Shown here: positions 1 to 64,000 of the stretch, in pieces
Layout: every line of letters begins with the position of its first letter
How positions within the stretch are numbered: position 1 is the stretch's first letter
Assembly: GCA_024683775.1 (NCBI GenBank)
Contig: GCA_024683775.1_4106.1
DNA: 64,000 bases
Origin: a phage
Reading direction: 5' to 3' (one strand)
The notes under the pieces: generated by a model
Told to the model about the DNA's origin: nothing
What the model saw: the letters and a program-made list of their open reading frames with translations, nothing else
Database searches by the model: none
Made by a program: the position numbers and the translations under genes

Positions 1-3
1 GAG

Positions 4-585
4 TTGGAAGAAGTTACCAAAGCACAAGATGCTGAATTGGTAGCAATGCAAGCGAACCCTGACGTTGATTCTTTTGCAATCCAGGAGCAAAAGATGATTT
101 GTGAAGCTCTTTCTAAACAGGAAGATAAGATTCGTCGTCTTATCATGATGTGTGAACTGAGCGGTCCTCGCCTGATGAGTATGAAGAAAGTAAACCTCAA
201 CACTGTTTCTAAGTTTGAGGATTTGAAATCAGTTGTTATTCCAGCATGGAAATCACAATTGGCTGAACAGTTGATTTCCGAACGTCAACGTAAAGACAAT
301 GAGTTGGGTAATCTGATTGACAATGAAACTAACCGTTTACTCGAAGTAAACTCTAAAATGGTAGCAACTAACATGTTGGATGCTGCTAAGGCAAATAATC
401 GTGGTATCGTGGATATTAAAACATTGCGTAATGTACACAAAACAATGATCGATAGCATCGAAGCAGTACTGATTGAAGAGAAGAAAGGTAAAGAAGAGCG
501 TGAGCGAGCTAAGATTGAAATCGCAAAACTCTCTCATGAACTTGAAGATACTCTTCGTGAAATTGCTGAAAAAGCTAACAAGTAA
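4..585 (+). CDS. hypothetical K/E-rich coiled-coil protein; probably 5'-truncated by the window edge
   Basis: ORF open to window start in frame; position 4 is TTG; no upstream context visible. Confidence 0.5.
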   Translation: MEEVTKAQDAELVAMQANPDVDSFAIQEQKMICEALSKQEDKIRRLIMMCELSGPRLMSMKKVNLNTVSKFEDLKSVVIPAWKSQLAEQLISERQRKDNELGNLIDNETNRLLEVNSKMVATNMLDAAKANNRGIVDIKTLRNVHKTMIDSIEAVLIEEKKGKEERERAKIEIAKLSHELEDTLREIAEKANK

Positions 586-588
586 TAG

Positions 589-645
589 TTGACACAAGAG
601 TGCGTTTTCGATATAATGTTCTTATTGAAACGCACTCTTTTTTAA
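589..645 (+). promoter_or_regulatory. sigma70-type promoter (TTGACA-N17-TATAAT) embedded in a 12-bp-stem hairpin followed by a T-run
   Basis: TTGACA 589-594, TATAAT 612-617; inverted repeat agagtgcgtttc / gaaacgcactct flanks the -10, then TTTTTT. Confidence 0.5.
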
Positions 646-666
646 TATACAGATAAGGAACGAAAT

Positions 667-1356
667 ATGAAACGCCGTCATGTTAGTGTTGATATTGAAG
701 CTCTCGGTACTCCTGAAAACTCTGGTTATGATATTATTATTCCAAATTATGCAGCAGTAGTTGTTCCAAGTAAACCTGAACATGATATCAGACAATTTGT
801 ATATGTTAAGTTACCATACCAAGCACAAGTCAACGCTGGGCTGAAATCAGATGCAGGTGCAATGGATTTCTGGATGAATACATGTCAGAAGGAATATCCT
901 AATGCATATGCTGAAGTTGCCAGTACTATGGCACTAGTTGCACCAGAATTGTACGGTCCTAATGGTAAATCCAAACAAATCTTTACTTCTAATGGTATTG
1001 TCGATTTCTGGAAAGATATCCGTTTTGATTGTTATGGTAAAGAGGTTGAACATTCAATTTGGGGAAATGGCTGCAACTTCGACTGTAGTATTTTACAAGC
1101 TAATCACTTAAAACTATTGAATGTTGGTGATTTGTGGAAATATGATGCTCCTGAAAACGCACGAACCCTGAAGCGTTTATTGAATGAAGAAGCTCGCACC
1201 GAAATGGATGAGATTGTGTCAGTGCAGTTAGCTAAATTCGTGAAGTATGTAGAAAAATGTGGTATTAATGGTTTGGAATTACATCACCCTCTGTATGATG
1301 CAGCACGTGAAGCTATCCAAATCTCCTATTGTCTCAATAAACTTAAACTGGACTAA
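667..1356 (+). CDS. DnaQ-like DEDDh 3'-5' exonuclease (DexA-like)
   Basis: 229 aa; SD aagga upstream; exo motifs VDIEALG (DxE), GNGCNFDCSIL, HHPLYDAAREA (H-x4-D). Confidence 0.7.
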   Translation: MKRRHVSVDIEALGTPENSGYDIIIPNYAAVVVPSKPEHDIRQFVYVKLPYQAQVNAGLKSDAGAMDFWMNTCQKEYPNAYAEVASTMALVAPELYGPNGKSKQIFTSNGIVDFWKDIRFDCYGKEVEHSIWGNGCNFDCSILQANHLKLLNVGDLWKYDAPENARTLKRLLNEEARTEMDEIVSVQLAKFVKYVEKCGINGLELHHPLYDAAREAIQISYCLNKLKLD

Positions 1357-1359
1357 TAC

Positions 1360-2454
1360 ATGAATTTTATTATTCTGTTGATTCCTTCACTTATCGTTGT
1401 ATTTGTTATGAAATACATGTATGATAAGCACATCAGTACTAAAGAACTGTTGATTCATATTGGTTGTTGTATAGTTGGTGCTGCTCTTGTGCTTGGTATC
1501 TCATATGCAATCAACTACAGTCAATTGTACGATGTAGAGATTCTAAATGGGCAGGTAACATCCAAATATAATCACAAGGAGTTTTGTACACAATCAAGCT
1601 CATGTAAGCATTACACGTGGCACGAGAAATGCAGAACTCGTTATGATAGTAAGGGGAAATCCCATCGTGAATGTGAGTCCTATAAGGTATTTGATTATAC
1701 ATACGAAGTTGACTGGTATGTAAAAAGTACTGTAGGGAAGTTTGAGATTGAGCGAGTAAACCGTCAGGGTACAATGACCCCTCCACGCTGGCAACAGGTT
1801 AACATTGGGGATTATGCTGCCGCAGAAAGTTCTTATATTAACTATCTGTTCGCTGATAAAAACTCATTGTTCAGTCCTGATGAATTACATGAAATGTATG
1901 ATGAGAAATATCTTAGTACTTTACCAGAATACCCAAGTGTGGTAGACTATTATAAAACACACCATGTAATCAACACTACTAATTATAATGTAGATGGTTA
2001 TGATGAGTATCTGCGTGAAGAACTAAAAACTATGGGTGCACGTAAACAAGTCAACATCCAAGTTTTGGTTTATGATTATAAAAACGTAGATTTTGTTGAG
2101 GCAACACTCGCTTCGTGGCGTGGTGGTAAGAAGAATGATGTTATTATGTTCTTTGGAATTGATAATGATGGGAAGATTGTTAAATTTGATAGCACTTCCT
2201 TTGCACAAGGCATGAAGAACGAAGAACTACATGCTAAGATGCGAATGGATGCATTAAATGAAAAATTAACTCTTGACTTGTTGAGCAAAGAAGTGCATAA
2301 TATTGACACAAAGTTTGAAAGACTCTCTAATAAAGAGTTCGAGTACTTGTCTGTAAAAATGGAACCACGTAAAGATGTTCTCATCGGTGCTTCTATTTTA
2401 TTACTGATTGTATCTATTTTCATTGGCCTTTATATGAGGGATAACAAGTTATGA
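1360..2454 (+). CDS. hypothetical membrane protein (N- and C-terminal hydrophobic segments, Cys-rich ectodomain)
   Basis: 364 aa ORF, tightly coupled to neighbours. Confidence 0.6.
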   Translation: MNFIILLIPSLIVVFVMKYMYDKHISTKELLIHIGCCIVGAALVLGISYAINYSQLYDVEILNGQVTSKYNHKEFCTQSSSCKHYTWHEKCRTRYDSKGKSHRECESYKVFDYTYEVDWYVKSTVGKFEIERVNRQGTMTPPRWQQVNIGDYAAAESSYINYLFADKNSLFSPDELHEMYDEKYLSTLPEYPSVVDYYKTHHVINTTNYNVDGYDEYLREELKTMGARKQVNIQVLVYDYKNVDFVEATLASWRGGKKNDVIMFFGIDNDGKIVKFDSTSFAQGMKNEELHAKMRMDALNEKLTLDLLSKEVHNIDTKFERLSNKEFEYLSVKMEPRKDVLIGASILLLIVSIFIGLYMRDNKL

Positions 2455-3005
2455 ATGGTAAAATTATTGCATTGATTGGTGTTGTTGTTGTATTCGGTCT
2501 TATGGCAATTGGTTCAGTTAGTATGTATGTAGATGCACATGACCGTGCTGTTGAATTTGAAGGTAATATTAAAAAGTACTATGATGCATCAGAAAGTCAA
2601 CTAAGTAAATACACTCTTGTCATTCAAGAAAAAGTACAAGTTTCTGATAAGTATAAGGATGCATTGAAAGAAACCATCGAAACATACTTTAAAGGTCGTG
2701 AAGGTGTTGACCAGAAGTTTGTGATGTCACAGATTCAACAACAGGTTCCTAATCTCGATCCTAAGATTTATCAAGAACTTATGGTAACTATCGAGTCAGG
2801 ACGTACACAGTTCAACAATCTTCAGAAAATGAAAATTGACCAGTGTACTGATTATGCTAAGTTCCGTAAAGGTTTCTGGAACTCCAAAATTCTTGATACT
2901 AACACATTCCCAAGTGAAAATATTGAACATTTATGTACAGTAGTTTCTGATACACGCACTAAGAAAGCAATGGATACTGGTATCCAAGAAGTAATTAAAC
3001 TATAA
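2451..3005 (+). CDS. hypothetical membrane-anchored protein (single N-terminal TM)
   Basis: 184 aa; start overlaps upstream stop (ATGA). Confidence 0.6.
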   Translation: MNGKIIALIGVVVVFGLMAIGSVSMYVDAHDRAVEFEGNIKKYYDASESQLSKYTLVIQEKVQVSDKYKDALKETIETYFKGREGVDQKFVMSQIQQQVPNLDPKIYQELMVTIESGRTQFNNLQKMKIDQCTDYAKFRKGFWNSKILDTNTFPSENIEHLCTVVSDTRTKKAMDTGIQEVIKL

Positions 3006-3052
3006 TCTAAATTTGGGAGTACATTGTACTCCCATTTTCTATAGGATTTATT

Positions 3053-3640
3053 ATGTTTTTAAAAAATACTTATGAATTAATTAAAATGCTTCAAAATATG
3101 AATTCCGGTGGTCTATTCCCGTATCACTCTGAGGATAAAACTCATCGTTTAGTTTTGAAATTGGATGAAACTGGGCGTATTGCATCACTAAGAACGGCTG
3201 TTCCAAATATAGATCAAGTAATTATGCCAACAACTCCGAATTCAGGAACTGCTGTTAATACACCACAAACATATAACTCAAACTACCAACACCCACAGAT
3301 GTATACGATTAGTACTCCATCTATTACAAGAGTTGCTTGTATTGTTAATATAAAAGTATCAAAAGACTATCGTGATTTAATATCAGTTGAATGGTCAGAA
3401 CTAACATCAGCATTTGCAAACAATGGGCTTGTTGTAACAAATGCTGGTATAGCAGTCAATGCAAAAGAAGGACAACAGATAATGAGTGCGTTGTATCTTA
3501 GCAATGGTTATGTTATCATTAATGGGAAGTTGTATTGTAACACCGAACCAGAAGCACTCACTGAAGATTTGATTAGTGAAAAAGAATATAGTCTTCTTGA
3601 AATTATGAATTTAAAAAAGGTATATGAAAACTGTGATTAG
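3053..3640 (+). CDS. hypothetical protein
   Basis: 195 aa ORF. Confidence 0.55.
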   Translation: MFLKNTYELIKMLQNMNSGGLFPYHSEDKTHRLVLKLDETGRIASLRTAVPNIDQVIMPTTPNSGTAVNTPQTYNSNYQHPQMYTISTPSITRVACIVNIKVSKDYRDLISVEWSELTSAFANNGLVVTNAGIAVNAKEGQQIMSALYLSNGYVIINGKLYCNTEPEALTEDLISEKEYSLLEIMNLKKVYENCD

Positions 3641-4205
3641 ATTTGATCAAGACGATTTGCCATTTATCCAAGAACTAGAAGAACTAGTTACGGTAACGAT
3701 GCAAGAAATTAGTTCATGGGATATAACAGTTTTTAGGAACGTATATGATAAAATCACAAACTTTAAAACTGTTAATATTGAGGTAAAACACAATAACTTT
3801 TACTTAACAAAAGAATTCATTCTAAAAAGACCAGGAACGATCCAACCGAAACGTAGTTTGTCTTTTGCTCAAGTTCTCGGTGCTAAGACAAGGGATGATG
3901 ATTTGAATGAATCAATATATTCGTATATTAAAGAGCGTTCTCCTGATGTTAAGAAGAGATATTACCTTTGTGTTACATTTGATGAACAAGGAAAACTAAA
4001 TGCGTATTCTATAAATTCATCAGCACACGTCCCATTACATTCAACGTCAATTGGTGATAAACAATTACTAATCGATTCATCAACATGGCATAATAGGGAA
4101 AATTTTGCCACTGAAACTTTTCAGTACTCGGTATCTGAACCAAAGTCTCCATTTGATTTTGTGTTTGTTAATAACATCCTTTTACGTTTTGGTGTAGGAG
4201 TCTAA
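3624..4205 (+). CDS. hypothetical protein
   Basis: 193 aa ORF overlapping upstream gene end. Confidence 0.55.
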   Translation: MKTVIRFDQDDLPFIQELEELVTVTMQEISSWDITVFRNVYDKITNFKTVNIEVKHNNFYLTKEFILKRPGTIQPKRSLSFAQVLGAKTRDDDLNESIYSYIKERSPDVKKRYYLCVTFDEQGKLNAYSINSSAHVPLHSTSIGDKQLLIDSSTWHNRENFATETFQYSVSEPKSPFDFVFVNNILLRFGVGV

Positions 4206-4207
4206 AT

Positions 4208-4561
4208 ATGCTAATTTATTTGAGTGTTCTTGTTATTTCATTACTAGTATCATTAGCAGTACTGAAAGTTGTTGCTATCGGTCGTAGTAAAATTGATAGT
4301 ACTGAAACCAGTTCTGTGTTGGACCTAATTATGGATCATCCAAAGATCTGTACTGGGATTGTTGTGTTTGTTCTTCTTATAGGAACATTCATTGTACGTA
4401 CACATTTATACAATATGTATGACTGTAGTGTTCGTTCAATTTCTCAGGGTGTTGAAACCGACTATAGCTGGTACTATGAGAAATGTCGCTTCAAAAACCA
4501 GCATGGTATTTGGGTTGATTTTGATAAACTGCGTGGTACACCATCTGGTGAAGAAGAGTAA
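4208..4561 (+). CDS. hypothetical small membrane protein
   Basis: 117 aa, two hydrophobic helices. Confidence 0.55.
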   Translation: MLIYLSVLVISLLVSLAVLKVVAIGRSKIDSTETSSVLDLIMDHPKICTGIVVFVLLIGTFIVRTHLYNMYDCSVRSISQGVETDYSWYYEKCRFKNQHGIWVDFDKLRGTPSGEEE

Positions 4562-4563
4562 TT

Positions 4564-5055
4564 ATGTTTGAATTTCCTGAAGAGTCATTTAACTATATTG
4601 ACCCTACTGATGACGGATACAGACACATTAATATCTATAGTAAAGCTAAAACTAAGTTAGGTAGGGATCTATCTAACTTTTCGTCACATAGTTTTACCTT
4701 AGAACCATACGGTTGGTTCCCATCGGTAGAAACTTTTTATTTTTGGTTTTTAACAGGCCAGAAACATGATGATCTTAGAAAAGTGTCGGGTGCTGCTGCA
4801 AAAGCAGCGGCGAACAAGTATATGCACGACCGTATTGAAATGACACCCGAATGCATTTCTCGTATCCAGGATGCAATATGTGCTAAGATATTTCAAAACC
4901 CAGAACTTGCTGAACGATTGAGGAAAAGTAAGTTACCCTTCTATCATTACTATGTTTATGGTGGGAAGGTGGTTGATGTATCTGATGAACATGACTGGTT
5001 TGTTAAAACATTCGAAGATATAAGAATTGTTTTGAAGGAGAACCACAATGAGTAA
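4564..5055 (+). CDS. hypothetical protein
   Basis: 163 aa ORF. Confidence 0.55.
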   Translation: MFEFPEESFNYIDPTDDGYRHINIYSKAKTKLGRDLSNFSSHSFTLEPYGWFPSVETFYFWFLTGQKHDDLRKVSGAAAKAAANKYMHDRIEMTPECISRIQDAICAKIFQNPELAERLRKSKLPFYHYYVYGGKVVDVSDEHDWFVKTFEDIRIVLKENHNE

Positions 5056-5326
5056 ATGTTGGGTATGTTGTAAGCAATTCGATGAAGATTATATTATTTC
5101 TTTGGATGTATTACCACAACAATACATGATATCTTCAGGGAAATATAAACTAGATACAGTTCCAACACCTAAGTATATGGGGATTTGTCCATTGTGTAAT
5201 GGGAATGGTGTATCGAATGAAGTTGTTGCATTCACAAATACACAAACTACTGATTGTGTCGCCGAATATATAAGAAAGAATCTGGCTTTTTTCACTAGGA
5301 GATTATATGAACGAGAGAATCTTTAA
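5048..5326 (+). CDS. hypothetical protein with two CxxC pairs (possible zinc ribbon)
   Basis: 92 aa; CWVCC ... CPLCNG. Confidence 0.5.
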   Translation: MSKCWVCCKQFDEDYIISLDVLPQQYMISSGKYKLDTVPTPKYMGICPLCNGNGVSNEVVAFTNTQTTDCVAEYIRKNLAFFTRRLYERENL

Positions 5327-5543
5327 TTCATATGATATGGAAGATTTACTAATACCATCTGATAACAGTACTGTTAAAATGCAAATGTATTGGTTAGTAA
5401 AAGATGGAAAGGTATTCCAGCACAAAGTTACAAAAGTATGGCAATGTAATAAAAACAAATCTATAGTTGATGCACTCGCAACTGCATATCCTGGGGTAGA
5501 GGTTGTATTTTTACCATTTGCTTACATTAAGGAAATAAAATGA
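5307..5543 (+). CDS. hypothetical protein
   Basis: 78 aa ORF. Confidence 0.5.
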   Translation: MNERIFNSYDMEDLLIPSDNSTVKMQMYWLVKDGKVFQHKVTKVWQCNKNKSIVDALATAYPGVEVVFLPFAYIKEIK

Positions 5544-5551
5544 AAAAAAAC

Positions 5552-5695
5552 ATGGACAATATTCGTAATACCTACTATAATGTTGTTATTGTCACTTACG
5601 GTCCCGCAAGGGCATGTTGTGGCACTGAATGTAGTAGAAATTATTCTTCTTGTAATTCACTGCATTGTATGTTACTATTATGTAAAATCGGATGA
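5552..5695 (+). CDS. possible Cys-rich mini-protein (47 aa), below ORF-track cutoff
   Basis: my translation MDNIRNTYYNVVIVTYGPARACCGTECSRNYSSCNSLHCMLLLCKIG; no clear SD. Confidence 0.25.
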   Translation: MDNIRNTYYNVVIVTYGPARACCGTECSRNYSSCNSLHCMLLLCKIG

Positions 5696-5704
5696 TAAAA
5701 AAAT

Positions 5705-6127
5705 ATGAAGTACTATCGAATTCGAGTTGGTGTAAGCTCTGGTTTTAGTAATTGGGTATATTATGATTTACCTGATAGCTATACCGTAGAAGATGTAATT
5801 GACTTATATTATGAAGAAGAGTCATGGGTATCCAGTACTGAAACACACAGTGTTGTGTGTGAAGAACTGAGTGCTGAAGATTACAAGCACTGTACCCAAG
5901 CAATGAAGTATTACAGTAAAGATGTGAAGATGTTATCTGAAAACGTTTTTCCTGTAAAAGAATGGGCAATTTTGCTTGCAAATCCTAACAAACCTGTTAG
6001 AATAGGTTATCCAAACAATCATATGGTTTATCGAATGAATGATAAACGTGAGCTAAGTTATCAGTATGATTACAGTGCTTCTAAGTTTGGAGTTCTAAAA
6101 CAATTTATGAAGGCTTATCCAGTATGA
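5705..6127 (+). CDS. hypothetical protein
   Basis: 140 aa ORF. Confidence 0.55.
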   Translation: MKYYRIRVGVSSGFSNWVYYDLPDSYTVEDVIDLYYEEESWVSSTETHSVVCEELSAEDYKHCTQAMKYYSKDVKMLSENVFPVKEWAILLANPNKPVRIGYPNNHMVYRMNDKRELSYQYDYSASKFGVLKQFMKAYPV

Positions 6128-6459
6128 GCAAAGACAGCAAAGAATTTATAGTGCGTTGTAGTTGTGGCGATAATACGGAACATTGTGTTCACATTTCACA
6201 ATTTGACTTGACACAAGAACATGGAGATGATAAACTTGGTCAATGTCTGGTGAGTATGCGTTTGAATCCTTTCTTAAAATGGTACAAACGTATATGGGTT
6301 GCATTGAAGTATATTTTCGGCGTAAACGACTTTCAATACAAAGAAGCAATGATTGATGTTGACATTCTGAAAGAAGTTGTGTTACAATTAGAAGATACCC
6401 GCTCCGATGAGGTAAAGAAAGAAGAAAGAGATAAACGTACTGATGTGAAGGTTTTATGA
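6124..6459 (+). CDS. hypothetical protein
   Basis: 111 aa ORF, ATGA overlap. Confidence 0.5.
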   Translation: MSKDSKEFIVRCSCGDNTEHCVHISQFDLTQEHGDDKLGQCLVSMRLNPFLKWYKRIWVALKYIFGVNDFQYKEAMIDVDILKEVVLQLEDTRSDEVKKEERDKRTDVKVL

Positions 6460-6650
6460 GTACTGAACTTTATGAAAAAAAGTACTGTACAAATTGTTCA
6501 ACCGAGTATACAATACAGGGTATGTTGATTTGTACAATATGCCAATCAAAACAGGCTGCCACTTTTATCGTTGATGATAGATTTGGTGATTTAAAACAGT
6601 TTAAAGCAAACCGTAATCTTCGTAACTTTAGCAATCTATATAAGGAATAA
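6456..6650 (+). CDS. hypothetical zinc-ribbon-like protein
   Basis: 64 aa; CTNCS ... CTICQ. Confidence 0.45.
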   Translation: MSTELYEKKYCTNCSTEYTIQGMLICTICQSKQAATFIVDDRFGDLKQFKANRNLRNFSNLYKE

Positions 6651-6653
6651 CAC

Positions 6654-7082
6654 ATGAATATCGAACAAACTATCCGTAACCACTCTTTCTTCGCTGCTGA
6701 AACTGGTCGTGTAATCGAGAGCGTCAAAATTGAAGAACTGATGATTAACGTTAAATATAAAGAACTGAATGATGAGATTAGCAGCACCATTTGTGCACTA
6801 CGTGCTCCATTCCGTTCTGAAGCAGCTAAGAAACCTGCCTATGTACTGGCGATTGCATTGGGTTGTGTAGTGAAATTGGTCGTTGATGAAAATCAACTAA
6901 ATATCAAAGTTGCTCCAACCAACGATGAAGAAAACATCGACCTGAACTTTGAAGGTAATCTGGCTGAAGACGTATTCTTCCAACAATCACTGGTTTATGA
7001 TTTCCGTACCGTAACTCATGACCATATCAACTTTGTCAATGAGATGGTTGACATTGTAGCTGAATACGAAGCTTCCCTATAA
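6654..7082 (+). CDS. FQxS-signature family protein
   Basis: 142 aa; motif AEDVFFQQSLVYDF near the C-terminus. Confidence 0.6.
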   Translation: MNIEQTIRNHSFFAAETGRVIESVKIEELMINVKYKELNDEISSTICALRAPFRSEAAKKPAYVLAIALGCVVKLVVDENQLNIKVAPTNDEENIDLNFEGNLAEDVFFQQSLVYDFRTVTHDHINFVNEMVDIVAEYEASL

Positions 7083-7095
7083 TTAGATTAACAAA

Positions 7096-7121
7096 AGCCT
7101 CCGTAATGGGGGCTTTTTCCA
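7096..7121 (+). terminator. rho-independent terminator
   Basis: agcctccgtaatgggggct hairpin followed by TTTTT. Confidence 0.5.
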
Positions 7122-7138
7122 ACATAAGGATATGAATA

Positions 7139-7690
7139 ATGATTGACCAAATTAAAATCCTAACTGAACAAATCACTGATTTTCTAGCAGATAAAGATGG
7201 ATTCAGTACTGAAGTTAAAATGCATGGTGTTAGTCTCGATGTAACTGCACCAAATGGTGAAACAACCAATTATGATATGTATGAAATCCTACTTTATACA
7301 TTGGCTGTTCGTAAACTTGGTAGTGATATTGAACTGAACATTAACAAAACCGAGAACGGTGACCAAGTGTTTGCAATCAACACTGGTGCACAAATGGACG
7401 TAGTAGCTGAAATCAACAAGATCAACCAATCTTTTGTGGGTTTCAAGCATGATACAATCCAATCTGTGTTCCTGGGTAAACAAACCGGAAACAGCCACTG
7501 TCCTTATTGTGTAATGACAACCTATAAAAATGGTAACTGGATGCGTCAGGATCTAGTACTTGCAGAAATGCTTTATGCAATCACTCACGGCCTAGAACTT
7601 GAACTTGATGATAGTGTTTACTGTTTCAAGAAAATCCGTAAACTTTCTGGTGATATACAAGCTCAATTAAAAGAATTAAATGATAAATAA
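7139..7690 (+). CDS. hypothetical protein
   Basis: 183 aa ORF. Confidence 0.6.
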   Translation: MIDQIKILTEQITDFLADKDGFSTEVKMHGVSLDVTAPNGETTNYDMYEILLYTLAVRKLGSDIELNINKTENGDQVFAINTGAQMDVVAEINKINQSFVGFKHDTIQSVFLGKQTGNSHCPYCVMTTYKNGNWMRQDLVLAEMLYAITHGLELELDDSVYCFKKIRKLSGDIQAQLKELNDK

Positions 7691-7801
7691 TTATACCAGT
7701 AATGGTTAACATTATCATGTTACTTTCCTCCCTTACATAATAATGATGCGTTATTATTTTATTGTATTATTCCCCTTTTTTGTACAAAATCTTTTTCGTA
7801 C

Positions 7802-7826
7802 TGCCCCGACCTTCGGGGCATTTTTC
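7802..7826 (+). terminator. rho-independent terminator
   Basis: tgccccg-acctt-cggggca hairpin followed by TTTTT. Confidence 0.55.
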
Positions 7827-7847
7827 TTGTCTAAATTTTGAGGTTCT

Positions 7848-8243
7848 ATGAATAATACTATTGGTAGTACAATATCTAAACCACTCTCTTATTACCTTGA
7901 AAAATTCAGAAGTACAAATGGTAAAAAATTTAATGGTATATACCAATTCTCACATAAAGAATATATCACAGTTGATTGTTATTCAAATAAACTTATGTAC
8001 GTAGATGATACTGAATACTGTATGAAATTGTCATTGGATGTAGAATTAGATAAGTTAACATTTATTGAATATACATCCAAAAGAACATCATTTCTTGGGA
8101 AATGTAATCGAAAAGTATATAAAAATATTTCAATGTACTTAAATGAAGATTACCACTTCCAACAAACAACGATTGAAGATGTTCTATTCAGTACTGAAGA
8201 ATTGAAAGAACTGTATCACTGGTATAAGCAATTCACATCTTGA
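7848..8243 (+). CDS. FQxS-signature family protein
   Basis: 131 aa; motif EDYHFQQTTIEDV. Confidence 0.6.
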   Translation: MNNTIGSTISKPLSYYLEKFRSTNGKKFNGIYQFSHKEYITVDCYSNKLMYVDDTEYCMKLSLDVELDKLTFIEYTSKRTSFLGKCNRKVYKNISMYLNEDYHFQQTTIEDVLFSTEELKELYHWYKQFTS

Positions 8244-8298
8244 CATTATCGTGGGTTTATCCTACAATGTAAGATAATGATACATAGAGGATAAATTT

Positions 8299-8709
8299 AT
8301 GAGTTTAGATTTACACAATGAACTAAAATATTATTTCGATTTGGATATATCACATTTGAACCAACACGTCAATTATATGACTAGTACTATGTGGTGGTCT
8401 GATGAGTTTGATGAACCAAAAATCCAACTTTGTGGTGATTTGTCTGTTTTGAGGTTGTATGCCCTTGATTCGGAAATGAATATCAAGATCACATACATCC
8501 CATACACAAACAAACTTATTGTAAACACCCTAAACCCAGTTACCGTATTGAAAATTTCTGATTTGGACACGATACAGTCAGATGAATCACTATTCCAACG
8601 TTCTTTGATTGATGATATGGGTGGTATTTTATATGAAGATATTGTACAATTGAAGAAGATGTATAGTGAATTGTTAGAAATTAAAAACACAGTAATTGTG
8701 GGGAGTTGA
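8299..8709 (+). CDS. FQxS-signature family protein
   Basis: 136 aa; motif DESLFQRSLIDD. Confidence 0.6.
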   Translation: MSLDLHNELKYYFDLDISHLNQHVNYMTSTMWWSDEFDEPKIQLCGDLSVLRLYALDSEMNIKITYIPYTNKLIVNTLNPVTVLKISDLDTIQSDESLFQRSLIDDMGGILYEDIVQLKKMYSELLEIKNTVIVGS

Positions 8710-9115
8710 TATGGTAAGTTTACTTGATATTGATAATACCAGTCTAGTACTGGTAAAAAAAGGTGTAATTCCCAATTCTACAAAAATTGATTATGCAGTT
8801 ATTGAAACAAATATTGGAAATATCTGGTATGACTCCGAAAGGGATATTGTGATTAGCTGCGTAGACAGTGACCGTGCTGAGTGTTGTAGGGTTGGTCATG
8901 ACGGGCAATTTATTTTCGAATTCCGTTACTGGAAAGATGCTAAATTCCATCATGAGCATGTTTCAATTACAGGTGTGTATTGCACCGAAGAATCGTTCTT
9001 CATGGATAGTACTGTTAATGATTTTGGTTCAGTTACATTTGAGTACTATAAAAAAGTATACAACGTATCCAGAGAAGTAATGCGAATCATCAGAAATGCT
9101 GAGGGTCAAGATTAA
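8696..9115 (+). CDS. FQxS-signature family protein (FMDS variant)
   Basis: 139 aa; motif EESFFMDSTVND. Confidence 0.55.
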   Translation: MWGVDMVSLLDIDNTSLVLVKKGVIPNSTKIDYAVIETNIGNIWYDSERDIVISCVDSDRAECCRVGHDGQFIFEFRYWKDAKFHHEHVSITGVYCTEESFFMDSTVNDFGSVTFEYYKKVYNVSREVMRIIRNAEGQD

Positions 9116-9491
9116 CATGACTACTATATATGACATTTTAGGTGACTTGAATAAAAATATAGATAATGATTTTGTTATTGTTCAAGATACTAGAAATTTA
9201 TTTCAACTACCAATAGGTTCACCAGATAGGTTAATTTTTAATAGATACGCAAAAACACTGACATACCTACACGATGGTATGGTTATATTGGTACTTGATA
9301 TTAAAGAAAATACAATACGATATGCATATGACTTCAAAGATTATTGGTCAAGAACCCATAGTATTGATATTGAGGAAGAGGAACTATTCCAATTGTCATT
9401 GATTGAGGAAAATGTAATAGGAATTACAGAAATTGATATTGTTAAAAAAGCATTAGACTATACAAATATAAAAATTAATGGTGAGCTATGA
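9096..9491 (+). CDS. FQxS-signature family protein
   Basis: 131 aa; motif EEELFQLSLIEE. Confidence 0.6.
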   Translation: MLRVKINMTTIYDILGDLNKNIDNDFVIVQDTRNLFQLPIGSPDRLIFNRYAKTLTYLHDGMVILVLDIKENTIRYAYDFKDYWSRTHSIDIEEEELFQLSLIEENVIGITEIDIVKKALDYTNIKINGEL

Positions 9492-9943
9492 TGGAAATTG
9501 ATGAAATAAAAAATCATTTTGAAATTGCATTGTCTTGTAAATTTGATGGCTCTTATGTTCCTGATCCAGAAGAGATAATTAGAATTTCCACATCGTTTTC
9601 GGAAGAGTACAATGTTCTTATTGAGAAAACATATGACAGTACGGAACTCGCATTTTACAATAAGAATTCACGAACAACAACATTTATATTATTATATAAC
9701 ACAACATCGGATTTAATAGAAATTATAACATGTAAAACAATCAAAGATGTACATTATGAGACTATATCAAATGTGAGTTATTGTTCAACTGAAGAAGGAT
9801 ACTTTCAGGAATCTCTTGTTAAAAATTTAACAGTTAGTTATTCTGATTTAAGCACTATAATCAATTGTGTTGAAAAGCTAAATGATTTCGTTCTATCTAT
9901 GTTTGATATCACAGAGCAAAACCCGAAGGTAATCAAATGCTAA
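9488..9943 (+). CDS. FQxS-signature family protein
   Basis: 151 aa; motif EEGYFQESLVKN. Confidence 0.6.
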   Translation: MMEIDEIKNHFEIALSCKFDGSYVPDPEEIIRISTSFSEEYNVLIEKTYDSTELAFYNKNSRTTTFILLYNTTSDLIEIITCKTIKDVHYETISNVSYCSTEEGYFQESLVKNLTVSYSDLSTIINCVEKLNDFVLSMFDITEQNPKVIKC

Positions 9944-10392
9944 ATCCAGGACAGTTTTTCCATTTACTTAGTATTACACCTATACCGGATTTAATCAGTG
10001 AAGCGAATCAATATCGTGATATAGGAATTGTATCTATGGAATACGATTCACCTGACTTTAAATGTTACGTAACATATGATTTGGTAGCCTATGAGTCAGA
10101 AACTGAGATAAAAAAACCATCATACATTTTTGTGTTCATATATAATGATTATAGTGGTGATCTACTCAATGATGTTCATATTGACACATTTGAAATATGT
10201 GATAATATTATAACAGATGATTCATCATGTACATTTGATTTATCAGAAAACAGTACTGAAGAGGCACTTTTTCAGTTGAGTACTGTTAGTGACACTGTAC
10301 TAACTCTTGATGACATTGAGAAATTTAAAGAACAGCTTGACGCAGTACGTGAGATGTTCTATAATCATTATCCAGAAATCGAGTTCAAATAA
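9937..10392 (+). CDS. FQxS-signature family protein
   Basis: 151 aa; motif EEALFQLSTVSD. Confidence 0.6.
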   Translation: MLNPGQFFHLLSITPIPDLISEANQYRDIGIVSMEYDSPDFKCYVTYDLVAYESETEIKKPSYIFVFIYNDYSGDLLNDVHIDTFEICDNIITDDSSCTFDLSENSTEEALFQLSTVSDTVLTLDDIEKFKEQLDAVREMFYNHYPEIEFK

Positions 10393-10406
10393 CTAAAGGT
10401 ATCAAA

Positions 10407-10667
10407 ATGACTAAAGTAGTTCGTAAACGCCACATGATGAACATGGATGAATTTCGCACCTTTGACAAATACCGTACTATGTTTCGTATGCTGTCACAGG
10501 GCCGTCCAATCGTCATTGTAACGGAGAATTACATGTCACCTGAGATGATGTTCGGTAATTATGAAAAGGTCTTCATGTTGTACGTGAAGCGTGAATTGCT
10601 AACGATTAAGACCTTAGCTGAAGCTACAGATGAAGATATGGATGGTGATAATACATTTACCATGTGA
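10407..10667 (+). CDS. hypothetical protein
   Basis: 86 aa ORF. Confidence 0.5.
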   Translation: MTKVVRKRHMMNMDEFRTFDKYRTMFRMLSQGRPIVIVTENYMSPEMMFGNYEKVFMLYVKRELLTIKTLAEATDEDMDGDNTFTM

Positions 10668-10745
10668 GGAAATATATGGCAGAAAAACCAAAAGAACCAT
10701 TGGACCGTGATGATGATTTTTACGACGAACGATATGGGGAATCAG

Positions 10746-10997
10746 ATGAGTGAACATCGTGCAGTACTTAAAAAGATTTTAAATGAACTTGGTGATGAGT
10801 TTAATGTTACTGAAGAAGAATATCAATGTTGGAAGAAGGATTTTGAACTCCTTGCTGAGTATGATAAAGTCTTCAATATGATTGGTGTCATTAGCCAGTA
10901 CTTACTTGGTGGTGGTCGAGCCAGTGCTTCAATTCTTGCATCTGCGATCATCTGTACTTCTCGATGGTGCGATGAAAAAAGTCTGGAAGATTTCTAA
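10746..10997 (+). CDS. hypothetical protein (start moved to an internal ATG with SD)
   Basis: ORF frame 10707-10997; gggga SD sits 6 nt before the ATG at 10746. Confidence 0.5.
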   Translation: MSEHRAVLKKILNELGDEFNVTEEEYQCWKKDFELLAEYDKVFNMIGVISQYLLGGGRASASILASAIICTSRWCDEKSLEDF

Positions 10998-11049
10998 ATA
11001 AGATGCTATAATGTATTATAGTACCTTAACAATATAAAAAGGATTTTAT

Positions 11050-11910
11050 ATGAAACCTATCAGAGTACTGTCACTTTTTAATGGAATGAGCGTTGGATAT
11101 ATGGCATTGGCAGATGCAGGTATTCCAGTTGAAAAATATTACTCATCTGAAATTGACAAGTACGCAATTGCTGAATCTTCCGAGAATTTTCCTGATATTA
11201 TCCAGTTAGGTGATGTGACTAAGTGGAAAGAATGGGATATTGAGTGGGATAAGATAGATTTACTCATGGGAGGATTCCCATGTCAAGCCTGGTCTGTTGC
11301 TGGTAAGCAAGGTGGCTTGAATGATATACGTGGACAGTTATTTTTGGTTATGGTTGATATTTTTGAGCACATCAAAAGTGTAAATCCAAACTTGCAATTT
11401 CTGTTCGAGAATGTTAAAATGAAGGAAGATTTCAAAGAATACATTAATAGTATTTTAGGAATCACACCAGTACTGATAAATTCCCAGCATTATACGCCTC
11501 ACTTCAGGCAGAGATACTACTGGTGCAGTACTGATAAGCTTTTTATACCACCTGCATTATCAAATGCCCCTAAACTTCAAGATATCATTGAAGATGGTTG
11601 GTATACTGACAGAACCGCTTCGTACTGTATAGATGCTAACTATTTTAAGGGTGGTGATTGTAACCAGTACTTTAATAAATCAAGACGACAGTTGGTGTTT
11701 CGTGACCCAACGATTAATCGTCAATATCTATTGGAGAATGGTAAAAGAAATATTGACTATAGACACTTAAGTGTAGTAGAATGTTGTAAATTACAGGGTA
11801 TTCCTGTAGATTTCTTTAAAGTGTCTAGTAAGACACAAGCATACAAAATGCTTGGGAATGGATGGACTATGCCAGTTATATCACACTTACTAAGAGAGAT
11901 ATTCTTTTGA
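11050..11910 (+). CDS. DNA (cytosine-5)-methyltransferase, apparently orphan
   Basis: 286 aa; m5C motifs LFNGMSVGYMAL (I), GGFPCQAWS (IV), ENV (VI), GNGWTMPV (X); no restriction endonuclease partner recognised nearby. Confidence 0.85.
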   Translation: MKPIRVLSLFNGMSVGYMALADAGIPVEKYYSSEIDKYAIAESSENFPDIIQLGDVTKWKEWDIEWDKIDLLMGGFPCQAWSVAGKQGGLNDIRGQLFLVMVDIFEHIKSVNPNLQFLFENVKMKEDFKEYINSILGITPVLINSQHYTPHFRQRYYWCSTDKLFIPPALSNAPKLQDIIEDGWYTDRTASYCIDANYFKGGDCNQYFNKSRRQLVFRDPTINRQYLLENGKRNIDYRHLSVVECCKLQGIPVDFFKVSSKTQAYKMLGNGWTMPVISHLLREIFF

Positions 11911-11912
11911 AC

Positions 11913-12392
11913 ATGAAGAACTACCCCACCTATACTGAACGTGTAATGAAATTTCAACGTCAGTCATCAAAGGAAGAATTAGAATTTAATTTGTACTATC
12001 CTAATATTGGTGATGAGGTATTCTATTGTTCTCATACAAAGAATGGAACTTTACTTAAATCTGGTAAAGGTATTATTGTTGATATGATTAGCACTTTCAA
12101 AGGTAAACTTAATGTAATGTACAAAGTACAAGATTCAAGTACTGAGTGCATTCATGAAGTGATGCATAATATACCTGCATATCCAAAGGATTTTGTTGAG
12201 CTAATATCTCGAAGGGAGAAACCTATGTTTTATTGTGGTTATGACAAACTAACCAAACAAATTATTCCTAATACTATGGGAAAATTTAAAAGTGATGTTA
12301 AAACTGAACTTAATAAGAAATTAGGTTCATCATGGGAAACTGAAAACGAATTCATCGAAATTCGTTTGATTGAAGTTACTATACTCGATTAA
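11913..12392 (+). CDS. hypothetical protein
   Basis: ORF frame 11862-12392; first ATG after the methyltransferase stop is 11913. Confidence 0.5.
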   Translation: MKNYPTYTERVMKFQRQSSKEELEFNLYYPNIGDEVFYCSHTKNGTLLKSGKGIIVDMISTFKGKLNVMYKVQDSSTECIHEVMHNIPAYPKDFVELISRREKPMFYCGYDKLTKQIIPNTMGKFKSDVKTELNKKLGSSWETENEFIEIRLIEVTILD

Positions 12393-12397
12393 TTACA

Positions 12398-12421
12398 GAT
12401 CCACGCTATGCGTGGATTTTT
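12398..12421 (+). terminator. rho-independent terminator
   Basis: atccacgc-tat-gcgtggat perfect 8-bp stem followed by TTTTT. Confidence 0.55.
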
Positions 12422-12434
12422 CATAGGTGCATAT

Positions 12435-12950
12435 ATGACAGTTCCTTATGTTAAAATTATTAATAATATCCTTGATTCGTGGGAAGATGTTATTACTGGT
12501 AAAAAGAACCCAATGCCAGTACACGCACTAACCGGAAGACTACAATTCAGAACGTCAAACAAAACTGAAACTTTTAATAATCATGATGTTCACATTACTA
12601 TAAAATCACCTGTACGTATTGTAATTAAAAAAAATCAAGATGATGAATTGACATTATCTATTGGTAGTGATAAAATCATTTTGAGTAATTTATCCGAAGA
12701 AGAATTCTTTCAACGTAGTACTATCATCGATATGAAAGATTTCACATATGAATCATTGGTTGAACTCAATACACGTTTCAACGATATTCAGGAACGATTG
12801 CGACCAATCCTCGGTAAAGAAGAGGAAGCCTGGAATGAAAGTGTGAGAAAGATGCAAGAAATGTTGAAAGAAAATATTAACAATCTGGGTAAAGCTACAA
12901 TGGAATTTGGTAAATCTTTTAAACTGAACTTTTCAAAGGATCGTAAATGA
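12435..12950 (+). CDS. FQxS-signature family protein
   Basis: start set at the ATG after the terminator hairpin (SD aggtg); motif EEEFFQRSTIID. Confidence 0.55.
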   Translation: MTVPYVKIINNILDSWEDVITGKKNPMPVHALTGRLQFRTSNKTETFNNHDVHITIKSPVRIVIKKNQDDELTLSIGSDKIILSNLSEEEFFQRSTIIDMKDFTYESLVELNTRFNDIQERLRPILGKEEEAWNESVRKMQEMLKENINNLGKATMEFGKSFKLNFSKDRK

Positions 12951-13402
12951 AAATTGATAATTTGATTCATGTCTTAGGGACTTTACATAAAATATTATCT
13001 CATGTAGATGAGATAAAGAAACTGGGACTTAACATCTCAAATTCAATTGAAACTACATTTAAATATCAATCAATTACTGGTGATGGTTATTACATAATCG
13101 AATATACTTATGAAACCGATCCAGACTTCTATCCTCTTACGTTGAGAATTTATCCAACAAATCCGAGAGGAATTCACGACATATCATCAATTTCACTTGA
13201 TCCAGATGGTGAAACGAGTATTGAATACAATAATGATTCAAAACCAGAATTTTACATTGATGATATTAAAAAGTTGTTCAATGATGAATATGTTTTCCAA
13301 CAAAGTACTGTGCATGATGTTGGTAGTACTACTGGGCAATTTTGGAATACATGTTATTATCATATGATTGAAATTTGTAAATTACTAAAAGGTGTTGAAT
13401 AA
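12947..13402 (+). CDS. FQxS-signature family protein
   Basis: 151 aa; motif DEYVFQQSTVHD. Confidence 0.6.
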   Translation: MKIDNLIHVLGTLHKILSHVDEIKKLGLNISNSIETTFKYQSITGDGYYIIEYTYETDPDFYPLTLRIYPTNPRGIHDISSISLDPDGETSIEYNNDSKPEFYIDDIKKLFNDEYVFQQSTVHDVGSTTGQFWNTCYYHMIEICKLLKGVE

Positions 13403-13785
13403 TGAAATACTGCATTGAAGTACATTACACTACAGGTGATACTGAAAATTGTTATGACGTTCTTAATACAATTGATATTCAATGGTCTTCTAAAGAGGAA
13501 GCAGTTGCTGCTTTACAGTGCCTAAAAGAGCATTGGGTGTTTTATATGAAGCAAGATAATTGCTATACAAAAGAACACGAAACGATCATGGAAAATGCTA
13601 AACAAAAAGAGTGGTTTGACCCAATATCACCAGAATATTCATTCTTAGTTAAAGTTGGTGATGTGACAGTTCCATTACGAACACCGTGGAACGGCTACTT
13701 TGAAACTCTTCATAATGCACGAGTTGTCGCTGTTGATAACCCTGAACAAATCGATTTCGATTCATTGGACTGGAAAAAACTATGA
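13402..13785 (+). CDS. hypothetical protein
   Basis: 127 aa ORF. Confidence 0.55.
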   Translation: MKYCIEVHYTTGDTENCYDVLNTIDIQWSSKEEAVAALQCLKEHWVFYMKQDNCYTKEHETIMENAKQKEWFDPISPEYSFLVKVGDVTVPLRTPWNGYFETLHNARVVAVDNPEQIDFDSLDWKKL

Positions 13786-14225
13786 CAGTACTGCACCGAT
13801 TGAAGAAGGTTAAGCATCCAGTTGTATATGAGGACTGGAAACGACAGAAGTTGCTGGGTGATTTTTATTACCCAAAATCTAAAGTTCTTGCGAATTCAAG
13901 ATGTACATATTGCACACATAATGATAAAGATACAGTATTTGTCGAAATGGGTTTCCATCCATCAAACACAATGTTCACTACTAACCAAACGTTTTACAAA
14001 TTTCATATACAAAAAGATTCATTTACTGTTATGATTATAAAACATTTAGTTGAAGATCTGGCATTCAGTGAAGAACGAGTACCTTTATCATTAGTGGATA
14101 TTCCTTATAATAATTTAGAGGAAATGTACTTCCAACAGTTGACAGTACAAGAAAACTTTGGTATGATAGGACTTCAAGAGTTAGAGATGATTAAGCAAAT
14201 TCGTGATATCTACTTTAAGGAGTAA
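13782..14225 (+). CDS. FQxS-signature family protein
   Basis: 147 aa; motif EEMYFQQLTVQE. Confidence 0.6.
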   Translation: MTVLHRLKKVKHPVVYEDWKRQKLLGDFYYPKSKVLANSRCTYCTHNDKDTVFVEMGFHPSNTMFTTNQTFYKFHIQKDSFTVMIIKHLVEDLAFSEERVPLSLVDIPYNNLEEMYFQQLTVQENFGMIGLQELEMIKQIRDIYFKE

Positions 14226-14227
14226 CT

Positions 14228-14371
14228 ATGCCAGTACGTAACAGTACTTCACGCTTTACGCTTCAACAGAAAGCAGATCTTTTGAATATGGCAAACAAAG
14301 ATTCTAATTTTCACTATCTAGTACTCGGTGGTTCAGTTGAAAAGATTGACCTACGTGAGTGTATGAAATAA
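14228..14371 (+). CDS. possible mini-protein (47 aa)
   Basis: my translation MPVRNSTSRFTLQQKADLLNMANKD...; fills an intergenic gap; below ORF-track cutoff. Confidence 0.3.
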   Translation: MPVRNSTSRFTLQQKADLLNMANKDSNFHYLVLGGSVEKIDLRECMK

Positions 14372-14387
14372 CAAAAAGGGGACTAAA

Positions 14388-14558
14388 ATGAGTCTACGTG
14401 AATCATGGGAACAATTTAAAGAAGAGATTGGTTATCGTGGTGTCAAAATCGAACCAATCAATCGCACCGAAAGCATCAAAGCTAGTACTAATGGCACTAC
14501 CTATGATCGTTATGATGAAAAGTATGGTTTACATTCTAAACCAAAGGATACTGAGTAA
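14388..14558 (+). CDS. possible mini-protein (56 aa)
   Basis: strong SD aaaagggga; MSLRESWEQFKEEIGYRGVKIEP... Confidence 0.4.
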   Translation: MSLRESWEQFKEEIGYRGVKIEPINRTESIKASTNGTTYDRYDEKYGLHSKPKDTE

Positions 14559-14701
14559 TGGTGTATACTAATATTTTTACTGGTATTATGCGTAAGTTTG
14601 TTAATGGTATTGGATATGTATCCAATGACAACGGTAGTACATGGGTAAAAAATAATACGTCAGAATCTTTAGTGAAAAGTCTTCCGTATTATAAAGCTTG
14701 A
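14558..14701 (+). CDS. possible mini-protein (47 aa)
   Basis: TAATG-coupled to the preceding mini-ORF. Confidence 0.3.
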   Translation: MVYTNIFTGIMRKFVNGIGYVSNDNGSTWVKNNTSESLVKSLPYYKA

Positions 14702-14743
14702 CACATGAAAATGGAGTATGTATAATACTCCTATATTAATCAA

Positions 14744-15331
14744 ATGAGGATATACGAAATGGCTGGTGTTGATAAAATTTGTGAATTCAGTGGCGATTAT
14801 GAAGGTTACGAAATGTACAAGTCCAAGCGTAATCACATTCAAGTTCTGTCAAAGTACCGTAAAGAATTCCGAGGACACAAAGCAACATTGTATGTTTTTG
14901 AGAATGGATATTCTGAAGTTTTCACAAGTGGTGGGTATAGTACAGCTAACATGGCACATATCAACCCAAACCCAACTGAAGATGATTGGAATAGTGGTAA
15001 CGCTTTTCGTATTTCAATTTTGAATAAAATGAATCGTTACGACCGTTATTGTACATTCTTTGAAAATATTTCAGAATACAAGCAAGCATTAAAGAAATAT
15101 AATCAACGCTTACTAATGAATTATGATTACATTCTTCATGTTCCTACTGTTCCAGGTCAGGTTAATGGTCTGTATACGAACAGTACACATGATTTAACTG
15201 CGGTGAAGCGTCGCCTCAAACGTATGTTGGGTTGTGGTAATTTAACAATCAAGGTTATGCGTAATGAATCAATGTATAACTTTTTAAATGTACTACAATA
15301 CACATTGAAGGATAATAATGGAAACGATTAA
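14744..15331 (+). CDS. hypothetical protein
   Basis: 195 aa ORF. Confidence 0.6.
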   Translation: MRIYEMAGVDKICEFSGDYEGYEMYKSKRNHIQVLSKYRKEFRGHKATLYVFENGYSEVFTSGGYSTANMAHINPNPTEDDWNSGNAFRISILNKMNRYDRYCTFFENISEYKQALKKYNQRLLMNYDYILHVPTVPGQVNGLYTNSTHDLTAVKRRLKRMLGCGNLTIKVMRNESMYNFLNVLQYTLKDNNGND

Positions 15332-15515
15332 GTTTATGTTTGAGGTGTTTGTTGCATTCATCTTATGTGCTGTATCTATTGCTATTGCTTTAATCCCAGT
15401 AATCGTTTACCAAGTTAATGGTGGTACAGACCCAACAGTTGATCTGTTTCTTCGTTGCGTGGGATTCTGCATATGGTTGGCGATGTTTATGTACTATATG
15501 CATCGTGAGGATTGA
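15318..15515 (+). CDS. hypothetical small membrane protein
   Basis: 65 aa, two TM helices. Confidence 0.5.
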   Translation: METIKFMFEVFVAFILCAVSIAIALIPVIVYQVNGGTDPTVDLFLRCVGFCIWLAMFMYYMHRED

Positions 15516-16348
15516 TTATGTCATTGGAAAAAGTAATTATTTCTGAATTCCGAAAGTACATCATTGATTGTGATAGAGATACCCAGCGTAAGTTCAATGA
15601 GTATCTTGACAAATATCCATATTTGATGTTTAATCCATTTGAAACTCAATCCGATGTTAATCTTGGATTTTACATTGGGTTTACACAACGAATTCTACAA
15701 CAATATGAGATGAAACAGCCAGAGGTTTGGGTAGAAACTGATTCGAATGAGACGAATGTTTTTTATCTGTACTCTTATTATGCGGAAATTGTTAGTTCAA
15801 TGACGCTAGAAGGGTATCTATTCGTCAAAACATCTGATATTGAAAAAATATACATAGAACCTGTATCTTTGGATATGGTTGCCCAGCTTCCAACAGTTCA
15901 ATATTTGGATGCAAATGAGTTGACATATTCGGTGTTTGAGTACCTTAACCGAGACGATTTAACTCAAGAAATTGAGAATATGGTTTCAAAATATACCACA
16001 ACTCTTATATCTAATGGTTCACTTAGAATAGAACTGATTTACGACGATACTAGTACTAATGCAGTACGAGGAACTCGAATTGGAAAAGTTACTATACGTG
16101 TTGTCCACAATGATGTAGTACTTGGTTATATTTCGAAACGTGGTCATGACTTGTGTTTGATTAACACATATGTTATTGAACGAAAAGAATGGAACGATTT
16201 AATGCAAAAAATCGTAGACGGAAGTGGAATTCGTGATATAATGTGTAATGAGGTAGTGACAATTAATCCTGACATTGACTGTGATGTATATTTCCCAGTT
16301 CCTGGATTTACTCTACGTAATTTTGGTACATTAAAGGGTACAAAATGA
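15512..16348 (+). CDS. hypothetical protein
   Basis: 278 aa ORF. Confidence 0.6.
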   Translation: MIMSLEKVIISEFRKYIIDCDRDTQRKFNEYLDKYPYLMFNPFETQSDVNLGFYIGFTQRILQQYEMKQPEVWVETDSNETNVFYLYSYYAEIVSSMTLEGYLFVKTSDIEKIYIEPVSLDMVAQLPTVQYLDANELTYSVFEYLNRDDLTQEIENMVSKYTTTLISNGSLRIELIYDDTSTNAVRGTRIGKVTIRVVHNDVVLGYISKRGHDLCLINTYVIERKEWNDLMQKIVDGSGIRDIMCNEVVTINPDIDCDVYFPVPGFTLRNFGTLKGTK

Positions 16349-16635
16349 AAATTTTAGAAGTCTTACTTGAAAAGGATGCATCTGGCACACTTTATGTTGG
16401 TAATGAGTTCAGTCCTGATCCAATTGATATGATGCAGCGTATTCAAACACTGACCCAATCAATTTCAGTTAAACAACCTTTCCTAAAAGAATTGGAAATT
16501 CACTGCGATAAAGATATGGAACAACATGATAATGTTATTTCTGATATCAAAAGTCTATTGACAAAGAATGGATATGTGGAGTATAATCCTTCTATCGTAA
16601 TCGTTATCCCTGACTTTATGAAAGGAACCTTGTAA
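16345..16635 (+). CDS. hypothetical protein
   Basis: 96 aa ORF. Confidence 0.55.
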   Translation: MKILEVLLEKDASGTLYVGNEFSPDPIDMMQRIQTLTQSISVKQPFLKELEIHCDKDMEQHDNVISDIKSLLTKNGYVEYNPSIVIVIPDFMKGTL

Positions 16636-16904
16636 TGACTAAAGAAGAAATGAAATCTCGCCTAAGCGAACTTAAGAAAGAACGAAAACTAGTCCGTTTG
16701 GACTGGGACATTCTTAACAAAAAAGATGAGCAATCATATGCTAACTGGAGTTCCGATAAAGTTCGTAACGACCGTTCCAAAGAAGACGCTAAACAGTTTA
16801 TGGCATTGACCAAACGTTTATCCTCACTGAACAGTGAAATTACAGGTCTTCAAAAGGAAATTATTTCAATTCTTCAATCGGAGATTAACTCACTGTATGA
16901 ATAA
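16635..16904 (+). CDS. hypothetical coiled-coil protein
   Basis: 89 aa ORF. Confidence 0.5.
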   Translation: MTKEEMKSRLSELKKERKLVRLDWDILNKKDEQSYANWSSDKVRNDRSKEDAKQFMALTKRLSSLNSEITGLQKEIISILQSEINSLYE

Positions 16905-17193
16905 GCATGAAGTGATTCATTTTGATGGTAAGATTTATGTACCAAACAATGATAGTACTGAATCTTATTATCTAATCAATGCAATTATGTCAGAAACACA
17001 AACATGTTGCCGTCAGCGTCCAGGTGAGTATGAGTTCAGTCAGACCATTGGTTATTATCGTTATACTGAACTTGATAAATTTACAATCGATTCTAAAAAA
17101 GTTATTGACGTTCTCACGAAGAACGGATATAATGAATCCGAATCAAACGAAACAGAGTTACCAGTTGTGAAATTTGTTCTAAAAAATAATTAA
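16897..17193 (+). CDS. hypothetical protein
   Basis: ORF frame 16834-17193; start set to the ATG overlapping the upstream stop. Confidence 0.5.
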   Translation: MNKHEVIHFDGKIYVPNNDSTESYYLINAIMSETQTCCRQRPGEYEFSQTIGYYRYTELDKFTIDSKKVIDVLTKNGYNESESNETELPVVKFVLKNN

Positions 17194-17310
17194 TTTTTGG
17201 GACAACGCTGAAAAGCATGATATAATGTATATTATCGGCAGATGTAAAAATGCAAACCATTCCTCAATGATGAGGGTTTTTCATAAAAAAGAAATAAAAG
17301 GGTATTAAAA

Positions 17311-17520
17311 ATGGCTAAAGAAACTAACGCACAAGTACTAGATATCACCGACTTCGACCGCACTGTGAACTACATTCAGTTCCAGATTCATCAAGCTGAA
17401 GAAGCTCTCGCAGTATTCCACGGTACTGGTGCAAGGCCAATCCGTTTTGCTCATCTAATTGCATGGAAGAAAAGTCTACAAGAAGAACTTTCTGAACTGC
17501 GTAAAGCAAACCGTAAGTAA
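17311..17520 (+). CDS. hypothetical protein
   Basis: 69 aa ORF followed by a terminator. Confidence 0.55.
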   Translation: MAKETNAQVLDITDFDRTVNYIQFQIHQAEEALAVFHGTGARPIRFAHLIAWKKSLQEELSELRKANRK

Positions 17521-17526
17521 TTGATT

Positions 17527-17556
17527 TCCCGCCTCATCAATGTTGATGGGGCTTTT
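17527..17556 (+). terminator. rho-independent terminator
   Basis: gcctcatcaa...ttgatggggc hairpin followed by TTTTTT. Confidence 0.5.
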
Positions 17557-17585
17557 TTAATAAAATACAAACTGAGGATATATTA

Positions 17586-18092
17586 ATGAGTGTTGAATAT
17601 TGGTTTTTGTTTATATGTCTTGGTACACTAGTACTGATTACATTGGGCTTAATCTTCAATACGGTAATCAGTGGTAGTAATTACTTCAAGTCCTTTCAAC
17701 TTCTAATGTCAGCTATGCAGTACAGTGACGAGGCAGAAGAAACCACTACATTGATTTTGAATAAACTTGAAGCTAACTTACTGGTTGCTAAAATTTCTTC
17801 GTGTAATACAAATATTGTATTTTATGCATCACCCGTGGACATTAATGGGTACGAAATGAGTTACCAGCCAGCCGTTGCTGAAATTTTTATTGGTTCTAAG
17901 TATTATGCATATGGATATATCCGAAAGTATTATACTGAAGCAAAAGCCGAGCTAACAAAGAAACGACCGTCAATTAAGACATTAAAGCGTATCATCGCAC
18001 TAGAAAAGAAACTACGAGGTGATGTGACAAAAAATGATTCACCCACTGTAGTAAATACAAAGAAAAAAAATAACGTAGTGGAGTTGGATTAA
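17586..18092 (+). CDS. hypothetical membrane-anchored protein
   Basis: 168 aa, N-terminal TM. Confidence 0.55.
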   Translation: MSVEYWFLFICLGTLVLITLGLIFNTVISGSNYFKSFQLLMSAMQYSDEAEETTTLILNKLEANLLVAKISSCNTNIVFYASPVDINGYEMSYQPAVAEIFIGSKYYAYGYIRKYYTEAKAELTKKRPSIKTLKRIIALEKKLRGDVTKNDSPTVVNTKKKNNVVELD

Positions 18093-18397
18093 TGGACGCA
18101 GATAAATCAAACAGTATTCTTATTGATGTACAAACGAAGTTATTAGATGTTATGGAAATCATCAAAGATTTACCACAAGGATATCAGTTTAAAGTTCGTG
18201 AAATGTTATCTTGTGCAGAAACGGTTGTGTCTATGTACAATGATGTGCAGCATGGAATTATCCCTGAAATTCTTCAAGATGGTCTAAATATTAACACAAA
18301 GATTCCAGCACAAGAGCCTGAAGAGGTTGTTCAGCCTGAACCAGAACCTCCTTTACGTAAAGTACTGGATCTGTCTGGCATCAAAATTAACATCTAA
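18092..18397 (+). CDS. hypothetical protein
   Basis: 101 aa ORF. Confidence 0.55.
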   Translation: MDADKSNSILIDVQTKLLDVMEIIKDLPQGYQFKVREMLSCAETVVSMYNDVQHGIIPEILQDGLNINTKIPAQEPEEVVQPEPEPPLRKVLDLSGIKINI

Positions 18398-18419
18398 AAT
18401 ACATTCAATAGGAGAAGTA

Positions 18420-18569
18420 ATGAGTAATCAAAAAATCGACTTAGTAGTAAAACTTCAAGAGATTCAAGCACTAGCTAAAGAACTTGATGAAAAACGTGCA
18501 GCAGCAGTTGATTCACTGTGTGCAACAATCCTGACTGTTTTTGCAGATTACGAAAAGAAATCTGATTAA
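18420..18569 (+). CDS. hypothetical small protein (49 aa)
   Basis: SD ataggagaagtaATG; ORF frame 18327-18569. Confidence 0.45.
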   Translation: MSNQKIDLVVKLQEIQALAKELDEKRAAAVDSLCATILTVFADYEKKSD

Positions 18570-18579
18570 ACATTACTTT

Positions 18580-18608
18580 ATACCCAGTCTAGTACTGGGT
18601 ATTTTTTT
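18580..18608 (+). terminator. rho-independent terminator
   Basis: tacccagt-ctagt-actgggta hairpin followed by TTTTTTT. Confidence 0.55.
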
Positions 18609-18619
18609 AAGGAAATAAA

Positions 18620-19012
18620 ATGACTGAATCTGAACTACGTGAAATGATAGATTTCATTTATGAAATGGTGCAAGATAAAAATAACATCAATACAATTATT
18701 TCTGGTCCAAGACAAATTGGTAACCAAATGACATATTCTTTATCTTTGTGGATAAACCAGAACTACAAAGTTGATTGTTTGTATTTTCGTCCTGATATTG
18801 ATGCTTATTATTTTGTAAATCATGATGCATTAATGAAACCAAATAAGCGTCCAGTTGATGATGCCTTTGTGACGCACCCATTTTATCTGGCTGATTCCGA
18901 AGAAGATGAGTTTCAAAAGAACACAACGTTAAGCCCAGGTGAAATTTGCATCCCTTACACACTAAAAGATAAAATGATTTACATCACAGAAGTTATGAAA
19001 ACATGCTGGTAA
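18620..19012 (+). CDS. hypothetical protein (weak FQ-family match)
   Basis: 130 aa; motif EEDEFQKNTTLS. Confidence 0.55.
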   Translation: MTESELREMIDFIYEMVQDKNNINTIISGPRQIGNQMTYSLSLWINQNYKVDCLYFRPDIDAYYFVNHDALMKPNKRPVDDAFVTHPFYLADSEEDEFQKNTTLSPGEICIPYTLKDKMIYITEVMKTCW

Positions 19013-19060
19013 GTGCAATGAAACTCTGATATAATACAAATAATGATAATAGGAGGATAT

Positions 19061-19279
19061 ATGAAATTTATTAATTTTGATATTTCTAAGGTCAAAGAAT
19101 TATTTGTAAGAAATGCAGTTTATGATATCATGTTACATAACGGTACTGTACAAGAAGATGTTGTATTGTTTTCGTTTGATGGTGAAAATCTCGAAACTAT
19201 ATATAAATTCAGCAACTTAGATGGTGACTTTTGGGAAACCAGTGCTGTTAAAATGTATAGAATTAAAAAGGAGCATTAA
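19061..19279 (+). CDS. hypothetical protein
   Basis: SD aggagg before the ATG at 19061. Confidence 0.5.
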   Translation: MKFINFDISKVKELFVRNAVYDIMLHNGTVQEDVVLFSFDGENLETIYKFSNLDGDFWETSAVKMYRIKKEH

Positions 19280-19280
19280 T

Positions 19281-19769
19281 ATGCCAATTCGTGGTGTCCC
19301 AGAACCATTAACTGAAGTTATTAAGCATGTTCGCATTGGAGATCGAGAAGTTAATCTGCGACGTGGTAATATATATTACTTTAAAACTTCAGATATGAGT
19401 TCTGTGCAGATTGTCATTGGTACATCTATTATGATTACTCGCGTACTTGATGGTAGTACTGACTTCGTTGGGTACAATGTACTTACTAATAAAGTAACAC
19501 ATACATATAAATGGAGTGGATATAAAACTATTAAGTATGAATTTGACTTAGCTAGAACTGAAGAAGAACGATTTATGCTGAGTACTATCAATCCAGCAAA
19601 CTATCCAGATCTTGATGCATTTTTGCTAATTTTAAAATTGTATAATGAAGCAAATCAGAAAGCTAAAGAGTATGATAGAATCATGTATGAACGCCGAAAA
19701 GAACGTGCACAAAAAAGTTATGATCTGTATGATAGCCCATACGTGAAATATAGTAAGGGGTCGAAATGA
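19281..19769 (+). CDS. FQxS-signature family protein (FMLS variant)
   Basis: motif EEERFMLSTINP; SD aaggag. Confidence 0.55.
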   Translation: MPIRGVPEPLTEVIKHVRIGDREVNLRRGNIYYFKTSDMSSVQIVIGTSIMITRVLDGSTDFVGYNVLTNKVTHTYKWSGYKTIKYEFDLARTEEERFMLSTINPANYPDLDAFLLILKLYNEANQKAKEYDRIMYERRKERAQKSYDLYDSPYVKYSKGSK

Positions 19770-20170
19770 ATAAAGAAGTTCAAATTATCATAACTCCACC
19801 TATACAAAGTCTGGATGTATCCATTAGTGATTTTTTGGAAAAATACTATGAATGGTTTAATGAAGATTCAGTAATTTATAACCATTCATTACCTGATGGT
19901 TTCGTTGAGCTTATTGAATTAAATGCCAAATCACTATACTTCTGTGTTGAATACAATGATTATATGACAGATGAAGCATATCGTTTTCGTTGTACATTGT
20001 ATCCTAACCATTTTTCCATTGGTTATAAAGACTATCAGTACTGCACCACAAACTATAGTGTAGAGGAAGAATTTCAGTACAATTTACTTTATCCTGATTT
20101 AGATTATACGATTGCAGTACTGTTGACTAAAATCATGGATTTTTATAAAGATAAATATAATGCATCCTAA
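19766..20170 (+). CDS. hypothetical protein (weak FQ-family match)
   Basis: 134 aa; motif EEEFQYNLLYPD. Confidence 0.5.
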   Translation: MNKEVQIIITPPIQSLDVSISDFLEKYYEWFNEDSVIYNHSLPDGFVELIELNAKSLYFCVEYNDYMTDEAYRFRCTLYPNHFSIGYKDYQYCTTNYSVEEEFQYNLLYPDLDYTIAVLLTKIMDFYKDKYNAS

Positions 20171-20345
20171 GACATTTGATGAGTGGTTTAATCTACACTA
20201 TAATATAAATGCAGCAGATATATACTATTTTAAGCTTGAATTGTATATATCATTGCGTAACCCAATCGAATACTATAACAACATCATCAATTGTGATGAT
20301 TTTGGTACATATTTTAGTATAGCAGTCATGGACAAAATAAGATGA
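20160..20345 (+). CDS. hypothetical protein
   Basis: 61 aa ORF. Confidence 0.45.
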   Translation: MHPKTFDEWFNLHYNINAADIYYFKLELYISLRNPIEYYNNIINCDDFGTYFSIAVMDKIR

Positions 20346-20512
20346 CACACAAAGAATGGTTAGATGAACTAAAATTTAAACATAATCCTTTTGGTTTTGG
20401 TATACGCCAAGGTCATTATGATGTGTTAAAAGATAAACAACTTTTCAAATCATTTGTACTTGATGAGGATAGTAATCACTGGTACATCTATGAGCTTGCA
20501 ATTAGGAAATAG
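20342..20512 (+). CDS. MTHxEW mini-protein (56 aa), related to the tandem trio at 21846-22332
   Basis: my translation MTHKEWLDELKFKHNPFGFG...; ATGA-coupled. Confidence 0.4.
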   Translation: MTHKEWLDELKFKHNPFGFGIRQGHYDVLKDKQLFKSFVLDEDSNHWYIYELAIRK

Positions 20513-20522
20513 AAGATATAGT

Positions 20523-20871
<349 letters not shown>

Positions 20872-20884
20872 CGAGGAATCCAAA

Positions 20885-21082
20885 GTGACTAAAGCAGAAC
20901 TTGTAGCATTATTGGAATCATATCCCGATGATGCATGTATTGAAGTTGTTCATAGTGCGAGACATTTTGACATTGAAGATGTAGTACGTTATAATGACAA
21001 AGGTGTGCTCATCATGGAACTATGTATTGGTGAAATGAAAACTATACCCGAATCAGAAAAACGTAAAAATAGTAAACCGTAA
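20885..21082 (+). CDS. hypothetical protein (GTG start)
   Basis: 65 aa; SD acgagga. Confidence 0.5.
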   Translation: MTKAELVALLESYPDDACIEVVHSARHFDIEDVVRYNDKGVLIMELCIGEMKTIPESEKRKNSKP

Positions 21083-21092
21083 GGAAAATAAA

Positions 21093-21311
21093 ATGGAATC
21101 TACTCTATTAGAAGTTATTAACTCATTAAACGCTGGCGACAATGTACAAGTACTCCTTCAGGGATACCGTGTAAAAGGTTCAGTAGTTTTAGTTAATGAC
21201 ACCACTGTTGTTGTAACTGAAACTAACCCGTTTGACAGTAATGAGCTTGCTAATATCCATATTGATATTAAAAGTATTATTGGTGTTGGTGTAACTAAAC
21301 CACAAGAATAA
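21093..21311 (+). CDS. hypothetical protein
   Basis: 72 aa ORF. Confidence 0.5.
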   Translation: MESTLLEVINSLNAGDNVQVLLQGYRVKGSVVLVNDTTVVVTETNPFDSNELANIHIDIKSIIGVGVTKPQE

Positions 21312-21332
21312 CAATTGTTATTGGGGATTACT

Positions 21333-21605
21333 ATGCATTTTGAAAAATTCAATACAAATCGTAACACACGCATTGACGTTCTTTATGAAACACAAGACTC
21401 AATAAGCATTCGTACACGTAGTGGTGATGTATATCATGACTGTACTATTGGTTGGGAACAGGGAAGAACACGTAGTGCAGAATTCGATAACTATCGCTTC
21501 TACCAAGGGGACACCACAATCTGGCCTGAACACGTAGAAGATATTGCGATTGAAGATGAACATAAAGATGAATTTATAAAATTTAATCCCGAAACCGAAT
21601 CATAA
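21333..21605 (+). CDS. hypothetical protein
   Basis: ORF frame 21315-21605. Confidence 0.5.
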   Translation: MHFEKFNTNRNTRIDVLYETQDSISIRTRSGDVYHDCTIGWEQGRTRSAEFDNYRFYQGDTTIWPEHVEDIAIEDEHKDEFIKFNPETES

Positions 21606-21622
21606 ATATTGGAACAGACTAT

Positions 21623-21737
<115 letters not shown>

Positions 21738-21741
21738 AAAA

Positions 21742-21828
<87 letters not shown>

Positions 21829-21845
21829 CAATTAAAGGTTAAACC

Positions 21846-22006
<161 letters not shown>

Positions 22007-22010
<4 letters not shown>

Positions 22011-22167
22011 CACATGAAGAATGGATGAATGACATTAATTTTAGATATTCGGGTATCGGTAAATGGCTAAAGTATCATTGGGAATTCATTTCAGAGCCAC
22101 ATCTGTATGATAAACTTATCAACGATCCAGCATATGAAATGTACTTAATTGAACTACTGGTACGAAT

Positions 22168-22171
<4 letters not shown>
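22007..22171 (+). CDS. MTHEEWM mini-protein, copy 2 (54 aa)
   Basis: ATGA-coupled; MTHEEWMNDINFRYSGIGKWLKYHWEFISEPHLYDKLINDPAYEMYLIELLVRI. Confidence 0.45.
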
Positions 22172-22763
<592 letters not shown>

Positions 22764-22767
<4 letters not shown>

Positions 22768-22792
22768 CTAAATAGTTCAGTACTGATATAAT
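22764..22792 (+). promoter_or_regulatory. class-B promoter TTGACT-aaatagttcagtactga-TATAAT
   Basis: TTGACT 22764-22769, TATAAT 22787-22792. Confidence 0.55.
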
Positions 22793-22867
22793 GAATTCCA
22801 CAATCAGACGTATATGGTGTAAGTTACGTCGATGTAATCCAGAACAAGATCTCTGGTACTCTAGGAA

Positions 22868-23077
22868 GTGGTGAATGTTAACCTAGACGGGTTTGATAAT
22901 TGGACGATAGGCAATTATTACTTGACTAGCAGGTTTAAACTAGAGGTGACAGTCCTTTACCAAACTGGAAAACCGGATGGACTTTTATTTAAAAGGGTAA
23001 GGCGTGGAAATATGTTTACAGTAGTTGCTTTTAGTAGCCTGTACGCCCCACGTAAAGGTAGCCGAAAGGCAAGTTAA
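22868..23077 (+). CDS. uncertain: 69-aa ORF or part of a structured non-coding transcript
   Basis: lies between a class-B promoter and a T-run at about 23125-23133; locally more GC-rich; weak SD. Confidence 0.3.
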   Translation: MVNVNLDGFDNWTIGNYYLTSRFKLEVTVLYQTGKPDGLLFKRVRRGNMFTVVAFSSLYAPRKGSRKAS

Positions 23078-23155
23078 AACGGGTGGTTATAAAGCTGAAT
23101 TAACAGCGGCGTTTAAAAGCGTCACCATCCATTTTTTTTAATTAAAGTTGGTGAT

Positions 23156-23533
<378 letters not shown>

Positions 23534-23544
23534 GATTAAGTACT

Positions 23545-24109
<565 letters not shown>

Positions 24110-24127
24110 ATCAGTACTTTATTATGA

Positions 24128-24258
<131 letters not shown>

Positions 24259-24261
24259 AAT

Positions 24262-24351
24262 CGGTCCCGTTGCCTAGCGTCCGAAGGCAGCCGACTCATA
24301 ATCGGTCACAGTTAATGACACACCACTGGTTAGAATCCAGTCGGGACCACC
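24262..24351 (+). tRNA. tRNA, anticodon CAT (Met or lysidine-Ile), unusually long variable region
   Basis: acceptor ggtcccg/cgggacc, anticodon arm gccga-ctCATaa-tcggt, T-arm actgg-TTAGAAT-ccagt, CCA. Confidence 0.5.
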
Positions 24352-24354
24352 AAT

Positions 24355-24428
24355 TAGACTCTGTAGTTCAGTTGGTAGAACGCTTCACTCATAATGAAGA
24401 AGTCGCTGGTTCAATCCCAGTACTGACC
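24355..24428 (+). tRNA. tRNA-like, anticodon CAT; acceptor stem does not pair (possible pseudo-tRNA)
   Basis: canonical D-arm ta-gttc-agttggta-gaac, anticodon arm cttca-ctCATaa-tgaag, T-arm gctgg-TTCAATC-ccagt; 5' gactctg versus 3' actgacc are non-complementary. Confidence 0.35.
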
Positions 24429-24438
24429 ACAAAAAAAA

Positions 24439-26136
<1,698 letters not shown>

Positions 26137-26254
26137 AATATTCTCCTGAATTTTCTAAAAGTTATAATAATATTTAGTTACAATATTTATGATATAGATT
26201 AAAAAGTTGAAATGTGTTCAAAAAATGTGGTATAATACCTCTGTTGTTCACGGA

Positions 26255-26484
<230 letters not shown>

Positions 26485-26493
26485 TCAAAATTC

Positions 26494-26575
<82 letters not shown>

Positions 26576-26584
26576 TAAAACAAA

Positions 26585-26668
26585 TGGTAGTTAGCATATC
26601 GGCCTTATGCAACGGACTGTTAATCCGTGTCAGAAATGACAAGACTGGTTCGACTCCAGTACTACCAG
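26585..26668 (+). tRNA. tRNA-Asn (anticodon GTT), extended variable region
   Basis: acceptor tggtagt/actacca, D-arm gcat...atgc, anticodon arm acgga-ctGTTaa-tccgt, T-arm actgg-TTCGACT-ccagt. Confidence 0.55.
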
Positions 26669-26733
26669 CAAAACAATCATGAACCTCGGAACAATAAATA
26701 ATATCATACAGGATATTATGAGGTCTAAGGTTC

Positions 26734-27276
26734 ATGGGACGAAAACAATCAGAAGAAACACGTAAAAAAATAGCTGAATCATTAAAGGCTAAAAGTTCTA
26801 AATTACCAGAGAATGAAATAATTCAAAAATATTTAAATGGTATGCCAATTTACGGTTTAGCCAAAGAATATAAGTGTAATAGATCAAGAATAAATGATAT
26901 CGTTGAATCACATGGTGTTAAACGACCAAAATCAACCAATGAAATGCGATTTTGTGAAATACACAATAAGAATTATGAATTAAATTCACAAGGTAAATGG
27001 AAATGTTTAAAATGTGACAGTCAACGTGTTTCTGATAGACGTAGAAAATTAAAAATACTAGCCGTTGAATACAAAGGCGGTTGTTGTGAAAAGTGTGGAT
27101 ATGATAAATGCATTGCCGCATTAGAATTCCATCATGTTGATCCTTCACAGAAAGATTATTCAATTAGTCAAGAAGGTGCAACTCGTTCTTTTGAAAAAAT
27201 TAAAATAGAACTGGATAAATGTATTATGGTTTGTGCAAATTGTCATCGTGAGATTCATGATGATGAACGACAATAA
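26734..27276 (+). CDS. HNH homing endonuclease with NUMOD3-like N-terminus
   Basis: 180 aa; KQSEETRKKIAESL; CEKCGY...HHVDP...CANCHREIH zinc-finger HNH. Confidence 0.8.
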   Translation: MGRKQSEETRKKIAESLKAKSSKLPENEIIQKYLNGMPIYGLAKEYKCNRSRINDIVESHGVKRPKSTNEMRFCEIHNKNYELNSQGKWKCLKCDSQRVSDRRRKLKILAVEYKGGCCEKCGYDKCIAALEFHHVDPSQKDYSISQEGATRSFEKIKIELDKCIMVCANCHREIHDDERQ

Positions 27277-27279
27277 TTT

Positions 27280-27549
<270 letters not shown>

Positions 27550-27557
27550 GAATTTAA

Positions 27558-27959
27558 ATGAAAAAGAATGACTTGATCAAAATGCTTCAAGAGATTGACG
27601 GCAATCCAGAGATTGTTATTTGGAATGGATATGTCGATGATTATATGAACATCGAAAAAGGCTTGACTAAAATCACTCTAGTCAAAGAAACTGAACAGTT
27701 CCTTCTGGAAGCATTAGTGCACGAATGGTGCAAACGTAACAATACATTCGACATTCCAGAAGATCAACGAACTAAGATTGCAGAACAAGCTAAAAAACTT
27801 CATAAGAAACGTGAATACGATTTCCAGAACCCACATGTTACTGAAGACGAATTCAATCACTGGTACGGTAAAAAGAAATTGACAAAATATGTCATTTCAC
27901 CTAAACTACGTGGTAAGACTTCACTTGGTGTCTTCAACGCCGCTGACTTAAACTACTAG
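27558..27959 (+). CDS. hypothetical protein
   Basis: 133 aa ORF. Confidence 0.55.
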   Translation: MKKNDLIKMLQEIDGNPEIVIWNGYVDDYMNIEKGLTKITLVKETEQFLLEALVHEWCKRNNTFDIPEDQRTKIAEQAKKLHKKREYDFQNPHVTEDEFNHWYGKKKLTKYVISPKLRGKTSLGVFNAADLNY

Positions 27960-27968
27960 CGGGTATTA

Positions 27969-28236
<268 letters not shown>

Positions 28237-28281
28237 GATTCCCGATTCAGTAGCTTATAAAGCAGTTCCGTGTGTGCCTAT

Positions 28282-28334
<53 letters not shown>

Positions 28335-28335
28335 T

Positions 28336-28373
<38 letters not shown>

Positions 28374-28392
28374 AGAGGTACTTCGAGTATGC

Positions 28393-28501
<109 letters not shown>

Positions 28502-28520
28502 AAATCTTAGTAAGAAAATA

Positions 28521-28602
<82 letters not shown>

Positions 28603-28681
28603 GAAGAAACTGCTAAACAGCTTGAAGTACTTTGTAGTGCTGCACCTATGCCGACACTTGGCTTAATCAAGTTGATGCGTA

Positions 28682-28723
<42 letters not shown>

Positions 28724-28774
28724 GCCTCCCCTCAATGCGAAAGAGTATAGAGACTTGTTGGTTATCTTACTTCT

Positions 28775-28852
<78 letters not shown>

Positions 28853-28870
28853 ACAAAATAAAGGTACACT

Positions 28871-29296
28871 ATGACATACAACATTGTTAAAATGGTGAAC
28901 TACGTATTAAAAAACAACGCATGGTCACTACATGATGTACAATTAAAAGATATTGGTGAAGTTAGAGTTTTTTGCTATGATGACGATTTGAACGAAACCA
29001 CTGATTTGAGTAAATGTTTTAATATTTTTCTTGGTTATGAAATCAATGATCATTTTTATTCATTTGATGTGTATTTTGAACGAGTTAAAATCAGAATTTA
29101 TTCAGTAGATAATGATTTTTATGATTATGATAACGAATCAATTGAATTGAATTTTAACGATATTGATACTGAAGAAAAATTCTTCCAGTACTGTCTCGTA
29201 AACGATCTAAATGGATTGACATTTGAGGACATTAGTGCTATCCTTAAAGTTAAAAGATTGATTCCAGAAGAGGTTCCAAATCCGTTTAATGACTAG
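28871..29296 (+). CDS. FQxS-signature family protein (FQYC variant)
   Basis: 141 aa; motif EEKFFQYCLVND. Confidence 0.6.
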   Translation: MTYNIVKMVNYVLKNNAWSLHDVQLKDIGEVRVFCYDDDLNETTDLSKCFNIFLGYEINDHFYSFDVYFERVKIRIYSVDNDFYDYDNESIELNFNDIDTEEKFFQYCLVNDLNGLTFEDISAILKVKRLIPEEVPNPFND

Positions 29297-29648
29297 TTTA
29301 ATAACTCGTATAATGCAAGATGTTCGTAAGAATCTTTATACTGGTAATTTTGATGATCCTAACATAAAAATATTATGTTATGATGTATTCACACTGGTAC
29401 ACCCATCTGAATCTAATAATATATACATAGCATATACTTCTCCTGATATTTTGTATCAATTTGATTTATATAGTACAATGGCTAAGATAACATTAGATGT
29501 TTCTAAGGAGCCATTTTTTATAGCAGTACATGATTTTGAGTACACAGAAGAGTCATTATTCCAGTACTCAATGATAAATGACATTGGTGACTTGACATTA
29601 GAAGAGATAAATGTTATAGTTGGTATGTGTCGTTTGATTAATCCATAA
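29289..29648 (+). CDS. FQxS-signature family protein
   Basis: 119 aa; motif EESLFQYSMIND. Confidence 0.6.
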   Translation: MTSLITRIMQDVRKNLYTGNFDDPNIKILCYDVFTLVHPSESNNIYIAYTSPDILYQFDLYSTMAKITLDVSKEPFFIAVHDFEYTEESLFQYSMINDIGDLTLEEINVIVGMCRLINP

Positions 29649-29661
29649 CTCGGAGCTTAAT

Positions 29662-29853
29662 ATGTTTTTGAATTTGTTATGCTTATTTGGTCGTACATTG
29701 GTTCTTGCTATTATTCATACACCTGGTATTCGTAATTATGTTTCTTATGAATTTAAGAAAAATTACCACAACAACACTGAAGTTCGTGTAACTAAGATGT
29801 GCAAAGACTTCAATGGAGATGTTCAACCATTCAAGAAGTACGAGGATGAATAA
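29662..29853 (+). CDS. hypothetical protein
   Basis: 63 aa ORF. Confidence 0.45.
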   Translation: MFLNLLCLFGRTLVLAIIHTPGIRNYVSYEFKKNYHNNTEVRVTKMCKDFNGDVQPFKKYEDE

Positions 29854-30137
29854 TGGAATTTATTGTTGCACCTGATGAACTAAAAACATTCACGTTCCGA
29901 GACAATAACAATTATCCTTATATAAATCATTCATTGAATTCATTGCATGTTATTTCAATCATTGCATCTGAATACAGAGACAATCCATGTATTGATTTTA
30001 AAACCACTGATGGTGAATATACATGGGTAGTTCCGAACGATAAATACAGTTATCAGGGTGCAGTGGAGATCCGCGACTCGATTCTAAAGCAAATCGAAGA
30101 TGGACATACTCATCCTAAACTAAACATTCAGTACTGA
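29853..30137 (+). CDS. hypothetical protein
   Basis: 94 aa ORF. Confidence 0.5.
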   Translation: MEFIVAPDELKTFTFRDNNNYPYINHSLNSLHVISIIASEYRDNPCIDFKTTDGEYTWVVPNDKYSYQGAVEIRDSILKQIEDGHTHPKLNIQY

Positions 30138-30150
30138 AATCGTTTAACCG

Positions 30151-30198
30151 GATAGCTTCTAGTCGGTACTGAATTCCTCCTTTTGTCTAGAAGCTATC
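30151..30198 (+). repeat. perfect 12-bp inverted repeat gatagcttctag / ctagaagctatc with a 24-nt loop
   Basis: read directly; intergenic, next to an ATTCAGTACTGAA palindrome at 30126-30138. Confidence 0.6.
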
Positions 30199-30342
30199 AC
30201 TCTTTTAAAGTATAATGATATCACCCTCATGGTTCATTATATTCGTTACCCTCTAACAGTATCTTTTTTATTCCTCTTTGATACTGTATTTTAGAAGTTG
30301 ACATTTTTACTTCTACTGTGTTATACTTAAGGCTGATTCATA

Positions 30343-30795
30343 ATGAATCGGCCTTTTTTTCTTGTGGGGATTAATGTAATGAATAAAGAAGTTATTAGTT
30401 TAATGGATGAGTATATCAACCAAACATATCGTTTTATATTTTTTAATGCATTTGAGTCCAGAACAACGTATTATTCTGGTGAATATGAGATAATAACTGG
30501 ATCATTTCTTAACGGATACATGGAGTTTTTAGAACAAAGCGATAATGTGTTCATTTCCATATCTGAAAAACATGGTAATGATTATGTTATTGATATGTGG
30601 CCTAATAAAGTAGAGATTGATACCACGCACAAAATCGTAATTGATGTGGATGAATCGTTGTATGATTTAACTGAAGATATGTACATGCAACTAAATTTCG
30701 TATACGATCTAACTAACATAAGTTATTCTAATCTAAGTAAATTATTTTATATTTGTGGTGTACTACATAAAAACGTACAACAAAATAAAGGATAA
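30343..30795 (+). CDS. FQxS-signature family protein (YMQL variant)
   Basis: 150 aa; motif EDMYMQLNFVYD. Confidence 0.5.
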   Translation: MNRPFFLVGINVMNKEVISLMDEYINQTYRFIFFNAFESRTTYYSGEYEIITGSFLNGYMEFLEQSDNVFISISEKHGNDYVIDMWPNKVEIDTTHKIVIDVDESLYDLTEDMYMQLNFVYDLTNISYSNLSKLFYICGVLHKNVQQNKG

Positions 30796-30803
30796 ACATT
30801 TAA

Positions 30804-31208
30804 ATGTTGAAAATTCCACCACATACACTATCTATGCTAATTGAAAATGGTGTAATATTTTCTGAAGGGTGTAGTTCATTCTATACATGTGACGTAGACC
30901 CGTATACATTTGAATACCGTTCATTTAAAAATACATTGAGTGTTCCATGTGAAGCTTCTGACAACATTGTACTTGTCGTTTCGTTCTATGGTGTGCCAAA
31001 ATTCTTCATTGATATATATTATGATTCTTTTAAGATACAAACATACGATCATTTTCTTGGTGAAGTGCTCTTGCAAATGCAGATTGAACATGTTACTATA
31101 GATGAAGATATGTTCTTTCAGCTATCTACATTATACGATATGTGTGGATTGTCAGTTGACAACATAAATGGTATATTTGAAATTGCCAGAAACCTACGAG
31201 GAAGATGA
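30804..31208 (+). CDS. FQxS-signature family protein
   Basis: 134 aa; motif DEDMFFQLSTLYD. Confidence 0.6.
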   Translation: MLKIPPHTLSMLIENGVIFSEGCSSFYTCDVDPYTFEYRSFKNTLSVPCEASDNIVLVVSFYGVPKFFIDIYYDSFKIQTYDHFLGEVLLQMQIEHVTIDEDMFFQLSTLYDMCGLSVDNINGIFEIARNLRGR

Positions 31209-31209
31209 T

Positions 31210-31617
31210 ATGAATAAAATTTTAAGTGATAATGAGGTTGATATTGTCATTGATGTGCTTGAAAACAGTAATACATTTGAGAAGAAACACAGTACTGTAT
31301 ACTTCGGTAAAGATTGCTGGTTGAGCTATATATCTGATAATTCGTTTGTAATTCGTGTTGAAACGGGTGATATTGGATTTACGGTACATGCGGCACATAC
31401 CAAAACTGATAAACAAATCACTGTTATTGCTGACACGCCAAGTATCTGGGATAGAATTGATGATTGTGAACACTACACGTCAACATTCTATGATACAGAA
31501 GAAGAACATTTCATGGATAGTACGGTCAAAGAATTAACTATTCCATTTAAACTTATGAAAGCAGCAAGAGATTTTATTTTAAAATACAAAAAAATAGGAG
31601 TTGATGATGCAATTTAA
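31210..31617 (+). CDS. FQxS-signature family protein (FMDS variant)
   Basis: ORF frame 31168-31617; SD gaggaag before the ATG at 31210; motif EEEHFMDSTVKE. Confidence 0.55.
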   Translation: MNKILSDNEVDIVIDVLENSNTFEKKHSTVYFGKDCWLSYISDNSFVIRVETGDIGFTVHAAHTKTDKQITVIADTPSIWDRIDDCEHYTSTFYDTEEEHFMDSTVKELTIPFKLMKAARDFILKYKKIGVDDAI

Positions 31618-32053
31618 TGGTAAGGTTTCTAAAGTAGGTTTAGTTTTTGAAAATTGTGAGTTCATTGAGATTGATGTAAAGAATGTTTTATGGATGCATA
31701 TTGCTGACGAGAAAACTCTTTGTAGTCGTTTTTCCAACGGTCTAACTATTAGTACTGGTATTGGTGAGTTTGGTATCGCATTACGTAGTGACACACCATC
31801 TGATTTCATGGATAACTCAACACTGCTAGAACGTTTAAAAATGCGTGATGTTACACACGTTTATCTTTATGATACTAATGGTGTTGAACAGCGTTATGTA
31901 GTTGAATGGGCTAATTATAACCTTAGTGATCAATATTCAGTAAATCAGCGTGTTCAACTCACCCCTGGTGGTAATATTGTGTTTGTTAGTTCAACTGGTA
32001 AATTAATCAGTGTAGATGATGAAAGTATCGATCTATTCACTTCATATAACTAA
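31604..32053 (+). CDS. hypothetical protein
   Basis: SD aggag; ORF frame 31601-32053. Confidence 0.55.
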   Translation: MMQFNGKVSKVGLVFENCEFIEIDVKNVLWMHIADEKTLCSRFSNGLTISTGIGEFGIALRSDTPSDFMDNSTLLERLKMRDVTHVYLYDTNGVEQRYVVEWANYNLSDQYSVNQRVQLTPGGNIVFVSSTGKLISVDDESIDLFTSYN

Positions 32054-32064
32054 TACGAGCTTCT

Positions 32065-32484
32065 ATGAAAACAATCAAAACACATTTCAAAGACACGTGG
32101 ACAGAAGTAAGTACTGGTAATATTCAAGATATTTTATACAGTACTGAAACTATTCATGTCTATGACGAAGAGACAGCAGCGGAGCAGTTAAAGGTATTGC
32201 ATCGTAGTGTAGGTGAACACACCGAGTACGGTGTTAAACATACTCGTGAATTGGTAAGTACTGATCATATTGACACCTGTACTGTAAATCTATCAAAAGA
32301 AGAAATGTTTGATTTTATTCTAAACAATACTTTAGCAATTCAACCAGATGGATCACTATACAGTAAAACAGATGGTACACAAGTTCATAAAAAGTACAAT
32401 GTGACCATCAATGATACGGTGATGTCTGGATATGATTTAGTTGATGCAATCAACGAGTACGTTTCTATGCAGAGGTTGAAATGA
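32065..32484 (+). CDS. hypothetical protein
   Basis: 139 aa ORF. Confidence 0.55.
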   Translation: MKTIKTHFKDTWTEVSTGNIQDILYSTETIHVYDEETAAEQLKVLHRSVGEHTEYGVKHTRELVSTDHIDTCTVNLSKEEMFDFILNNTLAIQPDGSLYSKTDGTQVHKKYNVTINDTVMSGYDLVDAINEYVSMQRLK

Positions 32485-32846
32485 TTAATCTGATATATTT
32501 TACAATTATTTGTTGCATTACTATTGTACTTTGTCGTCTAATTCATGTATACTCATATCATAAAGCGTTGAGAATCGAACAAGAGATTTACAACGAAAAC
32601 CGTGAGCCAGAGCCAGAGAAGCTACCCCGCTCACCATATGCATTGAAGCGTGAGATGCATTCGGTGAGTAAGAAGTGGGGTTATGCAATAACCAAGCATG
32701 GTTATATCGACACTGCTGCAAATGGCTATTTTCAAATTCACTATGATCTTTCAGTTGCGATTGGAATTTTATGGGAAATGGAGGATATAGGTGGTTATGA
32801 GCGTACTAAATTTCCAAACTTACAAAATGATCCAGGAACTTCATGA
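32481..32846 (+). CDS. hypothetical protein with N-terminal TM
   Basis: 121 aa ORF. Confidence 0.5.
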   Translation: MINLIYFTIICCITIVLCRLIHVYSYHKALRIEQEIYNENREPEPEKLPRSPYALKREMHSVSKKWGYAITKHGYIDTAANGYFQIHYDLSVAIGILWEMEDIGGYERTKFPNLQNDPGTS

Positions 32847-33000
32847 AGAACATGATATAATTATAGATGTAGAAAAGAAGGAAGTTGTTATGAAGAAGCA
32901 AGCATATCGCATCTTAGACAACTTCTATCTTAAGGCATTTATAATGAAGTTCTGTGCAGACGAGCACTTAACAGGACGTGTTATACGCAAGGAGTCGTAG
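32827..33000 (+). CDS. hypothetical small protein
   Basis: ORF frame 32791-33000; internal ATG chosen. Confidence 0.35.
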   Translation: MIQELHEEHDIIIDVEKKEVVMKKQAYRILDNFYLKAFIMKFCADEHLTGRVIRKES

Positions 33001-33342
33001 ATGGACATGAGTTCAACAATTCAGTACTTGAGCGAGAATTTTGTCAAAATCATTTCACGTGGTGGTATGATTGTGCATCCTGAAACTGAAGATATGTATA
33101 TCATTCGTTTTGATGCAAATTCTTATGATCAAGTACTTGTTGTTTCGAAATTAGTAGGTTATAATGAAGTCGTTCAGTTCTGCTGTACTGAGTTCGGTAT
33201 CTATATTAAAGATGCAGAAACCAATGAGATTTCACATTATTTTTATCACACACTGATGGGTACTAAAGATTTTGGATTGAAATTCAATGATTTAGTACAA
33301 TGTCACTATATGTTTAAAACATACCCAGCATCTGGGAAATAA
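33001..33342 (+). CDS. hypothetical protein
   Basis: 113 aa ORF. Confidence 0.55.
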   Translation: MDMSSTIQYLSENFVKIISRGGMIVHPETEDMYIIRFDANSYDQVLVVSKLVGYNEVVQFCCTEFGIYIKDAETNEISHYFYHTLMGTKDFGLKFNDLVQCHYMFKTYPASGK

Positions 33343-33353
33343 GGAGTAACAAT

Positions 33354-34169
33354 ATGAGCAACATTTTCTTCAAAACCATTTCCTTCAAAAAAGAATCTTA
33401 CTCTTACGCTTATGTAGATGGTAAAGTACTCAATATCGTTCTAGATGGTGTTGATGTACCTGTTCAATTTACCAGTCATCAAGAAGCGATTGAGGGTGCT
33501 CAAGAGCTTAACAGCTTACTAAATGGTATTGAGAAGAAACCTGAAGTTAAATCTGACCTTGATTTATTGGTTGACAAAATTAAAAGTGGTGAACTATTAT
33601 CAATTCTAGACCAGTGTAATGAAAAATTACGTGGTGTTGTTGGTGATGTACGTACTACAGTTCAAGATCGTCTACTTGAGCAAGCATTCAAAGAAGTTAC
33701 TAAGAAAACTGAAGAACGTGTTGAAGGTATGATTAAAAACATTGATGACGTTCTCACTCATATGTTCACCAAGCCATACGAATCAAGTACTGATTCTGAA
33801 GAGAAACAAGAAGAACCAGTAGAACGCACCAAGCCATCTATTGTTACTAAAGTTAAACATAGTTTTGGTTCACTGGATGATGTATTTGGATTTACAAATG
33901 TACGTGTTAGTACTGATGAAAAGCCAGAAGTTGATGAAATGCTAATTGGTGACATGACAACTGGACAACTCAAAAAAGAGATTGATACCTTTGTTAATGA
34001 ACTAATTAGTTCTGAACGTGCTGAAAATATGTTTAGCAGTATTTCAGCAAACTTCGGCAAAGAAGCAACTGAGCAAGCAGTACAGGCATTCAAAGATTTG
34101 ATTTACACTGTTGCAATTGCTAATCCAGAACAAACACTGGAAGAAGTTCTACGTAAAAACTTCAAATAA
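33354..34169 (+). CDS. hypothetical acidic protein
   Basis: 271 aa; SD aaggag. Confidence 0.6.
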   Translation: MSNIFFKTISFKKESYSYAYVDGKVLNIVLDGVDVPVQFTSHQEAIEGAQELNSLLNGIEKKPEVKSDLDLLVDKIKSGELLSILDQCNEKLRGVVGDVRTTVQDRLLEQAFKEVTKKTEERVEGMIKNIDDVLTHMFTKPYESSTDSEEKQEEPVERTKPSIVTKVKHSFGSLDDVFGFTNVRVSTDEKPEVDEMLIGDMTTGQLKKEIDTFVNELISSERAENMFSSISANFGKEATEQAVQAFKDLIYTVAIANPEQTLEEVLRKNFK

Positions 34170-34184
34170 GATATAGATAAAAGA

Positions 34185-34212
34185 AAAGCCACTACAATGT
34201 AGTGGCTTTTTT
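34185..34212. terminator. bidirectional rho-independent terminator between convergent genes
   Basis: agccactaca-atg-tagtggct hairpin with an A-run upstream and a T-run downstream. Confidence 0.6.
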
Positions 34213-34213
34213 G

Positions 34214-35371
34214 TTATGCGTTATAACCAACAATGACTACAGTACAGCCAAATGGTTCAACAACTTTTAATACAACATTATCATCTGCATCGAGTTCAAC
34301 TTCACTTAGAACAACATGATTGTCTTCAGCATAGACTTGAACTTGTGGGAGGATTTTACCATGTTCACTGGCAGGAATGGACAGTGTGTACATAGAATCA
34401 CCATCATCTACCCAATCACTATCGGTATACGTGTTGTGATATGGAGTGGTGTGTAAGGTTTTACCAATAATACTCAATGAGATTGGAGCATCATCAGTTT
34501 GGTACACAGTAATATTACCGCTAGGATCTACAATGAGGTCTACTCCAATTTGGAATAAATCACCACTGTATGCTTGTAGAGCAAGATACTCACCACGCTC
34601 ATGCACAGTAGCTGGTACAGTTGCCATGTACATACCATCGGACGTGTACTCAAACTGAGATAGAAGTACTGAAGTAACGAAGTCAATATCTTCGCCGCTT
34701 TCTAGTATATCAAATTCAATAGTTTTGGTATTATATATGTCAGAAGTGAGTATGATGGTTCCTTTACCGGATTGAGTAATTGGATCAACTGGAATACTAA
34801 AAACATCATCAATTATTTCAGTTGTGAAGTACTCGGTTCCGTCAGGAAGTATAACGGTAATACGCATTCCAGTTGTATCAATGGCTGAACCTGCGTTGAA
34901 TAGGCGACCACCTACCAAATCATCACCTACGAACGTTGGGAACATAAGGATGTTGTCTATATCTCTATCTATAATCCCGCATTCAGGGGTGTACATATTA
35001 TATAGTGTTTGTGAACTACCTAGAATTGTTTTGTGCAAAAGAAACTTATAAACAAACCCAGTAGGATCTGATTCAAGTTTAGCATCTGAGTATCCTCTTA
35101 CGAAAAAAGAGTTCTTTCTTATTTCACTTAGGATTTGGTCATTAGTTTTGTTGTAGTTTAATTGATATCCTTGTATATCCTTTGTTGTAATTTGTACTTT
35201 ACGATAAATTACATTACTTACAGGATCAAGTAAATCATATAATCTATGGCTTCTCTGACGATAGATTCGAACATTTTTGAGTTTAGTCCCATCGTTGAGA
35301 ATTGCACCATCGACTACATATCCACATTCACCGAACTTATATTGTCCAGCAGCAGCAATCGATCTTGACAT
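34214..35371 (-). CDS. hypothetical protein on the minus strand (possibly structural)
   Basis: 385 aa; ATG at 35371 preceded on the minus strand by SD ggaggg; convergent with 33354-34169. Confidence 0.6.
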   Translation of the reverse strand: MSRSIAAAGQYKFGECGYVVDGAILNDGTKLKNVRIYRQRSHRLYDLLDPVSNVIYRKVQITTKDIQGYQLNYNKTNDQILSEIRKNSFFVRGYSDAKLESDPTGFVYKFLLHKTILGSSQTLYNMYTPECGIIDRDIDNILMFPTFVGDDLVGGRLFNAGSAIDTTGMRITVILPDGTEYFTTEIIDDVFSIPVDPITQSGKGTIILTSDIYNTKTIEFDILESGEDIDFVTSVLLSQFEYTSDGMYMATVPATVHERGEYLALQAYSGDLFQIGVDLIVDPSGNITVYQTDDAPISLSIIGKTLHTTPYHNTYTDSDWVDDGDSMYTLSIPASEHGKILPQVQVYAEDNHVVLSEVELDADDNVVLKVVEPFGCTVVIVGYNA

Positions 35372-35487
35372 TCATCCCTCCATTGGTATAATTATTATAA
35401 CGTATTTATTCTAGATAGGTAAAAAAGCACCTTGACTGAGTTGTGTTTTTGACGTATACTTAAATGGAATATCAATAAGGGGATTTT

Positions 35488-36072
35488 ATGAGTGTTGTAG
35501 AAAAACGTTTAGTACTGAAAAATGGTAAAATGACTGTTAAGCTATACAAAGATGAAGCTGATTCTTTTATGGCTAAAGCAATTGAGAAATCCGAACGATA
35601 TAAAATTCTTGCACCTGCAAGTAAATCGCCGTATGGGTTTAATCACGCTCACAGTCATTTTGTTGGTATGGTATGTGAACATGCTTCATTTGTACTTTTT
35701 AATGAAATTGAAAACTATTCAGGTATTGCACTTAACATCGATCCAGCGTTCCAAAGTGATGGACGTGATGGGGAATGTGATATCAAAGTAAACAACTTAA
35801 GAATTGAAGTGAAAGGTATCAAGTACAAATCGTGGACCGACTTTGGACCATGTGTTAGTACTCGACAGTTAAAAAATATACAGAAAAAAGCTGACGTTAT
35901 TCTGTGGGTATTGTATAATGAGAAAAAGCAAGAATTCACATTTGAGGGATTCAACTATGTAAAAGACATTAGTTCGATTCCAGTTGTGCTAACAGGTGTA
36001 CCAGGGCGACCAATGATTGAAAATCACCCAGTACTGAGTATTATTAAACCACTTCAGGAGTTACCATTATGA
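35488..36072 (+). CDS. hypothetical protein; possible PD-(D/E)xK-like nuclease
   Basis: 194 aa; segment GRDGECDIKVNNLRIEVKG fits D...E-x-K spacing; weak. Confidence 0.5.
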   Translation: MSVVEKRLVLKNGKMTVKLYKDEADSFMAKAIEKSERYKILAPASKSPYGFNHAHSHFVGMVCEHASFVLFNEIENYSGIALNIDPAFQSDGRDGECDIKVNNLRIEVKGIKYKSWTDFGPCVSTRQLKNIQKKADVILWVLYNEKKQEFTFEGFNYVKDISSIPVVLTGVPGRPMIENHPVLSIIKPLQELPL

Positions 36073-36296
36073 TTACTGCCACTGTATATCAAGATATTAA
36101 TGAAGAATTTAATTCTAAAATTGCATTTTTATCCTTTCCCGTATTGCCAGCTATTGGTGCTACGTTGAATCTTACAATCTGTGGCTTTGAAAAATACTAT
36201 GAAGTACTAGATATTGAGTACTGTGCCGATGTTTATTCATGCAACAGTGAGATTGCTATTCCTGTGCAAATCGACATTATTGTAAAAGAGGTTTGA
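36069..36296 (+). CDS. hypothetical protein
   Basis: 75 aa ORF. Confidence 0.5.
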   Translation: MITATVYQDINEEFNSKIAFLSFPVLPAIGATLNLTICGFEKYYEVLDIEYCADVYSCNSEIAIPVQIDIIVKEV

Positions 36297-36757
36297 TTAT
36301 GTTTAAACACTTTCTAGTAATCACTGCTGTTGTATTCAGTACTTCCTGCTTCGTTGCACCAGTACATGCGGAAGACCAGCGTCAAACAATCAAGACGATT
36401 GGAACAGGGAAAGCCCAACCAAAACGTACTGCTGAAGAATACATGCCTGAGATGCGTGAACGTTACCGCCAGCAATACCGTGAAAAACATGCTAATGATA
36501 AGCCTATCAAAAAGCATAAATGGAATGTAGTCAAATCGCCATCGTTTTGTGCTGGGTATGCTAAGGTTAAGGATGAACAGCACAACAAGCAGTACTATAA
36601 AGATATGTACACATTCTATGATTCGAGGATCTCGGATGATGACATGATGGCTGCTAAGGTTGATAAAGAAGAATTTCTTCAGGGTTATGACATGACCGAT
36701 GATGACAAGATCATGGAATGTGTTGAAGTATATGAAAAATACAGAGGTTTTGAATGA
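36293..36757 (+). CDS. hypothetical secreted protein
   Basis: 154 aa; N-terminal signal-like segment ending ...APVHA. Confidence 0.55.
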   Translation: MIMFKHFLVITAVVFSTSCFVAPVHAEDQRQTIKTIGTGKAQPKRTAEEYMPEMRERYRQQYREKHANDKPIKKHKWNVVKSPSFCAGYAKVKDEQHNKQYYKDMYTFYDSRISDDDMMAAKVDKEEFLQGYDMTDDDKIMECVEVYEKYRGFE

Positions 36758-37197
36758 CACTTTTGCTGATTCTAGGTTTATTAGTGTCATATTTCATTTT
36801 TCTTAACATCTTCTCTGATGCATCACATTTTGCATATGCTTCAGCTATTGCAAAACACGAAGGGATAAAGAAGTATATTCCTGCATTGTTATTCTCATAT
36901 ATGTACCATCCAAGGTACTTTACACTAGGTGTGTTTGACAAGTATGTATACGACGAAAAAGCACTCAATGAAATTGAATACTTTGTAAGAACTCATGCTA
37001 ATAACAATCCAAAATCATTAATTAACTTTACTGATAATCGTAAACGTGTTAGTATTAGAAGTGACTTGTATCCTACCAGTCACTTTCATCTAGGCGATTG
37101 TAGTGTGTACAGAGTTAGATACGAAAACTTACTGTTACCACCATCACATATAAGATACATAGAAAAATACTTGTTGAAATGTGTTGACTCCAAATAG
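36754..37197 (+). CDS. hypothetical membrane-anchored protein
   Basis: 147 aa, N-terminal TM. Confidence 0.55.
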   Translation: MTLLLILGLLVSYFIFLNIFSDASHFAYASAIAKHEGIKKYIPALLFSYMYHPRYFTLGVFDKYVYDEKALNEIEYFVRTHANNNPKSLINFTDNRKRVSIRSDLYPTSHFHLGDCSVYRVRYENLLLPPSHIRYIEKYLLKCVDSK

Positions 37198-37250
37198 TAA
37201 ATGGCAGTATAATAGCTTCGTACCGCAATAACTGACAAGAGGATTTAACG

Positions 37251-37709
37251 ATGGACGTATTAGCTACTCAATTCAAACGCAACGCAGAAGAACGTGAAGG
37301 TTACCTAAGTATCAGTGAAGTGGTTGAAGATGGATTCAAGCAGTACATTTTCAACAGTGCAATTAAACTGAAGCCAACAAAAGATTCACCGGATCGCAGC
37401 TTCACAAAGTGGATTGCATTCTGGGAAGAGTCACCAATTGCAATCGAAATGACTGTCATTACTACAGTACTGGAAACTGGTTACATCAAAGCAATTGTAG
37501 TTGATAAGAAAGTTCGCACTCTTGATGAAATCGGGACATACCCAGCACGTAACTCTAAAGTATTTGGGTGTTTAGTTGATGGTAAGTTTATGATTGAAAA
37601 AGATGCTAAGAACTATGTAATTGATAAACTACAAACCAGTGCTACTAAACAGGAAGTCGTAGACCAGAACGCAGTGGATGCTATTAAAAAGGCATGGGGA
37701 CTGAAATAA
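37251..37709 (+). CDS. hypothetical protein
   Basis: 152 aa ORF. Confidence 0.55.
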   Translation: MDVLATQFKRNAEEREGYLSISEVVEDGFKQYIFNSAIKLKPTKDSPDRSFTKWIAFWEESPIAIEMTVITTVLETGYIKAIVVDKKVRTLDEIGTYPARNSKVFGCLVDGKFMIEKDAKNYVIDKLQTSATKQEVVDQNAVDAIKKAWGLK

Positions 37710-38131
37710 TGTTCACACTTAGCAATGCAAAGTATCTATTTCTTATTGCTATTATTGGTTGGGTTATGGCTCCAGTGCTTAATGCACTGGGGTTTCCAGA
37801 CGGACATAAACTTGTAAATGTTTCAGGTGTAATCCAGGGCATTTCATGGTATTCATTGATTATATTTTCTATATGTATTCATACATTTGCACGTGATTAC
37901 CGCCGTCTGCTTTTTGTTAAAGTATTCGGTACTAAGAGATATAGTTTTGTGTTTACATTTATTTTAATACCATGTATTATCTATGCTTTTGTATTTGATT
38001 ACTATACTTATCTGTGGGTGTGTGGTTCTATGTTTGTTATGTTGGAATATACAAGAACTGTTCAAAACTCATATGCTGATGAGTATTATGATCTTGAAGT
38101 TAAACGAAAATTAACGGAGCTAAACAAATGA
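37709..38131 (+). CDS. hypothetical multi-pass membrane protein
   Basis: ORF frame 37694-38131; TAATG overlap. Confidence 0.5.
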   Translation: MFTLSNAKYLFLIAIIGWVMAPVLNALGFPDGHKLVNVSGVIQGISWYSLIIFSICIHTFARDYRRLLFVKVFGTKRYSFVFTFILIPCIIYAFVFDYYTYLWVCGSMFVMLEYTRTVQNSYADEYYDLEVKRKLTELNK

Positions 38132-38553
38132 GGGGATACAATAAGATTTGTATTTTTGTATTTTTAGTTTGTGCAATCAATACATTTGGATATTACTGTA
38201 CTGAAAACAACATTTCATATGGTTTAAATCCTTTGTGGTTTACAATTGCCAATGTAGCACAAATTGGTATTGCTGTTATGTCTGCACTTATGTTCTGTCC
38301 AATTGTCACTATGGATACTGAACATGAAAGGCTTGGATTTATCCGTGATACTGGAGACGAACCTTACAGTAGATTGATTGTGTTGTATCCATTTATTGTT
38401 ATTTTAGGTACTAACATCCAACTTGGGTCTTTATCTAATAGTGTTACTTCAGCAGCCATTACAGTCTTTGCATTCACATTTTTTATGGTACACAAATCAG
38501 TACTCAAATGGCACATCACCAAAATGGCAGAGAAAGGTACAGAAAACAGTTGA
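38128..38553 (+). CDS. hypothetical multi-pass membrane protein
   Basis: 141 aa ORF. Confidence 0.55.
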   Translation: MRGYNKICIFVFLVCAINTFGYYCTENNISYGLNPLWFTIANVAQIGIAVMSALMFCPIVTMDTEHERLGFIRDTGDEPYSRLIVLYPFIVILGTNIQLGSLSNSVTSAAITVFAFTFFMVHKSVLKWHITKMAEKGTENS

Positions 38554-38612
38554 CGTGAGTTATTGAGTCATATATAATTATTACATCAAAACGGGGAAAT
38601 GGTAAGGAACTT

Positions 38613-38864
38613 ATGAACATCGATAAGGTCAAAGAACTTAGTGAAGCACTAATTAAGAACGAAGAAGCTTGTGAAGAACTTCGCAGTACTATCAAAGTTG
38701 AGTACGCACGTCTTCAAGCTATGCTTCAGGAATCCGAATGGGTTGTAACTAAATCAATCGAAGCTATCTATAAGGATATCGAATCCCTTTTCAATAAGAA
38801 AAGCAAGTTTGAATCTGATTCATATAACAAGCGTAAAGAATTGAATTCAGTACTCGGTATCTAA
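38613..38864 (+). CDS. hypothetical coiled-coil protein
   Basis: 83 aa ORF. Confidence 0.5.
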   Translation: MNIDKVKELSEALIKNEEACEELRSTIKVEYARLQAMLQESEWVVTKSIEAIYKDIESLFNKKSKFESDSYNKRKELNSVLGI

Positions 38865-38938
38865 AAGTATTTGACTTAACCAATAACATGGAGTACAATG
38901 TGCTCCTACTTTAATCAAAATCCTAAAAGGAAAACATT

Positions 38939-39199
38939 ATGAAATCTATCCTCGTTGCTGTAAACCTGGTTGCTTCCCCATCTTTCAACTTCAAACAAGT
39001 TGTTGCTGATAATCTGAAGAACATTTGCCCTAACGCTGAATTGACTTTCTGTGTGTTTGATTCAGAAAAAGTAACAACTGTTGATCTAAACTATCTTTTG
39101 AACGAAGTACAAAGTATTTCTGGTGAAAGTAATTTGGAAGTACTGAACTCCGTTGCTGATGACTATGATGATACACTTGTAATTTCGGAGAAATTCTAA
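38939..39199 (+). CDS. hypothetical protein
   Basis: 86 aa; SD aaaggaaa. Confidence 0.5.
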   Translation: MKSILVAVNLVASPSFNFKQVVADNLKNICPNAELTFCVFDSEKVTTVDLNYLLNEVQSISGESNLEVLNSVADDYDDTLVISEKF

Positions 39200-39204
39200 A
39201 TCCA

Positions 39205-39624
39205 ATGCTTAGATTTATACATTACTTAATCAGTAAGGTTTTTGGGTATCAAACTGTGGAGGACAAGGCTAATCTAGCACACAAAATCTTCACAGCTTTG
39301 TGTTCTGGTGATTATCCTGTATTGAATAAGTACTGTAAATCTAAAGCATGTATTGACATAATGGCACTTCGTATATATGAGTGCCAGTTCAATAGATACA
39401 ATTTTTACCAGTACAGATATGATAAAGATGATTTTGATAGCATTGTAATGCTAAAGAATTTATGTAATAATAAAAAGAATATTCATATATCTGAATTTGT
39501 TGCATTGTATTTTTATTTAAAAAGTTCATTGTATATGAATTCAATGCAACGATTTGATACTAGAATTAATGTATTCAACGATAAAGAATTTTATATCTAT
39601 GATAAATTTTTAGATAAGGTTTAA
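39205..39624 (+). CDS. hypothetical protein
   Basis: 139 aa ORF. Confidence 0.5.
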   Translation: MLRFIHYLISKVFGYQTVEDKANLAHKIFTALCSGDYPVLNKYCKSKACIDIMALRIYECQFNRYNFYQYRYDKDDFDSIVMLKNLCNNKKNIHISEFVALYFYLKSSLYMNSMQRFDTRINVFNDKEFYIYDKFLDKV

Positions 39625-39625
39625 T

Positions 39626-40123
39626 ATGACGACTGTTTATATTGATAAACGCTTGGGAGTATTACTTACTGATTCAAAAGTGACATCAACTGAGCAACGT
39701 TCATTTTTGAACCTATTCCCGTTGAAGCCAAAACTTAGTTATGGTGTAGTTTCACAAAAAACATTGTATGTACACGACCGACTGTTTAGTGCTTGCGGTG
39801 AAGTTAGTGAAATTAACAAAGTACTGAGATACTTGATTTCACAAGAGACTGTGATACCAGACCGCAAGGCGAGTTGTCACTGTGTTCTTGTGTCAAAAGA
39901 TTACATCATTCACTTAATCGTTAATAAGGGTAAGTTTACCAAGAAGATTGATTATCTCCATAATGATTATACATTCTTTATGGGTAGTGGTGGTGAATAC
40001 ATGCTTGATGCAGCAGTACATGAAGAGTATAATACTCTTCTTGATAAGGTATTTGATACCTTCATGGATGTTCATAACCATGATATCTATACCGATGATA
40101 ATATTAATGTATACCGTTTTTGA
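39626..40123 (+). CDS. hypothetical protein
   Basis: 165 aa ORF. Confidence 0.55.
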   Translation: MTTVYIDKRLGVLLTDSKVTSTEQRSFLNLFPLKPKLSYGVVSQKTLYVHDRLFSACGEVSEINKVLRYLISQETVIPDRKASCHCVLVSKDYIIHLIVNKGKFTKKIDYLHNDYTFFMGSGGEYMLDAAVHEEYNTLLDKVFDTFMDVHNHDIYTDDNINVYRF

Positions 40124-40145
40124 TTTCATTCATTAGGAGAAGTAA

Positions 40146-41111
40146 GTGAAAAAGCTTGATTTAAATGCAATTTCTGAAGAAGTACTGGATGAGTGTTTTG
40201 CTAGTGAAGAAGTCAACGTATTAGAGGCTCTTGATTCCGTCGAAGAAGAAGAACATGACGGTCACAAGTTTGAGAAACCAAAAACAGGTATCAGCTTAAC
40301 TCGCCCTAAAGGGATAACGAATGAAATGCTCATCCAAGCAGTGCGTGATGGTATTGACGTTGAAAAGAACATTGACCTTTTGGTTCGCTACAACTATCCA
40401 ATGGTAGTAAGTGTTGCACGTAAGTGTACATGTTTTATCCCATTTGAAGATAAGATTTCTTATGGTGTTGAAGGTTTAATGCGAGCAATTCATACGTTCG
40501 ACACTACCAAAAATGTTAAGTTCATTACATATGCAACAACAACTGTGTACATGACAATCTATAACGAAAGTGCAGATGCTAATTATCTAGTGCATTTCCC
40601 ACGTTATATGAGTGTTAATAACATTTATGTGAAACGTTGTGTAGAAGAGTATCAAAGGAAACATGGTAAATACCCAACTCCTGAGATGGTGTCAAAAGAG
40701 ACTGGTATTGAGATTCAACACGTTAAGAATTGTCTAACTTACAGTAACACTTATGTAGCATTGAATATGAAAATGAGTAATGATTCAGAAAGTACATTAT
40801 CTGACATTGTTACTTCAGTTGAACCTGATTACAACTTAGGCGTAGAAACTGTCAGTACCCCACTGGTACAAAGTATTGCAGAAATGATGAGTAACCTATC
40901 TGCCAAAGACCGTGAATTGATTGAACGTGTACATGGTATTGGTTCTTATTCTGAACCCGAAACGCTACGAGAAATCATTGAGAGTGGTTTTGAAGATGAG
41001 AAGGGTAAGGTCATGACTGCTCGTTCTTCATTGCACCGTAAGTACTCTGAAGCAATGGAACGACTGCGTAAGATGGTTAAGACAAAAGGTTATGAGTTCG
41101 AAGATTTTTAA
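40146..41111 (+). CDS. sigma-70 family RNA polymerase sigma factor (phage-encoded)
   Basis: 321 aa, GTG start with SD aggag; region-2-like NYPMVVSVARK...GVEGLMRAIHTFD...KFITYATTTVYMTI; region-4-like HTH ...LREIIESGFEDEKGKVMTARSSLHRKYSEAMERLRK. Confidence 0.7.
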   Translation: MKKLDLNAISEEVLDECFASEEVNVLEALDSVEEEEHDGHKFEKPKTGISLTRPKGITNEMLIQAVRDGIDVEKNIDLLVRYNYPMVVSVARKCTCFIPFEDKISYGVEGLMRAIHTFDTTKNVKFITYATTTVYMTIYNESADANYLVHFPRYMSVNNIYVKRCVEEYQRKHGKYPTPEMVSKETGIEIQHVKNCLTYSNTYVALNMKMSNDSESTLSDIVTSVEPDYNLGVETVSTPLVQSIAEMMSNLSAKDRELIERVHGIGSYSEPETLREIIESGFEDEKGKVMTARSSLHRKYSEAMERLRKMVKTKGYEFEDF

Positions 41112-41117
41112 GATTAA

Positions 41118-41145
41118 AGGGTTGACTTCGGTCAGCCTTTTTTTA
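41118..41145 (+). terminator. terminator-promoter cassette copy 1 (ggTTGACttcgGTCAgcc + T-run), -10 degenerate
   Basis: hairpin 41118-41137, T7 run; TTGACT 41122-41127. Confidence 0.55.
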
Positions 41146-41771
41146 TGGGACAAATTTATTAATGGTGATACAATGATCTATGTACAATCACAATGACAGT
41201 ACTGGTACTGACAATCTTCCCCTACTTCACTTGAAAATGTAAAGGATAGATGAGCTTTTCATTGTAGCGAACAGCAAAAGAAACCCGTTAGATGTGGGCA
41301 TAGTTTGAACCCCTCACGGCAATGCGGCTGTATAAAGAACCACGTTAGGATAGCTGGTGGTTCCTCGATAGACATATAAGGATAACACCTTACGAATTAT
41401 CTAAGGGAGAGTTATCGAATTTTGTACAGGAAAGTTGCGTCCAAAATTTGAGTACTCACATTAAGTATTTGATTGCATAGATACTTAATGAAGATACACT
41501 ATGTTTAAAAGTGTAGACCGTCATATGAAACTGAAGTAGAGAGAAACAGGATGACCCGCTTTCGCACTCGTTATGAGTAATCTTCAATGCAATAGCTCTG
41601 ATACCATCAGCGTCAAATTTCCCTCCGTGCGGGGGGAAGAAAAATCCCTTCCTCAAATCCCGTCAATATTAAAAGTCCTTGACAGTTATGATTCATTCGC
41701 GTAGAATACGTAGTATTAGAAGCGAACAGACATCTCGAAGAGATGGATGATTAACCATTGAGGAATATCTA

Positions 41772-41981
41772 ATGAATTCAGTAATCTTTTTAATTATTGC
41801 TCTTTCACCACAATCTGGTGTACAAATCACCCCAATGAATTCAATGAATCAATGCATTGCAGTACGTGACAGTACGTATGAACAAGTAAACAGCGTTTCA
41901 CTTAGAACAGTTGGTGAAGAATTAATGTGGTGTTACAATAGTAATACTAAAGAAAAACTAATTGTTGGACAAACAGAATGA
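41772..41981 (+). CDS. hypothetical secreted or membrane protein
   Basis: 69 aa, hydrophobic N-terminus. Confidence 0.5.
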   Translation: MNSVIFLIIALSPQSGVQITPMNSMNQCIAVRDSTYEQVNSVSLRTVGEELMWCYNSNTKEKLIVGQTE

Positions 41982-42208
41982 GTTATGGTGTTCGTTTTGA
42001 GATTCGTTCTATTGTTATCAATGACGAGAAACAAGCATCGTTGGATGGCGATATACGAGAACTATATCTATCATGTATCCGTGCGAAATCTGAAGCAGAT
42101 GCCTTAGTACAAATGTATAGTTTTAACTTTTCAAATGGATTCTATTTGGTACGAGTTATTGAAGTGAAAAAAGTACTTATTGGTTGTAGCATAGAAGGAT
42201 TAATGTAA
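41978..42208 (+). CDS. hypothetical protein
   Basis: 76 aa ORF. Confidence 0.5.
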   Translation: MSYGVRFEIRSIVINDEKQASLDGDIRELYLSCIRAKSEADALVQMYSFNFSNGFYLVRVIEVKKVLIGCSIEGLM

Positions 42209-42209
42209 A

Positions 42210-43004
42210 ATGAGCACTATAGATGAATTGATTCGCCGGAATTCAAAATACTACGACCCATCAGAAATTGTCGGCAACATTACTAAATCTGAGTTCGGCC
42301 CAAATACTCGAAAACTCATTCATGTAATGTCACGTGATGGCTTTAAATGTGATTGTTGTGGTGAATCCAATGTGGTATTCACTTTACATAAGCACAGTAC
42401 TAAAGACCGTTATAAATTCAGACCTTATGTACTTAAAGGGAAACGCCTTGTACGCATGACGTTAGACCATAATGTACTGGACTGTCTTCAGGGCGGTAAT
42501 GATAAAGAGAACATGACCGCATTGTGTGAGGATTGTAACGCATTACGCCAGCATAAGTTTGCTGAGTACAGTGAGTTTAAGCACTGGTATCATAACGCTG
42601 ATCGTTCTATCGAGCCTGACGTTAACTACTGCTTCATTGAGTATATTAAGAATGCTAAAGATACGTACATTCTTAAATCAATGTCACCTATTACAGTGTT
42701 CCCTGAGAATCTATTCAGTACTATGCAGCGTGATTTTAAACGTGGTATCATTAATGCATTCAAACATTTAGACAAAGGTATCAAGCACTTTGAGGTGCAA
42801 TGCTTAAATGAAGGAATGAATCGTTTAGTACAAATTTACATGAAATCATTTATAGGTGTTGACACCGCACGTCTACCAGTATATAATTACTTTATTGAAA
42901 GCGAAGAAGGTGAATCACTTCGTGATTATGGTGAAAGATTTAATAATAAAGTTTTCACTGCAATCGCAAACGAGATTCATTACTATAAACCATATGTAAT
43001 TTAA
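42210..43004 (+). CDS. HNH-motif protein (putative HNH endonuclease)
   Basis: 264 aa; CDCCGE...H...LDHN...GGNDKENMTALCEDCNALRQHKF. Confidence 0.5.
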   Translation: MSTIDELIRRNSKYYDPSEIVGNITKSEFGPNTRKLIHVMSRDGFKCDCCGESNVVFTLHKHSTKDRYKFRPYVLKGKRLVRMTLDHNVLDCLQGGNDKENMTALCEDCNALRQHKFAEYSEFKHWYHNADRSIEPDVNYCFIEYIKNAKDTYILKSMSPITVFPENLFSTMQRDFKRGIINAFKHLDKGIKHFEVQCLNEGMNRLVQIYMKSFIGVDTARLPVYNYFIESEEGESLRDYGERFNNKVFTAIANEIHYYKPYVI

Positions 43005-43018
43005 TTAGAGGATATATC

Positions 43019-43201
43019 ATGCAAATCATCATTCTTATCGTAGGTATCATTCTTGGTGTATATGGTCACTCCTGGATGAACGAGAAGTTCCCTAATACCC
43101 GTCCTGAGTATTGCAGTACTAATGTATTCCAGAATGGTGAGAAACCAAAGGATAGTATTGGTAAGAAACTGGACAAAGTACTTGACGTAATCAACGAATA
43201 A
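43019..43201 (+). CDS. hypothetical small membrane protein
   Basis: 60 aa ORF. Confidence 0.45.
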   Translation: MQIIILIVGIILGVYGHSWMNEKFPNTRPEYCSTNVFQNGEKPKDSIGKKLDKVLDVINE

Positions 43202-43210
43202 GGGTAAAGT

Positions 43211-43411
43211 ATGTTTAAATCAAATACAAATGTTGGTAAGAAGGTTCAATTACTTGAGGATGTATCCACCTTGAGTGGAATTTTCCCAAGAGGTCACATC
43301 ATGACTATTATTGCCGAAACATCCCGTGGGTGGGATTTGGAAGATGCTGATGGTAATCGCATCCTTGAGGCTGGATTCTATGGTCATCGTGAATATAAAA
43401 TCATTGATTAA
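43211..43411 (+). CDS. hypothetical protein
   Basis: 66 aa ORF. Confidence 0.5.
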   Translation: MFKSNTNVGKKVQLLEDVSTLSGIFPRGHIMTIIAETSRGWDLEDADGNRILEAGFYGHREYKIID

Positions 43412-43420
43412 GGATGCAAC

Positions 43421-43504
43421 ATGACTTTAGAGATTGTCTTTGGTATTGTTAGCTTAGTCGTCTGTGTGGGTTGGTTTGGGTATCTGATGATTTTTGGTGA
43501 TTAA
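43421..43504 (+). CDS. possible hydrophobic mini-peptide (27 aa)
   Basis: SD aagga; my translation MTLEIVFGIVSLVVCVGWFGYLMIFGD. Confidence 0.3.
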   Translation: MTLEIVFGIVSLVVCVGWFGYLMIFGD

Positions 43505-43507
43505 TAC

Positions 43508-43535
43508 TTGACATAAGATATCAGTACTGTATAAT
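43508..43535 (+). promoter_or_regulatory. class-B promoter TTGACA...cagtactg-TATAAT
   Basis: TTGACA 43508-43513, TATAAT 43530-43535. Confidence 0.5.
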
Positions 43536-43628
43536 GTTTATATCAAAGGGAATGCAGTGAAAGGAAAGACAGCATAATCGTACTCGTCACTGCGTTTCCA
43601 CCCTTTTAAATTAAATGAGGAATTAACT

Positions 43629-43937
43629 ATGTTTCAAACTAACACTCAAGGTTTTGTAATCATCGATTTGAACCAAAACAGCGGTTATTGGATGAAACCT
43701 ACTGACGCATGTATGCAGTTTGATTTTTTAGGTTACAGGATTAGTGTAAGTACTGGTGCTTCTGTACTGCGTGGTGGTTGTATCGTTGAACATCTGGTAA
43801 CAGATCCTGAAGGCCGTGAGTATGAAATCGCAGGTTCAGTACAAGATGCCATTATGTTTGTATGTCAGCGTGAAATGAATAGTTCGAATTCAAATGCACT
43901 GACTCATGCTCTTTCTCAAGAAGTGGAGGTTCGTTAA
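43629..43937 (+). CDS. hypothetical protein
   Basis: 102 aa ORF. Confidence 0.55.
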   Translation: MFQTNTQGFVIIDLNQNSGYWMKPTDACMQFDFLGYRISVSTGASVLRGGCIVEHLVTDPEGREYEIAGSVQDAIMFVCQREMNSSNSNALTHALSQEVEVR

Positions 43938-44188
43938 TGAAATATATCGTAGCAGTACTCGTTGCATTTTTACTCACTGCATGTGACGCTTCAACCAAAG
44001 AACGCACAAGTGATTTTATTCTCCCTATTGAATTACAAGAAGCAGGATGTAAGATTTATCGTATGCAAAAGGACGGTGCTGGCGTAACCTTGTATACAGT
44101 TTATTGCCCTAATGCAAATACCAGTACTGGATACAGCAGCGGTAAAACACGAATCAATACTTCAGTGATTAATGGAGTACAACAATGA
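43937..44188 (+). CDS. putative lipoprotein
   Basis: 83 aa; signal peptide with lipobox LTAC. Confidence 0.55.
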   Translation: MKYIVAVLVAFLLTACDASTKERTSDFILPIELQEAGCKIYRMQKDGAGVTLYTVYCPNANTSTGYSSGKTRINTSVINGVQQ

Positions 44189-44553
44189 GCCTTGATACAA
44201 CCCGTGCAACAGATTTATTAACTCGTCTGAATGATGAAGAATATCTTGCTGAAATAAAGTACAAGCTTGAAAAACTGGCACGAAGTGCTGAAGTAATTGA
44301 AGTTAAAGGTCATTTACCAATGGATCAATTCCATACGTTCAAAGAAGATATGGTTTATTATCCAAATGAAATTTGGATTGAGTGGGAACATTGGACTAAC
44401 AAAACTCTACGCATTGAAGGTTATTGTGTAAATTATGAATCTGAACCTGGTGATGTTACAAAAACTCTCTCCATTTGGTGTACAAAAACACATGAACTAG
44501 TTGAGGTGAATTTGAATTATATGAAAGGTTTCCGTTGGGGTGATGTTAAATGA
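44185..44553 (+). CDS. hypothetical protein
   Basis: 122 aa ORF. Confidence 0.55.
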   Translation: MSLDTTRATDLLTRLNDEEYLAEIKYKLEKLARSAEVIEVKGHLPMDQFHTFKEDMVYYPNEIWIEWEHWTNKTLRIEGYCVNYESEPGDVTKTLSIWCTKTHELVEVNLNYMKGFRWGDVK

Positions 44554-44825
44554 TTAAAAAACTATTGACAGTTGTCTTTGTATTCTGTACAATGTTTCTT
44601 ACAGCATGTAATGATGACGGCAGGTTTAGTGCAAAAGACTTAGTTCGTCAGGATTGTACATTCACAGGTAAGTCTTTTATTAACGAGTATGAGGTATGTA
44701 CACAATCAGGCCGTATCTGTGGTGGTTGGGAAAAACGTCAGGAGAGATTGTATGTATATGAATGCCCTGGACATCTCAACAAAGTACTAAGCACACACAA
44801 ACTTGTTTATGATAAGGTTGAATAA
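44550..44825 (+). CDS. putative lipoprotein
   Basis: 91 aa; signal peptide with lipobox LTAC. Confidence 0.55.
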   Translation: MIKKLLTVVFVFCTMFLTACNDDGRFSAKDLVRQDCTFTGKSFINEYEVCTQSGRICGGWEKRQERLYVYECPGHLNKVLSTHKLVYDKVE

Positions 44826-45040
44826 TGACTACCAATGAAATGATGCAGGTTATTTGGGATAAAGGTTGTGATATTAAAATCACTAGTACTGATGTTCGTG
44901 TATTCAAAACTGAATATATGGAGTACTTGGACCTTGATACTTATAATAATATTGTATCAATTGAACACAAAGGTGCAGTACTGGAAACAATTGACGTAGT
45001 ACTGAAGAAAGCTACCGACCTATTAGGAGCGGCAGTGTGA
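44825..45040 (+). CDS. hypothetical protein
   Basis: 71 aa ORF. Confidence 0.5.
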   Translation: MTTNEMMQVIWDKGCDIKITSTDVRVFKTEYMEYLDLDTYNNIVSIEHKGAVLETIDVVLKKATDLLGAAV

Positions 45041-45183
45041 ATAACAAAGAGTGGGAAGAGTACCGTAAGAAGTGCAGGGAGTTTGATAAAGAACTAACTG
45101 GTACAGTGAATGCAGTAATGTGGGTATCTGTAATTATTGCAGTTCTTGCGTTGGGTGCTATTATTATTAATAAATTATTCTAA
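45037..45183 (+). CDS. possible C-tail-anchored mini-protein (48 aa, GTG start)
   Basis: GTGA overlap with upstream stop; my translation VNNKEWEEYRKKCREFDKELTGTVNAVMWVSVIIAVLALGAIIINKLF. Confidence 0.3.
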   Translation: MNNKEWEEYRKKCREFDKELTGTVNAVMWVSVIIAVLALGAIIINKLF

Positions 45184-45193
45184 GGCGAATATC

Positions 45194-45394
45194 ATGTTTA
45201 CTTTATATCTCGCAGTAGTTCTCACCAATGGTGAAATCACTCGTACTATTGGTGAAGGTGTATATAAAACACCAGACCAGTGCTACTCTGCTACTCATTG
45301 GCCTCGCGATAGTGGGGATGAAACTCGCACTGAATTCAAATGCATGAAAGTAAAAGGTGATTTTGTTAACCTTAAGGTTATCGAGGCGAAATAA
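45194..45394 (+). CDS. hypothetical secreted protein
   Basis: ORF frame 45137-45394; hydrophobic N-terminus. Confidence 0.45.
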   Translation: MFTLYLAVVLTNGEITRTIGEGVYKTPDQCYSATHWPRDSGDETRTEFKCMKVKGDFVNLKVIEAK

Positions 45395-45909
45395 TGGATA
45401 TTAATGAGTTGTTGATCTTATTGTTTAATCGTGGAAATGATGTAAGACGTTCTGAATATCAAGACAAAATTCACATTGAAACTGATAAATGTTATGGTAA
45501 AACAACTCATGAGATTTTGAAGCCAAATGGCAAACGATATGCCGATGTATGTTTTCATGAACGAAGTGATGGTAGTGAAATAATCAGTACTGAAATTGTG
45601 TTTTATGATAGATCCTCGGCAGGTTCGTATGAAATAGAACTTATATATTGCCCTGGTTCAGAAACACACAATAAACGTCAGATATTATATGATGTTTATT
45701 CACCTCCAGGTGTAGCTGAATATTTTGTTATTGATTACAGTACTGAAGAAAGTGTGTTTCAACAGAGCTTGATTCATAACTTCCAGTTGAATGATCCAAA
45801 TGTACCAAAGTTGTTCAAACTACTCGATACTATCGATGTTGATTTTGAATTTGTTATGTGCATTAGAACTTCCTTGATCGATGAATTTATGGAACTACTT
45901 AATATATGA
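45394..45909 (+). CDS. FQxS-signature family protein
   Basis: 171 aa; motif EESVFQQSLIHN. Confidence 0.6.
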   Translation: MDINELLILLFNRGNDVRRSEYQDKIHIETDKCYGKTTHEILKPNGKRYADVCFHERSDGSEIISTEIVFYDRSSAGSYEIELIYCPGSETHNKRQILYDVYSPPGVAEYFVIDYSTEESVFQQSLIHNFQLNDPNVPKLFKLLDTIDVDFEFVMCIRTSLIDEFMELLNI

Positions 45910-46127
45910 ATCGTTACTACATTGTGTATGAGCATGTATCTGAGTTTAATAATGTACGTGGTTATAAGAAAGAAGTACAGAAGATTGATGTATTTGTTCG
46001 TGCATTAAGTCCAACACATGCACTATTTAAATTGTTTGATGAAGTAACTAAGTACAACACATCAAAAACACAACGCTATATTGAAACAGTACATAGTGTA
46101 ATACTCACTGAATATGATGGAGAATGA
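45906..46127 (+). CDS. hypothetical protein
   Basis: 73 aa ORF. Confidence 0.5.
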   Translation: MNRYYIVYEHVSEFNNVRGYKKEVQKIDVFVRALSPTHALFKLFDEVTKYNTSKTQRYIETVHSVILTEYDGE

Positions 46128-46130
46128 CAA

Positions 46131-46349
46131 ATGAATTTATATCTAGTTGAAGGGTCAGTACAAGTATCCAAGCAAGACGGAGAAGGGTATCGTTTTTCAC
46201 ATGTAGAATATTTTAAGTACGTAGTAAAGGCCGATGGTCAGTACGACGCAGAAATTCAGGTTGAAGAATCATTCCGTAAGAAGAATGATATTGGTAAATT
46301 TGAATACCAAGACTTACAATTCACTGTATGGCCTAGTATTAATGACTAA
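46131..46349 (+). CDS. hypothetical protein
   Basis: 72 aa ORF. Confidence 0.5.
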   Translation: MNLYLVEGSVQVSKQDGEGYRFSHVEYFKYVVKADGQYDAEIQVEESFRKKNDIGKFEYQDLQFTVWPSIND

Positions 46350-46350
46350 G

Positions 46351-46557
46351 ATGTGGTGGTGTCATGGTGTCTACAATGTCTATGAATATGGTAGATTCAA
46401 AATGAGCAGTACCTATGCCAGACGTGTTAATGCGAAAACCCAAGTTGATGCTGCTTGTGAGATTGTAGAGTGGTATGCAGAGTTCAATGCAATTGAATAT
46501 ATGTACGAAATAGTTACAATAAATGTTGTACAAATTGACACGTCTTTGATACAATAA
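46351..46557 (+). CDS. hypothetical protein
   Basis: ORF frame 46234-46557; internal start chosen after the upstream stop. Confidence 0.4.
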   Translation: MWWCHGVYNVYEYGRFKMSSTYARRVNAKTQVDAACEIVEWYAEFNAIEYMYEIVTINVVQIDTSLIQ

Positions 46558-46590
46558 CTACATCAAAAAACAACTGCAACTGAGGATACT

Positions 46591-47253
46591 ATGTTAGTTA
46601 ATCTTAATTTCATCACTTCTCCTGATTGGGCATTGCGTGGTGTTTCTTTGAACTTTAAAGAAACTAATTTCGACTACATTGGTGATTGTACTTTAGTTAA
46701 TGCTAAATTTGATCCTCATCATCCTTTTTGGGCTGAAATTCATGATCCTAATGTAAACAATAGTACATCTGTTATGACTATTGTACAGACGAAACATACA
46801 GGTATCCTCGCAGGTTACAGACCAGGACATGCGATTGAACACTTCACTGATTATGATGTAGTAGATGAGTATCCAATGATCCATGAAGATGGAAGTTTAT
46901 ACACGTCAGAAGACTTCCGTGCTATCTTTAATAGTACTGATGACATTCTACCAAGTGGTCGTCCACGTCCTGAGTCTTATCTTATGCACTCGTCTTATGG
47001 TGTAGCAGATACGCTTGAACAGATTTTGACGAAGTACAAGAACCTTATTGAAGGTCCAGAAGAAATTGTCATGTGCTATCATCCAGTACTGAAGTCTGAC
47101 CAACCAGAGAGTGGTGGGTGGCGTTGGCATAAGAATGGTGAGTACATCGGTACTAAGCGTAGTAAAGAACGCTTTGAGTACTTGTATGATGAGCCAGATG
47201 TTGAGGTTGTTTTATGTTATAATTTTCTTAAGGTGAAAAAGAAATGTATCTAG
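46591..47253 (+). CDS. hypothetical protein
   Basis: 220 aa; SD gagga. Confidence 0.6.
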   Translation: MLVNLNFITSPDWALRGVSLNFKETNFDYIGDCTLVNAKFDPHHPFWAEIHDPNVNNSTSVMTIVQTKHTGILAGYRPGHAIEHFTDYDVVDEYPMIHEDGSLYTSEDFRAIFNSTDDILPSGRPRPESYLMHSSYGVADTLEQILTKYKNLIEGPEEIVMCYHPVLKSDQPESGGWRWHKNGEYIGTKRSKERFEYLYDEPDVEVVLCYNFLKVKKKCI

Positions 47254-47486
47254 TATTGAGTTTTGTAGTTGCATTATTGTTTATGTTCTACCCTACACTA
47301 GTAGCAGTAGCCACTAAACGAAAGCTGGTGGATATCACTACTGTATTCTTGCTAAACGTGGCACTCGTTCTAGTGTCTATTATCATTCCCGTGAGCTTTA
47401 CGGTTATTGATATGGCATCTGTATTACTATTCGTCTTCAGTTATCTTATGCTTATTGAAGAAAAACCTGTTGACAAACGTTTGTAG
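47244..47486 (+). CDS. hypothetical small membrane protein
   Basis: 80 aa, two TM helices. Confidence 0.5.
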   Translation: MYLVLSFVVALLFMFYPTLVAVATKRKLVDITTVFLLNVALVLVSIIIPVSFTVIDMASVLLFVFSYLMLIEEKPVDKRL

Positions 47487-47497
47487 TACTGTATAAT
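47470..47497 (+). promoter_or_regulatory. class-B promoter TTGACA...gtagtactg-TATAAT
   Basis: TTGACA 47470-47475, TATAAT 47492-47497. Confidence 0.5.
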
Positions 47498-47544
47498 GGT
47501 TCTTGTAGTCTGAAACTTAACACTTAAACTTGAGGATATAAAAC

Positions 47545-47871
47545 ATGTTATCAGTTCTAATTTCAATTCCTGCTCTAATTCTGTTATGGGTTATGGTTTT
47601 CGAATTCTTCATTAAAGACGAAACCGAGCGTGATGAGTTTCGTGAGTTGTTTATGCTAGACTCACCTATTGCACGAATCTTCTTTGTTGTAGTACTTATT
47701 TCAGTACTGTCATGGTTAGTAAGTTTTGTATTACCAATTGGACCATTTGTTTCAATTATGAATTTAGTTGAGAACATTGTCGGTATTGTGTGGTTTATTA
47801 ATGCATTGTTTGCTGGTAAAGTTTCCATTTGGTTTGATATCTTGAAAGATAAACTAACTAGTAAGAAGTAA
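47545..47871 (+). CDS. hypothetical membrane protein
   Basis: 108 aa, three hydrophobic helices. Confidence 0.55.
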   Translation: MLSVLISIPALILLWVMVFEFFIKDETERDEFRELFMLDSPIARIFFVVVLISVLSWLVSFVLPIGPFVSIMNLVENIVGIVWFINALFAGKVSIWFDILKDKLTSKK

Positions 47872-47949
47872 CGTTCAAAAAGTCTCTAATAGTATTAAAT
47901 ACTTCTGTACAAATAATATGTGCAGAAGTATTGCTCGTTAGAGGTTATA

Positions 47950-48315
47950 ATGAAAAAATATATAAGAATGATAATGGTGTTTGTAGTATTCATGCTTTAT
48001 TCAAGGTTCAGTACAGCCGTACCTGCTTACCTTGATTGTATGGGAAACGATGGAACATGGCATGTACTTTCTAATGACCCACAAAATGGAAACAATATTG
48101 TCGTAGATAATGAGGTTTACCGTTTCAGGGCCGAGAGTTTGATTGGGAATAAAAAGGTATCGACATATAAATCAGATGCTGGTATAATAGCAAATGTAAT
48201 ATTGATAGTGGACCCCAAGACAAAGGATGGGGATATTTACATAGTCATTTATCAAGATTCGTCGAACAAACGCGATCAGGATATTGATAAATTGAATATT
48301 CATTGTGAACTTTAA
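47950..48315 (+). CDS. hypothetical secreted protein
   Basis: ORF frame 47920-48315; signal-peptide-like N-terminus. Confidence 0.5.
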   Translation: MKKYIRMIMVFVVFMLYSRFSTAVPAYLDCMGNDGTWHVLSNDPQNGNNIVVDNEVYRFRAESLIGNKKVSTYKSDAGIIANVILIVDPKTKDGDIYIVIYQDSSNKRDQDIDKLNIHCEL

Positions 48316-48325
48316 GGTATAACAA

Positions 48326-48709
48326 ATGATCAACGATGTAATGCTTTATGTATTAATTACTCCGATTCTTATTAACTCAGTAATAACTATTTCAATGGCA
48401 TTATTTGGTATAGTAGCAATTGTTTATGCGGTTAGTACTGGAAAGTATACTTTAATTAGTAAGGTTGATTCATGGTTCGCATCTGATAGTGTACCATATT
48501 CAGCTAGTATGATTACGATTGGTATTCTAATCGTTGCATTTACACTGCACTGTATTGGTTTTATTAATACAAGTATTTTTTCAGTTTTTATTGGTCTATC
48601 ATTATATCCATCACTTTGGTACTTGATTTATGTAATCGATGTTTGGTATAATAACTACAAGCAGTACAAAGTGAAGAAATCCATTTTATCCAAAGGAAAC
48701 AAATCATGA
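48326..48709 (+). CDS. hypothetical multi-pass membrane protein
   Basis: 127 aa ORF. Confidence 0.55.
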   Translation: MINDVMLYVLITPILINSVITISMALFGIVAIVYAVSTGKYTLISKVDSWFASDSVPYSASMITIGILIVAFTLHCIGFINTSIFSVFIGLSLYPSLWYLIYVIDVWYNNYKQYKVKKSILSKGNKS

Positions 48710-49056
48710 AAGTAATTTTGTTTTTTGTTTGTATGATTATATGTGGTATGTCTTATGCAGAACCATTACCTGGACTAGTCTGTACTGAAGGTGATATTAA
48801 ACACATTTACCAAGGTGATAGCGATGACCATACTATCGTTTATATCGATGGTGAAGTGTATAATTTTGTTAAAGAACATACTGTAGGTGACATTAGTTTT
48901 ACGCAGTACTCGAATGATACTGATCCCAATATGCTTGCATTTCTTCAAGTTGATGTATATGAAGAAAGTAATGGCGAACAGTATGTTAAACTTGTGATGA
49001 TGCGTAAGGCAGCAAAACAGGCAACATTCGGTGGCTTGTGTAAATATGAGGACTAA
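48706..49056 (+). CDS. hypothetical secreted protein
   Basis: 116 aa; signal-like N-terminus; shares a D-x-V-Y-x-F motif with 47950 and 53301. Confidence 0.5.
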   Translation: MKVILFFVCMIICGMSYAEPLPGLVCTEGDIKHIYQGDSDDHTIVYIDGEVYNFVKEHTVGDISFTQYSNDTDPNMLAFLQVDVYEESNGEQYVKLVMMRKAAKQATFGGLCKYED

Positions 49057-49060
49057 ACAT

Positions 49061-49252
49061 ATGTTGATTTATCAATGTGATAACATTCGTGTTATGCAGC
49101 ATCCCTACTTACAAATCTTTGATGTGCAGCAGTATATGGAAGGTGATGATCCAAGAACCTATGGTCGTAAGTATGATTACTTCACTGTAAAGCAGTGTCG
49201 TGACATCAAAGAAGTACGACAATTAGTTCAAGAACTTCAAAATAAAGGTTGA
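49061..49252 (+). CDS. hypothetical protein
   Basis: ORF frame 49031-49252; SD gagga. Confidence 0.45.
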   Translation: MLIYQCDNIRVMQHPYLQIFDVQQYMEGDDPRTYGRKYDYFTVKQCRDIKEVRQLVQELQNKG

Positions 49253-49278
49253 CTTCGGTCAACCTTTTTTGTTATAAT
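49246..49278 (+). promoter_or_regulatory. terminator-promoter cassette copy 2
   Basis: hairpin aggTTGAC-ttcg-GTCAacct 49246-49265, T-run, TATAAT 49273-49278; -35 TTGACT inside the 5' arm. Confidence 0.6.
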
Positions 49279-49307
49279 TATTTCATCAACTACTGGGGAT
49301 TTTAATT

Positions 49308-49748
49308 ATGTACGTATATCGTTTTGAACTTAAATTCAGTTATATTGAACCTAACTTAGATCCAGCAAAAACAGTAGGGCCGTTCGCACGGTACTCTTCA
49401 CGATACAGTACTAAAAATGGATTTGACCGTTTGTGCATGACCACGCCTTCGCAATTCCAACCAGAACCAACTGAAGATGGAATCTATTCAATCAAACGTG
49501 GCTGGGCATTTGGCTGTCAGAGTTTGAATGATTTGTTTAAGTTCTTTACTATGGACTTGGGTAAATTACATCGTGCAGGGTTTGCTGTATCAGTATATGA
49601 AGTTCCTGATAATCATGTTGACATTGGTCGTAGTCAGGTTCAGTACTATTGTGGTAGTGCCAATCTGGTTCGTATCATGTCAGTGAGAGAAGCAAAGGAT
49701 GAGTACCGCCAAAGTAAAAGAGTAATACATGAGGCTGTATATGGATAA
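49308..49748 (+). CDS. hypothetical protein
   Basis: 146 aa ORF. Confidence 0.55.
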   Translation: MYVYRFELKFSYIEPNLDPAKTVGPFARYSSRYSTKNGFDRLCMTTPSQFQPEPTEDGIYSIKRGWAFGCQSLNDLFKFFTMDLGKLHRAGFAVSVYEVPDNHVDIGRSQVQYYCGSANLVRIMSVREAKDEYRQSKRVIHEAVYG

Positions 49749-50085
49749 GACTCAAATAGAATTAAAAAAATTTGTATCGTTTTATCTACCCAATGACCCA
49801 CGTTGTACACAATATGATGTTGCATATTACAATGCATTGACTACGCAGTTAATGAAGAAATTCAAACAATGTTTGACTGTATTCAATGATGATGGTAGAC
49901 GTAGATATAGAATCATTCCAATGAATGATGAAAACGATAACTACTTTGACTTTGATGTTGTTTTTAGAGCATACAGTGATGATAGAATAAAATTAAATTA
50001 TGAGCAAATAATGCTTGACCTGAGTGTTATCTGTGTTATAATTACTCACATAGCCGAACTTGATGGTTTAAAAGAATGGTATTAA
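49741..50085 (+). CDS. hypothetical protein
   Basis: ORF frame 49729-50085. Confidence 0.5.
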   Translation: MDKTQIELKKFVSFYLPNDPRCTQYDVAYYNALTTQLMKKFKQCLTVFNDDGRRRYRIIPMNDENDNYFDFDVVFRAYSDDRIKLNYEQIMLDLSVICVIITHIAELDGLKEWY

Positions 50086-50099
50086 CTTAGAGGATAATC

Positions 50100-50366
50100 A
50101 TGAAGCTTAAATTACAATACAATGGTTTTACTTTGCGTAACGACACTGAGTTTGTCAATCGTTCACCAGGTGCCGAGTTGTTTTTGCGAGAGATGAACAT
50201 TCCTTTCGTCATCACTACTGTTGGTGACCGTGAAGTGCTACAATACGCAGAGCATCCAGTTATTGATGTTCCGTGGTATTCTGAGCATATGTATATGGAT
50301 ATGGCCCGTCGCTACGACTGTAAGTTCGTAGTTGAAGGTGATAAAATTACAGTCCAATTCAAATAA
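50100..50366 (+). CDS. hypothetical protein
   Basis: 88 aa; SD agagga. Confidence 0.5.
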   Translation: MKLKLQYNGFTLRNDTEFVNRSPGAELFLREMNIPFVITTVGDREVLQYAEHPVIDVPWYSEHMYMDMARRYDCKFVVEGDKITVQFK

Positions 50367-50377
50367 GGTAACTTAAA

Positions 50378-50671
50378 ATGATCAGTACTTCAGTAAATGC
50401 AAGCATCGTGGCAGACGTAGAAATGGTTAAAGAATGTACAGACGAAACCCTTCGCAACATGTACATCAATGATTTGATTTCAGAGTACGGAAGTCGTGGT
50501 GTTCATGAGTTTGTTCGCCTAAGCGGTGAATTGATGAAGAATCGCATTCGTATGAAGCTTAATGTGCATCCAAAAGCATGGGCGTTTACAATGAAGTACG
50601 CTGAAGATATTGTTGAATTGCGTCGCAATGATGTGTATAATCGTTTACACAATGGTACATTAAAGGACTAA
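50378..50671 (+). CDS. hypothetical protein
   Basis: 97 aa ORF. Confidence 0.5.
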   Translation: MISTSVNASIVADVEMVKECTDETLRNMYINDLISEYGSRGVHEFVRLSGELMKNRIRMKLNVHPKAWAFTMKYAEDIVELRRNDVYNRLHNGTLKD

Positions 50672-50676
50672 ATTAT

Positions 50677-50705
50677 AGGAATCCGTAAAAGGATTCCTGT
50701 TCTTG
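50677..50705 (+). terminator. rho-independent terminator
   Basis: aggaatcc-gtaaaa-ggattcct hairpin followed by a T-rich tract. Confidence 0.5.
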
Positions 50706-50721
50706 TTTATAAGGTAATAAA

Positions 50722-50946
50722 ATGAAATATCTAGTACTAGTACTGCTATTCTTGAGTACTGTTGTATGTGCTAAACCAAAGTATCATGTAGTGTGTATCA
50801 ACGAGATGGAAGGGTATACTGAAACATATAAGAACCATATTGTTGAAGTTGCAGCCCAAGGTTCCTATGGGACCATCATCTTCCTTAAGAACAATGTGAT
50901 TGTTCAGTACAAAAAAGATTCAAATTGTAAAGTGACTAAAAATTGA
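50722..50946 (+). CDS. hypothetical small secreted protein
   Basis: 74 aa, signal-like N-terminus. Confidence 0.5.
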   Translation: MKYLVLVLLFLSTVVCAKPKYHVVCINEMEGYTETYKNHIVEVAAQGSYGTIIFLKNNVIVQYKKDSNCKVTKN

Positions 50947-51016
50947 TCTAGATCAATTTTTCAGATATTCTCTGTAAATAATAGCAGTACAGAACATTAT
51001 TTTACGGAGGTGTAAT

Positions 51017-51253
51017 ATGGAAACTATAATCATCATATGTGCGTTGTTTGCATTTTTGGTAATGTGGTCACCAACATTCATTGCATATAAAATGAAAAAT
51101 AAAAATGCAGAAGCAATTATGTACGTAAACTTATGTTGCATACTAACTTATGGAATACTTTTATTCTTTACTGAATTTACATTAATCCCAGTAGTAGTTT
51201 GTTCATCAATGTTTATTTGGTTGTTTCTGCTTTATGAATCTATTAAAAAATAA
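51017..51253 (+). CDS. hypothetical small membrane protein
   Basis: 78 aa ORF. Confidence 0.5.
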   Translation: METIIIICALFAFLVMWSPTFIAYKMKNKNAEAIMYVNLCCILTYGILLFFTEFTLIPVVVCSSMFIWLFLLYESIKK

Positions 51254-51307
51254 AAGATATAGGGTTGGTAATATGCCATCCCTTTTACTTTATGTGGGGT
51301 TTAATTA

Positions 51308-51880
51308 ATGAATAGAAAAGGTAAGTTTAAAGTATCAAAGAAGAACAAAAGTTCTAGATTTAGACCTATAACTTTAACTTTTAAGGCTAAAGAAGAATTA
51401 ACTGCACTTAGTAAAAAGATAATTTCATCTAAGATTAAAGTATCATACGTAAATTCGGTAAAATTTCAGAAGGTTAAACCACAAGACAAACTCATTTCAC
51501 TTATATTTAAACGTAATGATTTTGAGATATTAGTAGATGATTATAGAGCCTATAATGCTGGATTCATTCATGTCACTTGTAATACCGAACTAACTGAGTT
51601 GGAACATTTGACATGTATCATAAGTGTAGATAACGGTGTGGTGAAGTACAATTTTTTACATTTTACCAATATCAATAATGGAATGGGTGTACAATCCAGA
51701 CCTATAGTACCTACATGTGATGTAACTAATTTAGCAAAGCTCAATGAAGAAGAATATTTTCAAGAAAGCATTGTAACTGAGCATTTAGATGCTATAATAG
51801 CAACTTACAAAGAATGCATATGGGTTTTGAATGCGATAAAGCCCAAATTGTGTTTAATGAATGTCGTTCGTGATTTATAA
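51308..51880 (+). CDS. FQxS-signature family protein
   Basis: 190 aa; motif EEEYFQESIVTE. Confidence 0.6.
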   Translation: MNRKGKFKVSKKNKSSRFRPITLTFKAKEELTALSKKIISSKIKVSYVNSVKFQKVKPQDKLISLIFKRNDFEILVDDYRAYNAGFIHVTCNTELTELEHLTCIISVDNGVVKYNFLHFTNINNGMGVQSRPIVPTCDVTNLAKLNEEEYFQESIVTEHLDAIIATYKECIWVLNAIKPKLCLMNVVRDL

Positions 51881-51893
51881 CTGGAGATGAAGT

Positions 51894-52337
51894 ATGGGTT
51901 GGATTAACGTTAATAGCATTGAGCTAAATGAGCAAGACATATTTGCCTTTGTTAATTTGGTAGAGAACATTGCTATTAAAGGTCGTCTGTTTAGTTCATC
52001 GGACGGTAAAAAATGGATCTCTCTTATGAACGACAATGGCGAGATTTATGACGTTATGCAACTACCTCATTGGGCTTATAAGAATACATCTGATGATGTG
52101 ATGGCTGCTGTTATGCGTGAGTTTGAGAAGCTGCCAGGTGGTGATATTAAGAACATCGTATTCAATGCAGAACGCATGAACTACACACCAGAGCAGCTTC
52201 AACAGTTGGCAATTGCTGCCTATCAAGCTGCCATTAAGAAACCTGAATGTGTGATATTAAAGTACACACCGAACTTGAAGTTAACACTAGAAGATATGGA
52301 TTCCTTTATCTTCAGTTCAGAACTTAAACAGTACTGA
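51894..52337 (+). CDS. hypothetical protein
   Basis: 147 aa ORF. Confidence 0.55.
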   Translation: MGWINVNSIELNEQDIFAFVNLVENIAIKGRLFSSSDGKKWISLMNDNGEIYDVMQLPHWAYKNTSDDVMAAVMREFEKLPGGDIKNIVFNAERMNYTPEQLQQLAIAAYQAAIKKPECVILKYTPNLKLTLEDMDSFIFSSELKQY

Positions 52338-52448
52338 TTTGACTTTGGAACAACCATTTCATATGTGATATAATCTTAAGTGTCTGTTGAAATAAACAGC
52401 ACATGAAGTATAAATATTAAAGTAATTTATCTCTTTAAGGAGTATGAA

Positions 52449-52832
52449 ATGGTTGATAAATGGAATAAGAAAGATCCATCGCATGATGTGGATATTTCTG
52501 GAATTGATAATGCACATAAGCATAAGTATCTTGATTCACTAGGTCTACTAAAGCCTGACCAAAGTCTTGCACATGATCGTCCTTCACGTGAAAAAGCTTT
52601 CAGTCTAGAATCACTAGGCCATGAATTGAATCGTGTATTTGAAGATCATCCAATTTATGTACGTGATATCATTGAGAAACTTAAAGTGACTCCTAAAGAG
52701 CACTTCAAGGCAACAGTACACGCAGCATTCCGTGCACTACATGAAGCACTAAAGAAAACTCATAACCTTCGCAAGATTCATGATGACATCGTGAACTCTA
52801 TTGAAGGCGAAAAACATAAGTTTAAAAAATAA
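52449..52832 (+). CDS. hypothetical basic protein; shares a YLDSLGLL-type motif with 54195-55688
   Basis: 127 aa; SD aaggag. Confidence 0.55.
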   Translation: MVDKWNKKDPSHDVDISGIDNAHKHKYLDSLGLLKPDQSLAHDRPSREKAFSLESLGHELNRVFEDHPIYVRDIIEKLKVTPKEHFKATVHAAFRALHEALKKTHNLRKIHDDIVNSIEGEKHKFKK

Positions 52833-52839
52833 TTAAAAG

Positions 52840-52872
52840 GGGTTGACTTCAGTCAGCCCTTTGTCGTATAAT
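52840..52872 (+). promoter_or_regulatory. terminator-promoter cassette copy 3
   Basis: hairpin gggTTGAC-ttca-GTCAgccc, TATAAT 52867-52872. Confidence 0.6.
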
Positions 52873-52919
52873 ATTTTCATCAAGTGATACAAAATACAAA
52901 CAACGTGAGGTATTAAATT

Positions 52920-53030
52920 ATGCAAGGTACTAAATTCATCATCGCTGCCCTAATCGCTGCTGTTGTAGTGGGTACAGTATGTTATTCAATTGACACCTAT
53001 ATCAATACACCTAGTGTTGAACAAACCAAA
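52920..53030 (+). CDS. possible membrane mini-protein (36 aa)
   Basis: SD tgagg; my translation MQGTKFIIAALIAAVVVGTVCYSIDTYINTPSVEQTK. Confidence 0.35.
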
Positions 53031-53041
53031 TAAGGGATATC

Positions 53042-53299
53042 ATGGCTGAAACATTATCACTATATGCGTTAGTACTGTTATTTGTCGGATTTCTTCCCGC
53101 ACTCATTACAGCCATTCGTGTTGTTAAACATGAAGCTGCATTGATTGTATGTAGTATTGGGTCGAACATTCTATTGTATTTCTTTTTGACAAATACTATT
53201 GTACTGTTTGCTTTCTTTATCATGATTCTGTGGGTACTTGTAATTCTCGGATTCTTCATTTGGTCATTGGTTGATCCTAAGAAAAAACAGGAGAAGTGA
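53042..53299 (+). CDS. hypothetical membrane protein
   Basis: 85 aa ORF. Confidence 0.5.
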   Translation: MAETLSLYALVLLFVGFLPALITAIRVVKHEAALIVCSIGSNILLYFFLTNTIVLFAFFIMILWVLVILGFFIWSLVDPKKKQEK

Positions 53300-53300
53300 A

Positions 53301-53597
53301 ATGAAATTAATTATTGTAATGATGATGTGTTTGGCTTTCCCAGTACTGGCTACTCCTAATCTGGACTGCACACTGTTGCGTTCAGATGGTGACACACTTG
53401 AAATCAACACATATGAACTCTTTGGTCCAAGTGTAGTGGAGAATGAAACCACCTACAATTTCAAAGCTATTGACTTTGAAGGTAATGTTCCAGTACTAAC
53501 TACAATGACTATTGACAAAACTACTTTACTCGGACGAATCACCACACAACGCGGAGAAAGTAAAACATTCACAGCGAAAGCTGACTGTAACTACTAA
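53301..53597 (+). CDS. hypothetical secreted protein
   Basis: ORF frame 53271-53597; SD aggagaag; signal-like N-terminus. Confidence 0.5.
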   Translation: MKLIIVMMMCLAFPVLATPNLDCTLLRSDGDTLEINTYELFGPSVVENETTYNFKAIDFEGNVPVLTTMTIDKTTLLGRITTQRGESKTFTAKADCNY

Positions 53598-53619
53598 TGG
53601 TATAGTACAGTGAAAATAG

Positions 53620-53649
53620 GGTTGACTTCGGTCAACCTTTATATATAAT
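53620..53649 (+). promoter_or_regulatory. terminator-promoter cassette copy 4
   Basis: hairpin ggTTGAC-ttcg-GTCAacc, TATAAT 53644-53649. Confidence 0.6.
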
Positions 53650-53662
53650 GGAAGAAATAAAC

Positions 53663-54190
53663 ATGGAACGTTGGAAATTAATTCCTGATTATGACTATTC
53701 AATTTCTGATCATGGAAGAGTAAGAAACGAACAAACTGGATATATAAGTTGTGGATTTAAAAATAAAGATGGGTATGTGAAGGTCGATTTGTATCGCAAT
53801 TCTGTGAAAAATAGAAAGGCGATTCATCGACTAGTAGCTGAAGCATTTTTACCACCACCCACACAGAAACAGTTACAGTGGGCAAGTAGAACAAAGAAAA
53901 AAGTTGTTCACATAAACCATAAAGATTGTAATAGAAGTAACAATCACTATTTGAATTTGGAATGGAACACAGCATCTGAAAACGTACTATATTCTTATTC
54001 ACATGGTAACGCAACAACTAATCGTGGTGCTGCTGTGTTGACATGGGAAATTGTAAGAGAAATAAGAAAAGATTATAATGATAATTATAATGATGTGATA
54101 GAATATGCACGAGAAAATTGTAATAAATACCGTGTATGTAAAAAAACAATACGTCGTATTTTATACAATCAAACATGGATAGAGGATTAA
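53663..54190 (+). CDS. HNH homing endonuclease (NUMOD4-like plus HNH_3)
   Basis: ORF frame 53648-54190, start moved past the promoter -10; WKLIPDYDYSISDHGRVRN...; INHKDCNRSNNHYLNLEW. Confidence 0.8.
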   Translation: MERWKLIPDYDYSISDHGRVRNEQTGYISCGFKNKDGYVKVDLYRNSVKNRKAIHRLVAEAFLPPPTQKQLQWASRTKKKVVHINHKDCNRSNNHYLNLEWNTASENVLYSYSHGNATTNRGAAVLTWEIVREIRKDYNDNYNDVIEYARENCNKYRVCKKTIRRILYNQTWIED

Positions 54191-54194
54191 AAAT

Positions 54195-55688
54195 ATGCCA
54201 CAAGATAATGGGGATATGAAACATCGTAATGGTGGACTAGTACAACACTCGGATAAATGGGCCGACCGAAATCGTCGCAAAAATAGTTATCAAGCAGGAC
54301 AAGGTTCACGTGGTTCACGTAATCAAGGGACAGGTTTAGCTGGTAAGGCAAACGCAGAAGCAGGTGAAGTTAAGAGTACTGAGAACATGACTGAGCTAGA
54401 AAAGCTACGTTATGTTAACTCATTAGGTCTTCTTAACGCAACACAGAAACAACGCCTTGCTGATATGGAACGTGCTGAGAAAGAACAAGCAGTTCCTAAA
54501 GAAGAACCAAAACCAGAAGCTCCTAAAGCAGCTAACCCTGTTAAAGAGTTATCTGATAACTTAGGTAAGATCTTTGCTAACAAACCACAGTTGATTCAGG
54601 GTATTGTCAAAGCACTACAGGCAGTTCCTAAAGAAGAACTCAAAGGTAAAGCACAAGCTGTACTTGATGCAATGAAAGGTAATAAGAGCACTGAACCCAC
54701 TGAAGTATTCAGTACTATCATGCGTGCACTTGAAGGTACACACAAAGAAGATTCGAAAGAACCTGAACAGGGTGAAGCAAGTCTTGATGGTATTCTTAAA
54801 ACTTTTGATAGTATTGGTAAAGCAGACCGTGCTAATGCCCAGCAAGTCAAGAATGTACTGGCTAAACTTGAAAACCGTTTAGAAGGTAAAGACGATAAGG
54901 TTAAGCTCGTATCAGATGCAGTTAACAGTGCACTTAAATCTTATGTACAAGGTGAGAAAAGTCGCTTCGTAACAGCTATGGATGCTGCATTCAACACTAT
55001 GAAAAAGTATGAAGCAGAACATGGTGAGAAAGTGACACCTGATGGATATCTACTACGTAAAGATGAAGAAGGTGCAGTTGAACAGAAAGATGTTGAGCCT
55101 GAGCAAGAAGATCTACCTGATACCGTTGATATGGATGGATACATTCATCGTCCTGAGATGGAAGAGTTTGGGTCAGATAAAGAAGGTTTTGAACATGCAA
55201 TGGCAGTATATAAAGCATTAGTTAAAAATCCAGATTATGCTAACCGTTTTGTTGACGAGTTTGATAGTGCATGGAATAACTACAAAGACAAAGGTTATGA
55301 CTTCCCTGCTGAAGCTGCATTCTTTGAACTTGGTAAACTATTAGCTAAACATGGAATTGACGTTGGTTCATCTGATTCTGACGGTATGGAAGAAGAACAT
55401 CTTGAAATGACTGATAAATCAATTCATGAACTTCAAAAGTTAATGATGTGGATATCCGAGATTGGTAAAAAAGCAGGTGCTGATAGTAAAAGTATCAACA
55501 AAAATATTAGTTGGATTAAAGATAATGTTGGTAACAATGCTCGTAAACTTCAAAAGGCTTGGGCTGATTTAGTAAATGGTGCAGATGATGTTGACATTGA
55601 ATCACCAGAAGCATATGAGTATGCACTAACTACACTTGATAACTCATTCAAAGAGTACGACCGTGGTGTTGGAAAGGATAAAAAATAA
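54195..55688 (+). CDS. hypothetical large charged protein (K/E-rich)
   Basis: 497 aa; N-terminal LRYVNSLGLLNATQ resembles 52449-52832. Confidence 0.6.
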   Translation: MPQDNGDMKHRNGGLVQHSDKWADRNRRKNSYQAGQGSRGSRNQGTGLAGKANAEAGEVKSTENMTELEKLRYVNSLGLLNATQKQRLADMERAEKEQAVPKEEPKPEAPKAANPVKELSDNLGKIFANKPQLIQGIVKALQAVPKEELKGKAQAVLDAMKGNKSTEPTEVFSTIMRALEGTHKEDSKEPEQGEASLDGILKTFDSIGKADRANAQQVKNVLAKLENRLEGKDDKVKLVSDAVNSALKSYVQGEKSRFVTAMDAAFNTMKKYEAEHGEKVTPDGYLLRKDEEGAVEQKDVEPEQEDLPDTVDMDGYIHRPEMEEFGSDKEGFEHAMAVYKALVKNPDYANRFVDEFDSAWNNYKDKGYDFPAEAAFFELGKLLAKHGIDVGSSDSDGMEEEHLEMTDKSIHELQKLMMWISEIGKKAGADSKSINKNISWIKDNVGNNARKLQKAWADLVNGADDVDIESPEAYEYALTTLDNSFKEYDRGVGKDKK

Positions 55689-55697
55689 ACATTTAAA

Positions 55698-55730
55698 AGG
55701 TTGACTTCGGTCAACCTTTTTTTGTAAATA
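55698..55730 (+). promoter_or_regulatory. terminator-promoter cassette copy 5 (weak -10)
   Basis: hairpin aggTTGAC-ttcg-GTCAacct plus T7 run. Confidence 0.55.
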
Positions 55731-55759
55731 TTGTAGAGGGTTTTATAAGAGGTAATGCA

Positions 55760-56011
55760 ATGTTTAAATATGTTTTATTTTCACTTGTATTGTTTACTGA
55801 TATAGTTTATAGTACTGAATACCAGTGCTCTATTGCTAGACAGGAGTTTAGAAACGGTGAGTTCTATACCAAGTCTTACACTAGAGGATTGGTACATGAC
55901 AATAATAAAACTATAGGGTTCAATGCATTTGATAACAAAGATCGATATACGTCTGGAATACTATCTGAACGTAAGTCGGATGTAATAGGTATCGAGCATG
56001 AATTCCGGTGA
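55760..56011 (+). CDS. hypothetical secreted protein
   Basis: 83 aa, signal-like N-terminus. Confidence 0.5.
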   Translation: MFKYVLFSLVLFTDIVYSTEYQCSIARQEFRNGEFYTKSYTRGLVHDNNKTIGFNAFDNKDRYTSGILSERKSDVIGIEHEFR

Positions 56012-56372
56012 CACAGTTGCAATGTGTAATGATATTGAGAGTACTAAGAAAGTATATACTAATGGTGAAAATACCTTTAGATTCCACAATCTTACTACCA
56101 ATGAAAGTTTATACTTCTACAACTGTAAAGAGTTCATTAAACCTGTGGATAACTCATGTGATATGCCGGAGCCAAAAGCTGCTGTATGTGAGGAACCACA
56201 ATCCAAAGCTGACAAAGATTCAAAAGATAAGAAAGACAAAGCTGACAAATTGGATAAAAAAGAAAACAAAAAGAAAGCTAAAGATGATAAAGATAAAAAG
56301 TCCCCTAAGCCAAATCCATTTGAAAAGCCAAAGAATGAAAAGCCAAAACCAGACATGACATGTAAAATATAA
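55998..56372 (+). CDS. hypothetical protein with K/D-rich low-complexity C-terminus
   Basis: 124 aa; overlaps 55760-56011 by 14 nt in a different frame; alternative ORF 56008-56358 covers the same DNA. Confidence 0.4.
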   Translation: MNSGDTVAMCNDIESTKKVYTNGENTFRFHNLTTNESLYFYNCKEFIKPVDNSCDMPEPKAAVCEEPQSKADKDSKDKKDKADKLDKKENKKKAKDDKDKKSPKPNPFEKPKNEKPKPDMTCKI

Positions 56373-56379
56373 AAGAAAA

Positions 56380-56412
56380 GGGTTGACTTCGGTCGGCCCT
56401 TTTTGCTATAAT
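56380..56412 (+). promoter_or_regulatory. terminator-promoter cassette copy 6
   Basis: hairpin gggTTGAC-ttcg-GTCggccc, TTTTT, GCTATAAT (TATAAT 56407-56412). Confidence 0.6.
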
Positions 56413-56438
56413 CATTTCATCAACTACTGGAGGCAAAC

Positions 56439-56852
56439 ATGTTAAAAGTTATTTTCCGTTCTATCAGTTCATTACTTCTTATGATTAGTTCAGTTTCTTA
56501 TGCAAATGAAGTATCTGACTTGTTTGAGAAGAATTACCCAACTGCACAAGAGATGGGTGTTTTAAAATGCAAGCTAACTTCGTACAACATCATCGGCAGT
56601 AAACTTGTACTGGAACATGAACGTAGTACACCAATCCCTCTAGTAGAAGAAGGCAGTACCTTTAGCTTCAAGTACGGGGTGAACGTAACATCTGGTGTAA
56701 TGAACAATGTTGATGCAGAGACTGGTTCAACATGGAGTACTAGCGGTAAAGATGTGTTTCATCGTATGCGTGAAAATGGTAAACTGAAGTACGTATATGA
56801 AAGTTCATTCATGAAACGTGTATTCATTATAAAAAATTGTGTACCAGCATAA
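56439..56852 (+). CDS. hypothetical secreted protein
   Basis: 137 aa, signal-like N-terminus. Confidence 0.55.
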   Translation: MLKVIFRSISSLLLMISSVSYANEVSDLFEKNYPTAQEMGVLKCKLTSYNIIGSKLVLEHERSTPIPLVEEGSTFSFKYGVNVTSGVMNNVDAETGSTWSTSGKDVFHRMRENGKLKYVYESSFMKRVFIIKNCVPA

Positions 56853-56863
56853 GGAACAACATC

Positions 56864-57139
56864 ATGCGTTCATTTGAAAACTTAATCGGTAAACTTCGCT
56901 TACAAGAAATTGAAGATGATGTGAAGGAATTATCTGAAACTAAGAGTTACATTCATTTAGATGAACTGTTTATTAAGTACGGTGAGATTGGTTTTAAGTC
57001 ATTATTTGTTTTTGTCATGAAGGTGCATAGTTTAAAGTACTTTGATTTGAGTTCAAAAGACGGACAACCAAATCTGTATTACATGTATTATCTTAAGAAC
57101 ATAGACGAAGCTAATACATTATTCTTAGAATATATGTAG
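56864..57139 (+). CDS. hypothetical protein
   Basis: ORF frame 56837-57139; SD aaggaa. Confidence 0.5.
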   Translation: MRSFENLIGKLRLQEIEDDVKELSETKSYIHLDELFIKYGEIGFKSLFVFVMKVHSLKYFDLSSKDGQPNLYYMYYLKNIDEANTLFLEYM

Positions 57140-57148
57140 GGGGTAAAA

Positions 57149-57487
57149 ATGGAACATCATTTTGAATTAATTAATAAGGTATCATTTTATGTAGTATCGT
57201 TAATTTGGGTGTATTACATGTTTTGTTACATTATTGCATTCTTCCGATACACAACCTTGTATCAACGCATATACTACGATGCACCCATTTCATTTATGAT
57301 GTTCTGTGCATGTACGTGGGGGATAATTGAAGCACTGGTATGTGGATATAGTACTGACGAATTAAATCTCGTATCGGGGTTGACATTACTAACAATTGCC
57401 ATTATGATAGCTACTGTTCCGATATTTTTGCTCTTTAAACTGCTTCATCGTATTGATGAGTGGCGTAATAAAATCCCTGAAAAGTAA
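57149..57487 (+). CDS. small membrane protein, paralog family M (C-terminal R-x-K-I-P-E)
   Basis: 112 aa; three hydrophobic helices; tail ...RNKIPEK. Confidence 0.55.
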   Translation: MEHHFELINKVSFYVVSLIWVYYMFCYIIAFFRYTTLYQRIYYDAPISFMMFCACTWGIIEALVCGYSTDELNLVSGLTLLTIAIMIATVPIFLLFKLLHRIDEWRNKIPEK

Positions 57488-57490
57488 GGA

Positions 57491-57838
57491 TTGATAATGA
57501 TTTTTTACACTAATGCGTTTGCTTATGCCGTTGCATCAATCTACATTGTGTACTTCTTATTTGGTGGAGTACTGTACTTCTTTAAGTACAAAACATTGTT
57601 TAACCGAATGTATCCAAATCATCCAATTGTAGTAGTACTTTTGATTATTTCTGTTGCTCACATCATTGTAGAAACAATAATGGGTATCAGTGCAGTACAT
57701 TACAGTCTAGGTACTATTGTAATTATTACTATGATCATCGCATACATTTTAGTAATGGGTTTTGGTTTATTTGGAAATGTAGCAATGAAATTGTATAATC
57801 GAATCAAAACATTACGTGATAATCTACCGGAGCGTTGA
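57491..57838 (+). CDS. small membrane protein, paralog family M
   Basis: 115 aa; tail ...RDNLPER. Confidence 0.55.
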   Translation: MIMIFYTNAFAYAVASIYIVYFLFGGVLYFFKYKTLFNRMYPNHPIVVVLLIISVAHIIVETIMGISAVHYSLGTIVIITMIIAYILVMGFGLFGNVAMKLYNRIKTLRDNLPER

Positions 57839-57839
57839 G

Positions 57840-58184
57840 ATGTATAATTTAAATTTAATATCATATATCATAACAACACTGTTTACTTTCTATGCCTTTG
57901 TTGGTATACTCCTACTGTACTTTAAATTTTATAAACTTTTTGATCGTTTTTATCCGTCATTAGAACATGAATTCTTATTAGTGATGTACATATGTCTAAC
58001 GTTTATGTCTACATTTTTCACTGCATCTGATGGTATCATTGGTATTAAAGCTGAAGAACCAAATGGGAGTACGCTTGTTGCCTTTATTCTGGTAGGATTT
58101 TTCAGTACTTATATTACCTTTATTTCAGGATGTACCGTGATTGATTATCTTGTGAAATTACGAGATAAAATGCCAAATCGATAG
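57840..58184 (+). CDS. small membrane protein, paralog family M
   Basis: ORF frame 57816-58184; tail ...RDKMPNR. Confidence 0.5.
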   Translation: MYNLNLISYIITTLFTFYAFVGILLLYFKFYKLFDRFYPSLEHEFLLVMYICLTFMSTFFTASDGIIGIKAEEPNGSTLVAFILVGFFSTYITFISGCTVIDYLVKLRDKMPNR

Positions 58185-58193
58185 GGGATTGCT

Positions 58194-58451
58194 ATGTTTG
58201 CATTGCGTAATAAAAATACAAAAGAGATTCTGTGTATCTCAACAGTATGGGATTGTGCAGGAAGTGAAATGATTCTCGAAGAAGGTTCAGGTGATTGTGT
58301 TTATGTTGTTCAGGATCGTCGCGAACTGGAATCATTACTTGACGAATTTAATGCTGGTGGAAATCCTAAAAGTACTCAATTCCCTGAGATCAGGAATCCA
58401 GCACCACCAGGCTCTTATGAAATTCTACAACTGTGGGAGATGGATAAGTAA
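58194..58451 (+). CDS. hypothetical protein
   Basis: 85 aa ORF. Confidence 0.5.
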   Translation: MFALRNKNTKEILCISTVWDCAGSEMILEEGSGDCVYVVQDRRELESLLDEFNAGGNPKSTQFPEIRNPAPPGSYEILQLWEMDK

Positions 58452-58831
58452 TGCGTCAAATGCACAAAGTAACCGAGCTAAACAAGCGTCTGATTAAACA
58501 ATCAATGTTTGAGGATAAAGAGTCTTACTATAACTTCAAACGTGCTGTAGAGGCTGCTATCCACATTCAGAAGCTTAAAGATAGTGGATGTATTATTCTC
58601 GAAAATGGTTCTGACGTTGTTACTGATGACTTCAGTGTAGCGTTTGATGTTTCACCTGATGGTTCGCTATCAATGCCACGCTTAGGGACTGGTGACATGA
58701 CTGTGTGGGTAGGTTTCACTATGGGGAATGTACCAGGCACGGTGTATGTAGATGATGCTGAGTTGAAAGAAAGCTTCAAAAACTTATCGCATCTTGAACC
58801 ACAATACGCACATGAAATGAATTTATTTTGA
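58451..58831 (+). CDS. hypothetical protein
   Basis: 126 aa ORF. Confidence 0.55.
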   Translation: MRQMHKVTELNKRLIKQSMFEDKESYYNFKRAVEAAIHIQKLKDSGCIILENGSDVVTDDFSVAFDVSPDGSLSMPRLGTGDMTVWVGFTMGNVPGTVYVDDAELKESFKNLSHLEPQYAHEMNLF

Positions 58832-58833
58832 GT

Positions 58834-58860
58834 TGACAAACTCATTCAGTACTGTATAAT
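58834..58860 (+). promoter_or_regulatory. class-B promoter TTGACA...ttcagtactg-TATAAT
   Basis: TTGACA 58834-58839, TATAAT 58855-58860. Confidence 0.5.
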
Positions 58861-58907
58861 GTTTATCAAGGGGATGAACTTCTCATCCCCACAATCGAGG
58901 AATTGTC

Positions 58908-59462
58908 ATGATTACTTTTAAGAAAACTGCTAACCACATCCATGAGATCTACATTAACGGTCACAAAGCTGGCCTTCTTCGTTTACTCGCCCATCATCCG
59001 AATATTACCGTATCTGATAATGAACCTAAAGATTGGCGTGTATTTTTCTTTGGAAAGTACAGTGATTTTCAAGTATCAAACCTGAAGAACATTCGTTCAG
59101 TATGCACGTTAACTGAAATTAAAGAAAAGTTAACCAAAGCATTGAAAACTAATCCAGATAGTGTTCTTCCACCTGATAACTTTGTAGAGAAAGGATATGC
59201 CTTAGCTCATTTCAAAGATGGTACTATTCAATCTATCAGTACTGAATATGAATATCAATGGACTGAGTACTTCACTTATGGATCGCGTAATACATTGATG
59301 GCTTCACGTAGTAAATTGGAAGAAGTACTGACTCGTATGAATGAACGCGAGCGTCAATTTTATGACAAACCAGAAATGTGGAGTTCAACTTACATTGACC
59401 GTATTGACTATGTTATTATGACTCCAATCTTTGACACTGCTTACTATGATTCTTTGAAATAA
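58908..59462 (+). CDS. hypothetical protein
   Basis: 184 aa ORF. Confidence 0.55.
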   Translation: MITFKKTANHIHEIYINGHKAGLLRLLAHHPNITVSDNEPKDWRVFFFGKYSDFQVSNLKNIRSVCTLTEIKEKLTKALKTNPDSVLPPDNFVEKGYALAHFKDGTIQSISTEYEYQWTEYFTYGSRNTLMASRSKLEEVLTRMNERERQFYDKPEMWSSTYIDRIDYVIMTPIFDTAYYDSLK

Positions 59463-59473
59463 GGATAACTTAT

Positions 59474-59650
59474 ATGAAACTACGTACTCGTAATCGACTG
59501 ATGGATGCACTGTACCATGAACAGCTTTCACTGAATGAAGTGAAGCGTCAGTTAATGTACACATATCTGTTACCCGCTCGCATTGCAAAACAACGTGCTA
59601 AAGAATTGCTGAAAGAAGCAATCGAGTACTGGGAATCTGATTCGTACTAA
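59474..59650 (+). CDS. possible small protein (58 aa)
   Basis: SD aaggata; my translation MKLRTRNRLMDALYHEQLSLNEVKRQLMYTYLLPARIAKQRAKELLKEAIEYWESDSY. Confidence 0.45.
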   Translation: MKLRTRNRLMDALYHEQLSLNEVKRQLMYTYLLPARIAKQRAKELLKEAIEYWESDSY

Positions 59651-59678
59651 TTGTCACGTTAATTAAGTGAGGCGATAA

Positions 59679-59930
59679 ATGAAAATTTTATTAGTTCTAA
59701 TACTACTAATTGTTTTACCATTTACGTTAGTATCCCCTGAACTTGCATGGAATGTGTTTGTGTACTTACTATGTACTATTGTAGTAAATGGTATCTTGTT
59801 CTTAGTTCTATTCATAAATGGAATAGGACACGGTGGAGGATGGACCAGTACTGCTGATATTGTACATAAAACCACTATGTCTTTATTTGTAGTGTGGAAT
59901 TTATTCTGGACTTGGTTTGTGTTCTTCTAA
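59679..59930 (+). CDS. hypothetical membrane protein
   Basis: 83 aa ORF. Confidence 0.5.
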   Translation: MKILLVLILLIVLPFTLVSPELAWNVFVYLLCTIVVNGILFLVLFINGIGHGGGWTSTADIVHKTTMSLFVVWNLFWTWFVFF

Positions 59931-59939
59931 TTAAAAAAT

Positions 59940-60311
59940 ATGAATATAGATTTGAAAGGTGCAACCCGAACTGTCATACTCATTGGGGAATATGCTATCA
60001 AGATTCCAACCTTTAAAAGTTGGAAGCTATTCTTAACAGGGATGATAGCTAACCTCAATGAACGTTCTTGGATGCAGTACTCCAAGCGTAGTGATAGTGG
60101 TATCTGCCCTACGTTGTGGTCATCATGTACTGGACTAGTAACTGTACAGAAACGTTGTAAGCCAGTACAACATAGGGGTTTATTTTGGGTGGAGTTGTGT
60201 GCTTTAGCATTGGATTCAGAGTTGAGTACTGACTTCTTCTATTCAGATGCGAAGCCAGAAAACTTTGGGTATCTGGGTGGTAAGTTAGTTAAACTTGATT
60301 ATGGAGATTAA
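59940..60311 (+). CDS. hypothetical protein
   Basis: 123 aa ORF. Confidence 0.5.
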   Translation: MNIDLKGATRTVILIGEYAIKIPTFKSWKLFLTGMIANLNERSWMQYSKRSDSGICPTLWSSCTGLVTVQKRCKPVQHRGLFWVELCALALDSELSTDFFYSDAKPENFGYLGGKLVKLDYGD

Positions 60312-60312
60312 T

Positions 60313-60600
60313 ATGTACGCACTGTATAATAAAGAAAAGAAACAATTTGCTAAGGTTGAAAAATCGATTGATACATTTGGCATGTTTAAGTACTGTATTG
60401 TGACGGACCCATATGCTAACTTGTATTACGTTCTTGATGACGTATCAGTACTGCAACGATTGCTTGAACGTTCCAAAAGCCAATGCCAAGGTATCCATGA
60501 TGGTTCAACTTATGAAACACCTGAGTGTTCCTATGGCTATCTGGATGGGTATGAGATTGTGAAGTTGGGTGCATTGTTGAATAAATGGATTAAACAATGA
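60313..60600 (+). CDS. hypothetical protein
   Basis: ORF frame 60295-60600. Confidence 0.5.
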   Translation: MYALYNKEKKQFAKVEKSIDTFGMFKYCIVTDPYANLYYVLDDVSVLQRLLERSKSQCQGIHDGSTYETPECSYGYLDGYEIVKLGALLNKWIKQ

Positions 60601-61010
60601 AGAAGTGTATCACGTGTAATATTGAAAAAGACATTAGTGAATTTGGTATAAGAAGTGATACTGGGAAACATAGAAATACATGCAAAGGTTGTAGTAATAT
60701 TACCAGTAAGAGAACCAGAAATAAAAAAACTGATGTAAAAACACTTGAAGAAATCAAAAGAAAAAATAAAGATTTCATGACCAGAGTTAAATCATTTTAT
60801 GGTTGTAGTGTTTGTATGATGAAGTATCCAGAATGTTTAGACTTTCACCATCTTGACCCTAATACCAAAGAACATACACCAAGTTCTATGTTCAGTAAAA
60901 GTCGAGAATCTATCAAAGATGAAATTCGAAAGTGTATGATTCTTTGTTCTAATCACCATCGCATGGTACATTCTGGTAGACTATGTTTGATTGAAAGAAA
61001 AAAGGGTTGA
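60597..61010 (+). CDS. HNH endonuclease
   Basis: 137 aa; CITC...C..C...CSVCMM...FHHLDPNTK...CSNHHRMVH. Confidence 0.75.
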   Translation: MKKCITCNIEKDISEFGIRSDTGKHRNTCKGCSNITSKRTRNKKTDVKTLEEIKRKNKDFMTRVKSFYGCSVCMMKYPECLDFHHLDPNTKEHTPSSMFSKSRESIKDEIRKCMILCSNHHRMVHSGRLCLIERKKG

Positions 61011-61036
61011 CTTCGGTCAGCCCTTTTTGCTATAAT
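61004..61036 (+). promoter_or_regulatory. terminator-promoter cassette copy 7
   Basis: hairpin gggTTGAC-ttcg-GTCAgccc 61004-61023, TTTTT, TATAAT 61031-61036. Confidence 0.6.
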
Positions 61037-61064
61037 CATTTCATCGAAACGAGAGGATGAATAC

Positions 61065-61580
61065 ATGACACGCATTAACTTAGTACACGTTAAAGAACTT
61101 GCTGACCAACATCTGATGGCTGAATATCGTGAACTCCCACGTGTGTTTGGTGCTGTACAAAAACATGTTCAAGCACGTAAGCGAGTCCGTGATTTCAAAA
61201 TTAACAGTACTTACCTGTTAGGTTCAGGTCATGTAACATTCTTCTACAACAAGTTATTGTACTTACAGAAGCGTCATATTGATATTGTTAACGAATGTTT
61301 GCGTCGTGGGATGAAGATTCAAAACACTGAAGTAAACGACATTAGCGGATTCCCTACTGAGTTTTGTAATGACTACGTACCATCGGAGTCAGAGATTAAA
61401 ATGTCTCGTGAGCGTTTGATTGAGAAGCTACAGATGAAGCCTACGTGGTATAAGTTTACTGATGTTGAACGCCCACAGTACGTTAAAGATATGCAGGACG
61501 TAAGTAGTAATATAGAATCTAGTACTGATATGTTCGACGAAATTGAAGAACAAATCAAAGATGAAATGAATAATTATTAA
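61065..61580 (+). CDS. denV: pyrimidine-dimer DNA glycosylase/AP lyase (T4 endonuclease V family)
   Basis: 171 aa; N-terminus [31 protein letters not shown]... recalled as near-identical to the T4 EndoV N-terminus (active-site Thr2 and Glu23 context). Confidence 0.85.
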
Positions 61581-61586
61581 AGGTAA

Positions 61587-61619
61587 GGGTTGACTTCGGT
61601 CAGCCCTTTTTGCTATAAT
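61587..61619 (+). promoter_or_regulatory. terminator-promoter cassette copy 8
   Basis: hairpin gggTTGAC-ttcg-GTCAgccc 61587-61606, TTTTT, TATAAT 61614-61619. Confidence 0.6.
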
Positions 61620-61647
61620 TATTTCATCAACTGATGAGGATAACGAA

Positions 61648-62418
61648 ATGACCAGAGAAGCCCGTAGCATTCAAATCCAGAAAAACTTCAACTCCATGAT
61701 GGTTGCTCTTGAGTGTTTGCTCGATGATAGCAGTACTGTAAAAAGTATGGTTGTCAGCGGTGCACCTGGTGTTGGTAAGACTTACACCCTGTCACAACGC
61801 CTCCAGAAAGCTCATGACGCAGCAGAATGGAACGTAGCTACTATCAGTGGTAAGATGACTACTCTTGCTCTGTATGAAGTTCTGTACAAGAATCGTCACA
61901 GCACCAACGTATTAGTACTGGATGATATGGACAGCATCTTTGATTCAGAAGACGGTATGAACCTGCTCAAAGCAGTACTGGACAGCGGTAAACGTACTGT
62001 GTCTTACATGACTAGCTCTAAGTACTTAACTACCAACGGTATCCCTAACAGCTTTGATTTTAACGGTCGTATCGTATTCATTACTAACAAAGATTTGGCA
62101 CTGAATGCTAAAGCTAAAACCAAAATGTCTGCTCACTATGCTGCTCTTATGTCTCGCTCTGTGTATGTTGACTTACAGATCCAGACTAAAAGCGATATCA
62201 TGATTCACATTGAAAACGTAATGAACAAGACCAACATCCTGTCAACTAAAGGTGTTAATAGTAATGGTAGCAAAGCAATCCTGAATTGGATGCTGAAACA
62301 TGAAGATGCACTTCGTGCTCCTTCACTGCGTATGCCTCTGTTGATTTCAGCAGTATACAACAACAACCCGTATGATTGGGAAGAGCAGTGCGAAAACTTG
62401 TTCCTTGAGAAAATTTAA
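61648..62418 (+). CDS. P-loop NTPase (AAA-like ATPase)
   Basis: 256 aa; Walker A GAPGVGKT; Walker B-like VLVLDDMD. Confidence 0.6.
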   Translation: MTREARSIQIQKNFNSMMVALECLLDDSSTVKSMVVSGAPGVGKTYTLSQRLQKAHDAAEWNVATISGKMTTLALYEVLYKNRHSTNVLVLDDMDSIFDSEDGMNLLKAVLDSGKRTVSYMTSSKYLTTNGIPNSFDFNGRIVFITNKDLALNAKAKTKMSAHYAALMSRSVYVDLQIQTKSDIMIHIENVMNKTNILSTKGVNSNGSKAILNWMLKHEDALRAPSLRMPLLISAVYNNNPYDWEEQCENLFLEKI

Positions 62419-62485
62419 TTACATGTATTGACAGTACTACCATAGTGTAGTACTATAACTTAATATTCACCACCGGAGATACGAT

Positions 62486-62824
62486 ATGCTTGAGTTTTTT
62501 AATTCAGATACAATGCTTAGTATTACTTTGATTTATCTGTTTGGTTTTTTCTTTTATCATGCACTAGTTGTAGTACTATGGTATTTTAAAAAGAAAATCG
62601 TTTTCAAACTGTATCCTGATGGAAACATTTCACTACTTCTTTTCACTATTATCCAAGGTATGTTTGCAATTGTTGGTCTTATCGCACACTTAATTTATTG
62701 TGCTAATCCACAGTTGAACTCAATATCACAATATATTGTATTCCTTGGATTACTAATTTGGGTGCTGATATACTTGTTTAATCTCATCATTAATGGTAGA
62801 GCAAAAATTCGTGGGGACTTCTAA
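62486..62824 (+). CDS. small membrane protein, paralog family M
   Basis: 112 aa, three TM helices. Confidence 0.55.
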   Translation: MLEFFNSDTMLSITLIYLFGFFFYHALVVVLWYFKKKIVFKLYPDGNISLLLFTIIQGMFAIVGLIAHLIYCANPQLNSISQYIVFLGLLIWVLIYLFNLIINGRAKIRGDF

Positions 62825-63171
62825 TGTTTGAATCTTATCTTGAGTTTTTAAAGAGTAGTTCTGTTGCACATTCAATTGCAGGGATTATTCTAACAGGTTA
62901 TGTAACATTTTGGGTAGTTATGTTTCTAGGATGGTATTTTAAACGACAATTCTATAAGCGTAATGGTGAAGATTTTATGAATTCTTTCATTAATCAATCG
63001 TTGTTTGCATCAACATTGATAGCATGTATTGTAGCAACACTCACAGGAAAGGTACTGCCAGCATTCTCCGCAGTTTACGGTACATTGGGTATGATATGTG
63101 TAGTTTTTTACTTGACCATTAAACTTTGTTGTGTTATGATTGAACTTCGAAACAAGATACCGGAGGAATGA
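62824..63171 (+). CDS. small membrane protein, paralog family M
   Basis: 115 aa; tail ...LRNKIPEE. Confidence 0.55.
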   Translation: MFESYLEFLKSSSVAHSIAGIILTGYVTFWVVMFLGWYFKRQFYKRNGEDFMNSFINQSLFASTLIACIVATLTGKVLPAFSAVYGTLGMICVVFYLTIKLCCVMIELRNKIPEE

Positions 63172-63506
63172 TGGAATATTTTTTACACTTACTGCCGTGG
63201 TATATGAAAGTTAGTACTATGTACTATATTCTTAGTGCTGGATTCTACTTTCTGATGTGGTTCTTCAAACGACCAATTTCAGTATTCATCTCTGATAACA
63301 TGCTGCAATTAAAATTACACGCATGGTTTGGTATGGCGATGTTCATGCCTATTATTCACTACTCAATGATTAGTAGAGGGTTCCGTTCCAATGGTGAACC
63401 AATTATATTAGTATTCTATTGGGGTTCAACTATTGCATATGTAAGTTTGTTGTTGTTCCCAGTCGTTCATAAATTACGTGCTAAAGTTCCTGATGCGAGG
63501 TACTAA
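63168..63506 (+). CDS. small membrane protein, paralog family M
   Basis: 112 aa; tail ...LRAKVPDARY. Confidence 0.55.
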   Translation: MMEYFLHLLPWYMKVSTMYYILSAGFYFLMWFFKRPISVFISDNMLQLKLHAWFGMAMFMPIIHYSMISRGFRSNGEPIILVFYWGSTIAYVSLLLFPVVHKLRAKVPDARY

Positions 63507-63820
63507 TGGATATCGTAACATTGATTTACACGCTTTATTCATTCTATTTTATTATGTGTTGGGTTGGATTTTTATTTGTATTGAAGATGTTTGATTATGT
63601 TGAAAAACAGATAAAAGAATTTTGTATTCCTTTTATTGGGTCAACCATAATTAGTATTACTTGTTTGTATTATTTGGTATGTGATCCACCTGTTAATACA
63701 GCAATGATTGACTTCATGTTATTACCAACAACTGTTATTTTTTTATGTAGTCTGATGCCACCGATTAGTCGTGGGCTAACCGAATTTAGACGCAATCAAA
63801 AGCGTAAACGAGGGATGTGA
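63506..63820 (+). CDS. small membrane protein, paralog family M
   Basis: 104 aa, TM helices. Confidence 0.5.
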   Translation: MDIVTLIYTLYSFYFIMCWVGFLFVLKMFDYVEKQIKEFCIPFIGSTIISITCLYYLVCDPPVNTAMIDFMLLPTTVIFLCSLMPPISRGLTEFRRNQKRKRGM

Positions 63821-64000
63821 TGGAAATTGCACTTATTATATTAACTGCTATGTTGTTTATTAGTACAATTGTTATTATTGGCAAGTTCTTCTGTGTATCC
63901 TTCTTGGAAACCGTATACGATGAAATTGCTGATGACTATGAATTACATGCAGGATTTTTTACTACGTATTGGATTAGTTTATTACTACTTATCACTGTAT
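63820..64000 (+). CDS. small membrane protein, 3'-truncated by the window edge
   Basis: ATG 63820 overlapping the upstream stop; hydrophobic. Confidence 0.4.
   Translation, partial: MEIALIILTAMLFISTIVIIGKFFCVSFLETVYDEIADDYELHAGFFTTYWISLLLLITV

Follow-up and report, generated by a model that had tools for sequence, protein, structure and literature searches.

A candidate class of large, pseudoknotted non-coding RNA in RaK2-like jumbo phages

The locus and its surroundings

What is encoded in the 660 nt that follow a sigma-factor gene of phage EC.P1 (Asteriusvirus)? In the 64,000-nucleotide stretch of this genome analysed here (the window), positions 41112-41771 form the largest gap free of open reading frames, the runner-up measuring 266 nt and the median 50 nt, so that a first-pass annotation of this DNA was right to call the spacer unusually long; it saw in it a candidate for a structured non-coding RNA, an origin of replication or a regulatory hub linked to the sigma factor. 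The ORFs inside the gap comprise 34 and 43 aa on the + strand and 38 and 66 aa on the - strand, the longest at 41456-41656; as had been reported, none of at least 60 aa runs in the gene orientation.

The upstream neighbour, which lies outside the RNA discussed below, is a gene of 321 codons with a GTG start (40146-41111, + strand). Its product matches the Pfam models Sigma70_r2 (residues 79-141, E 2.6e-9) and Sigma70_r3 (residues 162-224, E 8.6e-12), both above cut-off, and aligns with the NCBIfam models RpoD_Cterm (residues 78-296, E 3.7e-27) and RpoS (residues 79-319), both below the family cut-off; because of these matches its membership of the sigma-70 family is sound. The region 2 signature read from the sequence earlier is thus recovered by Pfam, and region 4 is reached only by the full-length RpoD_Cterm and RpoS alignments, the Pfam region-4 model being unmatched even at E<=10. 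By inference, the phage factor may redirect the host RNA polymerase. The sigma transcript would end at an intrinsic-terminator-like hairpin, AGGGTTGAC-TTCG-GTCAGCCTT followed by a T run (41118-41146, + strand), which is one of several near-identical terminators of ~30 nt within the window and is annotated as such in phages G17 and UE-S1; it was picked up by a separate hairpin and T-run scan and is absent from the consensus terminator scan.

The repeated agcgaacag, also pointed out at first reading, is present at 41266 and 41722; about 0.8 repeated 9-mers are expected by chance in 660 nt, and the conserved core described below holds only the copy at 41266.

A covarying fold on the + strand

Comparison across related phages, proposed earlier as a check, strongly supports positions 41112-41771 as the gene for a structured, pseudoknotted non-coding RNA of ~500 bases, read from the + strand. 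The structure was counted over 34 non-redundant homologues (2415 cells); its 72 base pairs make up 17 helices, including three pseudoknots. The positions are paired in 97.6% of cases, and compensatory double changes occur at 48 of the 72 pairs. The covariation score is 0.531, against 0.189 in shuffled alignments (0 of 500 shuffles reach 0.531) and at most 0.104 in slid ones; the helices were chosen from the same alignment family that was used for counting, which somewhat inflates these figures, and the margin over the controls is large. RNAalifold independently predicted 53 pairs, 30 of them compensatory. The covarying helices contain 1152 Watson-Crick, 66 G-U and 2 A-C cells; G-U pairs are therefore tolerated on one strand only, which identifies the + strand as the RNA and points to RNA rather than duplex DNA. 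Minimum-free-energy z-scores of -1.6 (+ strand) and -2.0 (- strand) are uninformative. Long unpaired stretches of the RNA are invariant.

The search for a protein-coding signal found no frame open across the copies, and 346 of 383 indels among the homologues are not multiples of three. Neither a conserved protein gene in the gap nor a lack of conservation in related phages was found, either of which would have spoken against the RNA; homologues are kept across genera, from Asteriusvirus to RaK2.

The conserved core, a class A paralogue (see below), extends over 41214-41675 on the + strand, to which all coordinates in this section refer; it was delimited by alignments and by nhmmer matches that span 41214-41670 and 41218-41675 with E values of about 1e-110 to 1e-141. 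A long-range helix, ACAGC/GCTGT (41271-41275 with 41327-41331), is 100% paired with double changes at four of its five pairs, and encloses a helix CCGT/ACGG (41285-41288 with 41316-41319) that is also 100% paired, with one of four pairs doubly changed. Covariation supports a pseudoknot or tertiary pairing of ATG with CAT (helix 5; 41322-41324 with 41373-41375), which becomes ACA:UGU in EC.P1 copies C and D and has AUA as its 5' side in other genera. The hairpin GAACCA/TGGTTC (helices 6-7; 41337-41363), noticed at first reading as gaaccac...gtggttc (41337-41343/41357-41363), is real and conserved, all six tested pairs showing compensatory changes. It is followed by a hairpin TAAG/CTTA (helix 8; 41377-41392; 100% paired, two pairs doubly changed) and by a helix GAG/CTC (helix 9; 41409-41457) around a portable hairpin module, AATTTTG...CAAAATT with the loop TACAGGAAAGTTGCGTC, which is missing at this place in class C copies and doubled in class D copies.

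The 3' domain (41467-41593) contains helices 10-12 and 14-16, which are 93-100% paired with 22 of 28 pairs doubly changed. Covariation defines here a local stem (41467-41470/41479-41482), whose loop ATTGCAT (41472-41478) forms a pseudoknot with ATGCAAT (41587-41593), a hairpin (41495-41498/41512-41515), a helix TGAAG/CTTCA (41532-41536/41582-41586), and two further hairpins, GAGAG/CTTTC (41539-41543/41559-41563) and 41566-41568/41576-41578. The remaining pseudoknot (helix 13) joins GTCAT (41520-41524) to ATGAC (41551-41555), which belongs to the loop closed by hairpin 41539-41563; it is 100% paired with three pairs doubly changed.

Beyond this domain lies a terminal G/C hairpin, TTTCCCTCC-GTGC-GGGGGGAAG (helix 17; 41618-41641, paired at 41623-41627/41632-41636), flanked by the direct repeats R1, ATCAGCGTCAA (41606-41616), and R2, AATCCCGTCAA (41656-41666), the latter at the conserved region's end. 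This is the second hairpin that had been singled out (ccctcc..gggggg); it too is real and conserved, and varies only from C to U opposite an invariant G run. That the 5' arm holds only C or U there indicates a constraint at the RNA level, and a reading of the hairpin as a DNA operator palindrome was rejected, since only the 5' arm varies and only from C to U. R1 and R2 change together by identity across the homologues, and a factor encoded by the phage may recognize or process the RNA at these co-varying CGUCA repeats. A search was made for a third strand that could pair with R1 and R2; RNAduplex favours the invariant GAUGAG, yet variants with GUUGAG keep CGUC, and covariation thus gives this pairing no support.

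Transcription signals

The predicted promoter of the RNA gene, recognized by motif recurrence and conservation, consists of TGGGACA, a 13-nt spacer and the extended -10 element TGATACAAT (41146-41174, + strand), and places the predicted start of the RNA at about 41180-41182. The motif with its rigid 13-nt spacer occurs at 21 sites in the EC.P1 genome, compared with 0.3 in shuffles, and is kept upstream of the homologues. Each of the four copies of the RNA in EC.P1 is preceded by one such phage promoter, TGRGACA-N13-TGnTAyAAT, a class that also directly precedes a tRNA gene (tRNA-Ser) and is found before nucleotide-metabolism genes. Its counterpart in phage CBB is the published TGAAACG/-10 class of promoters (PMC5259590). 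Between promoter and core, a variable 5' leader (41181-41213, + strand) carries the hairpin CAGTAC-TG-GTACTG, and the homologues have a hairpin of other sequence at the equivalent place.

The 3' end of the RNA is likewise a prediction. Class C and class D copies have an intrinsic terminator of their own inside the conserved region, and class B copies have one just 3' of the promoter; the hairpin and T-run scan found none within 350 nt of the core in class A and class B copies. A promoter-to-terminator placement in a co-oriented operon holds for copies A, B and D and not for C, the terminator positions being class-dependent. Outside the core, a sigma-70-type promoter-like site, TTGACA-17-TAGAAT (41679-41707, + strand; 11 of 12 consensus positions), would serve the ORFs from 41772 onwards, and is kept in Asteriusvirus class A copies.

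Four paralogues per genome

The EC.P1 genome contains exactly four dispersed, diverged paralogues, all in one orientation, the other three lying 52-112 kb from the window copy in unrelated contexts. Four copies each were found in nine complete RaK2-like genomes (EC.P1, GAP32, CBB, Yen9-04, 121Q and four uncultured phages), and RaK2 and K64-1 contain full-length homologues (E 1e-56 and 1e-41). Grouping by sequence identity alone failed to resolve the copies; structural features separate them into four classes (A-D), which are the four paralogues and recur across genera. Between 61 and 72 phage records hold a match, a 25-base pattern retrieved 50 IMG/VR loci and 69 metagenome loci, and about 90 distinct homologous sequences are known. 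A bacterial origin of the element gained no support from an 18-base pattern, which fits only some of the classes: it had 34 genome matches, none of them confirmed by HMM. Across genera the copies are syntenic and 60-70% diverged, which argues against recent movement. The four syntenic, dispersed paralogues in one orientation would also suit a chromosomal role in cis, and to that extent count against action in trans.

In EC.P1, a co-oriented gene follows 83-114 nt past the core at three of the four copies, whereas copy C lies antisense to the genes on either side and converges on its neighbour. The genes downstream of class A copies differ between genera. The sigma gene is directly upstream of the RNA in the window and in Klebsiella phage K64-1, and 1.7-3.3 kb upstream in two other phages. 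The suggested regulatory hub linked to the sigma factor accordingly retains the adjacency in EC.P1 and K64-1, a link that is at most positional given the distance of the other paralogues.

Comparison with known RNAs

The Rfam scan that had been suggested found no catalogued family in the gap. At gathering threshold, Rfam 15 (4227 models, including GOLLD, ROOL, OLE, HEARO, raiA, RNase P, tmRNA, group I/II introns, 6S and phage pRNA) recognized only seven tRNAs in the whole window; at E<=10, positions 41000-41900 gave three chance-level matches, none in the core helices, and seven loci with other paralogues gave nothing in their cores at E<=1. ARAGORN placed tRNAs at 21.6-28.9 kb only, and no tRNA or tmRNA at 41.1-41.8 kb. 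Searches of the literature by phage names, topic and invariant sequence strings found no description of the RNA and turned up no RNA-seq data for these phages.

Several other readings were rejected. Bacterial RNase P RNA is similar in size and has long-range pseudoknots, and to the eye the short strings AGAUGA..ACGA-CAG..AACCCG-CUU recall it; however, its Rfam models do not match at E<=10, the order of the strings relative to the helices differs, the strand needed to form P4 is missing, and four paralogues would be unprecedented. A hammerhead or K-turn reading of AGAUGAG-hairpin-CGAAC fails because required hammerhead core positions vary (GUUGAG, AAUGAG). The GGA of a putative CsrA site, ACAGGAUG, is not conserved in the homologues, and UAAGGGAG and GGGGGGAUGAAA, considered as a small ORF or a Shine-Dalgarno sequence, lack the AUG in the window copy and keep no frame.

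GOLLD and ROOL, which often occur in phages and prophages near tRNA genes, are the closest in kind: they too are RNAs of ~0.5 kb or more, many-helix, pseudoknotted and phage-borne, with long invariant unpaired stretches, and the jumbo-phage RNA shares its promoter class with a tRNA gene. It differs from them in matching neither of their Rfam models in sequence or structure, even at E<=10, and in belonging to jumbo myoviruses of Enterobacteria with four diverged paralogues per genome. According to a preprint, GOLLD and ROOL form RNA-only multimeric cages by cryo-EM (bioRxiv 10.1101/2024.12.08.627333). The related jumbo phage PA5oct, which relies on host RNA polymerase, produces ORF-free transcripts (ncRNA001-004) that were found by RNA-seq and account for up to about 5% of phage reads; one is 451 nt long, and two stay at very high levels for the whole of infection (PMC7318152). 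Of these, ncRNA001 and ncRNA002 are not evident homologues, as nhmmer detected no similarity to the 19-kb stretch that contains them, and they are not reported to have a conserved structure.

Alternative readings

A cis-acting element of the transcript, that is, a giant leader or processive antiterminator following the logic of HK022 put or lambda nut, is unlikely. Loaded at the start of each of four long transcription units, the element would enable RNA polymerase to pass terminators; it is promoter-proximal, in dispersed copies of the same orientation, three of which have a co-oriented gene shortly past the core. The terminators inside the conserved region of classes C and D and just after the class B promoter suit it as well, and class A and B copies, whose nearest 350 nt hold no terminator belonging to them, may be transcribed on into the genes that follow, in line with a role in cis. 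Against this, copy C, which converges on its neighbour, lacks any co-oriented gene on which it could act, the genes downstream of class A copies vary between genera, and a separate promoter stands between core and downstream ORF in the window, with similar ones in class B flanks. The antiterminator RNAs known so far are several times shorter and have far simpler folds. HK022 put and lambda nut resemble the present RNA in being promoter-proximal, in occurring more than once in a genome and in having terminators behind them, but measure tens of nt with one or two stem-loops, compared with ~460 conserved nt and three pseudoknots, and show no sequence relation to it; copy C, besides, has no operon to antiterminate.

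We consider it improbable that the four copies are origins of replication, at which a persistent RNA-DNA hybrid, stabilized by the invariant G6 run, would prime leading-strand synthesis as at T4 oriF/oriG or by ColE1 RNA II. Four dispersed copies, an invariant G run near the RNA 3' end, a promoter class common to DNA-metabolism genes and a T4-like replisome (PMC5259590) are in keeping with such a role. The GC-skew analysis proposed at first reading gave no origin signal at the locus: skew is flat or monotonic over the window, and genome-wide its sign switches are confined to blocks where the genes run the other way, none of them falling at any of the four copies, which is a weak test in T4-like phages. 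ColE1 RNA II is a structured transcript of about 550 nt that uses a G-rich stretch, and in T4 several origins, dispersed over the genome, use middle promoters; these too are non-coding transcripts with dedicated promoters, but they are not homologous to the present RNA, and T4 origin transcripts are not known to have or need a conserved fold, in contrast to the 450 nt of sequence and tertiary pairing conserved here across genera. The G run, moreover, is part of an RNA hairpin, and the arm opposite it stays able to pair (C or U only); a non-systematic look beside the copies noticed no iterons or AT-rich unwinding element. Even less probable is a selfish or guide-type RNA, be it an intron or ribozyme that has degenerated or an RNA that works with a nuclease or recombinase, in which R1 and R2 would be identical by descent as cleavage or recombination sites. 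The multiple copies, the repeats that flank a hairpin and co-vary by identity, and a gene ~0.5 kb downstream of the window copy that is annotated elsewhere as HNH-like speak for it; against it, the copies are syntenic, 60-70% diverged and not recently moved, none of the adjoining genes is consistently a nuclease, reverse transcriptase or transposase, Pfam gives no match for the 264-aa ORF, and the intron, ribozyme and guide-RNA models of Rfam are all without a match. Small protein-coding genes, as implied by the one to four 'hypothetical proteins' annotated here in several GenBank records, have a negligible probability: the homologues share no conserved ORF, their indels mostly disrupt the frame, and substitutions track base-pairing and not codon position.

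Proposed function and significance

On balance, we favour a folded RNA of the replication phase acting in trans, encoded by a structured RNA gene of ~0.5 kb. The RNA would be stable and made in the replication (middle) phase, and would most likely form the core of a ribonucleoprotein, or else an RNA-only assembly or a ribozyme; it probably acts neither as a site on the DNA nor as coding sequence, nor as the leader of a particular gene. That it is an independent gene rather than a leader is suggested by the promoter that each copy has of its own, the antisense position of copy C relative to both neighbours, the terminators belonging to classes C and D, and the differing downstream genes of class A. 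A stable RNA is suggested by the promoter class, which drives tRNA-Ser directly, and by the multiple copies per genome; by analogy, the abundant ORF-free transcripts of PA5oct would be consistent with it. Neither a partner protein nor a substrate or catalytic motif was identified.

The RNA probably represents a new class of large phage RNA. More tentatively, and as a possibility we regard as rather less than probable, this class of large, ornate RNA would be specific to RaK2-like jumbo phages and its obligatory quartet of paralogues would act in concert, for instance as hetero-oligomers that form an RNA or RNP machine or a ribozyme, with the CGUCA repeats as a new signal marking recognition or processing.

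To our knowledge, only a handful of bacterial and phage non-coding RNAs longer than ~400 nt have a conserved tertiary architecture, and each of those we know of turned out to be either a core machine of the cell or a puzzle of long standing. The present candidate is well defined, with a predicted promoter, ~460 conserved nt, 17 helices, three pseudoknots and roughly 90 distinct sequences, and its occurrence in cultivable E. coli phages makes direct deletion, probing and imaging possible. In practical terms, spurious 'hypothetical proteins' stand across these loci in dozens of GenBank records. For the biology of these phages, the set of four paralogues and the repeats that co-vary by identity could point to a new principle of RNA-protein or RNA-RNA recognition.

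The phage sigma factor gene and its downstream gap

The window matches the genome of Escherichia phage EC.P1 (PQ657772.1), a RaK2-like jumbo myovirus of the Asteriusvirus type, at 100% identity and in reverse orientation. The ORF at 40146-41111 encodes a sigma-70 family protein, which is matched by the Pfam models for regions 2 and 3 and aligned across nearly its full length by the NCBIfam RpoD_Cterm and RpoS models. The family assignment and the region 2 signature of the first-pass annotation therefore stand, while the region 4 signature it had also proposed found no match to the Pfam region-4 model. The gene ends in a hairpin followed by a T run (41118-41146), annotated as a terminator in other records and called in our own terminator scan; it is not listed by the consensus terminator scan of the window. 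This hairpin belongs to a near-identical family of terminator-like hairpins of about 30 nt (AAGGGTTGAC..GTCAGCCTTTTTTT) that is reused after many genes of the window (49244-49270, 52832-52862, 53618-53646, 55693-55723, 56377-56404, 61001-61028 and 61585-61611).

The gap noted downstream of the sigma factor ORF (41112-41771) is real, and at 660 nt it is the largest ORF-free stretch of the window, compared with 266 nt for the next largest and a median of 50 nt. A sigma-70-type promoter-like site with 11 of 12 consensus positions (41679-41707) lies upstream of the next ORF (41772) and is separate from the promoter of the RNA described below. Further downstream, a 264-aa ORF (42210-43004), whose annotation in phage G17 notes similarity to a 121Q HNH endonuclease, contains a CxxC motif and has no Pfam match at E<=0.01.

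Conservation and coding potential

Using blastn, the gap stretch was found in 61-62 phage records, and with a more divergent query in 72. Its central part (~41221-41676) retains about 70% identity in other genera (CBB, GAP32, Serratia BF, Erwinia, Yersinia, Xanthomonas), where the matches occur in differing genomic contexts and at several places per genome. Full-length homologues are present in RaK2 (E 1e-56) and K64-1 (E 1e-41), the K64-1 copy being located directly 3' of the K64-1 sigma gene. Across the copies no reading frame stays open, and of 383 pairwise indels 346 have lengths not divisible by three; what is conserved is not a protein. In several GenBank records these loci nevertheless bear calls for short hypothetical proteins on either strand, including K64-1 gp305-gp308 (record L434, 514-1193), GAP32_503A (record L005, 2841-2954), and others in WPEC3/WPEC5, JP4, SHEFM2K and further records; these are probably spurious calls.

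The proposed Rfam scan returned no known family: neither the window copy nor seven loci carrying other paralogues matched Rfam 15, whether gathering thresholds or permissive E-values were used, and ARAGORN reported nothing at the RNA locus. No published description was found in the literature on these phages, on the topic, or by searching with the invariant sequence strings. Abundant ORF-free transcripts have been described for the related phage PA5oct (PMC7318152); its ncRNA001 and ncRNA002 show no similarity to the RNA. An exact-pattern scan of limited sensitivity across 185,579 bacterial and archaeal genomes yielded chance matches only.

A conserved, pseudoknotted fold

The predicted RNA promoter (TGGGACA-N13-TGATACAAT) is located at 41146-41174, with an RNA start predicted at about 41181, followed by a variable 5' hairpin within 41181-41213. 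The 5' domain contains a long-range helix (41271-41275/41327-41331), and an AUG:CAU tertiary pairing (41322-41324/41373-41375) spans a hairpin at 41337-41363. A second hairpin (41377-41392), a portable hairpin module (41409-41457) and a pseudoknotted 3' domain (41467-41593), whose second pseudoknot pairs 41520-41524 with 41551-41555, precede a terminal G/C hairpin (41618-41641), which is flanked by the direct repeats R1 (41606-41616) and R2 (41656-41666).

From 25 copies RNAalifold predicted 53 pairs, and 30 of these carry double compensatory changes. On 34 copies (non-redundant at ~96% identity, 11 clusters at 75% identity) we then tested a manually curated structure that comprises 17 helices, among them three pseudoknots, and a total of 72 pairs. 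Paired cells amounted to 97.6%, compared with ~42% when partners were slid by one to three columns, and 48 of the 72 pairs changed on both sides. The covariation score was 0.531, versus 0.189 in shuffles (0 of 500 reached 0.531) and at most 0.104 when slid, figures that are somewhat favoured as the helices were picked on alignments of the same family. Nine covarying helices comprised 1152 Watson-Crick, 66 G-U and 2 A-C cells; because G-U so outnumbers A-C, the folded strand is the + strand of the window, and the constraint acts on RNA and not on duplex DNA. Thermodynamic z-scores were unremarkable (-1.6 and -2.0). Both hairpins pointed out in the first-pass annotation are among the covariation-tested helices, and its reading of a structured ncRNA is upheld by the fold, the strand bias and the closed frames. 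Long invariant single-stranded stretches are embedded in this fold.

R1 and R2, each ~11 nt, co-vary by identity and not by complementarity across genera and paralogues: CGUCAG occurs in both repeats of 48 copies, CGUCAA of at least 23, CUUCAA of RaK2 and K64-1, and UGUCAG of one copy. The dinucleotide 5' of the motif is likewise the same in R1 and R2 within a given molecule. A search for a third strand complementary to the repeats found none; as a speculation, they may be two sites for one factor, such as a processing enzyme.

Four paralogues per genome

The window and seven further pieces were joined into the whole EC.P1 genome, in which nhmmer located exactly four copies, all in the same orientation: A, the window copy (56.8-57.2 kb), C (169.3-169.8 kb), D (254.4-254.9 kb) and B (306.7-307.2 kb). 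Each occupies a 660-840-bp gap between flanking annotated genes, and copy C is antisense to both of its neighbours. Four copies apiece were also found in the complete genomes of GAP32, CBB, Yen9-04 and 121Q and in four uncultured genomes, and they sort into the recurring classes A to D. A specific 25-base pattern recovered 50 loci in IMG/VR and 69 in metagenomes; the long contigs from this set, at 349-371 kb, are of jumbo-phage size. A regulatory hub linked to the sigma factor, another reading of the first-pass annotation, is unsupported.

In class A, near the sigma gene, no terminator lies within the core or in the 350 nt scanned beyond it. In classes C and D an intrinsic terminator separates R1 from the terminal hairpin; the portable module is present in D and missing from its usual place in C. 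Class B adjoins a methyltransferase-annotated gene, and a covarying hairpin with a U6-7 run stands directly 3' of its promoter and 5' of the core (EC.P1 ~307,250-307,290 in piece L246; also records L052, L012, L020 and L016). The stop codon of the upstream gene falls right at the -35 element, and the hairpin, probably that gene's terminator, would in addition attenuate transcription of the RNA itself. Elsewhere in EC.P1 (piece L241), about 2 kb without an annotated gene (10,013-11,996, outside the window) and gaps of 500-700 bp at 2.2-2.9, 13.2-13.8 and 14.8-15.4 kb may hold other RNAs or genes.

A shared, phage-specific promoter class

The motif [TC]G[AG][AG]AC[AG]-N13-TGnTAyAaT, in its rigid form TGRGACA-N13-TGnTAyAAT, occurs 21 times on one strand of the EC.P1 genome (0.3 expected). 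One such promoter lies upstream of each of the four RNA copies, another directly drives tRNA-Ser (promoter ~21610-21638, tRNA at 21649), and others precede genes in DNA- and nucleotide-metabolism regions. Phage CBB has a counterpart in the 'divergent RpoD-like' TGAAACG/-10 promoter, described upstream of its DNA-synthesis genes (PMC5259590). The neighbouring phage sigma factor may read these promoters, the 21 sites being its candidate regulon. Among the seven tRNA genes of the window (21649-28854), three or four are called tRNA-Met(CAT), a tRNA-Ser has the unusual anticodon ACT, and one gene is matched by Rfam only in part (24364-24421, model positions 8-63).

Putative function

The promoter motif, the conserved fold, the independence of copy C from its neighbours, the terminators of classes C and D and the retention of multiple copies together incline us, by a modest margin of confidence, towards a stable, trans-acting folded RNA. 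It would be made during the replication phase and might form the core of an RNP, assemble from RNA alone or act as a ribozyme, like other large ornate RNAs. The main alternative, a cis-acting role on transcription, is suggested by the terminators within or close to the element and by their absence after classes A and B; we regard it as unlikely. Still more doubtful is an origin primer, for which the only positive evidence is the dispersal of the copies, their class of promoter and a G6 run that never varies. The replication origin suggested earlier is unsupported, and GC skew gives no sign of one: it is flat across the window and changes sign genome-wide only where blocks of genes run in the opposite orientation.

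The RNA is of high interest because it is large and intricate, experimentally tractable and unusual in its family features. The finding reaches well past its coordinates, to an RNA family of four members that RaK2-like jumbo phages conserve and Rfam lacks; we class it as new among the large structured phage ncRNAs, a kind already known.

Follow-up and report, generated by a model that had tools for sequence, protein, structure and literature searches.

Eight cassettes in a 64,000-nucleotide stretch of phage DNA (the window) are very probably composite terminator-promoter elements of the PeSL (promoter-early stem-loop) type, placed between co-oriented early genes. The window belongs to a 121Q/PBECO4-type jumbo coliphage (Asteriusvirus) and shares 99% identity with phage EC.P1. 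At the cassettes one transcript most likely ends and the next one starts, between early genes of this giant E. coli phage. From the anatomy, folding, linkage, start context, covariation and strand asymmetry presented here we infer that transcription stops and starts at the cassettes in vivo and that host sigma70 recognizes the promoter. The design is that of the PeSL architecture of T4-like phages and is already known rather than new.

A search of the window with GGTTGACTTCGGTCARCC (up to 2 mismatches) gave eight matches, on the + strand only, which start at 41120, 49247, 52841, 53620, 55699, 56381, 61005 and 61588 and have the core GGTTGAC-TTCG-GTCARCC in common. As 100 dinucleotide-preserving shuffles gave 0 matches, the eight copies listed in the first-pass annotation are real. 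A looser scan of both strands of the window (up to 4 mismatches) added no copy, and positions 1-41 kb are devoid of any. The copies lie within 20.5 kb that hold mostly small hypothetical ORFs, with 0 in the remaining 43 kb. All are co-oriented with the genes and strictly intergenic. The earlier statement that each copy separates two + strand genes holds for seven, which have a clear + strand ORF on either side, A-runs on the 5' side and a Shine-Dalgarno sequence (SD) and ATG 20-50 nt 3' of the -10; downstream of copy 41120 come ~630 nt without an ORF of at least 50 aa. The ORFs upstream of copies 49247 and 61005, as listed from the first possible start, end at the TGA within TTGAC. The cassettes are organized as follows, with dG in kcal/mol.

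41116-41144, + strand: cassette 1, terminator-only; hairpin AAAGGGTTGAC-TTCG-GTCAGCCTTTT and T-run, dG -13.9; directly 3' of the stop of a sigma-factor gene (40146-41111); no -10 at 16-18 bp
49244-49278, + strand: cassette 2, complete; hairpin 49244-49267, dG -13.3, z -5.3; -35 TTGACT 49249-49254, TGT and TATAAT 49273-49278, spacer 18; predicted start ~49285, next ORF ATG 49308; TGA 49250-49252 is the upstream ORF stop
52837-52872, + strand: cassette 3, complete; loop TTCA, weak T-run (CCCTTTGTCG), dG -16.0; -35 52843-52848, TATAAT 52867-52872, spacer 18; predicted start ~52879
53618-53649, + strand: cassette 4; hairpin 53618-53639, dG -12.1; TATAAT 53644-53649, spacer 16
55695-55723, + strand: cassette 5, terminator-only; hairpin AAAAGGTTGAC-TTCG-GTCAACCTTTT and T-run, dG -14.2; no -10; 3' of a 497-aa gene (virion structural protein per relatives' annotation)
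56375-56412, + strand: cassette 6, complete; 13-bp stem with two U-G pairs (GTCGGCC), dG -18.0 on the + versus -10.1 on the opposite strand; -35 56383-56388, TGC and TATAAT 56407-56412, spacer 18; predicted start ~56419, SD GGAGG, ATG 56439
60999-61036, + strand: cassette 7, complete; 13-bp stem, dG -19.0; -35 61007-61012, TGC and TATAAT 61031-61036, spacer 18; predicted start ~61043; downstream, denV-like gene with ATG 61065 (Pfam Pyr_excise in 61065-61580); upstream, ORF 60597-61010, missing in G17 and 121Q, ends at TGA 61008-61010
61585-61619, + strand: cassette 8, complete; dG -16.7; -35 61590-61595, TGC and TATAAT 61614-61619, spacer 18; predicted start ~61626, ATG 61648

All eight copies fold into an 8-13 bp hairpin (9-13 bp with flanking A-U pairs included) with a tetraloop and a T-run. 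The RNA hairpin dG ranges from -12 to -19 kcal/mol (z -3.6 to -6.1), and folding of the opposite strand is weaker (-10.1 and -13.3). The T-run has at least 5 residues in six copies and is weaker in 52841 and 53620, which may terminate poorly. Hairpin and U-rich tract on the transcribed strand, the criteria for an intrinsic terminator, are present in the cassettes, and terminator activity is predicted. The TTCG hairpin with T-run described in the first-pass annotation is thus borne out by the folding of every copy, apart from the TTCA loop of 52841 and the weak T-runs of 52841 and 53620. Compensatory G-U changes had also been proposed for two copies. At 52841 this was mistaken, since the change (TTCG to TTCA) sits in the loop and is not compensatory; at 56381 an A to G change in the 3' arm converts U-A to U-G and preserves the stem, but is one-sided. 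Among Rfam covariance models run on the window, only tRNAs passed the gathering score, and the one weak match, to the PhrS 3' end (E = 0.17), corresponds simply to the terminator hairpin. The GC-rich stem, the extra-stable UUCG loop closed by C-G and the U-tract resemble a canonical intrinsic terminator, from which the cassettes differ by a 5' arm constrained to TTGAC instead of free, and by a -10 located downstream at promoter spacing. C(UUCG)G tetraloop terminators were reportedly noted in T4 intercistronic regions by Tuerk and coworkers in 1988.

The arrangement TTGACT-N16-18-TATAAT occurs in six of the eight copies, four of which also carry TGn. The spacer is 18 bp in 49247, 52841, 56381, 61005 and 61588, and 16 bp in 53620; 18 bp exceeds the 17-bp optimum, which counts against the promoter reading. 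Copies 41120 and 55699 contain no acceptable -10 at 16-18 bp (best hexamers TATGGG and TGTAAA). The claim that every copy combines TTGACT in the 5' arm with TATAAT 16-18 bp downstream therefore applies to six, the other two being terminator-only. A separate promoter-like site, GGGACA-16-TACAAT with TG, begins at 41147, beyond cassette 1. As the two copies without -10 keep TTGAC, the identity among copies may be due in part to recent duplication or gene conversion instead of selection on the -35. In a sequence-blind search of the window for terminator-like hairpins, six had a -10 at 5-8 nt after the stem, all of them TTGAC-stemmed; the ~10 remaining hairpins have unrelated stems and no such -10 (Fisher p = 0.0015).

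A search of related phages for the unit, suggested in the first-pass annotation, was productive. IMG/VR phage contigs contain 61 exact-core copies, most of which continue with a T-run and TAT(A/T)AT at 17-18 bp, and 122 distinct related cassettes were collected from other phages of several lineages. Because the collecting pattern prescribes most of the core, the core's own conservation is to some extent built in; the -10, TGn and +6/+7 features lie outside that pattern. A -10 at 16-18 bp is present in 111/122 and TGn (extended -10) in 91/122. Counted after the -10, position +7 is A in 99/113 cassettes and +6 is a pyrimidine in 107/113. The loop is 4 nt long in all 122, with 26 sequences (UNCG 82, GNRA 8). 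Stem cells are paired in 94.3% of cases compared with 25-62% in slid controls, and two-sided stem changes number 34 cells versus 9.3 +/- 2.6 after shuffling, with 0/500 shuffles reaching 34. In 101/122 cassettes the partner of the first T of TTGAC forms a U-G pair, which on the other strand is a C-A mismatch. These alignments indicate that the stem covaries and tolerates G-U on the + strand only.

A near-identical cassette, GGGTTGAC-UUCG-GUCAGCCC with T-run, TGnTAT(A/T)AT and a start at the conserved pyrimidine-A, is found in Asteriusvirus, RaK2-like phages, KVP40-like vibriophages, Cronobacter phage CR3 and the Gram-positive Brochothrix phage A9. Of eight exact copies in 121Q, seven are located at 97-118 kb, and cassette copies occur at 200-226 kb in RaK2 and 332-348 kb in CBB. 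Orthologous cassettes hold their position among phages only 73-88% identical. In a terminator-only ortholog (G17 L001:2864) the 5' arm has drifted to TTGGC, compensated by GCCAA, which would be expected if TTGAC is retained solely in copies with a promoter. It is doubtful that the cassette is a portable regulatory module spreading horizontally between distant phages rather than a product of repeated convergence. Were it such a module, the U-G wobble shared across all these lineages at one and the same position of the stem would mark common descent or a further functional need; a linked idea is that overlap of release site and promoter could let a just-terminated polymerase re-initiate on the spot.

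In the proposed mechanism, the incoming upstream transcript would contain the full GGGUUGAC-UUCG-GUCAGCCC hairpin and the U-tract, where RNA polymerase would release. The same DNA would serve as a sigma70-type promoter, with TTGACT of the 5' arm as the -35, the 3' arm and T-run as the spacer, and TGn-TATAAT next. New RNA would start at the conserved A ~7 nt after the -10, ~15 nt beyond the upstream stop. Because this start is downstream of the hairpin, the new transcripts could not form it and would escape termination at their own cassette. Stop and restart in one cassette would insulate the next gene from upstream read-through and provide it with a strong start of its own. Folding, -10 linkage, the pyrimidine-A and covariation, the sequence and comparative tests made here, all support this proposed stop-and-restart scheme, which the first-pass annotation had put forward.

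PeSL cassettes are known from the T4-like phages RB49/phi1, T4/PST and KVP40/nt-1 (Arbiol et al. 2010, PMC2839356; Comeau et al. 2014, PMC4122927). Promoter and terminator activity was demonstrated via lacZ fusions, and in some subclasses the stem-loop overlaps the -35 (Arbiol et al. 2010, PMC2839356). The cassettes described here likewise join a strong sigma70-like promoter to a stem-loop terminator. They too are intergenic, run in the direction of the neighbouring genes and occur in many copies, grouped in variable regions among small genes without assigned function. Hexamers at 16-18 bp, stem-loop, intergenic setting, clustering and cassette-bounded indels, by which PeSLs are recognized, are all found, and the associated activity is predicted. 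The two of eight cassettes without a -10 are comparable to 'half PeSLs' (Comeau et al. 2014, PMC4122927). The KVP40 layout, AAAGGG-TTG...-CCCTTTT-TG-TATTAT, also has the -35 in the stem; its cassettes read AAAAGGG-TTGC-TTCG-GCAA-CCCTTTTT-GCG-TATTAT, and one copy shows 80% identity over 49 nt to a cassette here. In contrast to the described PeSLs, the present host is a RaK2/121Q-type jumbo phage outside those T4-like groups, and its copies, with one hairpin sequence, are far more uniform than the RB49/phi1 set with its five positional subclasses. The literature searched contained no paper describing PeSLs in RaK2/121Q-type jumbo phages and no 5'/3' end mapping for this phage or close relatives.

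As for PeSLs, comparison with relatives suggests a likely second role of the cassettes, as dispersed direct repeats for gain, loss and swap of gene modules. Synteny breaks versus G17, 121Q, A4, WPEC3 and fEgEco12 coincide with cassettes or lie within them, and 4/14 break ends lie within 45 nt of one (p = 0.001); further breaks are at 52883, 53640 and 60990. One break falls inside the hairpin loop region, and such cassette-bounded indels and replacements recall the mini-circles reported for RB49 PeSLs, where inverse PCR was used (Arbiol et al. 2010, PMC2839356). Cassette 61588 is single here; in A4 the same place holds a 2.0-kb module of extra genes flanked by two full cassettes, and in G17 and 121Q it holds 2.1-2.9 kb of extra genes with a half cassette on one side and a full one on the other. 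As in lambdoid morons, every gene module carries its own start and stop signals, the difference being that a single fused element here serves both neighbours and marks exchange points. One insertion adjoins cassette 4.

53663-54190, + strand: homing endonuclease gene (Pfam HNH_3 and NUMOD4), inserted directly after hairpin 4

This gene is missing in fEgEco12, WPEC3, 121Q and G17; it is found only in EC.P1, other phages showing <45% identity. The insertion took the place of the original promoter half and of the initial codons of the structural gene (synteny break 53640-54246), and the cassette 4 sequence beyond hairpin and TTT, unlike that of relatives, is part of this lineage-specific insertion.

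The promoter half might instead be read by the phage sigma70-family factor encoded at 40146-41111, not by host sigma70, and drive a later gene class. The location of this gene (Pfam Sigma70_r2 and Sigma70_r3) directly 5' of the first cassette agrees with this, as do the extended -10, an element read by sigma region 3, in 91/122 cassettes and the annotation of two cluster genes as virion structural proteins in relatives. Such a role is nevertheless unlikely, as the hexamers are a near-perfect host sigma70 consensus, phages of other lineages (KVP40, CR3, Brochothrix A9) carry this cassette too, and in the related CBB the predicted early region is marked by RpoD-like promoters. That the cassettes are terminators alone, whose TTGAC and TATAAT matches start no transcription and arise incidentally from the AT-richness of the genome and the repetition of the hairpin, is highly improbable. 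The fixed-spacing -10 and TGn recur in several phage lineages, the pyrimidine-A is conserved, SD and start codon come ~20-30 nt further downstream, the window's other terminators are unrelated in their stems and lack a neighbouring -10, and the promoter-less G17 ortholog has drifted to TTGGC. These observations outweigh the two copies without -10, the G17 GenBank record, which gives the hairpins simply as ARNOLD-predicted terminators, and the count of promoter-like matches in general, which shows no excess in this AT-rich region (74 observed versus 88.6 expected).

The opposite case, a promoter whose hairpin terminates poorly and acts as a 3'-end stabiliser, a processing site or a supercoiling-tuned DNA cruciform, would account for the poor U-tracts of 52841 and 53620 and for the near-perfect DNA palindrome across the -35. 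It is very unlikely, because most copies have a T-run of at least 5 after the stem, G-U pairs make the structure strand-specific and favour RNA over a symmetric cruciform, and UNCG and GNRA enrichment is an RNA-stability feature; moreover, a PeSL stem-loop lowered lacZ read-through to the same degree as did rrnB T1 (Arbiol et al. 2010, PMC2839356). Least credible, with hardly any probability, is a selfish dispersed repeat (MITE- or REP-like) or homing-endonuclease target without regulatory role. Although the copies are dispersed and near-identical and endonuclease-type insertions (53663-54190 and 60597-61010) adjoin cassettes, every copy is intergenic and gene-co-oriented, terminal inverted repeats and target duplications are absent apart from the hairpin, close relatives of the HNH gene at 53663 are not found beside other cassettes, and orthologous positions are kept between the 73-88% identical phages.

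The hairpin promoters of the phage N4 virion RNA polymerase, a phage single-subunit enzyme, have a 5-7 bp DNA stem and a 3-nt loop. They share with the cassettes a short DNA hairpin overlapping a promoter; an N4-type promoter was rejected here on the basis of 4-nt loops in 122/122 cassettes, sigma70 hexamers and G-U pairs that point to RNA structure.

As composite terminator-promoter elements, the cassettes would provide annotators of 121Q-type jumbo phages with a ready map of early-region transcription. Phages of this type are under development for therapy, and their records give the elements as terminators only or omit them. PeSL-style cassettes and the linked gene shuffling would extend beyond T4-like phages, with the same sequence solution in several unrelated large phages. 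For engineering, the ~40 bp unit would be a compact part that shields a gene from upstream transcription and restarts transcription, and its natural variants (loop, wobble pairs, T-run length) offer a graded series.

The first-pass annotation also noted a related layout with the -10 inside a hairpin loop, which is confirmed.

589-643, + strand: TTGACA 589-594, spacer 17, TATAAT 612-617, then TTTT; a 12-bp stem (arms ~596-607 and 628-639) brackets the -10 and predicted start, dG -21.2 kcal/mol, z -5.84

The repeated element is a fused terminator-promoter cassette of the promoter-early stem-loop (PeSL) type, found here in a phage group without an earlier description of it. The interpretation put forward in the first-pass annotation is supported, with corrections. 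The core GGTTGACTTCGGTCARCC is present eight times, exclusively on the + strand and at the positions claimed (41120, 49247, 52841, 53620, 55699, 56381, 61005 and 61588), with no match in shuffled sequences. Allowing as many as 4 mismatches to the core, or as many as 8 to the 32-nt unit, revealed no further copy in the window, and looser scans found none in 1-41 kb. Each copy forms an RNA hairpin of 9-13 pairs, including flanking A-U pairs, with a 4-nt loop and a T-run behind it (free energy -12.1 to -19.0 kcal/mol, z -3.6 to -6.1). The promoter had been ascribed to every copy. In six, the 5' arm contains TTGACT and TATAAT lies 16 or 18 bp downstream of it, four of these having a TGn-extended -10, but 41120 and 55699 are without a usable -10. 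A Shine-Dalgarno sequence and start codon follow the copies within ~20-50 nt.

Megablast places the window in the 121Q/PBECO4 group of jumbo coliphages (Asteriusvirus). Escherichia phage EC.P1 matches 40000-64000 over the full length at 99.2% identity, fEgEco12, WPEC3 and others match it with gaps at 97-99%, and 121Q, PBECO4 and G17 match two thirds of its length at 86-88%. The G+C content is 31-38% throughout, and the + strand carries nearly all genes. Seven tRNA genes cluster on that strand at 21649-28854 (Ser x2, Met x3, Asn, Thr), three of them with the anticodon CAT. A search of the whole window against Rfam at the gathering threshold returned tRNAs only, and a search of 41100-41800 at an E-value threshold found no family.

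Several tests independent of the search pattern indicate that the promoter half is real rather than a by-product. When terminator-like hairpins in the window were listed irrespective of sequence, all six that have a -10 at 5-8 nt past the stem proved to have a TTGAC stem (Fisher p = 0.0015); the ~10 listed in 1-41 kb have unrelated stems and no -10 at that distance. In IMG/VR phage contigs, 61 occurrences of the exact 18-mer are spread over 42 stretches. Of the 61, 43 are followed at 16-18 bp by a -10 that matches at 5/6 positions or more; weaker TAT-type hexamers stand at this spacing in most of the others. Among 122 distinct related cassettes pooled from all fetched loci, 111 have a -10 at 16-18 bp, mainly TATTAT or TATAAT, and 91 have TGn. 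At 7 nt past the -10, 99 of 113 cassettes have A, and the preceding base is C or T in 107 of them all, a pyrimidine-A arrangement that corresponds to the usual context of a start site. CATC occupies +6 to +9 after the -10 in 33/113 cassettes (for example near 61037-61050), and ATCGAAAC follows the -10 in 15/113. Conservation of the start region beyond the start base is seen among RaK2-like, KVP40 and CR3 cassettes, which hints at a leader or initial transcribed sequence common to them.

The same 122 cassettes were used to examine the hairpin as an RNA structure; they had been collected by a pattern in which most of the core is fixed, which makes core conservation partly built in, a caveat for all of the hairpin tests. 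The loop is four bases long in every cassette despite 26 different sequences, among which UNCG (82) and GNRA (8) predominate. Both are extra-stable RNA tetraloops. When 111 distinct cassettes were aligned, 94.3% of cells were paired, and both-side changes numbered 34 cells against 9.3 +/- 2.6 after shuffling (0/500 shuffles). Pairing falls to 25-62% when the partner is shifted by 1-3 columns. Covariation is seen at the pair immediately outside the core (G-C 90, A-U 18, G-U 10, other 4 of 122). True double changes occur in 121Q (GATTGAC...GTCAGTC) and in the G17 ortholog of the terminator-only copy 41120 (TTGGC...GCCAA), in which the 5' arm departs from the -35 consensus precisely where the -10 is absent. 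The compensatory changes that the first-pass annotation had seen within the window did not survive: the variant at 52841 is TTCG to TTCA, in the loop, and that at 56381 is a one-sided A-to-G change yielding a second U-G pair.

At the first T of TTGAC, the stem pair is U-G instead of U-A in 101/122 cassettes (for example 61005-61022), those of Brochothrix phage A9 and the vibriophages included. A WPEC3 ortholog (L007:18883) has three G-U pairs. Stem G-U pairs become C-A mismatches on the opposite strand, and the reverse-strand fold of the hairpin is 6-8 kcal/mol less stable. One idea is that the U-G at the first T would keep the other strand free of a mirror-image TTGAC.

PeSLs of T4-like phages are small cassettes that combine a strong sigma70-like promoter with a stem-loop; they cluster in variable regions and fall into five subclasses, one with the stem-loop overlapping the -35 (Arbiol et al. 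2010, PMC2839356; Comeau et al. 2014, PMC4122927). Both promoter and terminator activity were demonstrated by lacZ fusions, and PeSLs participate in gene shuffling and in excised mini-circles (PMC2839356; PMC4122927). The published consensus is A3-4 G3-loop-C3 T3-4 together with TTGYVH-N17-TAWWAT. Two KVP40 cassettes read from sequence, AAAAGGG-TTGC-TTCG-GCAA-CCCTTTTT-GCG-TATTAT and AAAAGGG-TTGAC-TGCG-GTCAG-CCCTTT-CGCG-TATTAT, and others similar to them, agree with this consensus and place the -35 precisely as in the window, within the 5' arm. The most striking feature of the first-pass annotation, the -35 inside the stem, therefore belongs to a described design. For the RaK2/121Q group, no text was found that joins the hairpins to promoters or applies the PeSL concept. 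The G17 record annotates these hairpins as ARNOLD terminators; the CBB paper places RpoD-like promoters in the predicted early region and predicts terminators separately, with no link made. The fEgEco12, UE-S1 and Sharanji papers do not mention promoters, terminators or hairpins, a jumbo-phage review has PeSLs in its reference list only, and the hairpin sequence as a literature query gave one irrelevant match.

A 50-nt cassette query matches 254 phage records, which include Asteriusvirus, RaK2/K64-1 (Alcyoneusvirus), Salmonella Munch and 7t3, Serratia BF, Erwinia jumbo phages, CBB, KVP40-like vibriophages, Aeromonas T4-likes, and the Cronobacter CR3/CR9 and Pectobacterium CB7 groups. Exact copies are present in Brochothrix phage A9, which has a Gram-positive host. 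The phage collection contains no cultured relative of contig L011, on which five cassettes lie. An N4-type hairpin promoter and a MITE/REP-like repeat were rejected because of the loop length, strict co-orientation and intergenic placement. Convergence between lineages is plausible because nearly every position has a functional reason: the -35, closing C-G pair, stable tetraloop, complementary arm, GC clamp, U-tract, TGn and -10. This argument leaves unexplained the U-G pair that all these lineages share at one position, and the unit may instead have spread horizontally.

Alignments with five relatives place rearrangement break points at cassettes. Of the 14 break ends versus G17, 4 are no more than 45 nt from a cassette (3.5% expected; p = 0.001). 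At the site of the single cassette 61588, A4 has a 2.0-kb two-gene module flanked by two full cassettes, and in G17 and 121Q a half cassette and a full one enclose 2.1-2.9 kb. The half cassette has the 5' arm, loop and GGT before unrelated sequence takes over, so that the junction falls inside the hairpin, a position also described for RB49 mini-circles (PMC2839356). The segment 56131-56850 is replaced on either side of cassette 56381, with a protein kinase gene downstream in G17. Divergence from relatives at 53620 begins immediately past the hairpin and TTT. Two inserted genes abut cassettes:

53663-54190, HNH_3/NUMOD4 homing endonuclease gene, directly after hairpin 53620, without counterpart in relatives
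60597-61010, ORF annotated as HNH endonuclease in fEgEco12, an insertion that separates hairpin 61005 from the upstream stop codon

Both insertions are lineage-specific, and both genes seem to borrow cassette signals. The former, exclusive to the EC.P1 lineage among sequenced phages, replaced the start of a structural gene and paired the -35 of the cassette with a new TATAAT at 16 bp; the latter terminates at a TGA inside the TTGAC of cassette 61005. Membership of the gene at 53663 in a cassette-homing family was ruled out, as it occurs in EC.P1 only and its next relatives, in unrelated phages, have <45% identity.

We infer initiation and termination at the cassettes in vivo; no transcript mapping for this phage group was found in the literature. 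Polymerase arriving from the upstream gene would transcribe the full hairpin and U-tract and release its RNA just before or within the -10. Polymerase at the embedded promoter would start ~7 nt past the -10 and enter the next gene, and its RNA would not contain the hairpin because the start is downstream of it. The outcome would be a string of short early transcripts, each with its own start and stop. The related layout proposed near 589 was borne out: 589-643 holds a perfect TTGACA-17-TATAAT promoter, with the -10 and predicted start in the loop of a 12-bp stem and Ts after the stem. The same logic would apply there, with the start inside the loop.

Across 1-64000, the + strand has 50 strong sigma70-like promoters (5/6 or better in both hexamers) and the - strand 9, a strong strand bias. 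Intergenic perfect-consensus promoters on the + strand lie at 589, 14698, 16558, 20823, 20967, 28462, 35365, 42859, 43508, 47470 and 58833. A second repeated family, TTGAC(A/T)-N8/9-CAGTACTG-TATAATG (22343, 22764, 43508, 47470 and 58833), has the palindrome CAGTACTG adjoining the -10 and no hairpin terminator. The ~630 nt past the sigma-factor gene (41142-41771) contain no ORF of at least 50 aa in a sensible frame on either strand, have no Rfam match, sit inside an alignment block 82% identical to G17, and include promoter-like sites at 41147 and 41679; this region could encode small proteins or an RNA. Past the -10 of some cassettes from 121Q and uncultivated relatives (L020:1965, L028, L035 and L010:2022), the motif ...ACTAACCCAT(A/T)GGGTG... 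recurs in place of the Shine-Dalgarno sequence and start codon and may be a small structured RNA or leader element.

Follow-up and report, generated by a model that had tools for sequence, protein, structure and literature searches.

Two early products of T4, a large virulent myovirus, protect the infected cell against further infection: Spackle (gp61.3), which is exported by Sec to the periplasm, has 75 aa and one disulfide when mature and inhibits the gp5 tail lysozyme, and Imm, a small inner-membrane protein that together with Spackle excludes superinfecting phage (PMC7677548). With Spackle there is thus a known case of a lysozyme inhibitor made early, sent to the periplasm, and active in exclusion (PMC7677548). 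The lineage of the phage studied here has gp5-like tail lysozymes and an endolysin anchored by a transmembrane (TM) segment (PMC5259590).

The DNA analyzed here, a window of 64,000 nucleotides, comes from an Asteriusvirus jumbo coliphage with a 99.6% match to phage EC.P1; the genes and elements given below by coordinates lie on its plus strand. Our preferred reading, a tentative one, is that part of the window is an early region, transcribed from host sigma70 promoters, that encodes a set of Sec-exported proteins guarding the envelope, every functional part of which we infer. The likeness to the T4 pair lies in predicted small, disulfide-bearing periplasmic proteins and inner-membrane proteins that are interleaved behind early promoters. 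The cluster proteins have no sequence homology to Spackle or Imm, and the same logic would be served by unrelated proteins. The fold of Spackle is a bundle of alpha-helices, that predicted for the phage barrels described below all-beta. Nor has an operon of the Spackle and Imm genes been described in T4, whereas here genes for TM proteins alternate with barrel genes and are coupled to them in translation.

Across the window, sites resembling sigma70 promoters at 11 or more of 12 positions number 39 on the plus strand and 0 on the minus strand; the cluster region contains 12 on the plus strand and 0 on the minus strand, against an expectation of about 0.7 per 17.5 kb. In RaK2-like phages, RpoD-type promoters are reported to be concentrated where short ORFs surround the sigma-factor gene (PMC5259590). 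The strand-biased, near-consensus promoters support an early region and early expression of the cluster. Perfect sites (12/12) lie at 43508..43535, upstream of a run of genes (43629-45394) that includes both lipoproteins, and at 47470..47497, 48 nt upstream of 47545. Two virion-protein genes are also present within the cluster region, which is therefore not wholly early in the classical sense.

The first-pass annotation had listed nine ORFs with N-termini resembling signal peptides. All nine were found at the starts it gave. When 41772 is counted along with them, nine of these ten starts have a Shine-Dalgarno motif at -9 to -13. The signal-peptide reading held for eight of them, two with lipoboxes and six of Sec type, and faltered for 45194, whose signal is weak. 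The L-T-A-C lipoboxes are present as described, in p43937 (Cys16) and p44550 (Cys20). An n/h/c organization and a -3/-1 cleavage site were recognized in p47950 (STA/VP, the slash marking predicted cleavage), p48706 (SYA/EP), p50722 (VCA/KP), p53301 (VLA/TP), p55760 (VYS/TE), and p56439 (SYA/NE), these calls being heuristics plus conservation of the signals. Export signals occur in 9 of the 33 genes in the region, compared with 1-4 of the 106 genes in the rest of the window (Fisher p = 8e-6 to 3e-4). The signals and the paired cysteines of the mature domains persist in the orthologues from 121Q, JNE01, and Klebsiella RaK2 while the signal-peptide sequence drifts. Exactly two or four non-lipid cysteines are found in 8/9 exported proteins versus 19/72 cytoplasmic ones that are 50-150 aa long (p = 5e-4). 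The cluster genes are genuine and evolve under purifying selection, with dN/dS of the exported genes between 0.04 and 0.33. Signals, conservation, and cysteine parity together support targeting of the cluster proteins to the envelope, where their actual localization and disulfide formation would be as these features suggest. All PHROG families matched by cluster proteins are listed as 'unknown function'.

The core of the cluster is a five-gene block, TM-TM-barrel-TM-barrel (47244-49056), whose gene order is kept across two phage genera. It begins with a polytopic membrane protein of 80 aa and two TM segments (47244..47486), which has orthologues at the same position in 121Q, JNE01, and RaK2, followed by a second of 108 aa and about three TM segments (47545..47871; phrog_31401). 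Next come p47950 (47950..48315; 121 aa, signal peptide 1-23), a predicted Cys-clamped periplasmic barrel with cysteines at mature positions 7 and 96, and a 127-aa membrane protein with four to five TM segments (48326..48709; phrog_31707), whose stop overlaps the start of the second predicted Cys-clamped periplasmic barrel, p48706, by 4 nt. This last protein (48706..49056; 116 aa, signal peptide 1-18) has cysteines at mature positions 8 and 94 and a net charge of -11. A UUCG-loop hairpin terminator at 49244..49267 closes the unit 47545-49252, and its 5' arm provides the -35 element of a further promoter (49249-49278). The conserved core is best explained as an operon bounded by promoter 47470 and terminator 49244, together with TM gene 47244, which lies upstream of it.

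A third and most divergent barrel, p53301 (53301..53597; 98 aa, cysteines at mature positions 6 and 79), directly follows a small 3-TM protein of 85 aa (53042..53299). No homologue of 53042 was found in 121Q, JNE01, or RaK2, and p53301 is not in 121Q and is 48% identical in JNE01. Hairpin/promoter elements at 52841..52858 and 53620..53637 form the left and right borders of the pair, which is best explained as a variable hairpin-bounded TM+barrel cassette.

By sequence, 47950, 48706, and 53301 are paralogues: their mature domains match with blastp E = 7.5e-6 and 0.006 (z = 7.9 and 4.6), and hmmsearch with the family gives 1e-22 to 1e-48. The segment D-x-V-Y-x-F that the earlier reading had seen in several ORFs is absent in that literal form; D-x-E-V-Y-x-F is present in 47950 (DNEVYRF) and 48706 (DGEVYNF), degenerate in 53301 (ENETTYNF), and confined to these three proteins, so that, as judged from the sequences, it marks one three-member paralogous family and not the whole cluster. 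AF2, given a shallow alignment of 10 sequences, predicts with good confidence an eight-stranded all-beta barrel, whose first and last strands would be joined by a disulfide, and places the N-terminal helix apart from the compact domain.

This predicted fold is PliC/MliC-like. Close parallels to it are the periplasmic lysozyme inhibitors of the MliC/PliC group (COG3895, PF09864), along with Brucella PhiA and Neisseria ACP. PliC is described as a protein of about 90 aa with a Sec signal, two cysteines, an acidic pI, and a disulfide-stabilized eight-stranded barrel (PMC2267010), and the phage barrels have 81-98 aa, two cysteines, and a pI of 4.4-4.7. The barrels have no match in Pfam, hhalign to MliC/PliC gives 0.07%, the inhibitory-loop motifs S-x-S-G-A-x-Y and W-[ST]-K-G (in 2f09, 3f6z, and 4mir) were not found in them, and PliC was not ranked in a Foldseek search with the barrel. 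MliC/PliC proteins are bacterial and directed against animal c-type lysozymes, whereas the target of the phage barrels, if any, would be a T4-type lysozyme.

Put together, the preferred reading would run as follows. Host RNA polymerase with sigma70 would transcribe the region early, and the small proteins would leave the cytoplasm through Sec soon after infection. Signal peptidase II would mature two lipoproteins, of which p43937 at least would stay on the inner membrane; six proteins would be soluble in the periplasm and stabilized by disulfides, and small polytopic inner-membrane proteins would be interleaved among the exported ones, with the conserved operon supplying two acidic eight-stranded barrels that alternate with membrane proteins. 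Such a set could reshape the infected cell's envelope or protect it: the membrane proteins would keep a second genome from crossing the inner membrane, and the barrels in the periplasm would bind and neutralize peptidoglycan hydrolases, for example the gp5-like tail lysozyme that a related phage brings with it. By the logic of Imm and Spackle, the set would most likely exclude superinfecting phage or protect the cell wall. In favour of this reading, the exported and TM genes show lower conservation and variable presence/absence (p = 0.006), although their elevated divergence should not be equated with positive selection, omega being not significantly higher (p = 0.09) and dS being saturated for the barrels. 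The first-pass annotation had suggested both superinfection exclusion and periplasmic anti-defence; these are plausible candidates, with indirect support from the PliC/MliC-like fold predicted for one family and from the gp5-like tail lysozymes of the lineage (PMC5259590).

Alternatively, the barrels and membrane proteins may restrain the phage's own signal-anchor endolysin or holin until lysis is due, or they may act in the manner of the T4 RI antiholin, detecting superinfection and postponing lysis. A brake in the periplasm would be of use, since the RaK2-like endolysin carries a TM domain at its N-terminus and its cloning is toxic (PMC5259590); the predicted barrel fold resembles inhibitors of peptidoglycan hydrolases, and many of the small TM proteins are of holin/antiholin size. 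We nevertheless consider this unlikely: no endolysin, holin, or spanin gene lies within or near the cluster, the promoters in front are consensus sigma70 early promoters whereas lysis genes are usually late, and the proteins are homologous neither to RI nor to other antiholins.

Just as unlikely, in our estimation, is that the exported proteins inhibit host envelope factors rather than rival phages, with periplasmic nucleases or proteases, membrane-acting abortive-infection effectors, and envelope-stress sensors as candidate targets. Positive selection was not detected. No known anti-defence family was matched, PADLOC and anti-defence libraries being uninformative or not applied, and the p43937 family is kept across hosts as unlike as Vibrio and E. 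coli, a breadth that points to a conserved target.

That family is phrog_902 (E = 5e-13), small lipoproteins of virulent myoviruses including FelixO1 (ORF213), rV5-like phages, Eneladusvirus, and ~114-kb Vibrio phages. p43937 (43937..44188) is a predicted lipoprotein precursor of 83 aa (L-T-A/C, mature Cys-Asp-Ala) and a clear member, with homologues in FelixO1-like, rV5-like, Erwinia/Yersinia jumbo, and Vibrio phages that are 32-56% identical to it across the whole mature domain (tblastn). Its members share the lipobox, D, N, or E at +2, and the pattern Y-x-LP-x-E[LM] ... C-[KQN]-[IV]-Y ... V-x-x-CP ... GK; membership gives p43937 a family name, not an explanation. Besides the lipid-bearing cysteine, p43937 has two invariant cysteines (CKIY ... 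VYCP), and Asp is invariant at +2, where the outcome of the Asp rule depends on the +3 residue. Because Asp at +2 is a LolCDE-avoidance signal (PMC5727369), p43937 is predicted to be held on the inner membrane. The other predicted lipoprotein precursor, p44550 (44550..44825; 91 aa, L-T-A/C, phrog_31263), has a start that overlaps the stop codon of the upstream gene 44185-44553, and it has Asn at +2 and four further conserved cysteines, its mature form beginning Cys-Asn-Asp-Asp and the JNE01 version Cys-Asp-Glu.

Receptor masking, also suggested earlier, is disfavoured for these lipoproteins. Cor and Llp work at the outer membrane, on FhuA (PMC9586334), and p43937, p44550, and p55760 would in this case be outer-membrane lipoproteins of that type, gripping the periplasmic face of the receptor and blocking adsorption. 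Depositors have labelled the three 'Cor superinfection exclusion protein' or 'lytic conversion lipoprotein', phrog_1119 (Cor) is matched with E = 9e-4, and the proteins have cysteines and are near Cor and Llp in size. The hhalign match to Cor, however, covers only residues 1-19 (signal peptide and lipobox), leaving the public 'Cor' label unsupported; the mature domain reaches a probability of 0.5% with Cor and 0.8% with Llp, with Smith-Waterman z at most 0.7, although Cor and Llp themselves reach only 2.4%, so that a remote structural relationship could escape comparison by sequence alone. In T5 Llp and T1/phi80 Cor the +2 residue is Ser and the gene lies beside the receptor-binding gene, whereas p43937 has its Asp and the cluster genes adjoin no receptor-binding gene in five genera. 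The cysteine pattern of p43937 is a hairpin staple as against the N-to-C clamp of Cor and Llp, and p55760 lacks any lipobox, so its label 'lytic conversion lipoprotein' (PP777464) is unsupported as well. We regard this explanation as very improbable.

That the cluster is nothing more than chance hydrophobic N-termini in small AT-rich ORFs, or uncleaved anchors without a common theme, is largely refuted: AT-rich genomes do abound in codons for Phe, Ile, Leu, and Lys, the cases of p45194 and 41772 are weak, and the export calls are heuristic, but against this stand the local enrichment (p <= 3e-4), cleavage motifs and cysteines kept despite signal-peptide drift, cysteine parity, dN/dS far under 1, the detached N-terminal helix of the model, and synteny across genera.

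p45194 (45194..45394; 66 aa, two conserved cysteines) has an h-region of 9-10 residues, no basic n-region, and no AXA site; it is 64% identical in RaK2 and falls below threshold against DUF1482 (18.6 bits, cutoff 25). Just outside the cluster, 41772 (41772..41981; 69 aa) is a possible tenth exported protein of uncertain export, with a hydrophobic, uncharged N-terminus, two conserved cysteines, and an 11/12 sigma70-type promoter (41679-41707) 65 nt upstream. A small 3-TM protein (51017..51253) is labelled 'immunity to superinfection' in record OQ718158, a label unsupported by the sub-threshold Pfam Imm score (PF14373, 15.7 bits versus a cutoff of 27.9). The remaining proteins with predicted Sec-type signals are the basic p50722 (50722..50946; 74 aa, cysteines at mature positions 8 and 52), which is 51% identical in 121Q and not in JNE01; p55760 (55760..56011; 83 aa, one conserved cysteine); and p56439 (56439..56852; 137 aa, cysteines at mature positions 22 and 112), which lies 27 nt downstream of an 11/12 sigma70-type promoter with an extended -10 TG (56383..56412) and is 40-56% identical in 121Q and JNE01.

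Over the 14.5 kb around the cluster of exported proteins, identity is 99.6% to Escherichia phage EC.P1 and about 86% to PBECO4 and 121Q; like the window phage, all three are jumbo myoviruses of the genus Asteriusvirus, within the RaK2-like group. Genes in the window lie almost all on the + strand, with a GC content of 31-38%. The nine ORFs that the first-pass annotation had credited with signal-peptide-like N-termini were all found, at 43937, 44550, 45194, 47950, 48706, 50722, 53301, 55760 and 56439 (their products are written p43937 and so on). Counting a tenth candidate at 41772, nine of the ten starts have a Shine-Dalgarno sequence 9-13 nt upstream; only 44550, whose start overlaps the stop of the gene before it, lacks one. 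Both proposed L-T-A-C lipoboxes were recovered, in p43937 (Cys16) and p44550 (Cys20), by requiring [LVI][ASTVI][GAS]C behind an n- and h-region. In a heuristic scan for Sec/SPase I signals (basic n-region, h-region of 7-15 residues, small residues at -3 and -1, no other TM segment), six more proteins qualified, with predicted cleavage at STA/VP in p47950, SYA/EP in p48706, VCA/KP in p50722, VLA/TP in p53301, VYS/TE in p55760 and SYA/NE in p56439. The claim of nine export signals therefore stands for two lipobox and six Sec-type proteins and is weak for p45194, which in the same scan had a short core and lacked both a basic residue and an AXA site.

Additional evidence comes from conservation and from the mature domains. 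Orthologues in the related jumbo phages 121Q, JNE01 and Klebsiella RaK2 retain the n/h/c layout, cleavage motif and lipobox Cys even where the residues of the signal peptide have drifted. Of the nine mature domains, eight contain exactly two or four non-lipid Cys, all of them conserved; the same count is found in 19 of 72 cytoplasmic proteins of comparable length (p = 5e-4). The AlphaFold2 (AF2) model of p48706 places a low-confidence N-terminal helix apart from a compact domain. Our export calls combine the heuristics with this conservation, the Cys count and the model. The exported genes have dN/dS of 0.04-0.33 relative to 121Q, which marks them as real genes that evolve under purifying selection. 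When the ten candidates were scanned against Pfam and NCBIfam, nothing exceeded the threshold, and the matches below it (TrbK, an Acinetobacter lipoprotein, Myticin prepro) were driven by the signal peptide only. These families are uncharacterised and, as far as sequence comparison reaches, unrelated to Spackle, Imm, Cor or Llp.

The first-pass annotation had also placed the cluster in an early region, a placement that the promoters support. The total count of sigma70-like sites shows no excess over chance. Of those that agree with the consensus at 11 or all 12 of its 12 positions, the + strand has 12 between 41 and 58.5 kb, with about 0.7 expected per 17.5 kb, and 39 across the whole window, far over the shuffled expectation; the - strand has 0 in either span. 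The majority lie 27-170 nt ahead of gene starts, and perfect 12/12 + strand sites at 43508 and 47470 precede the lipoprotein run and the barrel operon described below. In the related phage CBB, RpoD-type promoters cluster over short ORFs near the phage sigma-factor gene and have been read as marking an early region (PMC5259590); a phage sigma-factor gene lies just upstream of the cluster here, as it does in 121Q and RaK2. Judged by its promoter sequences, the entire 64 kb resembles a host-RNA-polymerase early region. Seven 18-nt copies of the hairpin GGTTGAC-TTCG-GTCA[AG]CC, against 0 expected, are all intergenic and on the + strand (41120, 49247, 52841, 53620, 55699, 61005 and 61588). Each combines a UUCG tetraloop with a terminator-like stem, and we read the element as a joint terminator and promoter because its 5' arm provides a TTGAC -35 with TATAAT 16-18 nt downstream. 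Two genes inside the early-promoter region, 52449-52832 and 54195-55688, are annotated and PHROG-classified as virion structural proteins; they are homologues of 121Q gp199 and gp201, have an N-terminal domain in common, and may encode injected or internal proteins.

Three of the exported proteins, p47950, p48706 and p53301, are paralogues. The D-x-V-Y-x-F segment that several cluster proteins had been said to share is absent in its literal form, and what exists is D-x-E-V-Y-x-F in p47950 and p48706 and ENETTYNF in p53301, confined to these three among the cluster proteins. With signal peptides removed, p47950 matches p48706 with a blastp E of 7.5e-6 (shuffle z = 7.9) and p53301 with an E of 0.006 (z = 4.6). 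An iterated profile search that took in every ORF of the window and of three related loci gave a family of ten members, two to three per genome (E = 1e-22 to 1e-48), each with a signal peptide, one Cys at position 6-8 of the mature chain and a second 2-5 residues before the C-terminus. The model of p48706, built from the ten-sequence alignment (mean pLDDT 79.9, about 85-95 across the mature domain), shows a helix for the signal peptide and then eight beta-strands; the two Cys fall within E24-28, the first strand, and E108-114, the last, where they may form a disulfide. p50722 and p56439 were considered as further barrels and rejected, since the profile did not detect them (E = 0.25 and 4.7; 0.027 for the 121Q orthologue of p50722); they have only the terminal Cys pattern in common with the family.

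The barrel family is restricted to this lineage, forming eight clusters among 5.8 billion proteins. When 1.84 billion representatives were searched exhaustively by HMMER, the mature-barrel profile picked up nine small proteins and no remote family, and a word-indexed homology search with p48706 and p43937 as queries returned close relatives only. The profile also scored giant repeat proteins of 695-6093 aa (P0017, P0019, P0023, P0026 and P0028) with E down to 2e-40; we rejected these as homologues because the score is a sum over 27 repeats worth 0-11 bits each. The repeats have a period of about 98 aa, and the matched part is a short Y-x-F-x-A-x-D-x-x-G-N hairpin, which bears a curious resemblance to the D-x-E-V-Y-x-F-x-A-E-x-x-x-G-N segment of the phage proteins.

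A small polytopic TM gene directly precedes each barrel gene (47545 before 47950, 48326 before 48706 with a 4-nt overlap, and 53042 before 53301). The order TM 47244, TM 47545, barrel 47950, TM 48326, barrel 48706 is kept in 121Q, JNE01 and RaK2, and persists though identities drop to 24-46%. Duplication of the module as a unit was rejected, as the TM partners 47545, 48326 and 53042 are not paralogous. The barrel operon runs on the + strand from the 47470 promoter to a UUCG-loop hairpin terminator at 49244 and comprises 47545, 47950, 48326, 48706 and a small ORF at 49061. The 53042/53301 pair is flanked by two copies of the same hairpin type (52841 and 53620), is missing from 121Q and is represented in JNE01 by the barrel only, and we therefore regard it as a moron-like variable cassette. 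An HNH homing endonuclease gene (53648-54190) directly follows this cassette and is not at this site in 121Q, JNE01 or RaK2. We found no description of the TM/barrel module, or of phage proteins with an MliC/PliC fold, in the literature searched.

Early phage proteins with a role in the envelope are a recognised class. The sequence features above give good support to a model in which the cluster encodes early, Sec-exported proteins predicted to reside at the inner membrane and in the periplasm, which would mean that a substantial share of the early programme is directed at the envelope and not at the cytoplasm. For their function, we infer superinfection exclusion or cell-wall protection as the favoured role, on several grounds. 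T4 provides a precedent, pairing early inner-membrane Imm with early periplasmic, disulfide-bonded Spackle (gp61.3), an inhibitor of the gp5 tail lysozyme (PMC7677548). In RaK2-like phages, a gp5-like protein of the baseplate carries a lysozyme domain of T4 type (PMC5259590). The barrels have the architecture of bacterial peptidoglycan-hydrolase inhibitors, and members of the p48706 subfamily are strongly acidic, with net charges of -8 to -15, whereas the Spackle target on gp5 lysozyme is a basic surface (PMC7677548).

None of the nine proteins has a PHROG or Pfam match to Spackle, which is an alpha-helical bundle (PMC7677548), whereas the p48706 model is all-beta; the two are alike in working logic only. 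MliC/PliC is an eight-stranded beta-barrel, as is predicted for p48706, with two conserved Cys in a stabilising disulfide (PMC2267010), and each of the ten phage barrels has exactly two Cys in the same N-proximal and C-proximal placement as the E. coli MliC sequence. The barrels have no Pfam match to MliC/PliC (COG3895, PF09864) at E <= 1, and MliC/PliC was not returned when the profile of the phage family was compared with PDB sequences; hhalign against MliC/PliC gave 0.07%. The inhibitory-loop motifs S-x-S-G-A-x-Y and [YW]-x-x-x-[ST]-K-G occur in 2f09, 3f6z and 4mir but in 0 of the 10 phage barrels.

We entertain one specific version of exclusion or cell-wall protection that we consider rather unlikely. 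The 47244-49056 module and the 53042/53301 cassette would be a non-homologous, all-beta counterpart of T4 Imm and Spackle, in which barrels of PliC/MliC-type fold bind and inhibit either the T4-type tail lysozyme that superinfecting jumbo phages bring or the membrane-anchored endolysin of the phage itself, with the membrane partners holding or assisting them. If true, peptidoglycan-hydrolase inhibitors of this fold would be described from a phage for the first time, lysozyme-based exclusion would have a second answer of independent evolutionary origin, and a bacterial anti-lysozyme fold would be tied to phage-phage competition. There are two main rivals: the barrels and TM proteins might instead control the phage's own TM-anchored endolysin or the timing of lysis, for which a hydrolase-inhibitor architecture would also serve, or the exported proteins might inhibit host envelope factors. 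A spanin or lysis-cassette reading of the locus, in which an outer-membrane lipoprotein gene would lie inside or beside a gene for a type-II TM i-spanin, was rejected, with no i-spanin, endolysin or holin nearby and with promoters of early type.

Receptor masking, another role suggested by the first-pass annotation, is also what public labels of the Cor/Llp type imply; proteins of that type bind a TonB-dependent receptor of the outer membrane and block adsorption. The p43937 homologue is labelled 'Cor' in record OQ718158, and the homologues of p43937, p44550 and p55760 'lytic conversion lipoprotein' in PP777464, although a lipobox is absent from p55760; these genes are not discussed in the papers on fEgEco12 and phAPEC6, including that for PP777464. 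p43937 matches the Cor PHROG only at E = 9e-4, over residues 1-49, and the alignment behind its hhalign probability of 92.6% against 20 aligned Cor members is limited to residues 1-19, the signal peptide and lipobox, so the labels stem from signal-peptide similarity. Its mature domain scores 0.5% against Cor and 0.8% against T5 Llp, and Smith-Waterman z is at most 0.7 for p43937, p44550 and p55760 against Cor/Llp mature domains. A control comparison of Cor with Llp scored 2.4%, showing such methods to be insensitive for proteins this tiny, and we therefore also weighed the +2 residue, Cys pattern and gene linkage. The mature chain starts Cys-Asp-Ala in p43937, compared with Cys-Ser-Ser in Cor and Cys-Ser-Thr in Llp; its Cys pattern is unlike theirs, and the lipoproteins here lack mature-domain likeness to Cor (SSMPERTC ... 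LRAGYPFSF ... HxC) or Llp. Cor and Llp act on the FhuA plug at the outer membrane and are encoded beside a receptor-binding gene (PMC9586334), as the T1 map, where the Cor gene adjoins the receptor-binding/tail-fibre gene, illustrates. Neighbours of p43937 homologues are instead small hypothetical or replication genes with no such link (window, FelixO1, UPEC06, Erwinia and Vibrio phages). Taken together, these features make receptor masking of this type unlikely.

p43937 belongs with phrog_902 (E = 5e-13 over residues 1-73), whose annotated function is unknown, and carries its Cys pair and LP-x-E, CKIY and CP motifs. By tblastn, homologues occur in 572 phage records, all unannotated, among them FelixO1-like, rV5-like, Erwinia and Yersinia jumbo and ~114-kb Vibrio phages. 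In the five-genus alignment the lipobox is present, position +2 is D, D, D, D, N or E, and two Cys are invariant within a conserved core; an AF2 model of p43937 from nine close homologues (pLDDT 53) was too poor for fold search. The lipobox Cys of p43937 and p44550 is invariant in all orthologues and across five genera. In p43937 the +2 residue is Asp in all Asteriusvirus members and in the rV5-like and Erwinia homologues, Asn in FelixO1 and Glu in Vibrio phages. Asp at +2 confers LolCDE avoidance and inner-membrane retention (PMC5727369), the localisation predicted for p43937, and argues against o-spanin-type outer-membrane sorting; its neighbours 43629 and 44185 have no TM segment. Sorting of p44550 is ambiguous because its mature chain starts Cys-Asn-Asp in the window phage but Cys-Asp-Glu in JNE01.

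The label carried by p51017, 'immunity to superinfection', has a similar origin. Its match to the T4 Imm family (PF14373, Imm_superinfect) scores 15.7 bits against a gathering cutoff of 27.9 and covers 22 residues of a TM helix, the Pfam entry being a 42-residue TM model; p53042 has no match to this family. By sequence comparison, all three labels are signal-peptide or TM-helix artefacts, and annotation pipelines propagate them. RaK2/121Q-group jumbo phages are under development for therapy, with about 80% of their genes unannotated. The chief immediate value of the analysis lies in correcting these mis-annotations and in supplying small testable candidates: the TM/barrel block and the widespread phrog_902 lipoprotein are easily cloned candidates for exclusion or cell-wall protection, which bears on cocktail design.

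That the N-termini are hydrophobic by chance is unlikely, p45194 being the weak case: in a heuristic scan over all 145 called genes, signal-like N-termini were found in 9 of 33 genes at 43.9-56.9 kb versus 1-4 of 106 elsewhere in the window (Fisher p = 8e-6 to 3e-4). Both p45194 (45194-45394) and the product of 41772-41981 have short, uncharged hydrophobic N-termini (MFTLYLAVVL... and MNSVIFLIIAL...) and two conserved Cys, and may carry an atypical export signal or a release-type anchor. p45194 has a weak DUF1482 match and, at 64%, is better conserved in RaK2 than any other gene of the set.

Median identity to 121Q is 71% for exported and 74% for TM proteins versus 88% for cytoplasmic neighbours (Mann-Whitney p = 0.006), and several exported or TM genes are found in some genomes only; in contrast, p43937, p44550 and p45194 are well conserved within the genus. 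Omega was not significantly higher than that of neighbours (p = 0.09), with dS high or saturated for the barrels. The pattern looks like old allelic divergence plus exchange, not demonstrable positive selection.

Several other features of the window were noted. p55998 (55998-56372), whose start overlaps the end of p55760 and whose start codon differs between annotators, has a long Lys/Asp/Pro-rich low-complexity tail (KADKDSKDKKDKADKLDKKENKKKAKDDKDKK...). Two tandem arrays of ~112-aa 3-TM proteins lie at 57149-58184 and 62486-63820; members of the first (57149, 57497, 57840) are clearly paralogous, with 57149 and 57497 matching phrog_19285, and its profile did not detect the second. A tRNA cluster at 21649-28854 holds seven genes: three tRNA-Met, two tRNA-Ser (one with the unusual anticodon ACT), one Asn and one Thr. 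A few minus-strand 'ORFs' there overlap tRNAs or intergenic DNA. Three tandem 54-aa paralogues starting MTHEEWM, the first two near-identical, lie at 21846-22332.

Follow-up and report, generated by a model that had tools for sequence, protein, structure and literature searches.

T4 Imm (Pfam PF14373) and HK97 gp15 are small helical phage proteins of the inner membrane with a periplasmic N-terminus. Imm is encoded by a single 83-aa accessory gene located in a variable region, is made early and acts on an incoming phage by binding the domain of its tape-measure protein that inserts into the membrane. E1-type immunity proteins are likewise small polytopic inner-membrane proteins; they neutralise a membrane-inserting domain by helix-helix recognition, and such immunity genes can accumulate in tandem. 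Class I holins of the lambda S105 type comprise about 105 aa with three transmembrane (TM) helices, an N-out C-in orientation and a basic cytoplasmic C-terminus.

A window of 64,000 nucleotides (contig GCA_024683775.1_4106.1) originating from an Asteriusvirus-type (121Q/RaK2-like) jumbo coliphage was analyzed. RaK2/121Q-like jumbo phages are candidates for therapy, and most of their 550-plus genes are without assigned function. The locus comprises ten related genes for small 3-TM proteins in two tandem rows designated array A (A1-A3) and array B (B1-B7). Members of this family are held by PHROG families 19285, 19454, 19046, 27396, 33258, 26405 and 27618, all of "unknown function" and listed as seven separate, unrelated families; our analysis merges them and the ORFan g578, which has no PHROG, into one previously unrecognised family. 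About ten anonymous genes per genome thereby become one testable unit, recognisable by two diagnostic motifs and by a conserved module of ATPase and array, which behaves as an exchangeable cassette.

Two tandem arrays of one paralogous family

The first-pass annotation had listed eight open reading frames of about 105-120 aa as paralogs. All eight were located at their given positions on the plus strand and encode proteins of 104-123 aa. Array A consists of A1 (57149..57487, 112 aa, tail WRNKIPEK, phrog_19285, family HMM 9.8e-23), A2 (57497..57838, 113 aa, tail LRDNLPER) and A3 (57840..58184, 114 aa, tail LRDKMPNR). Array B starts with B1 (62486..62824, 112 aa, tail GRAKIRGDF, phrog_19454, orthologous to gp388 of Klebsiella phage K64-1), followed by B2 (62824..63171, 115 aa, tail LRNKIPEE, phrog_19046), B3 (63171..63506, 111 aa, containing LMWFFKRP, tail LRAKVPDARY, 38% identical to K64-1 gp389) and B4 (63506..63820, 104 aa, tail FRRNQKRKRGM). 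The window end cuts B5 (63820..64000) after 60 residues, which include a GKFFCV motif and agree at every position with the N-terminus of g577, a protein of 122 aa in phage fEgEco12. Array B extends past this point and comprises seven genes in the closest relatives, where B6 and B7 follow B5. Shine-Dalgarno spacing and the annotation of fEgEco12 make the ATG at 57497 a likelier start of A2 than the TTG at 57491, and the ATG at 63171 a likelier start of B3 than position 63168. Stop and start codons overlap by 1 nt across B1-B5, the start of B2 lying on the stop of B1, an arrangement by which translation of the array B genes is coupled.

Relatedness of the proteins was apparent at several levels. 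Smith-Waterman comparison against shuffled sequences gave z-scores of 15 for A1-A2, 10 for A2-A3, 6.5 for B1-B2, 4.8 for A2-B1 and 4.7 for A1-B2. Single-sequence phmmer across the arrays returned almost nothing; paralogy became clear only after divergent orthologs from phages A4, JNE01 and 121Q had been added. With this enriched set, jackhmmer started from almost any member picked out the complete membership of the two arrays from 476 ORFs, with no further match. Profile comparison by hhalign linked array A to B1 (P = 1.2e-7) and B2 (P = 5.9e-9), B2 to B3 (P = 3.3e-9), the group of A and B1-B3 to B5-B7 (P = 1.9e-8 over 107 columns) and B4 to all others (P = 1.3e-5 over 98 columns), whereas all reversed-sequence controls (56 + 6) gave P ≥ 0.011. 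Of the 31 window ORFs with at least two hydrophobic segments, a family HMM matched 8 only, namely A1-A3 and B1-B5, and 330 controls with reversed or shuffled sequence gave no match; HMM scanning in phage genomes covered about 100 kb around the locus. PHROG matches were strong for A1, A2 and B1-B4 (hmmscan, full profile, E from 1e-46 to 1e-61; PHROGs 19285/19454/19046/27396/33258) and weak for A3 (1e-3). Similarity in hydrophobic composition alone would have undermined the proposed paralogy; instead, the profile similarity is full-length and in register for every member and includes conserved positions. We thus assign the ten genes with high confidence, on the basis of these comparisons, to one family of R-type and H-type 3-TM proteins.

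Searches for relatives of known function yielded no Pfam match at E ≤ 1, no match of nine members to PADLOC defense models, and no informative relative by PDB sequence search or by Foldseek against BFVD and PDB. Imm was not found among the BFVD matches, nor was there a match to PF14373; in Pfam, PHROG, PADLOC, PDB and Foldseek searches, neither sequence nor fold linked the family to Imm, Sie proteins, colicin immunity proteins or any other characterised protein. The family is not mentioned in the literature on RaK2, CBB and fEgEco12, in comparative genomics of jumbo phages or in a 2026 review.

Conserved motifs and predicted topology

All 30 aligned sequences share a phenylalanine at the position of F32 in A1. 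This residue is part of a [WY][FY]F[KC] motif that follows helix 1 in all members. Common to all is also a basic tail, which occurs as type R (LRxKIPE) in array A and B1-B3 and as type H (HxxIKxKKRG) in B4-B7, B4 being a related form. The tail had originally been described as R-x-K-[IMV]-P-[ED]; this pattern holds strictly in A1, B2 and B3, approximately in A2 (RDNLPE) and A3 (RDKMPN), and fails in B1 (RAKIRGD) as well as in B4 and B5, which belong to the other tail type. The periplasmic loop is free to vary, as are helix 2 and the greater part of helix 3, and a broad alignment of R-type proteins contains no conserved stretch of 7-10 columns.

The Shine-Dalgarno sequence of the next gene sits in the "P-E" tail codons of B1-B4 and A2. 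This constraint can explain the motif only in part, since the tail persists in A1, where the Shine-Dalgarno sequence follows the stop codon, and in ENKO_495 of phage fENko-Kae01, a stand-alone member whose neighbors do not match the family.

Each protein contains three hydrophobic segments (Kyte-Doolittle), and lysine and arginine residues number 0-1 in the N-terminus, 2-5 in loop 1, 0-1 in loop 2 and 3-7 in the C-terminus, which indicates an N-out, C-in orientation. The AlphaFold (AF2) model of A1 (pLDDT 73.6) shows three long helices at 2-31, 45-64 and 74-106, so that the common three-helix topology first read from the sequence agrees with all three lines of evidence. With high confidence, the proteins are predicted to reside in the inner membrane with three TM helices, a periplasmic N-terminus and a cytoplasmic C-terminus. 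The conserved positions, i.e. the motif at the end of helix 1 and the C-terminal tail, would accordingly face the cytoplasm, which we also predict with high confidence.

Promoters, the neighboring ATPase and exchange of the arrays

Perfect TTGACW-N16-18-TATAAT sites were found 20 times, all on the plus strand, as compared to 0.3 expected, and such sites precede both gene blocks. A consensus sigma-70 promoter (56383..56412, plus strand; TTGACT-18-TATAAT with TG), overlapped by a hairpin in a PeSL-like arrangement, probably drives transcription from the gene at 56439 through array A. A PeSL-like terminator/promoter (61590..61619, plus strand; hairpin 61585-61608 plus TTGACT-18-TATAAT) lies before the ATPase gene, and a weaker sigma-70-like promoter (62428..62456, plus strand; TTGACA-17-TACTAT) is located in the 67-nt gap before B1. 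Judged by these consensus motifs, both arrays would be transcribed early from host-type promoters, array B together with or directly after the ATPase gene.

This gene (61648..62418, plus strand) encodes a P-loop/AAA ATPase of 256 aa, a homolog of T4 NrdC.10, as shown by its match to phrog_1250 (7e-103, profile positions 77-326 of 327), 37-39% identity to T4-like NrdC.10 over about 245 aa (tblastn) and Walker A and B motifs; PADLOC returned P-loop-level matches only. T4 NrdC.10 carries an additional N-terminal domain of about 76-100 aa which is lacking in the jumbo-phage ATPase, and T4-like phages have no 3-TM array beside NrdC.10, whereas the jumbo-phage ATPase adjoins one. The extra domain of T4-like NrdC.10 is soluble; hence, the idea that in T4 the ATPase acts as a membrane-anchored partner is unsupported. 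The arrays do bracket denV, confirmed by a Pyr_excise match, and the ATPase, as had been noted; denV and about nine further genes between the arrays are incidental, but the ATPase is more than bracketed, being the constant 5' neighbor of array B in every lineage examined (121Q, A4, JNE01, K64-1, L009 and fENko-Kae01). The spacing is 5 nt in the metagenomic contig L009 and 5-10 nt across L009 and fENko-Kae01.

Among 1.84e9 protein representatives the family forms 54 clusters, whose matches are full-length (89-129 aa) except for one 56-aa fragment. All named carriers are jumbo phages, and the family is restricted to phages of Enterobacterales; an IMG/VR search with B3 alone retrieved 121Q and RaK2 only. 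From these searches we conclude with high confidence that the family is confined to RaK2/121Q-like jumbo phages. The ATPase-plus-array module recurs in K64-1, fENko-Kae01 and L009. B1-B5 and B7 have 1:1 orthologs in phages of Escherichia and of a different genus, Klebsiella (K64-1); array B is therefore ancient and not a recent expansion. The order of R block before H block is fixed across genera, B3 being the paralog most conserved between them. Array A is a secondary, Asteriusvirus-specific R-type expansion. Copy number varies from 1 to 3 members in array A and from about 4 to about 12 in array B. The B4 gene of 121Q is recorded as a pseudogene owing to a +1 frameshift in a T7 run, which may be a sequencing error.

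Comparison with phage A4 revealed flanking genes with 92-96% nucleotide identity, whereas the arrays gave no nucleotide match and their proteins are 27-65% identical; the ATPase is 96% identical, as compared to 33-65% for the array proteins set beside it. The arrays are thus exchanged as divergent cassettes among phages that are nearly identical elsewhere. The dN/dS values of the array genes against 121Q (0.16-0.40) indicate real genes under purifying selection. A3 is the most divergent member relative to fEgEco12, with a pS of 0.245 as compared to 0.02-0.06 in neighboring genes and a pN/pS of 0.22. Positive selection was considered and rejected, as pN/pS stayed below 0.5 throughout and divergence is raised also at synonymous sites, which points to recombination. 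The arrays had been called diversifying; this applies to the very high divergence between phages that arises through cassette replacement; positive selection was not detected, and array B is no recent expansion.

Exclusion, complex formation and other possible roles

Superinfection exclusion, lysis timing and counter-defense had been suggested at first reading. Our best guess, a tentative one, is that the arrays provide a set of exclusion or immunity proteins of the Imm kind, made early. They would sit in the host's cytoplasmic membrane during infection, where the variable membrane and periplasmic surface of each paralog may bind and neutralise a different membrane-inserting component of an invader, e.g. 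the tape-measure or pore-forming domain of a phage about to enter, or a pore-forming toxin. Insertion, stability or handling by one partner for all, perhaps the neighboring ATPase, may be the common step served by the motifs shared on the cytoplasmic side. The predicted topology and the promoter consensus would both be in line with a small protein of the inner membrane that is made early and has its N-terminus in the periplasm, and the arrays, as imm, lie in a variable region. Furthermore, their divergence from A4 and variable copy number resemble the behavior of a conflict locus, which we count in favor of exclusion. Imm differs in being a single gene with another helix count, whereas here ten paralogs with two tail subtypes and a conserved ATPase neighbor are found; no homology to E1-type immunity proteins was detected, and the array genes belong to a phage and have no cognate toxin gene in their vicinity. 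The exclusion systems known to us consist of one or two genes, not ten, which counts against this reading, as do the missing similarity to Imm or any other characterised protein and the absence of detected positive selection. Early timing and membrane location are deduced here from consensus motifs and hydropathy, and any exclusion activity is putative. If exclusion is correct, the arrays would form the largest known battery of such proteins, with relevance for cocktail design, since exclusion among related jumbo phages may then depend on the alleles that each carries.

The 1:1 orthology and the fixed order of R before H are better matched by non-redundant subunits that have been retained than by expansion in an arms race, and translational coupling together with the constant ATPase adjacency fits a stoichiometric complex at least as well. 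The paralogs may hence be subunits of one early inner-membrane complex docked to or driven by the NrdC.10-like ATPase by way of the conserved cytoplasmic motifs. Such a complex might anchor, scaffold, transport or remodel at the membrane during jumbo-phage infection. We regard this main rival as possible, if doubtful. The close linkage to the ATPase, the 1-nt overlaps, the orthologous positions kept across genera and the predicted cytoplasmic placement of the conserved residues would suit such a complex, but more than 1,300 T4-like phages possess a member of the ATPase family and no such array, the ATPase has remained near-identical between the window and A4 while the array proteins have not, array size ranges widely, the TM segments expected to form subunit contacts are the least conserved parts, and the 121Q B4 frameshift, if real, would mark a dispensable member. 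The ATPase and 7-12 co-translated R- and H-type paralogs might even constitute a dedicated early multi-subunit machine of the inner membrane unique to RaK2-like jumbo phages, e.g. a membrane platform or gate with cytoplasmic tails docking the ATPase and hypervariable membrane parts tuned to hosts or competitors; this specific version we consider unlikely. Were the proteins to form a complex with the ATPase, the widespread T4 NrdC.10 family would become accessible to functional study for the first time.

Compared with the exclusion battery that we favor, counter-defense or host takeover appears improbable: paralogs tuned to individual targets would block host effectors of abortive infection that act at the membrane, or membrane proteases, or would disturb host membrane functions. 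Early-type promoters, a hypervariable accessory region with cassette exchange and the limitation to phages of Enterobacterales are in line with such a role, but similarity to known anti-defense proteins or PADLOC models was not detected and orthologs are kept across phages of different host genera. Least probable are holins, antiholins or lysis-timing proteins that supply holins or regulators for a SAR-type endolysin. Three TM helices, the N-out C-in orientation and a charged basic C-terminal tail reproduce, as predicted features, the layout of class I holins, although ten paralogs are, to our knowledge, unprecedented for holins. For RaK2-like phages, no holin is known from experiment (PMC3622015), and the endolysin has an N-terminal TM domain (PMC5259590); both points were counted for a lysis role. 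Unlike class I holins, the family is preceded by consensus sigma-70 promoters of early rather than late type, has no adjacent endolysin gene and is present in many copies; it did not match the holin families of Pfam or PHROG, and a Foldseek holin match had E = 2. In fEgEco12, the arrays lie at 322-330 kb, whereas the lysozyme and a T-holin-like candidate are annotated at 118 kb and 247 kb, each at a distance of more than 75 kb; this distance and the early-type promoters make a lysis role unlikely.

Two arrays of one family of predicted membrane proteins

The window and the jumbo coliphages EC.P1 and fEgEco12 share ~98-99% sequence identity, and identity to the RaK2-like phage 121Q/PBECO4 (genus Asteriusvirus) is ~90%. 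Between 54 and 64 kb, every gene is located on the plus strand. ORF calling in the window recovered all reading frames listed in the first-pass annotation, namely array A with A1 (57149), A2 and A3 (57840), and array B with B1 (62486), B2 (62824), B3, B4 (63506) and B5 (63820). Shine-Dalgarno spacing and the fEgEco12 annotation placed the likely starts of A2 and B3 at ATG 57497 and ATG 63171, respectively. B5 continues past the window end; in fEgEco12 and EC.P1, array B comprises seven genes, B1-B7, and is directly adjoined at its 3' side by a convergent block of RCC1-like genes lying just beyond the window (fEgEco12 locus L001, 17961-26999; EC.P1 locus L014, 16897-33490). This block consists of at least 12 convergent paralogues of ~370-450 aa each, annotated as 'chromosome condensation regulator'.

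The relatedness of the array proteins was analyzed by pairwise and profile methods. Smith-Waterman z-scores against shuffled sequences reached 15 and 10 within array A and were moderate for B1-B2 (6.5), A2-B1 (4.8), A1-B2 (4.7), B2-B5 (5.2) and B5-B7 (6.0). Searches with single sequences using phmmer detected next to nothing across subgroups; the sequence set was then enlarged by the genes in syntenic position in A4, JNE01 and 121Q, three divergent Asteriusviruses. Seeded with A2, B1, B2, g577, g578 or g579, jackhmmer retrieved all members of both arrays and no other among 476 ORFs; B3 as a seed found most members and B4 found only its own orthologues. Profile alignment with hhalign gave P-values of 1.2e-7 (A-B1), 5.9e-9 (A-B2), 3.3e-9 (B2-B3) and 6e-5 (B5-B6), and merged profiles of {A,B1-B3} and {B5-B7} aligned end to end over 107 columns (1.9e-8); all others aligned with B4 over 98 columns (1.3e-5). 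Controls with reversed sequences, in which composition and hydrophobic blocks are preserved, all remained at P ≥ 0.011. The family HMM matched 8 of the 31 window ORFs with at least two hydrophobic segments, exactly the array members, missed the other 80-127-aa three-segment ORFs of the window, and matched 0 of 330 reversed or shuffled controls. Therefore, a similarity that is only compositional and lacks conserved positions is refuted, and the earlier observation of two paralogous arrays is confirmed and extended. The array genes constitute a real, phage-lineage-specific family which had not previously been unified.

Small membrane proteins are abundant in the early region of the window in general; further small ORFs with 3-4 hydrophobic segments that the family HMM does not match are found at 37694-38553, 47244-47871, 48326-48709, 51017-51253, 53042-53299 and 59679-59930.

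Nearly all members contain three hydrophobic segments. A 30-sequence alignment revealed an invariant Phe (F32 of A1) within the motif [WY][FY]F[KC] at the end of helix 1 and a conserved Arg or His ~8-10 residues before the C-terminus. Two subtypes can be distinguished by their tails: R-type proteins (array A and B1-B3) carry LWFFK[RK] after helix 1 and end in LRxKIPE, and H-type proteins (B4-B7) end in HxxIKxKKRG, with GKFFCV in B5. Loop 1 (2-5) and the C-terminus (3-7) contain more Lys and Arg residues than the N-terminus and loop 2 (0-1 each), which by the positive-inside rule predicts an N-out, C-in topology. An AlphaFold2 model built from a 21-sequence alignment (pLDDT 73.6) showed helices at 2-31, 45-64 and 74-106 and a short helix in loop 1. 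According to the predicted topology and helix positions, the conserved residues would be cytoplasmic, with the membrane and periplasmic parts variable.

No Pfam family and no PADLOC model matched the array proteins, and Foldseek searches against BFVD and PDB returned no significant match. The array proteins are spread over seven PHROGs, each without assigned function and with only faint cross-matches; g578 had no PHROG match.

Distribution and association with an ATPase gene

Among 1.84 billion representative proteins, searched exhaustively with an HMM, only 54 clusters matched at E ≤ 1e-3. All of them aligned end to end, and their lengths were 89-129 aa with the exception of a single 56-aa fragment; searches by word index retrieved 30 and 15 proteins. 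All named matches were RaK2-like jumbo phages or E. coli records probably containing one.

Array B is preceded by an ATPase gene (61648-62418) belonging to phrog_1250 (7e-103); its product shares ~38% identity with T4-like NrdC.10, without the soluble N-terminal domain (~76-100 aa). Klebsiella phage K64-1 (Alcyoneusvirus) encodes an equally long ATPase (gp383), then two small ORFs and eight family members, gp386-393; these were assigned to B2, B2', B1, B3, B4, B5 and B7, with one further protein that is divergent. In L009, a distant metagenomic contig, the gene for an ATPase homologue (5e-107) lies 5 nt ahead of at least 10 members, R-type before H-type. Klebsiella phage fENko-Kae01 harbors an ATPase homologue (5e-99) followed by a reduced set, with one R-type gene set apart. 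Given these three loci, the order NrdC.10-like ATPase, R-type block, H-type block is a conserved and ancient genomic module. More than 1,300 records of T4-like genomes contain an ATPase homologue and no such array. Array A was found in Asteriusviruses only, in 1-3 copies, and is nearest to B1 and B2.

Two small soluble proteins encoded at 58194-58451 (85 aa) and 60313-60600 (95 aa) are mutual paralogues, both matching phrog_8563, with the N-termini MFALRNK and MYALYNK. An HNH-type homing endonuclease gene (HNH_3 and NUMOD4) is located at 53648-54190, and the gene at 60597-61010, annotated as HNH in fEgEco12, has no counterpart at this site in 121Q, A4 and JNE01; both are probably mobile insertions. 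Just upstream of array A, 55760-56852 encodes a trio of small proteins whose N-termini carry signal-like hydrophobic segments; the first is annotated as 'lytic conversion lipoprotein' in fEgEco12, an assignment that Pfam did not support.

Expression signals and exchange between phages

The B1-B5 junctions are one-nucleotide overlaps (TAATG or TGATG), and each downstream gene has its Shine-Dalgarno sequence within the last codons of its upstream neighbor, which implies translational coupling. Part of the tail conservation may thus reflect constraint at the nucleotide level.

Perfect TTGACW-N16-18-TATAAT sites occur 20 times in the window (0.3 expected), always on the plus strand. Several of them are composites of a hairpin and a promoter, among them those at 56383, upstream of the block holding array A, at 61007 for denV and at 61590 for the ATPase gene; a weaker plus-strand site precedes B1 at 62428. 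From these consensus promoters we infer early-type transcription of the arrays by host RNA polymerase. The composite element, ~30-50 nt per copy, recurs at 49249, 52843 and 53622 and also at 55695-55720; it consists of a GC-rich hairpin, AAGGGTTGACTTCGGTCAGCCCTT, with the -35 box in its stem, followed by TATAAT. It resembles the PeSL cassettes of T4-type phages and, like these, probably combines a terminator with an early promoter. A second promoter class (22343, 22764, 43508, 47470 and 58833) shares the extended motif CAGTACTGTATAAT after TTGAC[AT].

As compared to 121Q, dN/dS of family members was 0.16-0.40, so they are functional genes. The window shares 92-96% nucleotide identity with phage A4 over 58833-60339, 61000-61468 and 61585-62420; array A had no nucleotide match in A4, array B matched in one 71% stretch only, and the array proteins were 27-65% identical. 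Comparison with JNE01 revealed a similar pattern. Even against fEgEco12 (98% identical overall), pS of A3 was 0.245 versus 0.02-0.06 in neighboring genes (pN/pS 0.22). Synonymous sites of the arrays were no less diverged than non-synonymous sites, which points to replacement by recombination with old alleles; positive selection was not detectable by dN/dS and pN/pS against 121Q and fEgEco12. The description of the arrays as diversifying therefore holds for their sharp local divergence between phages, not for selection. Boundaries between conserved and variable blocks relative to A4 and JNE01 (58833, 61000, 61585 and 62420) coincide with the hairpin/promoter elements; in T4-type phages, modules are shuffled by way of PeSL cassettes (PMC2839356, PMC4122927). 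In 121Q, a +1 frameshift within a stretch of seven T residues interrupts the B4 orthologue (locus L006, 10185-10500, gp228/gp229); the gene is a pseudogene, or else the frameshift is a sequencing error in the homopolymer.

Possible roles of the arrays

The first-pass annotation had named superinfection exclusion, lysis timing and counter-defence as possible roles of such arrays. Its interpretation is supported in part, namely for paralogy, a common topology, a conserved tail and the position of the arrays on either side of denV and the ATPase gene. T4 Imm offers the nearest functional parallel; the array proteins show no homology to it. This small early inner-membrane protein, whose N-terminus lies outside, was recently found to bind the tape-measure protein and to block genome translocation, in a manner much like that of colicin immunity proteins. 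The favored, though tentative, reading of the arrays is an Imm-like battery: variable membrane and periplasmic faces would recognize different membrane-inserting invader proteins, and a step common to all paralogues would fall to the conserved cytoplasmic motifs.

The main rival, itself rather doubtful, is a membrane complex of fixed stoichiometry in which the proteins would act together with the ATPase. Translational coupling, synteny and ancient orthology speak for such a complex; against it stand the variable copy number, cassette exchange that is independent of the ATPase, and poorly conserved transmembrane segments. Membrane-level counter-defence or host takeover seems unlikely, and control of lysis very improbable. 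The array proteins do share the class I holin layout of three transmembrane segments, N-out/C-in topology and a basic tail; however, the context differs, with early-type promoters, ten copies and distant lysis genes: in fEgEco12, lysozyme is encoded at 118 kb and a weak T-holin-like candidate at 247 kb, whereas the arrays are located at 322-330 kb.
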